Positions 1 to 35,106 of a stretch of DNA of 35,106 bases are shown here, one piece after another. Made by a program: the position numbers and the translations under genes. Origin of the DNA: Candidatus Moraniibacteriota bacterium (GTDB lineage Bacteria > Patescibacteriota > Minisyncoccia > Moranbacterales > DUUL01); contig JAWOGA010000060.1 of assembly GCA_046497225.1 (NCBI GenBank), positions 1 to 35,106 of the forward strand, in the 5' to 3' direction. The stretch's first letter is position 1; each line of letters begins with the position of its first letter. A model generated the notes under the pieces. The model did no database searches. It saw nothing but the letters and a program-made list of their open reading frames with translations, and was not told the origin of the DNA.

Positions 1-2
1 CC

Positions 3-839
3 GGCTATGCTTGGCATGAGAATATTGGTTGGATTGATTTTAACCCTTCAGGTCCTTACCCTTCATCGCCTAATCACAGTGCTAGAAGAGAAAGCAACAG
101 CGATATATTAACAGGATGGGCTAGAGTAGTGGGGATCCAGCAGGAGCTAGCAGTGGGAAACTCCGGTGGTTGGGAAGGATGGATTAAATTAGAAGATGTT
201 GATTTAAGTGATTTGGATAATTCTTATGCTTGGAATGGGGAGAATTCAGATGGAGGATTAGGTTGGATAAGTTTTGAAAAACTAGTGTTGCCGGGTGTTC
301 CTCAATTCCAGGCTTGCCCGGAGACACCGCCGGCATTGAAAGTTGCCTTAAGTGATGAAGTGGCTAAAGAGGGGGAAAATGACTCTACGGTTAATATTGA
401 TGCCTGGTATGCTGAAACTTTTCTTAAATATGATGACTGCACAGATGTACTAAACATCCCTATTGTTGATAATTTTGATGATAGTAATGGTCGTAAATTA
501 GTTGATGAGGATTCTTCTTGGAGTTTTAATAAAACAACACCGAATAAAAGCCCGGGCTTGGATGGTTCCGATCTTCTGGAGAAGACCGGTAGCGGTGCTG
601 ACAGGCAAATTAAGTCTACAGGTTTAGCGGATGTGGAAAAGGGAACAATAGTTGATGTTGAAATTGATTATACATCTCCTAGTACCGGTGATGATTTGGA
701 GGATGCAGTAGAGGTTTGTATCTATGATTGTTCTTGTGAGGATTCTGACTATTTTGAAGATAGTGATATGTGCGACTGTGGTTGCGGCATTGAAATTGAG
801 GCCAAAAGAGCTCATGGGGAAGGGTGGAAGGAAGATTAA
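3..839 (+). CDS. C-terminal part (5'-truncated by window) of a large secreted/surface protein with GYAW-x-ENIGWI-x-F type repeats and an acidic Cys-rich tail
   Basis: Frame is open from position 3 (GYAWHENIGWIDFNP...LTGWARVVG) into the 129..839 ORF; second repeat SYAWNGENSDGGLGWISF; this repeat type is common in Parcubacteria surface proteins. Confidence 0.75.
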   Translation, partial: GYAWHENIGWIDFNPSGPYPSSPNHSARRESNSDILTGWARVVGIQQELAVGNSGGWEGWIKLEDVDLSDLDNSYAWNGENSDGGLGWISFEKLVLPGVPQFQACPETPPALKVALSDEVAKEGENDSTVNIDAWYAETFLKYDDCTDVLNIPIVDNFDDSNGRKLVDEDSSWSFNKTTPNKSPGLDGSDLLEKTGSGADRQIKSTGLADVEKGTIVDVEIDYTSPSTGDDLEDAVEVCIYDCSCEDSDYFEDSDMCDCGCGIEIEAKRAHGEGWKED

Positions 840-870
840 ATTTAAAAAAATCTCTTAAAGTTAAATATTT

Positions 871-898
871 AAAAACCGTGAGTATCTTCACGGTTTTT
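871..898 (+). terminator. Intrinsic terminator (possibly bidirectional)
   Basis: AAAAACCGTGA-gtatct-TCACGGTTTTT hairpin with T-tract just after the stop at 839. Confidence 0.8.
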
Positions 899-989
899 AT
901 TTGGTTTTGAGGTATGGTTGTGGTATAGTTATGAGAATATTGTTTTAGAGTTATGTGGCGCTAAGTTTAATTGTTCACTTCTTTTTATT

Positions 990-1715
990 ATGAATTATTC
1001 AAATTTGAACAAAGCAGTTTTGTTGGCGACTTTTTTTGGGGTATTGTTTTTCGGGGGGTGCATTGATCAAAGCCGGGAACACTTGCCGAAAAATGAAGAT
1101 ATAAAAAATAAAACCGCAAAAGAAACAAGGGAGATCCAGGGCAGCCCTAAAGAGAAAAGAGGGGAAGAAAATGTTGAGACAGAAAAAAAATCCCAAACAA
1201 AAGAAGTATCTTACGAAACAGCCGAGCCGATGAAAAATACTAAAGAAAGAGTTAAAATTAAACCTTTTGGAATCTTTATTACTCCCGATAACTCTCCTCT
1301 GGAAAGAGAACGTTTTTCTGGATATCACACGGGAGCGGACTTTGAGATATTGGAAGGAGAAGAAGAAAAAGACATCCCGGTAAAAGCTGTTTGCCCGGGA
1401 GAAATTTTACAAAAAAGAACCGCCTCTGGCTACGGGGGTTTGATAGCGCAGAGTTGTGAAATTGAAGATAAATCGGTAACTGTTGTTTACGGCCACTTGG
1501 ATATTGAAAGCGTAGATAAGGAAATCGGCGACACCATAAAAGCGGGGAATAGAATTGGATTTTTAGGTAAAGGAGAAAGCGCGGAAACTGACGGTGAGCG
1601 CAAGCACTTGCACTTGGGAATACACAAAGGAGGAGATATTAATATTAAGGGATACGTGGACTCCGAAGAAAAACTCTCTAGCTGGCTGAATCCTTGCGAA
1701 TATGTTTGCCGGTGA
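990..1715 (+). CDS. M23 family metallopeptidase, probable lipoprotein
   Basis: HTGADF (HxxxD), VVYGHL and HLHLGI (HxH) motifs; signal with LFFGGC lipobox-like end; ATG at 990 preferred over TTG at 918. Confidence 0.85.
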   Translation: MNYSNLNKAVLLATFFGVLFFGGCIDQSREHLPKNEDIKNKTAKETREIQGSPKEKRGEENVETEKKSQTKEVSYETAEPMKNTKERVKIKPFGIFITPDNSPLERERFSGYHTGADFEILEGEEEKDIPVKAVCPGEILQKRTASGYGGLIAQSCEIEDKSVTVVYGHLDIESVDKEIGDTIKAGNRIGFLGKGESAETDGERKHLHLGIHKGGDINIKGYVDSEEKLSSWLNPCEYVCR

Positions 1716-1745
1716 TTGAGGTTTAAAATTTTGATAAACAAGCAT

Positions 1746-1779
1746 CTGCCAAAAAGAGGATGTTTGTCTTATTTTGGCA
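1746..1779. terminator. Hairpin between convergent genes
   Basis: TGCCAAAA...TTTTGGCA inverted repeat. Confidence 0.5.
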
Positions 1780-1818
1780 TTGAACCGGATTAATTTAATA
1801 TAAAATTTCTTCTTAATT

Positions 1819-2175
1819 TCATTCAGTGGACATTATGACATCTCCGCATTGCTTGGATTCTTGTAGAACTTTAAAAACCTCGTCTATTTTGGGCTCCACG
1901 ACTTGGAAGATCTCTCCGTTTTTTAAGGTGAGCTTCACAGTCCTATCATGTCGCTGGAAAACTTTTTTGACATTGCAATTTTTGATATGCTTTTTGGCGG
2001 CTTTCCATAAATGGCCATCCTCTTTTTCTTTGGCGTTGTGGTTATTTTCGGCATCTTGTATGTTATGATTCCTTTCGTTTTCTCCCGGAGTGTTTTTTGA
2101 AAACAAGGTGATTGTAACAACCAATAATGTAAGTATTGCCAAGAGAATTATTACTCTTTTTGTTTGTTTTTTCAT
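1819..2175 (-). CDS. Hypothetical protein with N-terminal membrane anchor
   Basis: ATG start, basic N-terminus followed by a hydrophobic helix (VIILLAILTLLVVTITLF), two Cys. Confidence 0.7.
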   Translation of the reverse strand: MKKQTKRVIILLAILTLLVVTITLFSKNTPGENERNHNIQDAENNHNAKEKEDGHLWKAAKKHIKNCNVKKVFQRHDRTVKLTLKNGEIFQVVEPKIDEVFKVLQESKQCGDVIMSTE

Positions 2176-2414
2176 ATTTTTACCTTAATATTTTTATACA
2201 TATGCAAGGATTATAATATGATAAACAAAAAATAGCAATTTAGAGCAGTCACCTAAATTTTTTCTTTCGAGGGATAGTATTTTAGCTTGGTTGCTGGGTT
2301 TTGCTTTTGCGATATAACTTCCTGATTTGCAGTTGTTTATCGATTTTATCGAGTTGCGTTTTTTGTCGTAATAGTAACATTTTTACTTATTGATAATTTA
2401 AACAAAAAAACACT

Positions 2415-2442
2415 TTGATAAATAACAAAACTCTGGTATAAT
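2415..2442 (+). promoter_or_regulatory. Sigma70-type promoter of gltX
   Basis: TTGATA-16 nt-TATAAT with extended -10 TG (TGGTATAAT). Confidence 0.6.
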
Positions 2443-2477
2443 TCATTAAAACAATGCTTTAAATAAGATTTATACTC

Positions 2478-3971
2478 ATGCAAGAACAAGATTTAAATTC
2501 TGAAAAGCAAGTACGTACCAGATTTGCGCCATCTCCAACCGGAATGGTTCATATTGGGAATTTAAGGACCGCTCTTTTCGCTTGGCTATTAGCCAAAAGC
2601 AAGGGAGGTGATTTTTTGGTGAGGATTGAAGATACGGATCAAAAGAGGTTTCAAGAAGAGGCGACTAAAAAAATCTTAGACGCTTTGGATTGGATCGGGA
2701 TAGATATTGATGAAGGCGTTTATTTAAATAAAGACAATCAAGTTAATCAAAAAGGCGGCTGGGGACCTTATATTCAATCTCAGCGACTCGGATTTTACAA
2801 AGAATATGCGGAGAAACTGATAGCGGAAGGAAGGGCTTATTATTGTTTTTGCGATTCTGATCGGCTAAAACAAGTCCGCGAAGAACAGCAATTGCAAAAG
2901 AAGCCACCGATGTATGATGGCGCTTGCAGGGAGACTTCCATTGAAGAGGCGCGCAGGAGAATAGAAAATGGAGAGAGTTGTGTTGTGAGATTGAAAGTTC
3001 CCAAAAATGAAAAAATTGAATTTAAAGACAAAGTTTTCGGAAAAGTTTCTGTGGATAGTGATACCGTAGATGATCAGGTTCTAATTAAGTCTGACGGTTT
3101 TCCTACTTATCACTTGGCAGTGGTGGTGGATGATTATCTAATGGGAATTACGCACATAGTTCGGGGGGAAGATTGGATTCCCAGCGCGCCCAAGCATGTT
3201 TTGTTATATAAGTTTTTGGGCTGGCCGGTGCCGGAATTTGTCCACTTGCCCAATGTTTTAGGAGAGAATAAAAAGAAATTGTCCAAGAGACAAGGAGACG
3301 TTAGCGTGGATGAATTTAATGAGAAAGGCTATCTCCCGGAGGCTATGATGAACTTTTTGGCTCTCCTGGGATGGAACCCAAAAAGTAACCAAGAAATTTT
3401 TTCCAAGGAAGATCTCATAAAAACTTTTGATGAAAAAGGTTTGCATAAAGCCGGAGCGGTGTTTGATTATAAAAAACTGGATTGGATAAACGGATATTAT
3501 ATTAGACAAAAAGATGATGCGGAAATTTATGAATTATGCAAGCCTTATTTGGAAAATTATTTAGCTGAAAACAATTATGATGCCGACGATGAGAAATTAA
3601 AAAAGATCATTATTGTAGAAAAAGAGAGAATGAAGAAATTGGCTGATATTACAGATAACATTCATTTTTATTTTACCTCGCCGGAATATGATAAGGATCT
3701 TTTGCGCTGGAAAGAAATGGGTGATAAAGATCTCAAAGAAGCTTTAGAGAAGATGGAGGAGGCTTTAAAACAAATTGATAATTTTCAAAACTTGGAAGAG
3801 ATCCAAGAAAAGTTGACTCACGCCTGCGGAGAACGGAAAGGAGAACACCTCTGGCCGTTAAGGGTTGCTCTTTCGGGCGAAAAAAGAAGCCCGAGTCCTT
3901 TTGAGATTGCTTGGATTGTCGGCAGGGAAGAGGCTATCAAGAGAGTTGATCTAGCTATAAAAAAGATTTAA
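2478..3971 (+). CDS. gltX: Glutamate--tRNA ligase
   Basis: VRTRFAPSPTG, HIGN, RIEDTD, KLSKR motifs. Confidence 0.97.
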   Translation: MQEQDLNSEKQVRTRFAPSPTGMVHIGNLRTALFAWLLAKSKGGDFLVRIEDTDQKRFQEEATKKILDALDWIGIDIDEGVYLNKDNQVNQKGGWGPYIQSQRLGFYKEYAEKLIAEGRAYYCFCDSDRLKQVREEQQLQKKPPMYDGACRETSIEEARRRIENGESCVVRLKVPKNEKIEFKDKVFGKVSVDSDTVDDQVLIKSDGFPTYHLAVVVDDYLMGITHIVRGEDWIPSAPKHVLLYKFLGWPVPEFVHLPNVLGENKKKLSKRQGDVSVDEFNEKGYLPEAMMNFLALLGWNPKSNQEIFSKEDLIKTFDEKGLHKAGAVFDYKKLDWINGYYIRQKDDAEIYELCKPYLENYLAENNYDADDEKLKKIIIVEKERMKKLADITDNIHFYFTSPEYDKDLLRWKEMGDKDLKEALEKMEEALKQIDNFQNLEEIQEKLTHACGERKGEHLWPLRVALSGEKRSPSPFEIAWIVGREEAIKRVDLAIKKI

Positions 3972-4068
3972 TTGCCGAGACTTTTATTGTAGATTAAATG
4001 ACTTTTAAATAAAGCGGAAAAGTTTTGGTTGTTATTTTGCAAATAAGTAAAAAATTAAAAAAGAAAAA

Positions 4069-5487
4069 TTGAAAGTGAAAATTAAAAAAATAAAATTTAC
4101 TATAAGTATCCTTTTACTTTTTGGGGTAATGAATTTTGTTGTTCAAGGATTTGTGTTTGCTAATGAAACCGAAGAGGAGATAGATAAAATAGTTGAAGAG
4201 ATAGAGGAAACTTGTGAGCAAGAAGGGCTTACGGAAGAAGAGTGCGAGCGTGCTATAAAAAAAGCAGAAAAAACAGATGATGAGGCTGATGAACTAAAAC
4301 AAAAAATGAAAAACGCAGAAAGAATGGTGGATCTGAAACAACAGCAGCAAAAAACCCTGCGTAATCAAAAGGAGTTGCTGGACTTACAAATAAATGGATT
4401 GGAAAAAGATATCAACGAAGTAACAGTCAAGATTAATCAAGCCAAGCAGGAGATATCTCAAATTGAATCCCAAATCGGGAGCAAAGAAGAAAATATCACT
4501 GAAGCTAAAAAAAAGCTTTCTGAGATTATCAAAGTGTATCACAGAATAAATCAGGAAATTGAATTAAAAATGATGTCATCTGGCGGAAGTTTAACTCAAA
4601 TTTTTAATCAATCCGAATATTTAAGCCAAACTTCCCGGCAGGTTAAAAATTCTCTGGATACAGTTAAAGAAGAAAAGGAAGAGCTAGACCAAAAGCAAAC
4701 CAAGCTTAAAGAAAAGAAGGAGCAGCTTGATGATAGAGAAAAAGAATTGGCGGGAAAACAGCAAAATTTAAATTCCAAAAAACAAGAGAAACAAACCTTA
4801 ATAGCTAGAACTCAAAATGAGGAAGCTCAATACCAGGCTTTGGTAGATAAAATTGAAAGTCGGATGAAAAGTCTTCTTACTGACATCGAATCTCTTTCTG
4901 ACGCTAAAAAAAGAAGATTAAAAGAAATTCAAGAGGGCGCAATTGACCCCACAAGTGGAACAGCTTCGACTAGTTGGTATTATTCTCAAGGTGATAGTAG
5001 ATGGGGAAAGGATAAGATTGCTGGAACCAGCTTAAGCATGGAAAAATGGGGTTGTGCTATAACGTCAGTAGCAATGGTTTTTACTCATTACGGAAAAAGC
5101 GTTGAGCCGGATGATTTGGCGAAAAAAGTTTCCTTTTTTACGAGTAGTGGTGACATAAAATGGAGAAATCCGGCTAATGATTACGGTATGAAGCTAGAGG
5201 AGAATACCAAGCATACCGGGGTTGATTGGGACGAGGTTGATTATTATATAGATAGAGGACATCCCGTGATTGCTTTTATTGCGTCACCTTCGGGTGCCGG
5301 TCATTATGTAGTTATTCATGGCTACGATGAAGACCACGAGGATTATGTAGTGCATGATCCTTATCCTTGGCCGGGTTTTTCTGGCGAAAGCGCTAATATC
5401 TTGTTGGACACGAGTAAAGAACTGGTTAGCGAGGTTCACAGCGCTTCTGTGATAGTTGACCAAATGATAGTTTATAAGCCGGAATAA
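4069..5487 (+). CDS. Secreted coiled-coil (PcsB/CwlO-like) protein with C-terminal C39-like papain-fold peptidase
   Basis: Signal peptide, about 250-aa coiled coil, then YYSQ, GCAITS (Cys), GHYVV (His), HDPY (Asp); start may be GTG 4075. Confidence 0.8.
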   Translation: MKVKIKKIKFTISILLLFGVMNFVVQGFVFANETEEEIDKIVEEIEETCEQEGLTEEECERAIKKAEKTDDEADELKQKMKNAERMVDLKQQQQKTLRNQKELLDLQINGLEKDINEVTVKINQAKQEISQIESQIGSKEENITEAKKKLSEIIKVYHRINQEIELKMMSSGGSLTQIFNQSEYLSQTSRQVKNSLDTVKEEKEELDQKQTKLKEKKEQLDDREKELAGKQQNLNSKKQEKQTLIARTQNEEAQYQALVDKIESRMKSLLTDIESLSDAKKRRLKEIQEGAIDPTSGTASTSWYYSQGDSRWGKDKIAGTSLSMEKWGCAITSVAMVFTHYGKSVEPDDLAKKVSFFTSSGDIKWRNPANDYGMKLEENTKHTGVDWDEVDYYIDRGHPVIAFIASPSGAGHYVVIHGYDEDHEDYVVHDPYPWPGFSGESANILLDTSKELVSEVHSASVIVDQMIVYKPE

Positions 5488-5490
5488 ATT

Positions 5491-5525
5491 GATTATTTGC
5501 TATTTGTTATTAGCAATTGGGGATT
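5491..5525. repeat. Degenerate heptamer tandem array
   Basis: gattatt tgctatt tgttatt agcaatt ggggatt (5 x NNNNATT) immediately after the stop at 5487. Confidence 0.7.
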
Positions 5526-5551
5526 TTGTTGCAGGTTAATAATAAATTTTT

Positions 5552-6142
5552 ATGAACAAAAAACAAGAGAAAATAAAGAACTTTTTAAGAGAGGCTGAAA
5601 AATTAAAACAAGTTAAAAGAAAAACCTATTTATCAAACAAGAAAGAACGAGAAAGCGCGGCTGAGCATAGCTGGGATTTGATTCTGATGGCAATGGCTCT
5701 GCAAGAATATTTTCCCAAAAAAGTTGAAACTCTGAAAATAATAAAAATTTTAGCTGTTCATGATTTAGCGGAAATTGACAACGGCGATGTGTTTGCATTG
5801 GATAAATCCCAAAAAGACAAAAAAATTAAACAAGAAAAAGAAGCTGCGGAGAGGATTTTTAATATTTTACCCAAAAACAAGAAATTGGAATTTTCAAGAT
5901 TATGGCAGGAATATGAAGAGGGCTCTTCCATAGAAGCCAGAGTTGCAAAGGCTATTGATAGAATGGCTCCTATTGCTCAATTCAATGCAAGCCAAGCAAT
6001 TGACAAAAAATTCAAAGTTAGCACCCAAGAATGCTACGATTATGCCATAGAGAGCATTAAAGAGTTTCCAAAATTGAAAAATTATTTTTTGGGGTTAATC
6101 AGGGAAACAGCGAAAATTAAAAAAGATAAAGTTGAATTTTAG
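5552..6142 (+). CDS. HD-domain phosphohydrolase (YfbR/HD_3-like)
   Basis: LKQVKR, ESAAEHSW, HDLAE..GD, LWQEYE, AKAIDR motifs. Confidence 0.88.
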   Translation: MNKKQEKIKNFLREAEKLKQVKRKTYLSNKKERESAAEHSWDLILMAMALQEYFPKKVETLKIIKILAVHDLAEIDNGDVFALDKSQKDKKIKQEKEAAERIFNILPKNKKLEFSRLWQEYEEGSSIEARVAKAIDRMAPIAQFNASQAIDKKFKVSTQECYDYAIESIKEFPKLKNYFLGLIRETAKIKKDKVEF

Positions 6143-6329
6143 TTTTAATGACAGGCGGGGGAGGGAATTTCAATAACAGAAATTTGACAAATAATGTTTT
6201 TTATTGTTAAATAAATCTTAATTCCCTATTTTTGGCATTTAGCAGGGAAGCGGGGATGAAATAGTTATTTGAAAAATCGATTAAAATGAAAAATTGGATT
6301 TGCATATTTGCAAATAAAGGAAGCGGCGG

Positions 6330-6710
6330 TTGAGTTTAAAAAATTTAAAATCTCGGGAGGAAGAGTTTATGGAAAACGTAGCAGAAGAATCATCAACATC
6401 ATTAATTTCTGGCTTTTTAAATGATTTGGTTTTAACGGCTAAGTATTTCCAGAAGTTATACTTCCAAAAGGACGATTACAACTTTATTTCCGATGAAGAG
6501 TGTGCTGGATTTGCTCCAGTCGGAGAAAAAAAGGTGATTTGTCACTGTGCTGGCAAAAAGCACATGGAAAAAACTTGCAGAAAATTTTTGATTTACAAAG
6601 CTACCTTTGAAGGATTAGAAGCAAATTCCATGAAGATTGTAGATCAAGAAAATGTTGGTAATAAGAAAGCAATTACTATAATTCAACCGTACAGAATCAG
6701 GAAAAATTAA
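6330..6710 (+). CDS. Hypothetical protein (start TTG 6330 or ATG 6369)
   Basis: 126-aa ORF in an otherwise empty region, followed by a hairpin; Cys/His cluster CHC...H...C. Confidence 0.55.
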   Translation: MSLKNLKSREEEFMENVAEESSTSLISGFLNDLVLTAKYFQKLYFQKDDYNFISDEECAGFAPVGEKKVICHCAGKKHMEKTCRKFLIYKATFEGLEANSMKIVDQENVGNKKAITIIQPYRIRKN

Positions 6711-6742
6711 GTTAAAGTTAATTGTGTAGAGGTTTTAAAACC

Positions 6743-6773
6743 CGGAAGCGGTATTTATCGAAATCCGCTTCCG
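6743..6773 (+). terminator. GC-rich hairpin, probable terminator
   Basis: CGGAAGCGG-tatttatcgaaat-CCGCTTCCG; T-rich tract starts about 10 nt downstream. Confidence 0.55.
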
Positions 6774-6879
6774 ATCAAATCCAATTTTTTGTTTTAGAAA
6801 TAACCAAGCTTCAAGTATCTAAGTTTTGAAACATTTAGCCGACCTTCCAATCCTTGGTGTTGAGAAAATTAAATATATG

Positions 6880-6907
6880 ATGTCGCAAAATATACATTGT
6901 GCGACGC
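6880..6907 (-). other. dif-like Xer recombination site (11-6-11)
   Basis: Minus strand GCGTCGCACAA TGTATA TTTTGCGACAT, 20/28 identical to E. coli dif (GGTGCGCATAA TGTATA TTATGTTAAAT), intergenic. Confidence 0.6.
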
Positions 6908-7047
6908 TTAATATATAAACAAAAAACAACATTAACTATAAAAACTATTGAGTCTATCTTTAATGCTCTTCTGATTTTATTGTGCCCCGCTCTTTTTGTT
7001 TCTGATTTACTTTGCTATAATTCAATTATAATAATTATTGTTTTTTC

Positions 7048-8187
7048 ATGAATACTTCCTATTCGGCTTTAAATTCTTTTCAGACTTGTCCGCTTAAATA
7101 CAAATATGAAGCTATTGATAAAATAAAATCCAAGAAAAAATCTCCTGAGGCTCAATTTGGGACACTTGTTCATGATGTGATGAAATTTATTCATACCGGA
7201 AATTTTACCCTCCCTACTCAAAAAGAGGCTTTGGAGTATTTTGCTAAAAATTGGATTTCGGATGCTTTTAAGGATGAGTTTCAGGAGCGTTCCGCTTTTG
7301 CTCAAGGTGTCAAAATTATTCAGGATTATTATAAAAAAAATGACCCCAATAAGTTTCAAATAGTTGATTTGGAATCGCGATTTTCTGTTGATGTGCAACA
7401 AGATGGTGAAATGCATATAATATCCGGGATCATTGATAGGATTGACAAAACCGAGAAGGGTTTTGAAATAATTGACTACAAAACTTCCAATAAACTCCCG
7501 CCTCAATCATCAGTGGATGAGGACTTGCAATTATTGATCTATTTGATGGCTTTCTTAAAAAGATACCCCGATTTTTCAAGAAATCCGGAAAATATAAAAC
7601 TAAGCCTTTATTATCTAAAACATGGAACCAAACTTTCAACATATAAGACGGCTCAACAGCTAGAAGAAAACAAGGTAAACATTTTTGATCTTTTGGAGGA
7701 GATAAAAAAGTCTGATTTTCAGCCGAGTGTTTCGGCTTTGTGTGATTGGTGCGATTTTCAAGAAATATGCCCTATGTGGAAACATAAATTCAAGGAAGAA
7801 AAAAAGACCCCCACCGAACAAGAAAAAAAACAAATTATGGAGCAATATCTTGTTTTGCAGGACAAAATTAAGCAAGAAAAAAAACAAATTATGGAATTGC
7901 AGCAGAGAATTTTGGAAATTATGGAAGATGAAAAGGCCGATCGCTTGTTTAGCGAAAACAAAATTATTGCTAAAAAACCGTACAAAACTTATGAGTATGA
8001 TGAAGAAATAGTTAAAAATGTTTTAGATGAGGCTGGTTTATGGCAAGAAGTTTTAAAATTGGATAAAACCAAGCTTAAAAAAGTTGCCTCTACTCTGCCC
8101 CCGAATCTTAAAAGGACCATAGAGAGCGCCAAATACATTAGCAAAGAAAGCTGGGGTTTGAGCGTTAAAGAGAATAAAAACAAATAA
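7048..8187 (+). CDS. PD-(D/E)XK nuclease, RecB/AddB/Cas4-like, with 4-Cys Fe-S staple
   Basis: SYSAL..F..CP, FGTLVH, GIIDRID, IIDYKT, QLLIY, CDWCDFQEICP; TGCTATAAT extended -10 at 7013-7021. Confidence 0.88.
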   Translation: MNTSYSALNSFQTCPLKYKYEAIDKIKSKKKSPEAQFGTLVHDVMKFIHTGNFTLPTQKEALEYFAKNWISDAFKDEFQERSAFAQGVKIIQDYYKKNDPNKFQIVDLESRFSVDVQQDGEMHIISGIIDRIDKTEKGFEIIDYKTSNKLPPQSSVDEDLQLLIYLMAFLKRYPDFSRNPENIKLSLYYLKHGTKLSTYKTAQQLEENKVNIFDLLEEIKKSDFQPSVSALCDWCDFQEICPMWKHKFKEEKKTPTEQEKKQIMEQYLVLQDKIKQEKKQIMELQQRILEIMEDEKADRLFSENKIIAKKPYKTYEYDEEIVKNVLDEAGLWQEVLKLDKTKLKKVASTLPPNLKRTIESAKYISKESWGLSVKENKNK

Positions 8188-8282
8188 ATCTTCGGATAAT
8201 TTTAATTCCGTAGTTAAATTTTACCTGTTCAGGCTTGCTTCTTAAAAAATTATTCCCTTGTGTTATAAATCAAAATGGTAAA

Positions 8283-9023
8283 TTAACGCGCTCTCCATCC
8301 TCCGTCTACATAAATCACTTCTCCGGTTACGTATTTAGATTCATCGGAAGCTAGATAGACAGCAGCCTTAGCAATGTCTTTCGTTTCTCCGACATGTCCT
8401 AGAGGAGTGTTGGATTCAATCATGTTTCTAAAATCATCATTCTCCAGCACAGGTTCGGTCATTTTAGTCTTAATAAACCCCGGCGCAATAGCGTTTACTC
8501 TTATCTCGTAAGGAGCTAAGTCTAGAGCGCTGGCATGAGTGGTTTGAACTACTCCTCCTTTGGAAGCGCAGTAAGAAACTGCATTTTCCAACCCGACTTT
8601 GCCTAAAATGGAGCTCATATTAATAATAGATCCATTTATGTGATGATCTTTCATGTGATTGGCGGCGGCTTTAACGCCGTAAAAAACTCCGAAAAGATTT
8701 ATTTTTAAAGTTTTCTCCCAATCCTCATCTGTTTCCTCCAAAACATTTTTTGATGATCCGATACCGGCATTATTAACCATTACATCTACTTGACCAAATC
8801 TATTAGCAGTTTCTTCCACTAAATGTTTAACTTGATTCGCATCCGACACGTCGCACTTTATAAACTCCGCCCTGTCTTCATTTTCTTCATTGATTAAATT
8901 TTCTCCTTCATTGATGTCGGAGAATACTACTTTCGCTCCTTCTTTAAGGAATTCTTCTCCGATGGCTTTGCCAATGCCGGAAGCTCCCCCGGTAACAATA
9001 GCCACTTTGCTTTCTAGTCGCAT
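8283..9023 (-). CDS. Short-chain dehydrogenase/reductase (SDR), NAD-preferring
   Basis: TGGASGIG, acidic D after beta2 (FSDIN), NNAG, YCASK, RVNAIAPG, VDGG; ATG at 9023. Confidence 0.93.
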   Translation of the reverse strand: MRLESKVAIVTGGASGIGKAIGEEFLKEGAKVVFSDINEGENLINEENEDRAEFIKCDVSDANQVKHLVEETANRFGQVDVMVNNAGIGSSKNVLEETDEDWEKTLKINLFGVFYGVKAAANHMKDHHINGSIINMSSILGKVGLENAVSYCASKGGVVQTTHASALDLAPYEIRVNAIAPGFIKTKMTEPVLENDDFRNMIESNTPLGHVGETKDIAKAAVYLASDESKYVTGEVIYVDGGWRAR

Positions 9024-9112
9024 ATTTTTTTCTTTATTTGTTATTAAATCCTCTCTCAATAATAACACTTCAATAAAAATAATTCAAAATCCGGTCTTAT
9101 TTTTTAGTGAAA

Positions 9113-9811
9113 TTAGCTTATTTTAGTTCCAGTGTATTTTTTTCCGGAAAAAAGTTTTTCTAAATTTTTAGTGTTTTTGCCGTTAATTATAAAAACTTCC
9201 AAGCGCAGCCTTTGAGCATTTTTTGAGGCTATCGGATCAAAAGGAGTGTTAAGCCCCGGATCCCATTTATCTCCCACAATTTTTCGGAAATCTTGCCAAC
9301 TTATTTCTTCAAATTTAGTTGCATCCGGATACTTGCGAGGGTCTTTGTTGTAAACATATTCTATGTTGGATAGATTTATAATTTTTTTTGCGCTAAGCCG
9401 CTCGGCAAGAATAGTGGCTACGTAATCCGTAGACCATCCCGGCCTCCAGCCTGCTGCAACCATAATCCCCTCCCCGCCGTCAAAGTGTTGATTTAAATCT
9501 TCTTTGGTCTGGGGATTTTTGTTGATGCGGGGATGGGCATATTTCCTAAAAATAGTTTTTATCAGATGGGCATTGAGTCGAGTGGCATGAACTCCAAGCC
9601 AATCCTGATCATCTTCGGTTAACTGAGAGACTTTGTTGGCAGCTTTCTGATAGCGCCTGGCAGTGTCGCCTCCTCCGGCCACAATTACGAATTTATCCCC
9701 CCTTTTAATTTGTTCTATAATAGTTTTTTTGAATTTTTTTAAAAAATGCCAATCAATATTATCCGGAACGATTAATGATCCTCCCAGGGAAATTACAAAA
9801 AGATTTTTCAT
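9113..9811 (-). CDS. pyrH: UMP kinase (archaeal-type subfamily)
   Basis: VISLGGS, GGGDTARRYQ, DWLGVHATRLNA, PGWSTDYVA, VYNKDP, PFDPIA. Confidence 0.9.
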   Translation of the reverse strand: MKNLFVISLGGSLIVPDNIDWHFLKKFKKTIIEQIKRGDKFVIVAGGGDTARRYQKAANKVSQLTEDDQDWLGVHATRLNAHLIKTIFRKYAHPRINKNPQTKEDLNQHFDGGEGIMVAAGWRPGWSTDYVATILAERLSAKKIINLSNIEYVYNKDPRKYPDATKFEEISWQDFRKIVGDKWDPGLNTPFDPIASKNAQRLRLEVFIINGKNTKNLEKLFSGKKYTGTKIS

Positions 9812-9825
9812 TGTTTAATTGAAAT

Positions 9826-10272
9826 TTAATTTTTAAAACAACAACCAGCCGGTTGATAACCTTGATTTTTAGCTTCTTCTTCTGAGCTAAAACAAACTCT
9901 GTTTCCCGGCTTGATTTTTTCAGCCCAAGTGCAGGTTGAGGAGTGGTATTTATCTGAATTTTTAGAACCAACTAACTGGCATTCTTTATTTTCTTGTTTT
10001 TTATTTGCGTTTTCGATGTTTTCAGACACACCCTTTCTTTGAGCAGCTTCCCCTAGAGCCATTGCTTTTTCTTGCTTCGGGTTTGATGCTTCAATGTTAT
10101 TTAAGGAGACTTTGATTTGTTCTGTTTTTCTAGTCTTTTCTTTTGTTACTCCGGCTTGAAAACAAACAACGGCTATCAGAATAATTGCTAAAGTAAATAA
10201 GATTCTTTCTTCATTGTTTTTCCAAAAATTTATAGTTTTTTGCTTAAATTTTTCGAATGAATTATTTGACAT
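9826..10272 (-). CDS. Membrane-anchored protein with C-terminal Ada-like metal-binding domain
   Basis: One TM helix; VGSKNSDKYH...C..AEKIK..NRVCFSSEEEA...GY.PAGCC. Confidence 0.75.
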   Translation of the reverse strand: MSNNSFEKFKQKTINFWKNNEERILFTLAIILIAVVCFQAGVTKEKTRKTEQIKVSLNNIEASNPKQEKAMALGEAAQRKGVSENIENANKKQENKECQLVGSKNSDKYHSSTCTWAEKIKPGNRVCFSSEEEAKNQGYQPAGCCFKN

Positions 10273-10294
10273 AAGAATAAATTAATATTACAAT
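10266..10294 (+). promoter_or_regulatory. Near-consensus sigma70 promoter upstream of rpmA
   Basis: TTGACA-17 nt-TACAAT. Confidence 0.7.
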
Positions 10295-10473
10295 GATTTT
10301 TAGTGTTGTTGCAAGTTAAGCTTGTTTGTTTTTGCTGAACTTTTTGTTGGCAAACCTTGATTTGCTTTGGTTAATGTAGTAAAAAGCGACTTTGCAACAG
10401 TTTTAGTTTAATAATTATAACTTGCTTTTATTGAGATGCCAAGATTATCTCAGTTTAAGTTTGATTAAGTCAT

Positions 10474-10746
10474 ATGTCACAGAAAAAAGCCGGTGGTTCA
10501 ACAAGATTAGGTAGAGATTCTATTTCAAAGCGCCTTGGGGTGAAAATTTTTGGCAGTCAAAAAATCCAAAAAGGTCAAATCATTGTTAGGCAAAGAGGTA
10601 CTAAATTTAGGCCTGGAACAAATGTGAAAAGATGTAAAGATGATACTTTAATGGCATTAACAGATGGAGTGGTTGAATTTGTAACCAAGCGTGTCAAGAG
10701 ATTTACCGGAAAACCCAAGAAAACCAAGATTGTAAGTGTTAAATAG
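10474..10746 (+). CDS. rpmA: 50S ribosomal protein L27
   Basis: [27 protein letters not shown]. Confidence 0.97.
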
Positions 10747-10790
10747 AAATCTTCATTAAATTAAATTACAGAACAGTAAAAAATTATTTA

Positions 10791-10823
10791 AAAAAACTCC
10801 TTGTTTGTGGCAAGGAGTTTTTT
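10791..10823. terminator. Bidirectional intrinsic terminator between rpmA and pyrG
   Basis: AAAAAACTCCTTG-tttgtgg-CAAGGAGTTTTTT. Confidence 0.88.
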
Positions 10824-10826
10824 AAA

Positions 10827-12479
10827 TTATTTCTTCCCTCTTTTCTTTGCAGCTGATTTAATAAAAGATAAAAATAGTGGATTTGGGTTCAAGGGGGTTG
10901 ATGTAAATTCCGGATGAAACTGGCTTCCAACCATAAAAGGATGTTTTTCTTTTGAAATTTCAGCTATTTCCATTAGATTTTTATCGGAATATTTACCTGA
11001 AAAGATTAACCCTTTCTCCTCCAAATTTTTTATATAATCGGGATTTACTTCATATCGATGGCGATGCCTTTCGTTAATTAAATCTTTTTTGTATGCCTCG
11101 TAAGCTAAGGTTTCTTTTTTAATCTGACAGGGATAATTTCCCAATCTCATAGTAGCTCCGTATTTTCCTTCTTTTAGATTGTCCTTCTGTTCCGGCATTA
11201 TATCGATCACCAAGTCTTGAGCTTCCGGATTAATTTCGCTTGTATGGGCGTTTTTAATCTCGGCTACATTTCTAGCAAATTCCACCACCATTAATTGCAT
11301 GCCATAACAAAGACCCAGATAGGGTATTTTGTTTTCCCTGGCATATTGAATGCAATTAATCTTACCCTCTACTCCCCTGCTTCCAAACCCTCCGGGAACT
11401 ATAATGCCGTGATATTGATCTAATTGTTTAAGATTATTTTTATTTTCTTCTAGCTCTTCTGAATTTATCCAATCTATCGCCGGTTTTTTGCCTGTTTCGT
11501 AACAAGCATGTTTTATAGCTTCTATGACTGAAATGTAGGAATCAGATAGCACGCATTCTCCTGTGCCGAAATATTTGCCCACTATTCCAATTTTAACTTC
11601 TTCTTTTGCGTTTTTAATATTTTTTACTAGCTGTTTCCATTCTTTAAGATCTTCTTCTCCCGGATCCAGGTTTAACTTATTTAAAATAACTTCACTTAGG
11701 CCATCTTTTTCAAAGTTTATAGGGACTTCATAGATAGACTCGGCATCCGGGGCAGAGATAACAGCCTCGTCTTTTATGTTGCAAAAAAGGGCGATTTTTT
11801 CTTTCCTTTTTTTGTCTATTGGCGCTTCACTTCTAGCGATTATTATGTCCGGTTGAACACCCGCTTCGTTCAGAGCCCTGACTGCTTGTTGAGTCGGCTT
11901 CGTTTTCATTTCTCCTATCATTTGAGGATAAGGAACATAGCTTATCATAACAAATAAAACATCTTCGGGCTTTCTTAACTTCATTTGGCGAGCTGCTTCC
12001 GTGAAGAGGTCATTTTCGTAATCACCTGTGGTTCCCCCGACTTCAATTATTACAAAATCAGCATTGTTGTTGTCCGAGGCTTTCTCTATTGTTCTGATGA
12101 TTTGATCTGTTACATGTGGAATTATTTGCACGCATTTCCCTTTGTATTCCAAGTTTCTTTCTTTTTGAATTACTTTCCAGTAAACACTTCCGGTAGTCAT
12201 ATAATTTTCTGACGGGAGCGTAGTTTCTAAAAATCGCTCGTAATTTCCCATATCCTGGTCTGTTTCTAGTCCGCTTGATAGTACAAATACTTCCCCGTGT
12301 TCAGTCGGATTCATGGTTCCCGCGTCGACGTTAACATATGGATCCACTTTTATTGCTGTTACTTCAAATCCTCTGGATTGAATAATTTTTGCAATAGAAG
12401 AAGTGGCTACTCCTTTGCCTATTCCGGACATGACTCCCCCGAAAACAAAAATATATTTGGGGTTATTTTTTTTGGCCAT
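10827..12479 (-). CDS. pyrG: CTP synthase
   Basis: GGVMSGIGKG, DPYVNVDAGTM, KTKPTQ, GLCYGMQ, ERHRHRYEVN, QFHPEF. Confidence 0.98.
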   Translation of the reverse strand: MAKKNNPKYIFVFGGVMSGIGKGVATSSIAKIIQSRGFEVTAIKVDPYVNVDAGTMNPTEHGEVFVLSSGLETDQDMGNYERFLETTLPSENYMTTGSVYWKVIQKERNLEYKGKCVQIIPHVTDQIIRTIEKASDNNNADFVIIEVGGTTGDYENDLFTEAARQMKLRKPEDVLFVMISYVPYPQMIGEMKTKPTQQAVRALNEAGVQPDIIIARSEAPIDKKRKEKIALFCNIKDEAVISAPDAESIYEVPINFEKDGLSEVILNKLNLDPGEEDLKEWKQLVKNIKNAKEEVKIGIVGKYFGTGECVLSDSYISVIEAIKHACYETGKKPAIDWINSEELEENKNNLKQLDQYHGIIVPGGFGSRGVEGKINCIQYARENKIPYLGLCYGMQLMVVEFARNVAEIKNAHTSEINPEAQDLVIDIMPEQKDNLKEGKYGATMRLGNYPCQIKKETLAYEAYKKDLINERHRHRYEVNPDYIKNLEEKGLIFSGKYSDKNLMEIAEISKEKHPFMVGSQFHPEFTSTPLNPNPLFLSFIKSAAKKRGKK

Positions 12480-12548
12480 TTTATGTTTAATTAATTTTTA
12501 CAATATGACTTAATTACGGAGTTTGTAACTATTTTAGAAACTGCCAAG

Positions 12549-12572
12549 AAAAAACCGCCTCCCCCCTAGCGG
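12549..12572 (-). terminator. Terminator-like hairpin between rplI and pyrG
   Basis: Minus strand CCGCT-agggggga-GGCGG-TTTTTT. Confidence 0.5.
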
Positions 12573-12660
12573 CCTCAATCAAAATTTTTGTGTTTTTAAC
12601 AATGGCAGCGTTCGAAATTTGGAAATAATTATTTAAAAAACACGCAACTCAATTATTATT

Positions 12661-13104
12661 CTATTCTTCTTCTTCAATGATAACTTTTAATTCTGCTTCT
12701 ATTCCGTGATTGAGGGATATTTTAATTTCATATTCCCCCGCTTCTTTAATTTGTTTGTTCATTTTAATGTTGCTTTCTTTTGTGTCAATATGTTTTTCTT
12801 TTAAGGCTTTAACGATATCCTCTTCAGTAACTGAGCCAAACAGTTTTCCTTTTTTGGCTTTCTTTCTTATTATAATTTCTTCTTTTTTGATTTCTTCAGC
12901 TAGTTTTTGATTTCTTCTTAACTCTTCCTTGTTCTTTTCGAGCTCTTTTTTTAACTGCTCCTCAACTTTTTCAATGGCTTTTTGAGTAGCCGGTTTAGCC
13001 ATTTTCTTGGGAATAAGGTAATTGCGCGCAAACCCATCGGAGACTTGTTTGATTTCTCCAGCTTTTCCTAATTTTTCAACCTCCTTTAGTAAAACAACCT
13101 TCAT
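12661..13104 (-). CDS. rplI: 50S ribosomal protein L9
   Basis: MKVVLLKEVEKLGKAGEIKQVSDGFARNYLIP, GKLFGSVT; ATG 13104. Confidence 0.96.
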   Translation of the reverse strand: MKVVLLKEVEKLGKAGEIKQVSDGFARNYLIPKKMAKPATQKAIEKVEEQLKKELEKNKEELRRNQKLAEEIKKEEIIIRKKAKKGKLFGSVTEEDIVKALKEKHIDTKESNIKMNKQIKEAGEYEIKISLNHGIEAELKVIIEEEE

Positions 13105-13284
13105 TGTAGCCAAGTTACTTTTTATTCTTTAATCCTCCTATTCTAATATTATCAGATGATTTTTTATTTGCAAGGGTTTGTTGAAAGCCGGCCCGTTTTT
13201 CCATAATCAAAAACGACAGGATTACCAGTAAAATCCTTGGATTTATTTGTAAAAATTATTAGAAAATTTAAAATAAAATAATCT

Positions 13285-14205
13285 TTATTGTCCTTGATTA
13301 ATTTCTTGATAAGCGCTTGCGGCTGCGATAGCTCCCTCACTTGCCGCAGTGATTATTTGTCTAAAATTATTTGAGTTAGTGGTAATATCGCCCGCGGCAA
13401 ACAAACCTTCAATGTTTGTTGTTTGATCTTGGTTGGTTTTAATATATCCTCTCTCGTCTTTCTCTATTTCCATTTCTTCCAAGTGACTTGTATCCGGAAG
13501 AGACCCAATCTCAACAAAAACTCCGTCAAAAGAAAGCTCTTTTTCCTCTTTATAGGGGTTGTCAAGGACAATTTTTTCCACTTTTTGTTCTCCCTTGATC
13601 TCAACAATGTTTGTTTGTGAAACTGTTTCAATATTTTCTTTCTTGTTTACTTGTTTTACGTAAGAAGGCACTGCGCGAAGCTTTTCAGCTCTATAAAAAA
13701 TAGCTACTTCTTTGGCGTATTGAGAAAGCAGCAAGGCGGCATTTAAAGCGGAATTTCCTCCGCCGACAACGGCTACTTTTTTATCTTTAAAAAATGGCCC
13801 GTCGCAAGTGGCGCAATAAGAAACACCTTTCCCCGCCAATTTTTCCTCTCCCGGAACTCCCAGCTTTCTAAAAACTGTTCCGGTTGCTAAAATAACCGTC
13901 TTGGAGTGATATTTTTCTTTATGGGTAGCTATTTCAAATAATTCATTATTTTTTTTAACGGAAATTATTTTTTCTTGTAAAACTTCGCTTCCCAGGGTTT
14001 CTGCGTGTGATTTCATTTTTTGGCTTAATTCTGCGCCAGAAATACCCGGAAGACCGGGATAATTTTCAATTTTAAAGCTTTCGTTCATGTAGCCGCCGAA
14101 TTCCTCTCCAATTAAGAGATGATTTATTTGAAATCTAGAAGCATAAATAGAGGCGGTTAATCCGGCTGGACCTGTTCCCAGAATAATTAAGTCTTTTTTT
14201 ATCAT
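13285..14205 (-). CDS. trxB: Thioredoxin reductase
   Basis: GTGPAGLTA, GVSYCATCDG, GGGNSA, FAAGD. Confidence 0.93.
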   Translation of the reverse strand: MIKKDLIILGTGPAGLTASIYASRFQINHLLIGEEFGGYMNESFKIENYPGLPGISGAELSQKMKSHAETLGSEVLQEKIISVKKNNELFEIATHKEKYHSKTVILATGTVFRKLGVPGEEKLAGKGVSYCATCDGPFFKDKKVAVVGGGNSALNAALLLSQYAKEVAIFYRAEKLRAVPSYVKQVNKKENIETVSQTNIVEIKGEQKVEKIVLDNPYKEEKELSFDGVFVEIGSLPDTSHLEEMEIEKDERGYIKTNQDQTTNIEGLFAAGDITTNSNNFRQIITAASEGAIAAASAYQEINQGQ

Positions 14206-14343
14206 TTTTATTGATGTTATTTGTTAGTTTTTTCTGAATCAAAACATGCTTTAAAAGCATTTCCTTGAAATGAAAAACATTAAAACCTACAAGTAAAATT
14301 TTTGAATTAGATTAGCATTTTGAAATAATGCAAAAAAAGCGGA

Positions 14344-14661
14344 TTATTCCGCTTTTTTTAATTCTTCCATAAGGGCTTCTTTGGATTGAACGCCCGTTAT
14401 TTGTTTAACAATTTCCCCGTCCTTAAAAATAATTAGAGTCGGAATGGACATAATTCCATACTTCTGAGCAATGGAAGAGTTTTCGTCAATATTAACTTTT
14501 CCTACTTTAGCTTTGCCTTCAACTTCTTCAGCCAATTCATCTATAATAGGGCCCATCATTTGGCAAGGACCGCACCAAGGCGCCCAGAAATCTACCAGCA
14601 CAGGCTTATCGCTTTTCAAGACCTCCTCTTCAAAATTATCCTCTTTAAATTCAATAGCCAT
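14344..14661 (-). CDS. trxA: Thioredoxin
   Basis: [15 protein letters not shown]. Confidence 0.97.
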
Positions 14662-14720
14662 ACAATAATATTAATTTTTATTTAACTAAATAATTATATT
14701 TTCAAATACTTAAATGCGTA

Positions 14721-15449
14721 TTACTTCCCCAGCCTCCTTTCTCTGTTGGCAAAATCTTCAAGTGCTTTTTTGAGTTCCGTTGCGTTAAAATCCGGAAAGA
14801 GCTTTTCTGAAAAATAGTATTGAGAGTTTTGTGTTTGCCACATTAAAAAACCGGCGCTGTTGTGAGGGTCATCTTCCACCCCTGTCCTTATTACAAGATC
14901 AACCGAGGGCAGTTTTGAACTTACCAGGTAACTTTGAAAAGCTTCTTTGTTCATCTTGAAATCACGTGCTTTATTACGAGCCTCTTTTTTAATTTCTTTC
15001 ACAGCATGAAGAATGTCATCATCCCCACTGTAAGCAAGTAAAAAATTCAGAAAACTGCCGGTGTGATTTTTGGTTTTTTCTATTCCCTCTTCCAGTATTT
15101 TTTTTAGCCTTTTTGGGAATTGTTCTTCCCAACGGCCAATTATTTGAATTTTTGTTTTATTTTCAAATATATCTGAACTATTAATAAGTTTCTTAAAATA
15201 TTCTTCATAAATCTTGAGAAGTTCCCTTTTTTCCTCAAAGGGCCTTTTGGTGAGATTATCTTTGGAGGAACCCCAAAAAGTAAGACTCTTAACTCCCATT
15301 TTTAGAGCTTCTTTGCTTAACTCTTCTATAGCCTCCGCGCCTGCTTTGTGACCTTTCCAGGGTTTCCTATCTCTTTTTTTGGCCCACCTCCTGTTGCCAT
15401 CAGGAATAATCGCCACATGGTAAGGCATTGATTTTTTGTTAAAATCCAT
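14721..15449 (-). CDS. uppS: cis-prenyltransferase / undecaprenyl diphosphate synthase
   Basis: HVAIIPDGNRRWA, GH..G, DLVIRTG, FLMWQ, RERRLGK. Confidence 0.92.
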   Translation of the reverse strand: MDFNKKSMPYHVAIIPDGNRRWAKKRDRKPWKGHKAGAEAIEELSKEALKMGVKSLTFWGSSKDNLTKRPFEEKRELLKIYEEYFKKLINSSDIFENKTKIQIIGRWEEQFPKRLKKILEEGIEKTKNHTGSFLNFLLAYSGDDDILHAVKEIKKEARNKARDFKMNKEAFQSYLVSSKLPSVDLVIRTGVEDDPHNSAGFLMWQTQNSQYYFSEKLFPDFNATELKKALEDFANRERRLGK

Positions 15450-15527
15450 TACTATAATTATTTCTTAAAACATACACGTAGGTGTTTTGTGATTTTCTGT
15501 AAAAATTTTAAAACAAACAATAATAAT

Positions 15528-15557
15528 GAATCAATTTATTTTAAAATAAATTGATTC
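15528..15557. repeat. Perfect 30-bp palindrome
   Basis: GAATCAATTTATTTT|AAAATAAATTGATTC. Confidence 0.85.
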
Positions 15558-15623
15558 TATTTAAATTACATACTAAATTCTTTAGTAATAAATAGCAACC
15601 CCGCGCTGACTGCAGCTTTATTT

Positions 15624-16709
15624 TTAGTGATCTCTTTTTGCAATATATTCGGCTATTTTTCTAAGAAAATCATAACTTTTATTGTTTTTAAAATCAATTT
15701 TTTCAAGGGATTGAATTGCTTTTTCTGCGAAGTCGGCAGCTAGATTTTCTGAATATTGAAGCGAGCCTGTTTCTTTTACTATATCTTGAAAAATTTTCAA
15801 CTCTCTTTTGGATAACTCTTTTTTGTTAAATATTTGTTGAAGGTGCTTTTTTTGCTCTTTGGTTGCTTTCTCTTTCGCTTTGATATAAAGAAGTGTTTGC
15901 TTTCCTTCTATTATATCAGATCCCACCGGTTTTCCCAGTTTTTTTTCATTGCCAAAAACTCCCAGTATGTCATCTCTAATTTGAAAAGCTTTGCCTACCG
16001 CTGATGAATAATTGGAAAGAAAATGAAAAAAATCATTTGAATTCTCGCCGGCCAGCGTGGCGCCCAGATGGAGGGGACCCTCAAAGGTGTAATTTGCTGT
16101 TTTTCCCTCGTGCATTCTAAGAATTTCTTCTTCGCTGGTACTTCCCCGGGCTTCCATGACTATATCAAGCATTTCTCCCGGAATAGTCTTGTAGACAATT
16201 CTCTGTAATTGGGTTAAGCCTTTCAGGATATTTTTTTCCGGAAAGTCAGATTCAAAAAGTATCTCATTGGCCATTGTGGCCGCAATGTCTCCTGTTATCA
16301 TCGCCATGGAGTTGCCAAAGTGCTCCTCGTTTGTTTTTGGAAAAATTTTTCTGGCAATTTCTCTGTATTCTTTGTGAACTGTATTTATGCCGTGTCTTTT
16401 CTCGTCTCTGTCGATTATATCGTCATGAATTAAAAGAAAGGTGTGGGTGAGTTCTATAGACATAGAAGCTCTTATCAGAGACTTCTCTTCCTCATCTGAT
16501 ATTTCCTTCTTGTTGGCTAAAAAAGCATAATACAACATTGCCGGTCTAATTCTTTTTCCGCTGGCAAGAGTGAAATTTGAAATCAACCTTACTGCCTGCT
16601 CAGCTAGCGGATCTATGTTTTTGGCGGTTTTTAATTTATTTTGAAAATAATCTTTTAAAAAAGGATCAACCTTTTTTTTGTATTCCAATAAGTAATCTTT
16701 GGCATCCAT
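15624..16709 (-). CDS. trans-polyprenyl diphosphate synthase (GGPP/FPP synthase, IdsA-like)
   Basis: GKRIRP, LIHDDIIDRDEKRHG (FARM), GKTANY, FQIRDDILG (SARM), SDIIEGKQT. Confidence 0.93.
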   Translation of the reverse strand: MDAKDYLLEYKKKVDPFLKDYFQNKLKTAKNIDPLAEQAVRLISNFTLASGKRIRPAMLYYAFLANKKEISDEEEKSLIRASMSIELTHTFLLIHDDIIDRDEKRHGINTVHKEYREIARKIFPKTNEEHFGNSMAMITGDIAATMANEILFESDFPEKNILKGLTQLQRIVYKTIPGEMLDIVMEARGSTSEEEILRMHEGKTANYTFEGPLHLGATLAGENSNDFFHFLSNYSSAVGKAFQIRDDILGVFGNEKKLGKPVGSDIIEGKQTLLYIKAKEKATKEQKKHLQQIFNKKELSKRELKIFQDIVKETGSLQYSENLAADFAEKAIQSLEKIDFKNNKSYDFLRKIAEYIAKRDH

Positions 16710-16849
16710 AAAGTTATTTAAAAAAGTAAACTTAGAATTATTTTAGATTTGTAATATTGAAAAATCAAAAATTGCAATTCATTTAGACTTTGGCAATTTA
16801 TTTGTGTAATATCAATAAGCCAATAAGCTATAAGTTGCAAGCTAATTTG

Positions 16850-16921
16850 TGACCCCAAGGGGAGTCGAACCCCTGTTACCAGGATGAGAACCTGGCGTCC
16901 TAACCACTAGACGATGGGGCC
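16850..16921 (-). tRNA. tRNA-Glu (CTC), CCA not encoded
   Basis: GGCCCCATCGTCTAGTGGTTAGGACGCCAGGTT-CTC-ATCCTGGTAACAGGGGTTCGACTCCCCTTGGGGTCA cloverleaf. Confidence 0.96.
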
Positions 16922-16932
16922 GGGATAACATT

Positions 16933-16960
16933 TAACAGTTGACAACTCACAGTTAACGAC
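16933..16960. repeat. Degenerate heptamer array in the tRNA-Glu leader
   Basis: taacagt tgacaac tcacagt taacgac. Confidence 0.6.
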
Positions 16961-17042
16961 ACCTTTAAGGCAAAACAAAAACCGGCGATTGATCGTCATC
17001 AGTCTAATTTAAACAAAAAACATCTAAAAAGTCAATCAATTA

Positions 17043-17131
17043 GGAATTGGCTATTTATTATTTGCTTTAAGCGAGTTAGCATTAATGAATATTGTTGGCG
17101 AGAAATTGCTAATTGCAAATAACAAATTGCG
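17043..17131. repeat. Inverted pair of heptamer arrays downstream of the CAP gene
   Basis: ggaattg gctattt attattt ... aattgct aattgca aataaca aattgcg. Confidence 0.6.
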
Positions 17132-17135
17132 AACC

Positions 17136-17990
17136 TTATCTCCATTCATCGCAGTCTTCTATAAAGTCTTCGCATTCATCAAGATAATCTTCCAATTCCT
17201 CCTTTTTTTCTTCAAGTTTTTCTAAGCTCTCTATTGCTTCTTCCAAATCTTCTTCTTTTACTCCTTTGTCTTTAGCATCTTCCATAGCATCTTCTTGTTC
17301 TTCTATTAAATCGTCCAGCTCTCCCTCTCTTTTTTCTGCTTCTTCGCAATTTTTTCTGGATTCTTCCTCGCAAACGGTTTTATTTTTCAGATCTTCTTCA
17401 CCCATTGGTCTTCCAAAATGCTGTACCAGCATATAGCTTTTTTGTCCGTTTTGTTGAAAATCTAAAATAGCCACCCCGATTTCCTTAAATTTTTCCGATA
17501 AAATATTCTCCCTGTGTCCCTGACTATCCATCCATCCTTTGTGAGCGGATTCAGCCGAGAAAAAACCTTCGGCTAAATTTTCACCAAAGGTTTTGTACTG
17601 ATACCCTGATTTTTCCGCAAAATACCAAGGCTGAAGACCTTCCGGAGATGTGTGTTCAAAATAATCATTTTTCTTCATGTGTTGAGCTTTTTTCATGGCC
17701 GAAGCATTTAACTTAGTATTTTCTTCCAAGGGCTTCAAATTATTGCCTTCTCTCGCTTCATTGACTAATTGGATAATGTCCTCGCCGGTTCCATCAAAAG
17801 TTTTTTCACCGAAATCAACTGTGTCCCCATTTTCTCGTTGAACTCCTTCGTTGGAGGATTCCAAAGATTGAATTTCTGTTTTTGGTTTTGGGTCTACTGT
17901 TTTTAAGGCAAAATCTTCAAAGTCTACTAAAAAATAAGAAAGCCCCCCTAATACAGCCAGAAATAGTAACTGAAATATTCTTTTTGTCAT
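17136..17990 (-). CDS. CAP (SCP-like) domain protein with acidic C-terminal coiled coil
   Basis: N-terminal anchor; LVNEAR, KAQHM..NDYFEHTSP, GENLA, WMDSQGHRENIL, VQHFG. Confidence 0.9.
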   Translation of the reverse strand: MTKRIFQLLFLAVLGGLSYFLVDFEDFALKTVDPKPKTEIQSLESSNEGVQRENGDTVDFGEKTFDGTGEDIIQLVNEAREGNNLKPLEENTKLNASAMKKAQHMKKNDYFEHTSPEGLQPWYFAEKSGYQYKTFGENLAEGFFSAESAHKGWMDSQGHRENILSEKFKEIGVAILDFQQNGQKSYMLVQHFGRPMGEEDLKNKTVCEEESRKNCEEAEKREGELDDLIEEQEDAMEDAKDKGVKEEDLEEAIESLEKLEEKKEELEDYLDECEDFIEDCDEWR

Positions 17991-18161
17991 ATAATTTAAT
18001 TCTGATTTGTTTTAAAAATTATGTAAATATACTAACACTTGCTGGAGGAAAAGTTAAGGGATAAAAAAACATAGCAAGCACTCTTGGTAGAGTGGCCCTT
18101 GCCAATAGTTAAAAATTATGCTAAGTTAAAACCTGTAACAATAAAAGTATAACCTAATATT

Positions 18162-18518
18162 ATGAAAAAAGGAATACATCCGGATTACGATCAAAATGCT
18201 AAAATTATTTGCGCTTGTGGTAATACCATTGAAACCGGCTCCACAAAACCTGAAATTCATGTGGAAATTTGTAGCGCTTGCCATCCTTTTTACACAGGAA
18301 AGGAAAAACTAATTGACACTGCCGGCCAAGTAGATAGATTTAAGCAAAGAATGAAGAAAACTCAAGAATTGCAGAAGAAAAAAGTAAAAAAAGCAAGCAA
18401 GAGTAAGTCAAAAAAAGAGCAAGCACCTAAAACAACCAAGAAAGAAGAAGCTGGCACAGTAAAGGCTGATTCTAAAGAAAAAGCAAAAAAATCCGCTCCC
18501 GCTAAGACTAAAAAATAA
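18162..18518 (+). CDS. rpmE: 50S ribosomal protein L31 (Zn-binding type) with Lys-rich C-terminal tail
   Basis: [27 protein letters not shown]. Confidence 0.96.
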
Positions 18519-18536
18519 GGCGAAAATTTTTTACTT

Positions 18537-18567
18537 AAAAATTCCCGGTTTATGCCGGGAGTTTTTT
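18537..18567 (+). terminator. Intrinsic terminator after rpmE
   Basis: AAAAATTCCCGGT-ttat-GCCGGGAGTTTTTT. Confidence 0.8.
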
Positions 18568-18619
18568 GTAAGCTTAAGAGTATGCTATAATTTCAAAAAT
18601 TACTTTTATAGAAATATTT

Positions 18620-19684
18620 ATGAATTTACAAAAAATAGAAGAGATTAAAAAAGAATATGAGGAAATAAGAAAAGAACTGGAAAATCAGGATAATTTTTCC
18701 GACTCCGAGAAGATGAAAAAACTCAATCAAAGATTTAGCAATTTAGGGGAGATTGTTTCTAAGATTAATCAATGGGAAGACTTTAAACAACAACTTCAAG
18801 ATAATGAGGAAATAATTAACAATGAAAGCGATGAGGAATTGATAGAAATGGCCAAAGAGGAAAGTAAAGAATTGCAAAGTAAAATTGAAAACGTTGAAAA
18901 AAACCTGGAGCTTAGTTTGCTGCCCAAGGATCCTAATGATGAGAAAGATGTAATTATGGAAATTCGCGCCGGGGCCGGAGGAGATGAGGCCTGTCTTTTT
19001 GTGGGGGAATTATTCAGGATGTATTCCAAATATGCGGAAAACAATGGATGGAGAATTGAAATAGCCGATTCTCATGCTAATGAATTGGGAGGCTACAAAG
19101 AAATTATTTTTGAAGTTTCCGGAAAAGATGTTTACTCCAAATTGAAATTTGAATCAGGGGTGCATCGGGTACAGAGGGTTCCGGATACTGAGAAACAAGG
19201 CAGGGTGCACACTTCCACTATAACTGTAGCGGTTCTTCCTCAGGCTGAGCAAACTGATATTGAAATCAAGCCCGATGATTTAAGGATAGACACTTTTGCT
19301 TCTTCCGGACCGGGTGGGCAGTCTGTAAATACCACCAATTCAGCAGTTAGGATTACTCATCTTCCCAGCGGCGTAATTGTCTCTTGCCAAGATCAGAAAT
19401 CTCAAGGTCAAAATAAAGAAAAAGCTATGCAAATTCTTAGGTCTCGGCTTCTGGATAAAATAGAACAAGAAAAGAAGGAAAAGGAATCTAGCGAGAGGAA
19501 ACAGCAAATCGGAAGCGGAGACAGAAGTGAAAAAATCAGAACTTACAATTTTCCTCAAGATCGGATTACAGATCATCGCATTAAAAAAAGCTGGTCCAAT
19601 ATAGAAGAAATAATCAACGGACAGGTCGGGTTGATTATAAATAGTTTGCAAGAAGAAGAAATGAAACTTGCGACTAAATCCTAA
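18620..19684 (+). CDS. prfA: Peptide chain release factor 1
   Basis: EIRAGAGGDEA, ESGVHRVQRVPDTE (PxT), GPGGQSVN, IRTYNFPQ. Confidence 0.98.
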   Translation: MNLQKIEEIKKEYEEIRKELENQDNFSDSEKMKKLNQRFSNLGEIVSKINQWEDFKQQLQDNEEIINNESDEELIEMAKEESKELQSKIENVEKNLELSLLPKDPNDEKDVIMEIRAGAGGDEACLFVGELFRMYSKYAENNGWRIEIADSHANELGGYKEIIFEVSGKDVYSKLKFESGVHRVQRVPDTEKQGRVHTSTITVAVLPQAEQTDIEIKPDDLRIDTFASSGPGGQSVNTTNSAVRITHLPSGVIVSCQDQKSQGQNKEKAMQILRSRLLDKIEQEKKEKESSERKQQIGSGDRSEKIRTYNFPQDRITDHRIKKSWSNIEEIINGQVGLIINSLQEEEMKLATKS

Positions 19685-19822
19685 ATTCAAAATCCTAATG
19701 GCAAACTATGCCGCATAACGGGTCCCCATTGCCAATAAATTATCAAAAAGCGGCGGGAAATTTCAAATTATGAAAATTTGATTTGATTTATTGGTTTGAC
19801 GTTTGGATTTTGACATTTGTTA
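19671..19822. repeat. Heptamer-arm element between prfA and prmC
   Basis: Left arm cgactaa atcctaa attcaaa atcctaa tggcaaa (contains the prfA stop); right arm tttgacg tttggat tttgaca tttgtta. Confidence 0.75.
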
Positions 19823-19829
19823 TTTTAGA

Positions 19830-20741
19830 ATGAATATAAATAAACTTCTCTATAGGTCTAAAAAAATTATAGCTAAAAAAAATCTTTATAGCTCGGATAT
19901 TGATGCCGAGATTCTTTTATCTCATATTCTCAATGTATCCCGCGAATATGTTTTAATTCATCCCGAACTTGAAATTTCCAAGGAAGAAGAAAGCCGATTT
20001 ATGGATTTGGTTGAAAGAAGATCCCAAGGTGAGCCGGTAGCTTATTTAACCGAGTATAAAGAATTTTGCGGATTAGAGTTTGAAGTAAACAAAAACACTC
20101 TAGTTCCCCGCCCCGAGACGGAGATTTTGGTAGAAAAAACTTTGGATTATATAGAAAATAATTTCAATAAAAAAGATAAGTTGCGAATCTTTGACATAGG
20201 AACCGGCAGTGGGTGTATTATTACTGCTATAGCTCAGGAATTAAAAAACCTTGGTTTTTCAAATGTTGGTTTTTGCGCCGGAGACATCTCGAAAGCGGCT
20301 CTCAATACAGCCCGAAAAAACACGCAAAATCACCTGGAAAAACAAGAGATTATTTTCAAACGCGGTGATTTATTAAATCCTTTTATTGAAGAGATTAAAG
20401 GCTTTGGCGAGAAAGACCAGTTAATTATTTTAGCCAATCTTCCCTACTTGTCCGAGACGATTTATCAAAATTCCCCTGGAGATGTTCGGAATTTTGAGCC
20501 GAAGCTTGCCCTGGAGGCCGGTAAAGACGGCTTAGATTACTATAAAAGGCTTTTGGATTATGTCAAAGAATATGATTTAGACAAAAAAACCGGCTCAACT
20601 TGCCTTTTCCTGGAAATTTCTCCGGAGCAAGCAGAAAAGATAAAGGAGGTTGTCAAAGACAACTTCCCTGAATCGGAAATTGAAATTTATAAGGACTTGG
20701 CGGAAAGAGATAGGATTGTTAGAATCTTGAATTTGGAATAA
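19830..20741 (+). CDS. prmC: Release factor glutamine methyltransferase
   Basis: GEPVAYL, LVPRPETE, DIGTGSGCI, ANLPY, FEPKLAL..GKDGLDYY; downstream of prfA; ATG 19830. Confidence 0.95.
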   Translation: MNINKLLYRSKKIIAKKNLYSSDIDAEILLSHILNVSREYVLIHPELEISKEEESRFMDLVERRSQGEPVAYLTEYKEFCGLEFEVNKNTLVPRPETEILVEKTLDYIENNFNKKDKLRIFDIGTGSGCIITAIAQELKNLGFSNVGFCAGDISKAALNTARKNTQNHLEKQEIIFKRGDLLNPFIEEIKGFGEKDQLIILANLPYLSETIYQNSPGDVRNFEPKLALEAGKDGLDYYKRLLDYVKEYDLDKKTGSTCLFLEISPEQAEKIKEVVKDNFPESEIEIYKDLAERDRIVRILNLE

Positions 20742-20746
20742 TAGAT

Positions 20747-20964
20747 GTAATTGGTAATTGGCTATTTGTAATTTGGAGTTTACTTTGCAAAAAATTCGAT
20801 TTTAATCCCTTTATTTTTTTGGTGGAATAGGATAAAATGAATACTAATGACTAATGGCAAAGCTCAAATGACAATTCAAATTCAAATTCCTAAATATCTA
20901 ATTATTCATTTTTATCATTGGAATTTTGAGCTTGATTTGACATTAAGGTTTTGACATTAAGGTT
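20747..20964. repeat. Three heptamer arrays between prmC and smpB
   Basis: gtaattg gtaattg gctattt gtaattt ggagttt (20747-81); atactaa tgactaa tggcaaa gctcaaa tgacaat (20841-75); ttgacat taaggtt x2 (20937-64). Confidence 0.75.
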
Positions 20965-20976
20965 TACTGGTTATAT

Positions 20977-21426
20977 ATGGGAAAATTGGCTATCAACAAA
21001 CGAGCAAGATTTGATTATGAAATCCTGGAAACTTTCGAGGCCGGTTTGGTATTGAAAGGATATGAAGTAAAGTCTATCAAGACTGGCAGGATATCTATTA
21101 AAGGGGCGTTTGTAACAATCAGGGGCGAAGAATTGTATCTAACTAATGCCAACATTCCTCTCTACCAACATGCCGGAATTGTCGCCGATTACAATCCTTC
21201 TGCTCCCCGTAAGCTTATTTTACACAAAAAAGAGATCAAAAGATTAATTGGAAAAGCCAGAACCGAAGGCTTGACATTAGTACCTCTTTCAGTGTATAAT
21301 AAAAAGAATCTGATAAAGCTGGAATTTGCCTTAGCGAAGGGAAAAAAGCAACGAGATAAACGTGAAAATATCAAGAAAAGAGAGGAAAAAAGAAGAGTGG
21401 AAAGGATGATGAAAAATGTAAATTAA
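20977..21426 (+). CDS. smpB: SsrA-binding protein
   Basis: NKRARFDYEILETFEAGLVLKGYEVKS, RKLILHKKEI, GKKQRDKR. Confidence 0.98.
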   Translation: MGKLAINKRARFDYEILETFEAGLVLKGYEVKSIKTGRISIKGAFVTIRGEELYLTNANIPLYQHAGIVADYNPSAPRKLILHKKEIKRLIGKARTEGLTLVPLSVYNKKNLIKLEFALAKGKKQRDKRENIKKREEKRRVERMMKNVN

Positions 21427-21440
21427 TATTTTGAATTTAT

Positions 21441-21471
21441 TTAGAATTTAGGATTTTGAGTTTAGGATTTA
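21441..21471. repeat. Heptamer array directly upstream of tmRNA
   Basis: ttagaat ttaggat tttgagt ttaggat. Confidence 0.75.
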
Positions 21472-21478
21472 TATAGTT

Positions 21479-21875
21479 GGGGGTGTCGTGGATTCGACAG
21501 GTTGTGTTATTTGAAATCTGCAAGCCAAGTTATTGCATCTTGTAAAACTGCAATCCAAAAATAAGTGCAAACTTATTCGATAGAGCAAAAAGTGCTTTAG
21601 CTACGGCTTTTGCGCCTAAATTTGCTGCTGCTGTAGCTTAACAAATAGCTTCAGCCCGTCGACCGACTGATTCTCGATAGGTCGTACTCGGCGTCAACAT
21701 CGAGATGCAGCTCATTGTTTTCTCTTGGCATTGAGTCAAGTAACCTCAAGAGAGGGTCCGGTTATTGTTTTGTTTGTTTTTAGATAATCGGACTTAAACC
21801 AAAAACAAACTAAGCTTGTAGAAGGTTTCAAAATTCCAACACTGGACATGGGTTCAACTCCCATCACCTCCACCA
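21479..21875 (+). ncRNA. ssrA: tmRNA
   Basis: 5' GGGGGTG..GGATTCGAC; 3' GGTTCAACTCCC..CACCTCCACCA with G3.U pair; tag ORF 21567-21641 ANLFDRAKSALATAFAPKFAAAVA*; adjacent to smpB. Confidence 0.96.
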
Positions 21876-21888
21876 ATTTTCTCTAAAA

Positions 21889-22115
21889 ATCAAGACTGAA
21901 AGTCGCAGATTTTTAGCTAGAAAATTGAGTGTCCCGCTGGAAAAATGCCTTTCCAAGCAATAAATGTTCAGTGAAATGAATAATTTTGCAAGATTAAACA
22001 ATTCGCGATTAGCGTATTGCCCTTGAACAAATAAGCATTTTGGATAGCGGGAGACCATGCCTTTTCTACTATCAAGACTGAAAGTCGCAGATTTTTAGCT
22101 AGAAAATTGAGTGTC
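21889..22115. repeat. 45-bp perfect direct repeat (21889-21933, 22071-22115) enclosing a long imperfect hairpin
   Basis: ATCAAGACTGAAAGTCGCAGATTTTTAGCTAGAAAATTGAGTGTC twice, 182 bp apart. Confidence 0.9.
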
Positions 22116-22176
22116 TTGCCGGTTGTTTTGTTTTTTGGTTGTTCGGTGGATCGGCTTTATTTTTACAACGATGGTT

Positions 22177-22204
22177 TTTGTTACGTAGCATGCTACGTAA
22201 CAAA
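22177..22204. repeat. Perfect 28-bp palindrome upstream of infC
   Basis: TTTGTTACGTAGCA|TGCTACGTAACAAA; additional TACGTAGCAT half-site at 22217-22226. Confidence 0.88.
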
Positions 22205-22283
22205 GAATTAAAATACTACGTAGCATTTGCATTTTTAAAGATTTTTGTTAAAATATTATCAGTTAATCATTAAGATAAAATTT

Positions 22284-22823
22284 ATTAAAGGAAGAAGATT
22301 TAATAAGAAAAAAGACTTACCCAAAAATAGGGTTAACGAAATGATAAAAATTTCTCCGGTTAGGGTTATAGATGAATATGGAGAACAAGCGGGAGTAATT
22401 GAAACATCCGAGGCTTTGAAAATGGCTCAAGAAAGAGGTCTTGATTTAGTTGAGATTTCGCCCAAAGCCAAACCCCCTGTTTGTAAAATAATTGATTGGG
22501 GTAAGTATCAGTATATTCAGGCTAAGAAAAAAAGTGAAAACAGGAAGAGTCAAAAAAAGGTTGAAGTTAAAGGTGTGAGATTCAGACCTGGAACCGGCGA
22601 GGGGGATTTGGAATTTAAGCTTCAGCAAGCGGAAAAATTTCTCAACAAAGGAAATAAAGTAAAAGTTCAAGTGATTTTAAAGGGTAGAGAGAAAGCTCAT
22701 TCCGAGATTGCCAAGGCTCAATTGAAAGAATTTATTGACAAAATTAATTTTCCAGTTAAAATAGAGCAAGATGCTAAACAGCAAGGGAACGGATTTAATG
22801 TTTTAATAACACCGAACCAATAA
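22284..22823 (+). CDS. infC: Translation initiation factor IF-3 (probable ATT start; exact start uncertain)
   Basis: RVNEMI...VRVIDE.GEQ.G, GLDLVEISP, PPVCKIIDWGKY, KGREK; no in-frame ATG upstream of the conserved N-terminus. Confidence 0.93.
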   Translation: MKGRRFNKKKDLPKNRVNEMIKISPVRVIDEYGEQAGVIETSEALKMAQERGLDLVEISPKAKPPVCKIIDWGKYQYIQAKKKSENRKSQKKVEVKGVRFRPGTGEGDLEFKLQQAEKFLNKGNKVKVQVILKGREKAHSEIAKAQLKEFIDKINFPVKIEQDAKQQGNGFNVLITPNQ

Positions 22824-22871
22824 GTTCTGTTTTGTTTTATTTTAACATTTATTAACACTTAAATTTCTTAG

Positions 22872-23069
22872 ATGCCAAAATTGAAGACGAGAAAAGCTGT
22901 ATTGAAAAGATTTAAAGTTTCCTCCAAGGGAAAAGTTTTAAGGAGAAGATCTAAACAGAATCATTTCAATTCAAGGCAAACTTCGGACAAAAGAAGAGAG
23001 AAAAGAAGTGATCATTTAGTATTCCCTGCTGAAGCAGAGAATATTAAAGTTGATATTTTAAAAAATTAA
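22872..23069 (+). CDS. rpmI: 50S ribosomal protein L35
   Basis: MPKLKTRKAVLKRFKVSSKGK; infC-rpmI-rplT synteny. Confidence 0.95.
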   Translation: MPKLKTRKAVLKRFKVSSKGKVLRRRSKQNHFNSRQTSDKRREKRSDHLVFPAEAENIKVDILKN

Positions 23070-23117
23070 CTTCAAACAAAATTGCCGGCTCCGGTTTTTT
23101 GTTTGTTTTTCATAACT

Positions 23118-23459
23118 ATGCCAAGAGTAAAAAGAGGTGTTTTAGCCTCCAAGAGAAGAAAGAAAGTTATCAAATCAGCCAAAGGTTATAAATGGCGAAG
23201 AAAGTCTAATTTTAGAGCCGCTAAAGAGGCCGTAATTAAGGCTGGAAAGTATGCTTACAGAGATAGAAAAGCCAAAAAGAGCACTTTTAGAGGAATTTGG
23301 ATTTTAAGATTGAACAATGCTCTGAGAATTCATGGGTGGAAATATTCTAATTTTATTAAAGCTCTTAAGGATAATAAAATAGAATTGGATAGAAAAGTTT
23401 TGTCTCAGATTGCGGTTGAAGAGCCGGGTGCTTTTGAGAAGATTGTAAAGAAATTTTAA
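23118..23459 (+). CDS. rplT: 50S ribosomal protein L20
   Basis: MPRVKRG, AKGY, YAYRDRK, LDRKVLS; ATG 23118. Confidence 0.97.
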   Translation: MPRVKRGVLASKRRKKVIKSAKGYKWRRKSNFRAAKEAVIKAGKYAYRDRKAKKSTFRGIWILRLNNALRIHGWKYSNFIKALKDNKIELDRKVLSQIAVEEPGAFEKIVKKF

Positions 23460-23482
23460 CTCGAAGTTTTTTTAAATAAAGG

Positions 23483-23508
23483 AACCGCCGACAATGTCGG
23501 CGGTTTTT
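23483..23508 (+). terminator. Intrinsic terminator after rplT
   Basis: AACCGCCGAC-aat-GTCGGCGGTTTTT. Confidence 0.85.
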
Positions 23509-23510
23509 GT

Positions 23511-23762
23511 TTATGTTTGATTCATTAATCGACTTTCATCTATTTTTTTCTCACACAGAAACAAAAAATGGCGTAAATAATTTTTCTTGGCAAGATCCTC
23601 TTCGCTTTCTGAATAGAGATAATCAGTAAGTACGGGGACTATGCTTCTTTTTAAGGCGCTATAAACAACGAGACCCAGGTTTTTTGTCTTGTTTTTAATT
23701 AATTGTTCATCGCAGGTCTCAACCAGGGAATCATAATTTCTACACGGATTGGTGTAAGACAT
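23511..23762 (-). CDS. Hypothetical protein
   Basis: 83-aa ORF, ATG preceded by AAGGAG, overlaps the upstream ORF. Confidence 0.5.
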   Translation of the reverse strand: MSYTNPCRNYDSLVETCDEQLIKNKTKNLGLVVYSALKRSIVPVLTDYLYSESEEDLAKKNYLRHFLFLCEKKIDESRLMNQT

Positions 23763-24144
23763 CTTCTTTCTCTCCTTTTAGTTGATTTTGGTGGAATTTG
23801 TTTAACATGCCTTGTTTTGGCATGTTTTCCTCATTGTTGATAATTTGATTAAGTTTAAAATCTAGTTTTATCAGTTGGTCTCTAATGGCTTTGTTGGCCT
23901 CCATAAAAGGAGACAAACCTAGAAGATTCATGTAAATGCGACTTCTTAAAAAAATAGCGTGCCTTTTTGTTTCTTCCGATTTTAGCTTAATAGATTCAAT
24001 GTCAAAGAACTTCAATTTTGTTTCAATGTTTTCCAATAGTTTGTTACAAAAAGCAAAGAATTGCTCTATGTCATCCTCCTTCTTCTTTAAATTAAGACGA
24101 AAGTCCAATTCCAGGTTTTCTGTTCTATCTTTTGTAAAAAACAT
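23740..24144 (-). CDS. Hypothetical helical protein
   Basis: 134-aa ORF with strong AAGGAGGT upstream of ATG. Confidence 0.6.
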   Translation of the reverse strand: MFFTKDRTENLELDFRLNLKKKEDDIEQFFAFCNKLLENIETKLKFFDIESIKLKSEETKRHAIFLRSRIYMNLLGLSPFMEANKAIRDQLIKLDFKLNQIINNEENMPKQGMLNKFHQNQLKGEKEDVLHQSV

Positions 24145-24157
24145 TGTCCACCTCCTT

Positions 24158-24469
24158 TTATTTTAAAATTGTATTTTTAATTATTTCTTGCAAAGTATCT
24201 AGACTGTCTCCTTTTTGAAGACGAATATTTCTAGTTTCTCCGCATTTTTTACACTGCTGTTTTAGGTTCCAGTGTCCGTTTTTCAAAAAGGCCTCTACGG
24301 GTTCCATTTTTCCCTTGCAGGGATTTTGGCGATCTCCCGGGTTGATATCCACGTGTTTAGACCAGAGGCACTTAGGACAGTGATTTGTGTAACCGCTACC
24401 TTTAACAAATTGACCGCAGAATTCACAAATAAAATCTTCCCTATTTTTTTGAAATTTCTTTTCTTGCAT
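24158..24469 (-). CDS. RNHCP-domain Zn-binding protein
   Basis: FICEFCG, YTNHCPKCLWSKHVD..PGDR...C.G.M, CKKCG. Confidence 0.88.
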   Translation of the reverse strand: MQEKKFQKNREDFICEFCGQFVKGSGYTNHCPKCLWSKHVDINPGDRQNPCKGKMEPVEAFLKNGHWNLKQQCKKCGETRNIRLQKGDSLDTLQEIIKNTILK

Positions 24470-24492
24470 ACAAAAAAAGAGCGCGCAGGCTC

Positions 24493-25206
24493 TTACTTAA
24501 TAATTATTTGGCTTAGCTCCCTGACTTTTATTTTTTCTTTCGCTTGCTCCCTGAGGTGGGCGTAACACATAGGACAGGCAGTTATTAATTCCCCCGCTTC
24601 AGCTTCCATGGCTTGAGAAATGCGGTCTTTTCCTATTCGGGAAGATAATTCGGGATTATTGGATTTAACTCCTCCCCCTGCTCCGCAACAGTAACTTTTG
24701 TTTCTAGCTAGTTCCATTTCCTTGATTTTATATCCTGCTTTTTGGATAATTTTTCTGGGATTATCGTAAATTCCCAAAACTCTGCCTAGGTGGCAAGAAT
24801 CATGATAAGTTGCCTCTTTTTTATTTGTTGAAGCCGGTATGGATTTTTCGGTAATCACCTCAGAGATATGTTTAATCTCAATATTCCATTCTTCTCCAAG
24901 GGCTTCTTTGTAATCCAGCTTGAAAACCGCCGCGCAAGCCGGGCAATTAGTAATTATCTTGTCTACCCCATGATTTGTTAGCACTTGAAGATTCTTTTTT
25001 GCTAAGTTTTTGAATTCCTCATAAGCGCCGGCTGCTTTTGCCGGAGATCCGCAACACAGCTCTTTATCTTTGAGCACAATATAATCAATTCCTTCTCGGC
25101 GAAGAATTTCTTTGTAATTATCCTCAATATCTTTGAGTACAAATTTGGTTAAACAGCCAGGATAATAAAGCGTGTTTCCTTGTAATAACTTTTGAAATAA
25201 TTTCAT
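24493..25206 (-). CDS. CCG-domain (Fe-S)-binding protein (GlpC/LutA/HdrB-like)
   Basis: YYPGC, LCCGSP, CPAC, YHDSCHLGR, CCGAGGG, ACPMC. Confidence 0.9.
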   Translation of the reverse strand: MKLFQKLLQGNTLYYPGCLTKFVLKDIEDNYKEILRREGIDYIVLKDKELCCGSPAKAAGAYEEFKNLAKKNLQVLTNHGVDKIITNCPACAAVFKLDYKEALGEEWNIEIKHISEVITEKSIPASTNKKEATYHDSCHLGRVLGIYDNPRKIIQKAGYKIKEMELARNKSYCCGAGGGVKSNNPELSSRIGKDRISQAMEAEAGELITACPMCYAHLREQAKEKIKVRELSQIIIK

Positions 25207-25317
25207 ATTAAAAACATTATATGCTATTCAATAAAGTTGCGCAAGAGAATATTGTAATTGATTATCTAACTTGAATGTTCTTGCTTTCGGCTGGATTTTG
25301 AAATAAAATTTTAACAT

Positions 25318-26739
25318 ATGAAAAAGAAAAGGAAAAAAATTCAAATTCAACTTTTACTCTTGTTCGTTCTTCTGTTGCCTTTTAGCTTTAGGCATATTTT
25401 TAATTATGAAAATATTGTTGAATTGGAGTTTTTTAAAGAAAGCGTATCTTTATCTTTTTATCTTTTTGATGCAGTTTTTTTGCTGCTTTTGTGGGAATGG
25501 ATTGTACAAATATCAGGAGGCGCGGTAATTCCTTCTTTTTTGAGTTTATTAAAAAAGTTCAGGGTTAATTTTTGGAAAAATTGGCCTTTTTGGCTTCTTG
25601 TTTGTTTTTTGGCTTGGTCAATTTTGTATGTTTCTCAACATCCTTTCCCCGCTCTATATTTAAGCGCCAGACTGTTTCAAGGGATTGCCGTTTTTATTAT
25701 AGCCGGCAAATTATTGGCGCAAAAAGCTGAGTATTTTCAAAAAGTGGCGTACGTGATTTTTATTTCCGGTGTTTTTCAGGCAATTATGGGTCTTGGACAA
25801 TTTCTTTTTCAAAAATCTTTAGGACTAGTTATTCTGGGTGAAAGCAAAATTGCCCCGGATATCCTCGGCGTAGCTAAATTTGAGCTTGCCGGGGAAAAAT
25901 TTATTAGAGCTTATGGAACATTTCCCCACCCTAATTTATTTGGAGCTTTTTTGTTTTTGTCGCTGGTTTGCGGACTGAGCTTTTTGTTTTTTCAGCAAAG
26001 GAAAATTCCTTTTAGCTTTAACTTTCCCGGAAAAAACAAATTAAAATGGATAAAAATCAGCAAGGAAAAACTTTCTTTAATTCATTATTCAGCCGGTTTG
26101 TTGCTGATTTTCTTAGGAATTTTGGTGAGTTATTCCAGAAGTGTTTGGTTGGTTTCTTTTGTCATTACCCTTTTAATTTTTTGGAAATATTTTAAGCAAT
26201 TTTCAAGGGAATACCTAAGAGAAAATCTCTTTAAAAAAACGAAAATTATTTTTGTAATTATTCTTGTTGTATTGTTGGGAGCGGGAGTTTATCAAGCGGT
26301 TTCTCCGCGTTTATGCTTGGATGATTGCGCGGGAGATCAATCTTTTTCATTGAGGCAAAAATATACTCATTTTGCTTTAGAAAAGATTGATGATTATGAC
26401 TATTTCGGTTTAGGATCGGGTAATTTTGTTTTGCATATGAACAATGAAAAACCTTTTGATTTAAAGGAATGGGAAATTCAGCCTGTTCATAATCTTTATT
26501 TATTAATTTTAGTTGAGATTGGGTTGGTTGGTTTCTTGTTCTTGTTTTTTGTGGTTTTTAGTTATTTAAAAAGGTTTAACAAAATTTCAGGAATTTGGAA
26601 TAAAACGGGCTTTTATGCGCTTCTTGGTTTTTTGATACTTGGGTTCTTTGATCATTATTTCTGGACAACGCCGCAAGGCATTATCATTTTTTGGCTTGCC
26701 CTTGCATTAATTGCAGGATCTTGTAAAATGGAAGAATAA
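25318..26739 (+). CDS. O-antigen ligase / Wzy_C family polytopic membrane protein
   Basis: Multiple TM helices; RAYGTFPHPN, SYSRS, GLGSGNF, PVHNLYLLILVEIGLVG, DHY. Confidence 0.85.
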   Translation: MKKKRKKIQIQLLLLFVLLLPFSFRHIFNYENIVELEFFKESVSLSFYLFDAVFLLLLWEWIVQISGGAVIPSFLSLLKKFRVNFWKNWPFWLLVCFLAWSILYVSQHPFPALYLSARLFQGIAVFIIAGKLLAQKAEYFQKVAYVIFISGVFQAIMGLGQFLFQKSLGLVILGESKIAPDILGVAKFELAGEKFIRAYGTFPHPNLFGAFLFLSLVCGLSFLFFQQRKIPFSFNFPGKNKLKWIKISKEKLSLIHYSAGLLLIFLGILVSYSRSVWLVSFVITLLIFWKYFKQFSREYLRENLFKKTKIIFVIILVVLLGAGVYQAVSPRLCLDDCAGDQSFSLRQKYTHFALEKIDDYDYFGLGSGNFVLHMNNEKPFDLKEWEIQPVHNLYLLILVEIGLVGFLFLFFVVFSYLKRFNKISGIWNKTGFYALLGFLILGFFDHYFWTTPQGIIIFWLALALIAGSCKMEE

Positions 26740-26766
26740 AATATTTTTACTAAAAGCATTAATTTA

Positions 26767-29439
26767 ATGAGAAAAAAACAAGAGCTTTCTAAAAACTACA
26801 ACTCCAAGGAGTACGAAGAAGATATTTATAAAAAATGGAAAGAAGGCGGCAATTTTAAGCCGGAAAATTTAGACTTGCCTAAAGATGCCGAGAATTATAC
26901 CATTGTTCTTCCTCCTCCCAATATTACAGACCGACTTCATTTGGGGCATTCTTCTATGCTGGCGATTGAAGACTTGATGATTAGATTTCACCGAATGAAG
27001 GGATTCAGAACTCTCTGGATTCCCGGTACTGATCATGCGGCTATCGCTACTCAAAATGTAGTAGAGAAAAAACTTTTGAAAGAAGAGGGTTTGACACGCC
27101 ACGACTTGGGAAGAGAAAAATTTCTTGAAAAAGTATGGGAGTTTTTGAATGAAACGCAAGCTACTATTTTGAAACAAACCAAAAGAATGGGCGCGAGTTT
27201 AGATTGGTCCAGAAATGCTTTTACTTTGGATAAACAAAGAGAAAAAGCGGTTAGAAAAATGTTTGTGGATATGTACAACGCCGGCGTAATTTACAGAGGG
27301 GAGAGAATTGTTAATTGGTGTCCTCGCTGTCATTCAACCTTGGCTGATGATGAAATTGAATACAAATCTCAAAATGCTAAGCTTTATACTTTTAAATACG
27401 ATAAAGACTTCCCTATTTCCATTTCTACGACTCGTCCGGAGACTAAGCTTGGAGACACAGCCGTAGCGGTTAATCCCGAAGACAAACGCTATAAAAAATA
27501 TATTGGAAAAACTTATAAAGCTAATCTTTGCGGGATTGGGCTTGATATCAAAATAATTGCCGATAAATCCATCGATATGGAGTTCGGAACCGGGGCGCTT
27601 GGTGTGACCCCCGCCCATTCTATGGTTGATTGGCAAATGGCTCAGACAAACGACTTGCCGATTAAGAAAGTTATCAACGAAGACGGGAATATTTATCCTG
27701 AATTTGGAGAATTTGGAGGGAAAACGGCAAATGAGGCAAGAAAGGCAATCGTTGATTATCTGAAGAAAAATAATCTGCTGGAAGAAGAAGAGGAAATTGA
27801 AAATAATTTATCTGTTTGCTACCGGTGCGACACCCCTATTGAGCCGCTCCCATCCAAGCAATGGTTTATTTCGGTGGATAAAAAACTGGATTTTCTTGGC
27901 GGAAAATCTTTGAAAGAAAAAGGATTGGAAGTTGCAAAAAACAACGAAATTGAATTTATCCCGGATAGATTTTACAAAAAATACACTCACTGGATGGAAA
28001 ATCTTCACGATTGGTGTATTTCCAGGCAGATTTGGTTTGGGCACAGGATTCCGGTTTGGTATAAAAAAGAGAATCAAGGGGCAATAATCAAGGGGCAAGG
28101 CGAAATTTATGTTAGCGAAAAAATGCCTAAAGAAGATGGCTGGGTTCAGGATCCGGATACGCTGGACACTTGGTTTTCTTCGGGAATGTGGACTTTTTCC
28201 ACTCTTGGCTGGCCGGATAATTATAAGAATGATGAAAAAACCGGGGATTTGGCAAAATTCCATCCCACTCAAGTATTGGAAACCGGTTATGAGATTCTTA
28301 CTCTCTGGGTTTCCAGGATGATTATGATGTCTTTGTTTGCCTTGCGGGAAATTCCTTTTGAAAAGGTTTATTTGCATGGAATGGTGCTGGACAAGGAGGG
28401 TAAAAAAATGAGTAAATCCAAAGGAAACGGCATTGATCCGGTGGAGATGATTGAAAAATATGGAGCGGATGCGGTTCGGCTTTCCCTGTTGATTGGAAGC
28501 ACGCCGGGAAATGATATTAGAATGTCGGAAGAGAAAATCGAAGGATTTAGAAATTTTGTTAACAAGCTTTGGAATATCGCCAGATTTGTAATGCAAAATG
28601 ATTTGAATCAAGAAAGTATAAAAGAACAAGATTGCAGTTTGGCCGATAAATGGATTTTAAGCAAAATGCATGATTTGGTAGAAGAAACCAGTAAAGATTT
28701 GGAAAATTATAGGTTTTCCCAAGCGGGGGAAAGATTGAGAGAGTTTACCTGGGGGGAGTTTGCCGATTGGTATTTAGAGGTAGGCAAGGTTGAAAAAAAT
28801 CAAACCAAAAACAGGATTATGTATCATATTTTAAGCGATTTATTAAAACTTTGGCATCCTTTTATTCCTTTTGTTACCGAAGCAATTTGGCAAAACCTGG
28901 AGCCGGACAGCAAGAGATTGATTGTTCAAGAATGGCCTAAAAAGGATAAATATCAAGTCTTTAAAGATCAGGGCAAGGAATTTGAAATTATTAAATCCGC
29001 CATTTCTGTTATCAGAAGAGGAAGATCTCAATATAATCTACCCCCTAAACAAGAAATAAAAGTTATTATTTACAGTCAAAATCATAGAGATTTGATTTTA
29101 GAAAATGCTGATATTATAAAAAATTTGCAGACAAATATTAAAAGCTTGAATGTTGAAAAACAAGGAGAAAAAATTACCCAAGCTTTTTATGAGAATATTG
29201 GGAATTTAGAAGTTTATATTCCATTAAAAGGAATTGTTGATATTGATAAAGAAAAAGAGAGACTAAAAAAAGAATTAGAAAAAACAAACAATTTTTCAAA
29301 AAGCTTAGAAAATAAACTTTCCAATAAAAAATTCACGCAAAATGCTCCTCAAGAAATTATTGAGAAAGAAAAAGAAAAATACAAACAACAACAATTTAAA
29401 TTAAAAGAATTAAAAGATCAAATTAAGAATCTTGAGTAA
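26767..29439 (+). CDS. valS: Valine--tRNA ligase
   Basis: PPPNIT, HLGH, GTDHAAIATQ, DWCISRQIWFGH, DTWFSS, KMSKS, C-terminal coiled coil. Confidence 0.98.
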   Translation: MRKKQELSKNYNSKEYEEDIYKKWKEGGNFKPENLDLPKDAENYTIVLPPPNITDRLHLGHSSMLAIEDLMIRFHRMKGFRTLWIPGTDHAAIATQNVVEKKLLKEEGLTRHDLGREKFLEKVWEFLNETQATILKQTKRMGASLDWSRNAFTLDKQREKAVRKMFVDMYNAGVIYRGERIVNWCPRCHSTLADDEIEYKSQNAKLYTFKYDKDFPISISTTRPETKLGDTAVAVNPEDKRYKKYIGKTYKANLCGIGLDIKIIADKSIDMEFGTGALGVTPAHSMVDWQMAQTNDLPIKKVINEDGNIYPEFGEFGGKTANEARKAIVDYLKKNNLLEEEEEIENNLSVCYRCDTPIEPLPSKQWFISVDKKLDFLGGKSLKEKGLEVAKNNEIEFIPDRFYKKYTHWMENLHDWCISRQIWFGHRIPVWYKKENQGAIIKGQGEIYVSEKMPKEDGWVQDPDTLDTWFSSGMWTFSTLGWPDNYKNDEKTGDLAKFHPTQVLETGYEILTLWVSRMIMMSLFALREIPFEKVYLHGMVLDKEGKKMSKSKGNGIDPVEMIEKYGADAVRLSLLIGSTPGNDIRMSEEKIEGFRNFVNKLWNIARFVMQNDLNQESIKEQDCSLADKWILSKMHDLVEETSKDLENYRFSQAGERLREFTWGEFADWYLEVGKVEKNQTKNRIMYHILSDLLKLWHPFIPFVTEAIWQNLEPDSKRLIVQEWPKKDKYQVFKDQGKEFEIIKSAISVIRRGRSQYNLPPKQEIKVIIYSQNHRDLILENADIIKNLQTNIKSLNVEKQGEKITQAFYENIGNLEVYIPLKGIVDIDKEKERLKKELEKTNNFSKSLENKLSNKKFTQNAPQEIIEKEKEKYKQQQFKLKELKDQIKNLE

Positions 29440-29938
29440 ATATATAATACAATTGGCGACATTTTTTTCAGCTGGCCTTTTGACAGCCTTTTTGTCTTTG
29501 ATTTTTTCTATCTTTTTAATTCCCATTGTGGAAAACGTTCATTTTTATTTGAAAAATGTTGACTTAATTTTGTTATTCGGAGTTTTAATAGAAGAGTTTT
29601 CCAGGTTAATTGTTTTTTATTTCTTGATTTCATTTTTGGATAGAACCAGATTAAGTTTTTCTTTGATCTGTTTTTCGGTAGCGGGAATTGGGTTTGCCGT
29701 CTTTGAATACATTCTAGTTAATTTAGGTTTCTACGGTTTGGATTTCAAAGATAATCTTTTAAGTTACTTCCCTGCCTTATTGATTCATATAATTAATTCA
29801 GTTATAATCGGAATGGGCTTACTTGCAGCAAGGAAAAAACAAAACAAAATTTTCTTTATTGTGCCCTTGATTTTTACCTTGTTCAGTGTGATAATTCATT
29901 TAGTGTTTAATATGCTTGCAGTTATTTACAATTTGTGA
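29432..29938 (+). CDS. PrsW-like intramembrane glutamic protease family protein
   Basis: 5-6 TM helices; IEEFSR, GIGFAVFE, H..N, IHLVFN; TTG start overlaps the valS stop. Confidence 0.65.
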   Translation: MSKYIIQLATFFSAGLLTAFLSLIFSIFLIPIVENVHFYLKNVDLILLFGVLIEEFSRLIVFYFLISFLDRTRLSFSLICFSVAGIGFAVFEYILVNLGFYGLDFKDNLLSYFPALLIHIINSVIIGMGLLAARKKQNKIFFIVPLIFTLFSVIIHLVFNMLAVIYNL

Positions 29939-29981
29939 TAACTTATAAATATAATAATTTAAAAATTAAAAAATAAATTTT

Positions 29982-30626
29982 ATGCCAAAACAAAAGAAGT
30001 CTTTTTTCGAAAAACTTACCGGCATTCAAAAAGTTGATGAAGACGATGAAGAGATTCAAGTAACCAACAACCCCGCCTCTTTTGCTGATCGAGAAGAATT
30101 TGAGGAAGATCAGGAAGAAATGTATGAATTTCCTGAAGATGGCGAAGATGAAACTCAGGAGCAGTATGATGATTTTCAGGAAAGTGATTTTGAGGATGAA
30201 TACGAAGATGACTATGAAGAAGAGCCTCCAAAAAAGCAACGAGAGCCGGTAAATAAAGCCCCTGTTGCGTCCGAAGATGAAAATCAAGCAGATTCAGAGG
30301 GTCAATTAACCATAGATGTTTATCAAAACGATAGAGAAATTGTAATAAAATCAACTATAGCCGGAGTTAAACCAGAAGATTTGGATGTCAATATCAATGA
30401 TGAAATGGTTACTATTAAAGGAAAAAGGGATCAGGGAGAAGAGGTTGATCCGGAGAATTATTATTACCAGGAATGTTATTGGGGACCTTTCTCCAGAACT
30501 ATCATTCTTCCGGTGGAAATAGTAACTGATAAAGCCGAGGCGTTAATGAAGAATGGTATTTTAACCATAAAATTACCTAAGGCCGAATCTACCAAAACCA
30601 GGAAGCTTCAAGTTAGAGGATTTTAA
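29982..30626 (+). CDS. Hsp20/alpha-crystallin small heat-shock protein with long acidic N-terminus
   Basis: IDVYQ, IAGVKPEDLDV, VTIKGKR, GPFSRTIILP, A.MKNGILTIKLPK. Confidence 0.92.
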   Translation: MPKQKKSFFEKLTGIQKVDEDDEEIQVTNNPASFADREEFEEDQEEMYEFPEDGEDETQEQYDDFQESDFEDEYEDDYEEEPPKKQREPVNKAPVASEDENQADSEGQLTIDVYQNDREIVIKSTIAGVKPEDLDVNINDEMVTIKGKRDQGEEVDPENYYYQECYWGPFSRTIILPVEIVTDKAEALMKNGILTIKLPKAESTKTRKLQVRGF

Positions 30627-30658
30627 CAAAAACCAGGAAGTTTCAAGCAAGATTATAG

Positions 30659-30690
30659 ACTAAAACCGGCTTAGCGCTGGTTTTAGTTTT
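30659..30690 (+). terminator. Intrinsic terminator
   Basis: ACTAAAACCGGC-ttagc-GCTGGTTTTAGT-TTT. Confidence 0.75.
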
Positions 30691-30750
30691 ATCTAAAAAA
30701 TATTTAGTAAGATTTATTGTAAAGTTATTGCGATTGTAATAAGCAGATAT

Positions 30751-32118
30751 ATGAAGGTAGTGTTCACTAAAAAAGAAAAATTATTTTTGCTGATTTTTTT
30801 AACCTCAGCAGCTTTTTCGGGGCTAAGTAGTTCTTCTTTGGCTGAGGAGGAATTGGATTATTTGGGAAATTATAACAACAAAGATCTTCAAACTATTATT
30901 GAAAAGCCTTTTTATTTGTATAGCGAAAATAAAGATTCCCCAATTTTATTTTATCTGAAGGACTTTATAGATTGGCAATACTCCCTGAAAAAAGATTTTG
31001 ATTATGTCTCAGAAATCGAAAATCCTTTTTATTGTGGCGAACAGGCCAAAAATGAACCTTTTTGTTTTATATCGGAAACCTTTGAACAAAAAGTTCACTA
31101 CAAAAAAATCAACAAGATATCTTTAAAAAAACAAGAAACAAAAGAATACTTGCAAAATATTTCCAGTGATATTAACAGAGAGCCTAAAAATGGAAAATTC
31201 GAGTTTGTAAAAGATGATAAAAAATTGAAAGTTTTAGAAAAAAGCAAAAAGGGCATTGCCCTAAAAGTAGATAAAAGCTATAAAAAAATAAAAAATAACC
31301 TTGTTGAAAATAGCGAAACTTCTTATATTCCTTTAGAGGTGAGCCTCCAGGAGCCGGATATATCAACCCAGAATCCGGAAAAGTATGAAATCAAAAAAGA
31401 GATGGGTGAGGGAGAATCTGGTTTTCATGGCTCCACCGATACCAGGGTTCACAACATTAAAACAGCAGCTTCCAGGTTTCACGGCTTGGTTTTGAAACCG
31501 GGAGAGGTTCTTTCTTTTGTTGAAACTCTAGGTGAAGTTAATGAAAAAACCGGATATGAGGAAGAACTTGTTATTAAAAAGAATAAAACGGTGCCGGAGT
31601 TTGGGGGAGGTATTTGCCAAGTTTCAACGACAATGTTTAGAGCCGGATTGAATGCAGGTTTGGAAATTACGGAAAGGCATAATCATTCTTACCCCGTTCA
31701 CTACTATGACCCGCCCGGCACTGATGCTACTGTTTATATCCCAAAGCCTGATTTGAAAATAAAAAACACCACTGACAATTATTTGCTTATTCAAACTGAA
31801 ATGGAAGAGCAAGACGAAGAATTTTTTATTTATTTTTATTCCAAGGATGATCCTTATGAAGTTGAAATTATTGGCCCCGAAGTAACAGAAAGAACTCCGG
31901 AGGGAAGAATTCGTACTAAACTAGAACAGGTAGTTAAAAATAAAAACGGAGAAGAAATAAGAAAGGATGTTTTCAAGAGTTTTTATGACAACCCTGATAA
32001 CTATCCCAATCCGGATGATATTTTTACTGAAAAACCGGAGGATTGGTCTAATAAAGAGTGGGGAGAATATTATGAGAAGTTCGGTCCGATGATTGAGCAA
32101 TTAAAAAAGGAGGATTAG
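30751..32118 (+). CDS. VanW family exported protein
   Basis: Signal peptide; RVHNI, KPGEVLSF...LG, GGGICQVSTTMFRA, ERHNHSY, GTDATV, DLKIKN. Confidence 0.9.
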   Translation: MKVVFTKKEKLFLLIFLTSAAFSGLSSSSLAEEELDYLGNYNNKDLQTIIEKPFYLYSENKDSPILFYLKDFIDWQYSLKKDFDYVSEIENPFYCGEQAKNEPFCFISETFEQKVHYKKINKISLKKQETKEYLQNISSDINREPKNGKFEFVKDDKKLKVLEKSKKGIALKVDKSYKKIKNNLVENSETSYIPLEVSLQEPDISTQNPEKYEIKKEMGEGESGFHGSTDTRVHNIKTAASRFHGLVLKPGEVLSFVETLGEVNEKTGYEEELVIKKNKTVPEFGGGICQVSTTMFRAGLNAGLEITERHNHSYPVHYYDPPGTDATVYIPKPDLKIKNTTDNYLLIQTEMEEQDEEFFIYFYSKDDPYEVEIIGPEVTERTPEGRIRTKLEQVVKNKNGEEIRKDVFKSFYDNPDNYPNPDDIFTEKPEDWSNKEWGEYYEKFGPMIEQLKKED

Positions 32119-32161
32119 AAAATCTAATTAGCCAGGAATTGCTATTGTTGTCTAAAAATTT

Positions 32162-34084
32162 TTATTTTTTCAGAACCTCCAAAAATGCTTTTTGTGGAAT
32201 ATCCACTTTTCCGGATTGAACCATCTTTTTCTTTCCCTTCTTTTGTTTTTCCAAGAGTTTTCTTTTTCTGGTTACGTCTCCTCCATAGAGCTTGGCGGTA
32301 ACGTCTTTTCTGAAGGCTTTAATATTTTCCCTGGCGAGGAAATTACTACCCACGGCAGCTTGAAGCTTTATCTGAAAATTTTGTCTCGGGATAACATCTT
32401 TTAATTTTTTTACAATTTTTCTGCCCTCGGCTTGGGCATTTTTTTGGTGGACTACTTGAGAAAATGAATCAACCCTCTCTTCTGCTACATAGATATCCAA
32501 CCTAACTAAATCTGCCGGGCGATAATCGGTTATTTCGTAACTGAAAGAGGCAAAACCGCTGGTTGCCGATTTAATGTTATCATGAAGATTGATAACGATG
32601 TCGGCCAAGGGCGCGTCAAATATTAAATTAACTCTATCTTCATCCAGATAATCAGTAGAAAGGTAATTGGCTCTGGTGGTGGATTGAGTTACTTCCATAA
32701 TGTCTCCGATAAATCTGGCGGGTGTTATTATTTCCAGTTTTGCTCTAGGCTCCCTTGTTTCTTGAATTTCTGTTTTATCCGGCATTTCCGAAGCCGAGTA
32801 TATTTTTTGGATTTTTCCGTCTGTTTTTTCAATTTCATAAACTACACTGGGCGTGGTTATAACCGGAGAAAAGCCAAATTCTCTGGAAAGCCTTTCTTTG
32901 ACTATCTCCAGATGTAACACTCCCAAGAAACCTATCCTAAAGCCTCTTCCTAGAGCTGGTGAGCTCTCGCCTTCAAAGTCTAATGCGGAATCGTTTAACT
33001 TTAATTTTTCTAAAGCATCTCTGAATTGATTGTAGTCTTCTCCTTCAGCCGGGTAAAAGCTGGCGTACATCATTGGCCGAATTTCTCGGTACCCCTCGAG
33101 AGCTTTGACTGGATTTTGATTGTTTTCATTTAGCATTTGATTTCTAGCATTTGAGTTTTTCGTAATAGTGTCTCCCACCTTGCATTGCTCCACGCTTTTT
33201 AGCCCGGTAGCTATATAACCAATTTCCCCCGTCTCTAATCCTCCTGTGGATTTAAGATCCGGAGAGAACTTCCCTACTTCTATAGCATGCGCCTCTTTTC
33301 TCCCTCTCATTAAATAAATTTTATCCTCTCTTTTAATTGATCCGTCAAAAATTCTTACAAAAGCCAAAACTCCTTTGTAAGAATCATATTTAGAATCAAA
33401 GATCAAGGCTCTTAGTGGAGCATTTTTAATGATTTTTGGCGCAGGAATCCTTTCTACTATGGCGTTCATTATATCCTCAACCCCTTCCCCGCTCTTTCCG
33501 CTAGCCAAAATTATTTCCTCTTCTTTGCAGCCCAAAAGATTTTTTAATTCGGTTTTAGTTTTTTCCACATCAGCATTCGGCAAGTCAATCTTGTTTACTA
33601 CCGGTATTATTTCCAGATCTTGCTCTAGAGCCTGGTATAAATTGGCTAAAGTTTGAGCTTGAATTCCTTGAGTACAGTCTACCAGTAAAATTGCTCCTTC
33701 CACTGCCTTCAAGGAACGAGAGACTTCATAGCCGAAATCAACATGCCCGGGAGTATCTATCAAATTGAGAGTGTAGCTCTCAATTTCGAATGAGCTTGCA
33801 ATGCCTGCATTTCTATTATCTTTCTCTTTAAATTTTTCACTGCCATCTTGATTTTTGATTTTTGATTTTTGATTTTGAATCTCATATTTCATGGTTACCG
33901 GCTGCAACTTGATCGTTATCCCCCTCTCCCTTTCCAAATCCATAGTGTCCAAAAGCTGGTCTTTCATTTTCCGGCCTTCAATGGTTTTAGTCATTTCTAG
34001 CATCCGATCAGCTAGCGTGGACTTGCCGTGATCTATATGAGCGATGATGCAAAAATTTCGAATATAATTGTCTTGCTTGTTCAT
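32162..34084 (-). CDS. lepA: Elongation factor 4 (LepA) with two in-frame insertions
   Basis: IRNFCIIAHIDHGKSTLADR, ERERGITIK, DTPGHVDF, NKID, GFLGVLH, KDVTAKLYGGDVTRKRKLLEKQKKGK. Confidence 0.98.
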   Translation of the reverse strand: MNKQDNYIRNFCIIAHIDHGKSTLADRMLEMTKTIEGRKMKDQLLDTMDLERERGITIKLQPVTMKYEIQNQKSKIKNQDGSEKFKEKDNRNAGIASSFEIESYTLNLIDTPGHVDFGYEVSRSLKAVEGAILLVDCTQGIQAQTLANLYQALEQDLEIIPVVNKIDLPNADVEKTKTELKNLLGCKEEEIILASGKSGEGVEDIMNAIVERIPAPKIIKNAPLRALIFDSKYDSYKGVLAFVRIFDGSIKREDKIYLMRGRKEAHAIEVGKFSPDLKSTGGLETGEIGYIATGLKSVEQCKVGDTITKNSNARNQMLNENNQNPVKALEGYREIRPMMYASFYPAEGEDYNQFRDALEKLKLNDSALDFEGESSPALGRGFRIGFLGVLHLEIVKERLSREFGFSPVITTPSVVYEIEKTDGKIQKIYSASEMPDKTEIQETREPRAKLEIITPARFIGDIMEVTQSTTRANYLSTDYLDEDRVNLIFDAPLADIVINLHDNIKSATSGFASFSYEITDYRPADLVRLDIYVAEERVDSFSQVVHQKNAQAEGRKIVKKLKDVIPRQNFQIKLQAAVGSNFLARENIKAFRKDVTAKLYGGDVTRKRKLLEKQKKGKKKMVQSGKVDIPQKAFLEVLKK

Positions 34085-34326
34085 AAAAATTGTAAATAAT
34101 AGCTTTTTCTCCGCACCTATCTTAAACTATCCCCGATAAATAGTCAATTTTGTTTTATTTGCAAAACAAAACAAACAAGAGCTACTTTACCTTGTTTTTG
34201 CAGTTATATTTAATCTTAGTAAATAATTTTGAGTTTTAAGTTTGTGATTTAAGCTTATTTTAGTCGTCTATTGTTATAAAAATCACTATATTAATTCACA
34301 AGTGTATTTTAAGCAGGAAATCATAA

Positions 34327-34351
34327 ATAAAACCGCCATTTATTGACGGTT
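34327..34351 (-). terminator. Terminator of the tRNA cluster
   Basis: Minus strand AACCGTCA-ataaa-TGGCGGTT-TTAT. Confidence 0.55.
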
Positions 34352-34459
34352 GTTAAACATTACCAGATTTAAACTGATAATTTTCTTTATGCAAAATTTA
34401 TAACATTCAATACTTTAAAACAACTGAACTTGCAATAATTAACTGAATTATCAAGCTTG

Positions 34460-34533
34460 TGGACCGTGCCGGATTCGAACCGGCGGCCTCCTGTGTGCAA
34501 AACAGGTGCTCTAGCCAACTGAGCTAACGGCCC
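34460..34533 (-). tRNA. tRNA-Ala (TGC)
   Basis: GGGCCGTTAGCTCAGTTGG...CCTGTTT-TGC-ACACAGG...GGTTCGAATCC; G3.U70. Confidence 0.96.
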
Positions 34534-34557
34534 TTGAATAACCAAATAACTAAACTG

Positions 34558-34632
34558 TGGACGCTACTGGATTCGAACCAGTGACCTTCTGGGTGTAAAC
34601 CAGACGCTCTAAACCAACTGAGCTAAGCGTCC
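34558..34632 (-). tRNA. tRNA-Val (TAC)
   Basis: GGACGCTTAGCTCAGTTGG...TCTGGTT-TAC-ACCCAGA...GGTTCGAATCC. Confidence 0.96.
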
Positions 34633-34674
34633 AAATAAATTTATATTGCGAATATTACCTGTTGCGAACTCTTG

Positions 34675-34722
34675 TGTGGGAAGTCTTGAGAATTCGGGAT
34701 TATAACCAACTGAACTAATAAC
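34675..34722 (-). pseudogene. Possible degenerate tRNA relic
   Basis: 34703-34719 matches the tRNA-Ile D-arm region 34842-34858 at 16/17; no complete cloverleaf. Confidence 0.4.
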
Positions 34723-34789
34723 TTTAAAGAACAATTAATTTTGAAATTAACAAAAGAAAACAAAATCAAATCACTGAACAATCAGCCTG

Positions 34790-34863
34790 TGGGCGATCCA
34801 GGATTTGAACCTGGGACCTCAACATTATCAGTGTTGCGCTCTAACCAACTGAGCTAATCGCCC
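34790..34863 (-). tRNA. tRNA-Ile (GAT)
   Basis: GGGCGATTAGCTCAGTTGG...CAACACT-GAT-AATGTTG...GGTTCAAATCC. Confidence 0.96.
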
Positions 34864-34931
34864 TTAATAAAATAGCAATAAAATTTTGCTATTGAACTAA
34901 AAAAGAATTGTCACACTAAGCAACAAAAAAC

Positions 34932-34959
34932 ATTATAACAAAAATTTAATTTTTGTCCA
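34932..34959 (-). promoter_or_regulatory. Sigma70 promoter of the tRNA cluster
   Basis: Minus strand TGGACA-16 nt-TATAAT with extended TG. Confidence 0.6.
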
Positions 34960-34982
34960 GAAGAAATAATCATAAATTAATT

Positions 34983-35019
34983 AGGAGAAGCTGATTTTTG
35001 TAAAAAATTAGCTTCTCCT
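34983..35019. terminator. Long hairpin, probable terminator of an upstream unit
   Basis: AGGAGAAGCTGATTTT...AAAATTAGCTTCTCCT. Confidence 0.55.
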
Positions 35020-35106
35020 GAAAAATTATTTAAACCAAAATCCCATAAATAAAGTAAATAATTCTATCTTATGTACTGCTGCTTCAGCAGAGCCTAATTA
35101 TTTTTT

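Follow-up and report, generated by a model that had tools for sequence, protein, structure and literature searches.

Heptamer arrays of a patescibacterial genome as candidate arms of an IVS-like hairpin insertion family

Arrays of tandem units of about 7 nt lie between and within genes of the window, by which we mean the whole 35,106-nt stretch of DNA that was analysed. We consider it probable, though well short of certain, that these arrays belong to a large family of hairpin insertions with rapid turnover that resemble the IVSs of 23S rRNA, and represent arms that lack cargo or stand alone. In a full element, 3-10 tandem units of ~7 nt would form the 5' arm, followed by a small cargo gene and a reverse-complementary 3' arm. 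The gene product would be an S23p/PF05635 four-helix bundle; in other genomes it can instead be a GxxExxY protein of the PD-(D/E)XK type. Cargo-less hairpins or single surviving arms would make up most copies in the window's genome and every copy in the window. The first-pass annotation had suggested that the arrays could be empty copies of IVS-like elements, and that reading is supported.

Period-7 arrays across the genome

The source assembly (here G000) comprises 0.96 Mb and belongs to the Patescibacteria (Parcubacteria/Moranbacteria-like). Across its ORF-free DNA (153,761 nt, delimited by crude, ORF-based gene calls) base identity was 0.3211 at lag 7, compared with 0.3088 at lag 6, 0.3118 at lag 8 and 0.2948 at lag 7 in shuffles (z 25.6); a second autocorrelation peak fell at lag 14. 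With a threshold of at least 17 of 21 self-matches, 81 period-7 arrays were detected versus 1.6 in Markov simulations, while other periods yielded 1-18 arrays and period 14 yielded 31. At a threshold of at least 16 of 21 there were 136 arrays versus ~7 simulated, with 14-37 at other periods. The same preference was seen at 29 smpB loci (60 period-7 arrays versus 6 of period 6 and 15 of period 8) and at 80 LepA loci (38 versus 3-13 at other periods). The 7-nt period proposed from the window is therefore real, genome-wide and period-specific, well above shuffled background.

The first-pass annotation had also placed the arrays at gene boundaries, often in inverted pairs. Intergenic DNA, 16% of the genome, does hold 107 of the 136 arrays, with 21 coding, 8 straddling and 13 located in rRNA genes, but intergenic arrays are only weakly drawn to gene ends (42 at most 30 nt away versus 32.6 +/- 4.5 expected). 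Inverted partners, defined by a local alignment score of at least 18 within 2 kb, were found for 24/136 arrays versus 6/136 in a unit-permuted control. "Often" nevertheless overstated their frequency: the majority of arrays are unpaired, 37 have a direct partner, and a cruder consensus-unit test for inverted pairing showed no excess (4.19 versus 4.14).

Arrays of the window

Thirteen arrays had been listed as heptameric, of which only about 5-7 are convincing and four are 14-nt repeats or weak. Those with period 14 rather than 7 are 20937-64, 28071-98, 16933-60 and 33124-58. Seven further arrays are weak (5491-5525, 17104-31, 19671-705, 20841-75, 21441-68, 19795-822 and 17043-63) and outrank all but 0.2-1.3% of genome intervals of equal length. 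Our own scan of the window found 7 arrays with at least 15 of 21 matches, versus ~2 expected by scaling the genome-wide simulation. Likeness to the cassette arms of other genomes went beyond ~97% of null segments for five of the 13 listed arrays and was not above null segments for the other eight. With 11 of 13 individually weak, four of these lacking a lag-7 excess, and window folds near shuffled background, the listed arrays might be taken for chance patterns in AT-rich intergenic DNA. The genome-wide, period-specific excess and the counts at smpB and LepA loci make this very improbable. For the family as a whole that excess refutes chance, which may still account for single weak members such as 16933-60 and 28071-98.

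The weak array 5491..5525 (strand unassigned) starts 4 nt past the stop of a C39-peptidase gene and matches at 18 of 28 positions at lag 7 (15/21 in our scan); no partner arm was found, and its cassette-arm likeness was not above null segments (0.10). At 20746..20781 (plus strand), 6 nt past the prmC stop, a solo GTAATTG array is good (20747-81, 21/28 at lag 7; cassette-arm likeness 0.013). Two congeners, G001 and G002, keep a like array (GTAATTC/GCAATTG) there, after an extra ~0.7-0.9 kb absent from the window. An imperfect 14-nt repeat at 16933..16960 (minus strand; 11/21 at lag 7, 11/14 at lag 14) closely precedes tRNA-Glu (16849-16921, minus strand), and a similar sequence adjoins tRNA-Glu in G002 too. 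It has no cassette-arm likeness (0.91) and is probably not a family member. The tandem 14-nt duplication at 28071..28098 (plus strand; 13/14 positions identical, 10/21 at lag 7) lies inside valS, where alignment with solved ValRS revealed no real insertion; it too lacks cassette-arm likeness (0.25) and is probably unrelated to the array family.

Three cargo-less elements have paired arms. The first, 17043..17131 (minus strand), lies past the stop of a CAP-domain gene (17136-17990, minus strand) and consists of arms 17043-63 and 17104-31 around a ~40-nt spacer, with an inverted alignment score of 13; the matching site in G002 carries CATTGTT and AACAATG as an inverted pair. The second, 19671..19822 (plus strand), fills the prfA-prmC spacer with an A-rich arm (19671-705, CCTAAAT-type units), a ~90-nt spacer that contains a GC-rich hairpin, and a T-rich arm (19795-822; inverted score 17). 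Its 5' arm resembles an arm of the G002 cassette L149_603400 with a score of 20, reached by 0/150 null segments, and the prfA-prmC spacer of G002 itself holds a different element with CAAGATA arms. The third, 20841..20965 (plus strand), upstream of smpB, has an A-rich arm at 20841-89, a ~30-nt spacer and a 3' arm at 20920-65 (inverted score 19), the latter including a perfect 14-nt duplication at 20937-64 (6/21 at lag 7, 14/14 at lag 14). All three pairs of arms are paired in the predicted folds, which are at best weakly better than shuffles (z +0.3, -2.1 and -1.2 in the order given). Between smpB and tmRNA (21479-21875) lies a solo T-rich arm of ATTTAGG/ATTTAGA units at 21438..21471 (plus strand; 14/21 at lag 7 in 21441-68) that resembles a G002 cassette arm (score 17, 0.013). 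In this spacer G001 has the same units and G002 a different element.

Such positions could suggest functional host sites, either tandem sites for regulator binding or RNA hairpins serving as terminators, processing sites or stabilisers of mRNA, selected at gene boundaries, with the cassettes incidental. Arrays fill operon spacers in the prfA-prmC-smpB-tmRNA region and, on contig C54, the atpB-atpE and atpE-atpF spacers; the GTAATTG and ATTTAGG arrays hold place and unit type between congeners, and there is the slight excess near gene ends. Judging from excerpts of the respective papers, similar proposals have been published for TAACTGA repeats in Beggiatoaceae, Cyanobacteria and Bacteroidetes (PMC4679880) and for heptanucleotide sets in Geobacter (PMC2700814). 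However, the 136 arrays comprise 59 canonical units, too varied for one binding protein, the gene-end bias is weak, the same spacers in congeners carry unrelated elements or none, and a role as gene-boundary signal is impossible for copies in protein loops, RNase P RNA and rRNA. We therefore regard selected host sites as improbable.

Copies in proteins and stable RNAs, and full cassettes

Arrays had been proposed to lie inside essential genes, which holds for LepA, with two insertions relative to solved LepA 2ywe, and not for ValRS. The larger, an in-frame insertion of about 29-34 residues at 33779..33883 (minus strand; lepA residues 69-102), contains in its 5' part the perfect array 33848-75 (21/21), (AAATCAA)x4 = (TTGATTT)x4, which translates to KSKIKNQ-type residues. 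Inserts occupy this loop in 16/81 LepA sequences. The smaller, of ~11 residues at 33119..33160 (minus strand; residues ~310-320), coincides with the weak 14-nt periodicity of 33124-58 (12/28 at lag 7); at this site 10/81 LepA sequences have inserts of at least 6 residues, some of them GC-rich palindromes. Another in-frame copy lies in LeuRS on contig C65. These copies occupy surface loops of LepA and LeuRS, where the arms would be translated as hydrophilic linkers.

At the residue 69-102 loop, inserts in different genomes have unrelated units and no common family consensus. The loop holds other arrays in G001 and G002, whose insert starts with (AAGTCAA)n + AGCCACAACTCAAA, which is the arm type of G002 intergenic cassettes; a composite arm of AAGTCAA repeats + AGCCACAACT... 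recurs at several loci, including inside lepA. Four genomes have a GxxExxY domain at this loop, and a whole such domain (TIGR04256 7e-34, PF13366 2.5e-32) lies there between inverted arms. Among 16 GxxExxY copies located, 14 have inverted flanks scoring at least 30.

The 23S rRNA on contig C36 contains a cargo-less armed hairpin of ~180 nt (~1354-1518) at model positions 572-600, a hairpin that we take to be helix 25 from the E. coli sequence. This insert (z -7.7) and one in P12 of RNase P RNA (z -6.3) were each more stable than all of 200 shuffles, and the same armed hairpin type is present in 16S rRNA. In RNase P genes of 28 relatives, arrays occur in 6/9 of at least 527 nt versus 1/19 of at most 458 nt. 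G000 has an RNase III gene (C82:4422-4814). By analogy with 23S rRNA IVSs, transcribed arms may pair into a stem of at least 21 bp that RNase III could cut, so that the element would be removed from stable RNAs or would separate cistrons, at small cost to the host.

The first-pass annotation had suggested that similar arms flank four-helix-bundle genes, and had noted none in the window; we likewise found no PF05635 gene there. The sole one in G000 (C34:17763-18077, 9e-39) is preceded by GATTTAT/GATTTAA units and followed by TTAAATC units. A PF05635 ORF is present in 26/31 genomes of the order, and the closest solved protein is Xanthomonas S23p 2gsc (4e-20); the four-helix-bundle S23p protein is a pentamer. 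The suggested link was borne out: inverted flanks scoring at least 30 (median 48) surround 33/45 PF05635 genes in G000 and relatives, kin cassettes that are not independent and include the duplicates L147_1402 and L148_360887, compared with 13% (median 21) of 300 mismatched flank pairs. Strongly periodic flanks (39/90) had period 7 in 29 cases, 8 in 7, 9 in 2 and 10 in 1. A lag-7 array of at least 16/21 adjoined at least one side of 17/28 PF05635 genes inspected and both sides of 8/28; by the same measure, 85 of all 924 ORFs of G000 have arrays on one or more sides and 6 on both. The genes are co-oriented with the upstream gene in 38/41 cases and with the downstream gene in 41/43. Beyond the phylum, an excerpt of PMC4990558 describes a 23S IVS in which 2-3 tandem heptamers (GACAGAT) precede the S23p ORF, their copy number varies between strains, and RNase III cuts at the first repeat; six of eight inspected plasmid copies of the S23p gene (cyanobacterial/Bacteroidota) directly adjoin lag-7 arrays of at least 16/21 and one further copy has period-8 arms. 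Sense-strand G-U mismatches between arms were not in excess over A-C (73 versus 86), and thus give no sign of selection on an RNA stem.

Congeners vary at syntenic sites between a complete cassette, arms without cargo, and no element at all, which is the presence/absence variation among relatives that had been anticipated for orthologous loci. Where G002 has seven of its cassettes, G000 has spacers of 63-141 nt, four without an array, one with cargo-less inverted arms and two weak, while the site of G000's own cassette holds nested cargo-less arms in G002. No S23p pseudogene remnants were found beside G000 arrays, so the "empty" copies show no visible sign of having decayed from full ones. Target-site duplications were not seen between congeners only ~70-77% identical, at which element boundaries are unreadable, and non-systematic inspection identified no cognate transposase or RAYT.

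A rather unlikely but more serious alternative is that the arrays are plain heptanucleotide microsatellites, which would form and erode on the spot at any tolerant site as the replicative polymerase of this lineage slips preferentially by 7 nt, with small genes landing in them or being retained beside them. Most G000 arrays are solo, their units are very diverse, and differing units recur in one tolerant LepA loop. Head-to-tail units occur (33848-75), and an array in a multicopy region differs between two copies by an indel of 16 nt (2 x 8); most arrays are degenerate. Heptamer number in the 23S IVS of PMC4990558 likewise varies between strains. In the plasmid copy from Pseudanabaena the arrays on both sides are direct, not inverted, which fits insertion into a pre-existing repeat. 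Slippage leaves unexplained, however, the reverse-complementary arms around two gene families (33/45 and 14/16), the missing arms at 4/7 empty syntenic sites, the composite arm shared by several loci, and the presence or absence of whole 130-180-nt hairpins in RNase P RNA and 23S rRNA. We thus favour the hairpin insertion family, in which whole-unit slipped-strand mispairing would lengthen, shorten and diversify the arms.

Comparison with known systems

IVSs of 23S rRNA classically occupy helix 25 or 45 as an extended stem-loop replacing the loop. The present elements share with those of Coxiella, Leptospira, Xanthomonas and others the terminal inverted repeats forming a stem around a four-helix-bundle ORF, one cargo-less copy in the helix-25 hairpin and, as described in the excerpt of PMC4990558, variable-number tandem heptamers before the ORF. 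The C36 copy lies in a terminal 23S hairpin, unlike those of the window (spacers, lepA); the 23S and RNase P copies and 33/45 cassettes have a long stable stem, weak in the window; and an S23p ORF lies in the loop of the C34 cassette, with none in the window. Unlike IVSs, dozens of copies are dispersed outside 23S (spacers, RNase P RNA, 16S rRNA, LepA, LeuRS), mostly without an ORF, and the arms are almost wholly tandem units.

STRR repeats are known from heterocystous cyanobacteria and have a few defined unit sequences. Here too tandem 7-nt units occur mainly intergenically at many loci per genome, as they do for Xanthomonas GGGAATC, TAACTGA and the Geobacter sets. Convergent inverted pairs are frequent in such systems, numbering 70-75 for GGGAATC in the excerpt of PMC4692102, and on cyanobacterial plasmids heptamer arrays directly flank four-helix-bundle genes. 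In contrast, the host here is a Patescibacterium, with shorter, more degenerate arrays and AT-rich units that show much greater variety within a single genome. The literature that we found on dispersed heptamers draws no link to S23p genes.

Rickettsia palindromic elements lie in frame at surface positions of essential protein genes, as well as in RNA genes and spacers, with a conserved family consensus and neither tandem-unit arms nor cargo genes. The in-frame palindromic inserts at tolerant sites (LepA 69-102 and ~310-320; LeuRS) resemble them, but the copies share period and layout, not sequence. The first-pass comparisons with STRR and with these elements are apt as analogies. MITE, REP, BIME and Correia elements are likewise short, non-autonomous inverted-repeat elements in spacers, often within operons, and vary in presence among relatives. 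The arms studied here vary from copy to copy, in contrast to elements with ends recognised by a single transposase, and the cargo protein has a four-helix-bundle or a PD-(D/E)XK fold.

Taken together, 23S IVSs with an S23p ORF and dispersed heptamers were both already known, and the elements described here would, from their sequences, represent a variant that is dispersed outside rRNA and mostly without an ORF.

Period-7 arrays in the genome and the window

In the 963,086-nt genome to which the window belongs (89 contigs, 36.6% GC; the window is contig C16), identity of ORF-free DNA with itself at a 7-nt offset was 0.3211, compared with 0.3088 at lag 6, 0.3118 at lag 8 and 0.2948 in shuffled sequence (z 25.6), with an echo at lag 14. 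Arrays with at least 17/21 self-matches numbered 81 at period 7, against 1.6 in simulations and 1-18 at other periods, and a threshold of at least 16/21 gave 136 against 7 simulated, indicating that the dispersed heptamer family noticed in the first-pass annotation is genuine and genome-wide. The same period prevailed at 29 smpB loci, with 60 period-7 arrays (6 at period 6, 15 at period 8), and at 80 LepA loci, with 38 (3-13 at other periods).

Using gene boundaries from crude ORF calls, 107 of the 136 arrays were placed in intergenic DNA (16% of the genome), 21 in coding sequence and 8 astride a boundary; rRNA genes hold 13. The further proposals that arrays hug gene ends and form inverted pairs survive in reduced form. 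The positional bias was only weak (42 vs 32.6 ± 4.5 expected), and an inverted partner within 2 kb was present for only 24/136 arrays, compared with 6 in the control. The latter count comes from a local-alignment test that replaced a consensus-unit test, by which inverted neighbours of this genome's arrays showed no excess (4.19 vs 4.14).

The window carries the housekeeping genes gltX, rpmA, pyrG, rplI, trxB, uppS, rpmE, prfA, prmC, smpB, infC, rplT, valS and lepA, together with tRNA-Glu, tmRNA and three further tRNAs. Of the 13 arrays first listed there, one matches lag 7 perfectly and one well; another seven match weakly, and the remaining four repeat every 14 nt with no lag-7 excess. Two unlisted weak period-7 stretches (15/21; 29949-29983 and 26539-26566) were also seen, one in an AT-rich spacer before an Hsp20 gene and one within an O-antigen-ligase-like gene. 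The duplication at 20937-64 contains TTGACA, but on inspection by eye its distance from the start codon did not suit a promoter, and that reading was set aside.

Cassettes around four-helix-bundle genes

The first-pass annotation had suggested that similar arms flank four-helix-bundle genes, and this link is borne out: inverted flanks scoring at least 30 enclosed 33/45 PF05635 genes, compared with 13% of mismatched controls. Such a cassette comprises a 5' arm of tandem ~7-nt units, a small cargo gene and a reverse-complementary 3' arm. The cargo is either an S23p (PF05635) gene, whose product is a pentameric four-helix bundle related to the DGR accessory protein Avd, or a GxxExxY (PF13366) gene of the PD-(D/E)XK fold. 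By eye, nearly all of 28 PF05635 loci (30 minus two with in-frame stops; G002:C1:64-363 was also left out) have mutually reverse-complementary tandem-unit arms on both sides, with a repeat unit that differs from copy to copy. Strongly periodic flanks had period 7 in 29 of 39 cases. The PF05635 gene lies on the same strand as its upstream neighbour in 38/41 instances and as its downstream neighbour in 41/43, and the 5' arm is only weakly purine-biased (23/33, mean 0.57).

A PF05635 gene is present in 26/31 genomes of the order, with 19 copies in the congener G002. The window's genome has a single one, at C34:17763-18077, with GATTTAT/GATTTAA units upstream and their complement downstream. A search of this genome for S23p pseudogene remains recovered the intact gene alone; the next match had E 0.027 (contig C1), and no remains were found beside its arrays. 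For five window arrays, likeness to the cassette arms of other genomes exceeds that of ~97% of null segments.

Comparison of orthologous loci revealed that occupancy varies between the window's genome and G002, which are syntenic at ~70-77% identity, a site holding a cassette, cargo-less arms or no array. Seven G002 cassettes face mere 63-141-nt spacers in the window's genome, four of them without an array, one with cargo-less inverted arms and two weak, and the site of the C34 cassette is occupied in G002 by nested cargo-less arms. The arms in the prfA-prmC spacer are CCTAAAT-type in the window's genome and CAAGATA-type in G002; upstream of tmRNA, the window's genome and the congener G001 share an arm that is replaced in G002; and the GTAATTG array after prmC is retained in all three. 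A scan of metagenome contigs with PrmC for strain-level relatives yielded only 6 loci, at 30-48% identity, and the best-matching public sequencing run contained just 0.28 of the sampled words.

Other sequences were also noted in these genomes. Between prmC and smpB, G001 (L003:~430-1300) and G002 (L151:~14490-15130) share a conserved, partly GC-rich segment of ~0.7-0.9 kb that is missing from window 20741-20977; neither a convincing ORF nor an Rfam match (E<=0.01) was found in it, and it could be an unknown structured RNA. At L151:~10040-10300 in G002, a partial tRNA-Glu and its upstream repeat are duplicated beside the intact gene. A multicopy ~165-nt element, not heptameric, is bounded by two hairpins, GCTGCTG...CAGCAGC at its start and AGGGGCAGC...GCTGCCCCT at its end. 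It occurs in the window's genome at C44:1658-1821, C85:14676-14846, C51:8595-8752, C86:1938-2090 and C43:1678-1871. The G002 copy, at L151:2839-3001, is an insertion between the orthologues of window 9811 and 9829, which in the window are separated by an 18-nt spacer. Across congeners the element is 82-87% identical and their genes ~70-77%. Tiny GC-rich palindromes, e.g. TCCCGAGTACTCGGGA and CCCCGTAAAGTCGC...ACGGGG, are nested in AT-rich heptamer elements (the G001 lepA insert, L223; G002 cassettes L144 and L149; the helix-25 insert in 23S rRNA of the window's genome, C36 ~1420-1450) and also occur in the C43 copy of the ~165-nt element; we take them to resemble the small dispersed repeats described inside Nostoc heptamer repeats.

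Copies within stable RNAs and protein genes

The 16S gene of the window's genome is 2,011 nt long (the model has 1,533 positions), its two 23S pieces carry ~1,300 nt extra, and its RNase P RNA measures 757 nt against 367 model positions. A 23S rRNA hairpin, taken to be helix 25 of the E. coli sequence, contains a ~180-nt armed hairpin (fold z -7.7), and P12 of the RNase P RNA contains one of ~130 nt (fold z -6.3). Across 28 relatives RNase P RNA ranges from 362 to 715 nt, with arrays in 6/9 genes of at least 527 nt and 1/19 of at most 458 nt; one further apparent array was a stretch of masked N. The window's genome encodes RNase III. In its RNase P gene (L160; C77:580-1336), a near-identical pair of ~130-nt armed hairpins stands 427 nt apart. 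One is in P12; the other, close to the 3' end, could be genuine or an assembly artefact of the 4.1-kb contig. Adjoining the 16S gene are an ORF with, by eye, a LAGLIDADG-like N-terminus (C89:4477-4917, minus strand) and a group II intron D1-D4 match (C89:4926-4995).

The suggestion that arrays lie inside essential genes held for LepA, where both arrays fall in insertions relative to a solved LepA, and failed for ValRS. At the LepA loop containing the window's (AAATCAA)x4, 16/81 LepA sequences have inserts of at least 6 residues, five of which show lag-7 identity of 0.62-0.63 with a different unit in each. This loop in G001 and G002 carries (AAGTCAA)n plus AGCCACAACTCAAA, the same arm type as in G002 intergenic cassettes; LepA of another genome, G007, lacks an insert there. 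A complete GxxExxY domain sits between inverted arms at the same loop in locus L042 and genomes G008, G012 and G018, and G015 has a GxxExxY domain in LeuRS. Inverted flanks scoring at least 30 surround 14/16 located GxxExxY copies, a count that omits 10/26 loci not located by the motif filter. PF13366 was not found in the window's genome, which is 92% complete. By eye, its LeuRS (C65:2085-4415, minus strand) contains the in-frame heptamer-coded stretches KNQESRIKNQ and QDTRRKIQDTNKLQITNYK; another segment, marked by a GHSLGS-type motif, resembles an inserted alpha/beta-hydrolase domain.

Origin of the arrays and comparison with known repeats

Taken together, we suggest that the window arrays are probably cargo-less or solo arms of cassettes like the 23S rRNA intervening sequence (IVS). 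Against this, no insertion mechanism was found, arm sequences differ between copies, the majority of arrays are unpaired, arm mismatches show no sense-strand G-U excess (73 vs 86), and the window hairpins fold weakly. The main rival is that plain 7-nt slippage produced the arrays by itself. Slippage is surely part of array dynamics, because alignment of two copies of a ~300-nt region (C2:230-620 and C77:200-560) revealed a 16-nt (2 x 8) indel; as the sole cause, set beside the inverted flanks and variable occupancy, we consider it unlikely. This multicopy region terminates a repeated gene and contains 9- and 8-nt arrays, then heptamer arrays.

To our knowledge, neither a function nor an origin has been established for IVS elements and S23p genes since they were first described, and heptanucleotide repeats in cyanobacteria and other bacteria likewise lack an explanation; the present results tie the two together. 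On this reading, the elements form a family that spans the whole of an ultrasmall genome and turns over fast, with members inside rRNA and RNase P RNA and, preserving the reading frame, inside translation factors and tRNA synthetases. The resulting picture, in which arms and cargo run in the direction of host transcription, is testable, and it suggests where expanded protein loops and RNA helices in Patescibacteria come from and why such assemblies break at these repeats.

Querying 72,556 plasmids by tblastn with the PF05635 protein of the window's genome returned 35 records, mostly from heterocystous cyanobacteria. Lag-7 arrays (at least 16/21) directly adjoin 6 of 8 copies inspected, one other having period-8 arms and one none; in the Pseudanabaena copy the arrays are direct, not inverted. 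Armed four-helix-bundle genes lie within plasmid CRISPR-Cas operons of Pseudanabaena (L233) and Picosynechococcus (L234), between cas6 and cas4 and between cas10 and cmr3, on the strand of the cas genes and with spacers of 36-215 nt.

As described in PMC4990558, a 23S IVS has terminal inverted repeats, with 2-3 strain-variable heptamers ahead of the S23p ORF, and is cut by RNase III at the first repeat. PMC4692102 reports heptamer over-representation, a slippage hypothesis and 70-75 inverted heptamer pairs in Xanthomonas; the terms S23 and four-helix are absent from that paper. PMC4679880 and PMC2700814 describe further unexplained heptamer sets. In the open-access literature we found no paper linking dispersed heptamers to S23p genes, nor one on dispersed heptamers in Patescibacteria. 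We tentatively raise the possibility, speculative as it is, that STRR of Nostocales, TAACTGA repeats of Beggiatoaceae, Cyanobacteria and Bacteroidetes, GGGAATC pairs of Xanthomonas and the arrays described here are traces left by a single ancient class of hairpin cassette, whose cargo, an S23p or GxxExxY nuclease-fold protein, would recognise or help build the 7-nt-period arms. Such cassettes might insert wherever DNA is transcribed, even within rRNA and RNase P RNA genes and the coding regions of essential proteins.

Follow-up and report, generated by a model that had tools for sequence, protein, structure and literature searches.

The window, a 35,106-nt stretch of DNA from a Moranbacteria-like CPR bacterium, carries the genes for release factor 1 (prfA), the release-factor methyltransferase (prmC), SmpB (smpB), and tmRNA (ssrA), in this order and on the same strand (Table 1). 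The likely start codon of prmC, in comparison with two sister species (G001 and G002), is the ATG at 19830, which shares its reading frame with the ORF opening at 19803. A perfect promoter consensus lies within smpB and could, judging by its sequence, drive ssrA; G001 and G002 carry the same hexamers, but the coding sequence is conserved at this position. Nearer to ssrA, two −10-like hexamers (TAGGAT, 21463-21468; TATATA, 21470-21475) are both poorly spaced from position 21479, and no promoter was reported from a scan of the right-arm region upstream of ssrA.

Table 1. Features of the prfA-ssrA interval, in order of position
Feature	Coordinates	Strand	Evidence
prfA (release factor 1)	18620..19684	+	Pfam PCRF 254 bits, RF-1 148 bits; ORF
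prfA 3' end with stop (AAA TCC TAA), first unit of left arm			Sequence
Left arm (TAAATCC TAAATTC AAAATCC TAA)	19675..19698	+	Aligned to profile positions 2-24, high posterior probability
Element copy 1, degenerate full-length, filling prfA-prmC gap	19676..19810	+	Profile 2-136, E 8.5e-7
3' arm of copy 1, local partner of left-arm region	19794..19813	+	Pairs with 19687-19706, 20 nt, 85%
prmC (release-factor methyltransferase)	19830..20741	+	Pfam PrmC_N 65.5 bits
Element copy 2, prmC-smpB gap	20840..20965	-	nhmmer, profile 2-135, E 1.4e-4
smpB	20977..21426	+	Pfam SmpB 177 bits
Candidate ssrA promoter within smpB (TTGACA-18 nt-TATAAT)	21271..21300	+	Perfect sigma-70 consensus, 12/12
Element copy 3, half element just upstream of ssrA	21421..21470	-	nhmmer, profile 2-51, E 3.4e-7
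Right arm	21448..21471	-	Terminus of element copy 3
tmRNA (ssrA)	21479..21875	+	ARAGORN; Rfam RF00023, 161.8 bits

As the preliminary description had noted from sequence inspection, two 24-nt segments of this interval, the left and right arms, form an inverted repeat: they are complementary at 23 of 24 positions (96%) and lie 1749 nt apart. Its details hold as well. The single mismatch (T19686 versus G21460) corresponds to a U.G wobble in plus-strand RNA, the left arm contains the in-frame prfA stop codon (TAA, 19682-19684), 7 nt separate the right arm from the tmRNA gene, and the further arms seen within the interval comprise four inverted pairs, which are register-shifted heptamer matches, and another copy of the element described below (20840-20965). 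A second TAA in the left arm (19675-19677) is out of frame with prfA. Each arm has a period of 7 nt and consists of 3.4 heptamer units.

A search of the window allowing up to 3 mismatches returned exactly these two matches, compared with zero in all 100 dinucleotide-shuffled controls. The description had reasoned that a 24-mer common throughout the genome would reduce the pairing to chance; the host genome (∼1 Mb, 92% complete; 963,086 bases searched) contains just these two copies at ≤2 mismatches. The dinucleotide shuffle is nevertheless the wrong null in this genome: when 728 intergenic regions were all compared with one another, 203 pairs of distant regions were found to share ≥24 nt with ≤1 mismatch. 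Genome-wide, 4 inverted and 12 direct pairs of this kind lie within 5 kb of each other, compared with 0.75 and 0.74, respectively, expected from the rate among distant pairs by position alone.

Arrays with a 7-nt period are abundant in the intergenic DNA of the host. Of 145 strict period-7 arrays, 124 are intergenic, with a density of 0.61 per kb in intergenic DNA versus 0.028 per kb in coding DNA (22-fold denser outside coding sequence), and self-matching of intergenic DNA peaks at lags of 7, 14, and 21. Of the units in this genome, the AAAATTC type is the most frequent (28 of 144 arrays), the AATCCTAA type is uncommon (62 sites), and TAACTGG exemplifies unit types related to the TAACTGA repeats discussed below. 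We rejected a scheme in which T-rich (TTG-type) arrays would denote promoters ahead of genes and A-rich ones would denote 3' ends, as the arrays lack an orientation bias: counted by the nearest gene, 32 T-rich and 25 A-rich arrays lie downstream and 20 of each lie upstream, with no sense-strand bias upstream of genes for any TTG-type k-mer.

The arms belong to a repeat family that extends far beyond this genome. At least 123 stretches of metagenome contigs contain the exact 22-mer core of the arm, AATCCTAAAYTCAAAATCCTAA, and the 80 of these loci whose context was analyzed represent 72 distinct contexts. To the left of the 22-mer, the flanks are unrelated among the contexts examined, and the bases that immediately precede it vary (tt, gg, aa, ac, and others). 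To its right, the sequence continues as a conserved ATCCTAAACAAAT...CAAAAC, followed by a loop and then by GTTTTGAATTT. In the 30 contexts with a recognizable right end, the element measures 85 to 237 nt, begins with AATCCTAAATTCAAAATCCTAA, and ends close to TTAGGATTTAGAAATTAGGATT. Thirteen elements, each folded together with ∼25 nt of 5' flank (222 nt in total), form long hairpins with minimum free energies (MFEs) of −34 to −78 kcal/mol, and the hairpin of the complete element is AU-rich. Because the left flanks are unrelated and the right side is conserved and forms a hairpin, the 22-mer is the terminus of a dispersed palindromic element. Conservation of the 22-mer itself within this set arises by construction, since the loci were collected by exact match to it; the independent evidence consists only of the conserved sequence beyond the 22-mer and the unrelated flanks. 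Proteins encoded on the element-bearing contigs share 27 to 77% identity with proteins of the host genome (46 loci with a match; median of best matches, 51%). No target-site duplication was established across the contexts compared.

We next describe the copies at the locus itself, using a profile built from 22 full element copies and an nhmmer search of the host genome with the reversed genome as a control. This search gave 42 matches at E ≤1 and ∼20 at E <0.01, several of which are one site matched on both strands, whereas the reversed genome gave two matches with a best E value of 0.17. Both arms align to the same positions of the profile. The left arm opens copy 1, whose alignment has an overall accuracy of 0.52: the first 23 nt are placed confidently, the last ∼20 nt weakly, and the interior with low confidence. 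The prfA-prmC spacer folds with an MFE of −38.8 kcal/mol (z = −2.6), and this structure uses a local pairing of the left-arm region with the 3' arm of copy 1, 87 nt away (duplex energy, −25.2 kcal/mol); the local partner is largely common to G001. Copy 3 corresponds to the left half of the profile only, contains the right arm, and has its terminus facing ssrA. The host genome has only two well-kept termini, which lie 1.75 kb apart in facing orientation, an arrangement that random placement would rarely produce.

Members of the family also reside in rRNA genes. The single exact 22-mer copy of G002 lies within its 16S gene, which has three to four profile matches. Three of the four metagenome loci tested with Rfam (L113, L122, and L179) are inside 23S genes, and one 23S gene carries five profile matches. 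In the host's own 23S gene, a heptamer palindrome of 122 nt takes the place of 2 nt in the model. Inserts in rRNA genes of the host genome lie at about 36733-36855 on C38 and at 7009-7136 on C89. With the element masked in the rRNA references, which in unmasked form contain it and confound the classification, outer flanks matched rRNA in 6 of 71 cases. These members are hairpin inserts at helix positions of 16S and 23S. The hairpins that bear the 22-mer occur in gene gaps, beside gene starts, and, several times over, inside 16S and 23S genes, and the family is an IVS/MITE-like heptamer hairpin element common in the gene gaps and rRNA genes of many ultra-small CPR bacteria. The arms studied here are located outside rRNA and are therefore relatives of intervening sequences (IVS) rather than IVS themselves. 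A 2024 study (PMC11270868) reports short non-intron inserts in CPR rRNA genes and takes those at the established 23S positions to be IVS cleaved by RNase III.

Together, these results make it probable that each arm is the conserved end module of a separate, neighboring copy of one dispersed palindromic family. The module reads AAATCCT-AAATTCA-AAATCCT-AA, is built from 7-nt units, and is present in opposite orientations in neighboring gene gaps, with the left arm as the 5' end of copy 1, the right arm as the end of the half-element copy 3, and a third copy in the prmC-smpB gap. A complete element folds back on itself into a long hairpin, and its relatives in rRNA genes are presumably excised by RNase III. 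The 23/24 match would then be inherited from one family terminus that is strongly conserved. The proximity of the two copies is most likely explained by local copying or homogenization between neighboring gaps, and the match is most likely not due to selection that would keep the prfA stop paired with the 5' end of tmRNA.

To place the locus in context, we compared the host (G000) with G001, G002, and loci of two more distant relatives (L031 and L036), taking synteny from PrfA and SmpB matches and from direct reading of the sequences. G002 has the same prfA-prmC and prmC-smpB-ssrA order as the window, and G001 has the same gene parts on two contigs; wherever gene orientation can be read in these two species, it agrees with the window. 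At the right-arm site, the sequence of G001 is exactly the reverse complement of the host left arm. The smpB-ssrA spacer is identical between host and G001 at 45 of 52 positions (87%), compared with 84% for tmRNA and 78.5% for smpB; this right half is conserved at least as well as the two genes, which hints that it may have some function of its own. At the prfA stop, by contrast with the host, G001 has a lone AATCCTAA unit and, with only this one unit in its left arm, could pair over just ∼9 nt. G002 has neither arm and instead carries hairpins of another heptamer type at both sites, and L031 and L036, which keep prfA upstream of smpB, are without a heptamer repeat at the prfA stop. Covariation of the arms, suggested earlier as a check, is accordingly not seen: the 24-bp pairing is kept in none of G001, G002, L031, or L036.

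This bears directly on the earlier proposal that the arms pair across 1.75 kb in a read-through prfA-prmC-smpB-ssrA transcript and form a long-range stalk cut by RNase III. The arms could make such a duplex: 23 of 24 nt pair at −30.4 kcal/mol (−34.9 kcal/mol when extended), each arm is the best partner of the other by RNA duplex energy within 18620-21900, and the long-range duplex exceeds in stability the one that the left arm forms locally (−25.2 kcal/mol). Each arm lies at a gene border, the same module closes the hairpins inserted in rRNA genes, short 23S inserts of CPR bacteria are taken as RNase III substrates in the study cited above (PMC11270868), and the host genome encodes RNase III. 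Against this stands the failure of the pairing in relatives (∼9 nt in G001, neither arm in G002, and no heptamer repeat at the prfA stop in L031 and L036); the proposal fails its own covariation test. The local partner of the left arm, only 87 nt away, would also form first during transcription, and the perfect consensus within smpB could supply ssrA on its own. Sequencing data for the locus consist of low-depth Logan contigs from DNA and RNA runs, among which no RNA contig crosses either gene gap completely. One RNA contig spans 21303-21478 without mismatches and stops 1 nt short of the tmRNA 5' end, a weak hint, from one study, that the leader is cut by RNase P, with breaks in the assembly graph as an alternative. 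We therefore regard the long-range stalk as unlikely. Its corollaries fare similarly: it is doubtful that a cut at the stop codon would terminate the prfA message and yield a pre-tmRNA with a 7-nt leader, and there is little probability of an RNase III-processed, IVS-type hairpin module, with the arms as the halves of its basal stem, in which the stalk frees a prmC-smpB message and defines the tmRNA 5' end, and through which a mobile repeat has given rise to species-specific coupling of termination and rescue genes.

We consider it quite unlikely that the match is pure coincidence, that is, that unrelated arrays happen to agree because AAAT(C/T)C-type units fill a small sequence space. The expectation of 0.75 such inverted pairs per genome at distances of up to 5 kb and the prevalence of AAAATTC-type units (28 of 144 arrays) would allow it. 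The 22-mer, however, is a specific terminus that is widely shared and past which conservation continues, the profile puts both arms at the same model positions, the right arm is almost unchanged in G001, and AATCCTAA-type units occur at only 62 sites in the host. On the profile and metagenome results, coincidence is already disfavored.

The suggestion of a cassette inserted between two arms of one element came closest to the preferred reading of two neighboring family copies, in that the arms do derive from the same element family; they belong to two different copies in different gene gaps. A single element with prmC and smpB as cargo in its loop, whether captured as a cassette or inserted between the two arms, is very unlikely. 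The arms face each other as element ends should, and inverted heptamer arrays do bracket genes elsewhere in the host genome: the single 23S-IVS-protein gene (PF05635; C34:17763-18077), one gene on contig C9, and one on C10 with 41-nt arms (98%). Each gene gap here nevertheless has its own element copy and its own local partner, prmC and smpB are housekeeping genes, and the prfA-prmC-smpB-ssrA order is common to G002, which has neither arm. No insertion scar was found at the locus.

The idea of an invertible segment flipped by a site-specific recombinase at the 24-bp repeats is extremely improbable, as nothing but the inverted repeat itself speaks for it, whereas none of the 31 window ORFs scanned has a recombinase, integrase, or transposase domain, low-depth contigs of four runs contain no joint of an inverted form, one DNA contig joins the right arm to tmRNA in the reference orientation, orientation is the same in G001 and G002 where readable, and flipping would place two essential genes on the strand opposite their neighbors.

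The family resembles several known repeats in part. Correia/NEMIS elements of Neisseria and similar MITEs are ∼100 to 150 bp long, with inverted ends and many dispersed intergenic copies; their transcripts form hairpins that RNase III can cut, and their ends may adjoin gene starts upstream. The element described here shares with them a small non-coding unit, inverted ends, and dispersed copies with unrelated flanks, but it has heptamer-built arms and copies in rRNA genes and in distantly related lineages. REP/BIME sequences, which are 20 to 40 nt long, GC rich, GTAG tagged, and associated with RAYT transposases, are likewise short extragenic palindromes spread through a genome; in contrast, no Y1_Tnp (PF01797; RAYT-type) transposase was found in the 92%-complete host genome, and no partner transposase in the 31 window ORFs. 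The processing stalks of rRNA operons are formed by complementary flanks 1.5 to 3 kb apart around a mature RNA, are conserved, and covary. Complementary flanks 1.75 kb apart are found here too, but of the species compared only one has the pairing. Like rRNA IVS, members of the family form hairpin inserts in 16S and 23S genes, whereas the two arms at this locus are situated outside rRNA, among protein-coding genes and the tmRNA gene; the main text of PMC11270868 describes neither a build from 7-nt units nor a shared terminus for its inserts (the words “repeat” and “hairpin” each occur 0 times there). The STRR repeats of cyanobacteria and the TAACTGA repeats of Beggiatoaceae are described as direct tandem arrays of one heptamer, and the likeness lies in tandem 7-nt units that are intergenic and often immediately upstream of start codons (PMC4679880). 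The element here has mixed units, palindromic arms, a fixed terminal module, and a CPR host, and it is not a single-heptamer direct repeat of Cyanobacteria, Beggiatoaceae, or Bacteroidetes.

Because the arms are the ends of a repeat dispersed in many CPR genomes, a special link between prfA and tmRNA is probably absent. The apparent link most likely arose by accident from two copies of a repeat and accordingly reveals little about whether termination and ribosome rescue are coupled; more is gained from the repeat family itself. It is much more likely that the fixed 22-nt terminus serves for recognition or processing of a CPR-wide element colonizing rRNA helices and gene gaps than that the arms couple these genes through an RNA stalk, and our literature searches found no description of such a terminus in that role. 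An identical 22-nt intergenic sequence in bacteria whose proteins share only about 30 to 65% identity points to either a mobile element among CPR lineages or a strongly constrained processing signal.

In 18 of the 72 metagenome contexts, an ORF starts within 60 nt of the element end, at exactly 9 nt in 6 of those (ORFs of ≥80 amino acids, or ≥40 if running off the end of the locus, and including some doubtful TTG starts). This spacing is suggestive of an element end that may act as a portable leaderless promoter in a subset of contexts only. Insertions of the element lengthen CPR rRNA genes, and heptamer repeats break assemblies: contigs C2, C9, and C77 of the host genome start or finish in heptamer arrays.

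We found the inverted repeat in the form in which the preliminary description gave it: at 23 of its 24 positions the left arm (19675-19698) is complementary to the right arm (21448-21471), from which 1,749 nt separate it, and the sole mismatch (T19686 versus G21460) corresponds to a U.G pair in the plus-strand RNA. The prfA stop codon (19682-19684) indeed falls in frame within the left arm, and 7 nt separate the end of the right arm from the tmRNA start. With up to 3 mismatches allowed, the window contains no further copy of the 24-bp repeat, and 100 shuffles produced none. Because the genome is rich in heptamer arrays, however, this shuffle control overstates the significance of the repeat; the left arm itself is such an array (TAAATCC, TAAATTC, AAAATCC, and a final TAA). 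The features of the region are listed in the table.

Table. Genes and element copies of the prfA-ssrA region of the window.
Feature	Coordinates	Strand	Remarks
prfA	18620-19684		preceded by L31
Element copy, prfA-prmC gap	19676-19810	+	profile 2-136; confident alignment limited to 23 nt at the 5′ end and to the far end
prmC	19830-20741		
Element copy, prmC-smpB gap	20840-20965	-	profile 2-135
smpB	20977-21426		
Half element, clean	21421-21470	-	profile 2-51
tmRNA	21479-21875		followed by infC

The window's genome (963 kb in 89 contigs, 36.6% G+C), whose nearest named relatives are Candidatus Moraniibacteriota/Patescibacteria MAGs, yields 485 period-7 calls with Tandem Repeats Finder. Self-similarity has maxima at lags 7, 14, and 21 in its intergenic DNA and no such peak in coding DNA; strict period-7 arrays number 145, 124 of them between genes (0.61 per kb versus 0.028 per kb in coding sequence), and lag-7 arrays are about 10 times commoner than lag-8 arrays (0.150 versus 0.016 per kb). 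CPR loci contain 55 arrays over 511 kb, with at least one in 24 of 68 loci, and arrays are rarer in non-CPR loci (2 over 77 kb, present in 1 of 12). A comparison of 728 intergenic regions gives 203 distant pairs that have 24 nt or more in common with no more than 1 mismatch. From this distant-pair rate, 0.75 inverted pairs within 5 kb would be expected per genome, and 4 were observed; direct pairs within 5 kb numbered 12 versus 0.74 expected.

The inverted repeat is probably best explained as two neighboring copies of a dispersed, hairpin-forming element built of 7-nt units. A search profile built from 22 full copies of this element gave 42 hits in the window genome at E ≤1 and about 20 at E <0.01, several of them one site hit on both strands, versus 2 hits (best E, 0.17) in the reversed genome. 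One match begins in the left arm and identifies the arm as the 5′ end of a degenerate copy filling the prfA-prmC gap; the arm has a local partner at 19794-19813 (20 nt, 85%), and the spacer has an MFE z of -2.6. The right arm, judged by its profile match, is the terminus of a half copy that faces ssrA. The proposal that these are two arms of one element therefore holds insofar as both are ends of one element family and fails insofar as they belong to separate copies, each gap having its own. Most likely, prfA and tmRNA are linked only incidentally, and it is the element family that is of interest.

The 22-mer core of both arms, AATCCTAAAYTCAAAATCCTAA, is present in at least 123 stretches of metagenome contigs. 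Among the matches listed, 80 fetched loci represent 72 distinct contexts; DNA to the left of the 22-mer shows no relatedness between contexts, DNA to the right is conserved (ATCCTAAACAAAT..., more heptamers, a short loop, and complementary heptamers), and a right end recognizable in 30 contexts delimits units that range from 85 to 237 nt, most of them between 123 and 158 nt. Conservation of the 22-mer in this set is by construction, but the conserved continuation and unrelated flanks are not. Thirteen units, each folded as a 222-nt piece comprising the element and ~25 nt of 5′ flank, form hairpins of -34 to -78 kcal/mol. Proteins on these contigs share 27-77% identity with those of the window genome (46 loci with a hit; best-hit median, 51%; e.g., PrfA, 54%, and LepA, 52%), and the identical 22 letters therefore span deep divergence. 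In a distant relative (metagenome contig L129, 1485-1520; PrfA 54% identical), the same terminus precedes the prfA start codon by 10 nt, so that the family adjoins prfA in two lineages, at the start of the gene in one and at its end in the other.

Among 61 relatives, exact 22-mer copies occur only in the window genome (2) and in two sister species, G001 (1, upstream of ssrA) and G002 (1). The G002 copy is a ~130-nt hairpin within a 16S gene of 2,075 nt (versus a 1,533-position model) that holds 3-4 profile matches. Metagenome loci L113, L122, and L179 lie within 23S genes and L184 does not; one 23S gene has 5 profile matches. Once the element was masked in the reference rRNAs, matches to rRNA remained for 6 of 71 outer flanks, and most copies therefore sit elsewhere in their genomes. 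The window genome's own 23S gene carries a 122-nt heptamer palindrome (contig C38, ~36733-36855) at model position ~2240, where the model has 2 nt, and its 16S gene (C89, 5275-7232) contains heptamer blocks, one resembling a 23S insert. A second 23S insert, of 179 nt, lies at model position ~1760 (C38, ~37313-37502), and one of the 23S inserts has counterparts of 83-90% similarity at C89:7009-7123 and C36:1343-1531. A 2024 survey of CPR rRNA inserts takes the short ones at classical 23S sites to be IVS cleaved by RNase III, and its main text contains neither the word "repeat" nor "hairpin" (PMC11270868).

A long-range RNA stalk between the two arms, one of the original readings, is thermodynamically possible (-30.4 kcal/mol for the left-right duplex versus -25.2 for the local alternative), and the genome encodes RNase III; however, such a stalk is unlikely, as the 24-bp pairing is not kept in relatives. 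In G001 (77% identical in PrfA and 88% in SmpB), the 52 nt directly preceding tmRNA match the window at 45 of 52 positions and include the exact reverse complement of the window's left arm, but the prfA stop is followed by one AATCCTAA unit only. The resulting 14-nt (two-unit) difference, directly after the stop codon, could be a gain in the window genome or a slippage loss in G001. G002 lacks both arms, and its two gaps have in common hairpins of a different heptamer type (AAGATAC). Of two distant relatives with prfA upstream of smpB, one (L031) has a GC-rich hairpin at the prfA stop and the other (L036) has zero spacer. Together, these comparisons indicate that gap hairpins are kept across species while the long-range pairing does not persist. 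The prmC-smpB gaps of G002 (L002, 730-1495) and G001 (L003, 460-1495) measure 0.8-1.0 kb and contain a conserved, GC-richer, structured-looking stretch, missing from the window genome's 235-nt gap, that may encode a small RNA or short ORFs.

Alternatively, ssrA could be driven by its own promoter within smpB, where a perfect TTGACA-18-TATAAT (21271-21300; 12/12 sigma-70 consensus) is found, also in G001 and G002, although this candidate overlaps conserved codons. One RNA contig from a single study spans 21303-21478, ending one base before tmRNA, a weak hint of a leader cut by RNase P.

A cassette or cargo held between the ends of one element would fit the heptamer arrays that bracket genes elsewhere in the genome (a PF05635 gene and genes on contigs C9 and C10), but here every gene gap contains a separate element copy, and the same gene order is found without the arms. 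The suggested invertible segment is very unlikely, as none of the 31 scanned ORFs of the window is a recombinase, no joints were found in low-depth contigs of four sequencing runs, and orientation in the sister species, where readable, is that of the window.

The element family, our preferred source of both arms, resembles rRNA IVS and Correia/NEMIS-type MITEs in the way it works. Its 7-nt unit is also that of STRR in cyanobacteria and of the Beggiatoaceae TAACTGA repeats (PMC4679880). The family differs from these known systems in its palindromic arms of mixed units with a fixed terminus, its location in rRNA genes as well as gene gaps, and its CPR host. Literature searches on heptamer or heptanucleotide intergenic repeats in Patescibacteria or the candidate phyla radiation yielded no description of such a family.

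Other repeats lie nearby. Just downstream of tmRNA, a 52-nt direct repeat (21889-21940 and 22071-22122; 94% identical) belongs to a ~180-200-nt unit present in 3 tandem copies in G001 (L003, ~2590-3040), in 2 in G002, and at C37:9934-10191 of the window genome; this unit could be what is left of attachment sites next to ssrA, or a small RNA gene. Upstream of infC, a perfect 14+14 palindrome (TTTGTTACGTAGCA followed by TGCTACGTAACAAA; 22177-22204), with near-identical copies on C21, C26, and C65, resembles a shared operator or binding site.

Elsewhere in the genome, a ~330-nt repeat with at least 7 copies (C38:20570-20897, C71:4346-4673, C82:1477-1804, C84:6800-7127, C40, C68, and C85) has a conserved core flanked by heptamer arms in opposite orientation (AAATGACAAAATCCTAATGACAAATCAAGCTCAAAG and the inverse of this sequence) and may belong to the element's class as a larger member, or be a small RNA gene. 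The genome's only PF05635 (23S rRNA IVS protein) gene (L249; C34:17700-18150) is wedged between two genes, with heptamer arrays inverted relative to each other on its two sides, ATTTAAGATTTA and TAAATCTTAAAT (also given as TGATTTAAGATTTATG and TCTTAAATCTTAAATC). At C9:4610-7068 and C10:226-2826, single genes lie between long, composite blocks of heptamers that are inverted relative to each other, and contig C9 terminates within such a block; the C10 arms are 41 nt long and 98% identical, and the two loci have ~300 nt of 3′ flank in common, with a hairpin (AAATACGACAA...TTGTCGTATTT).
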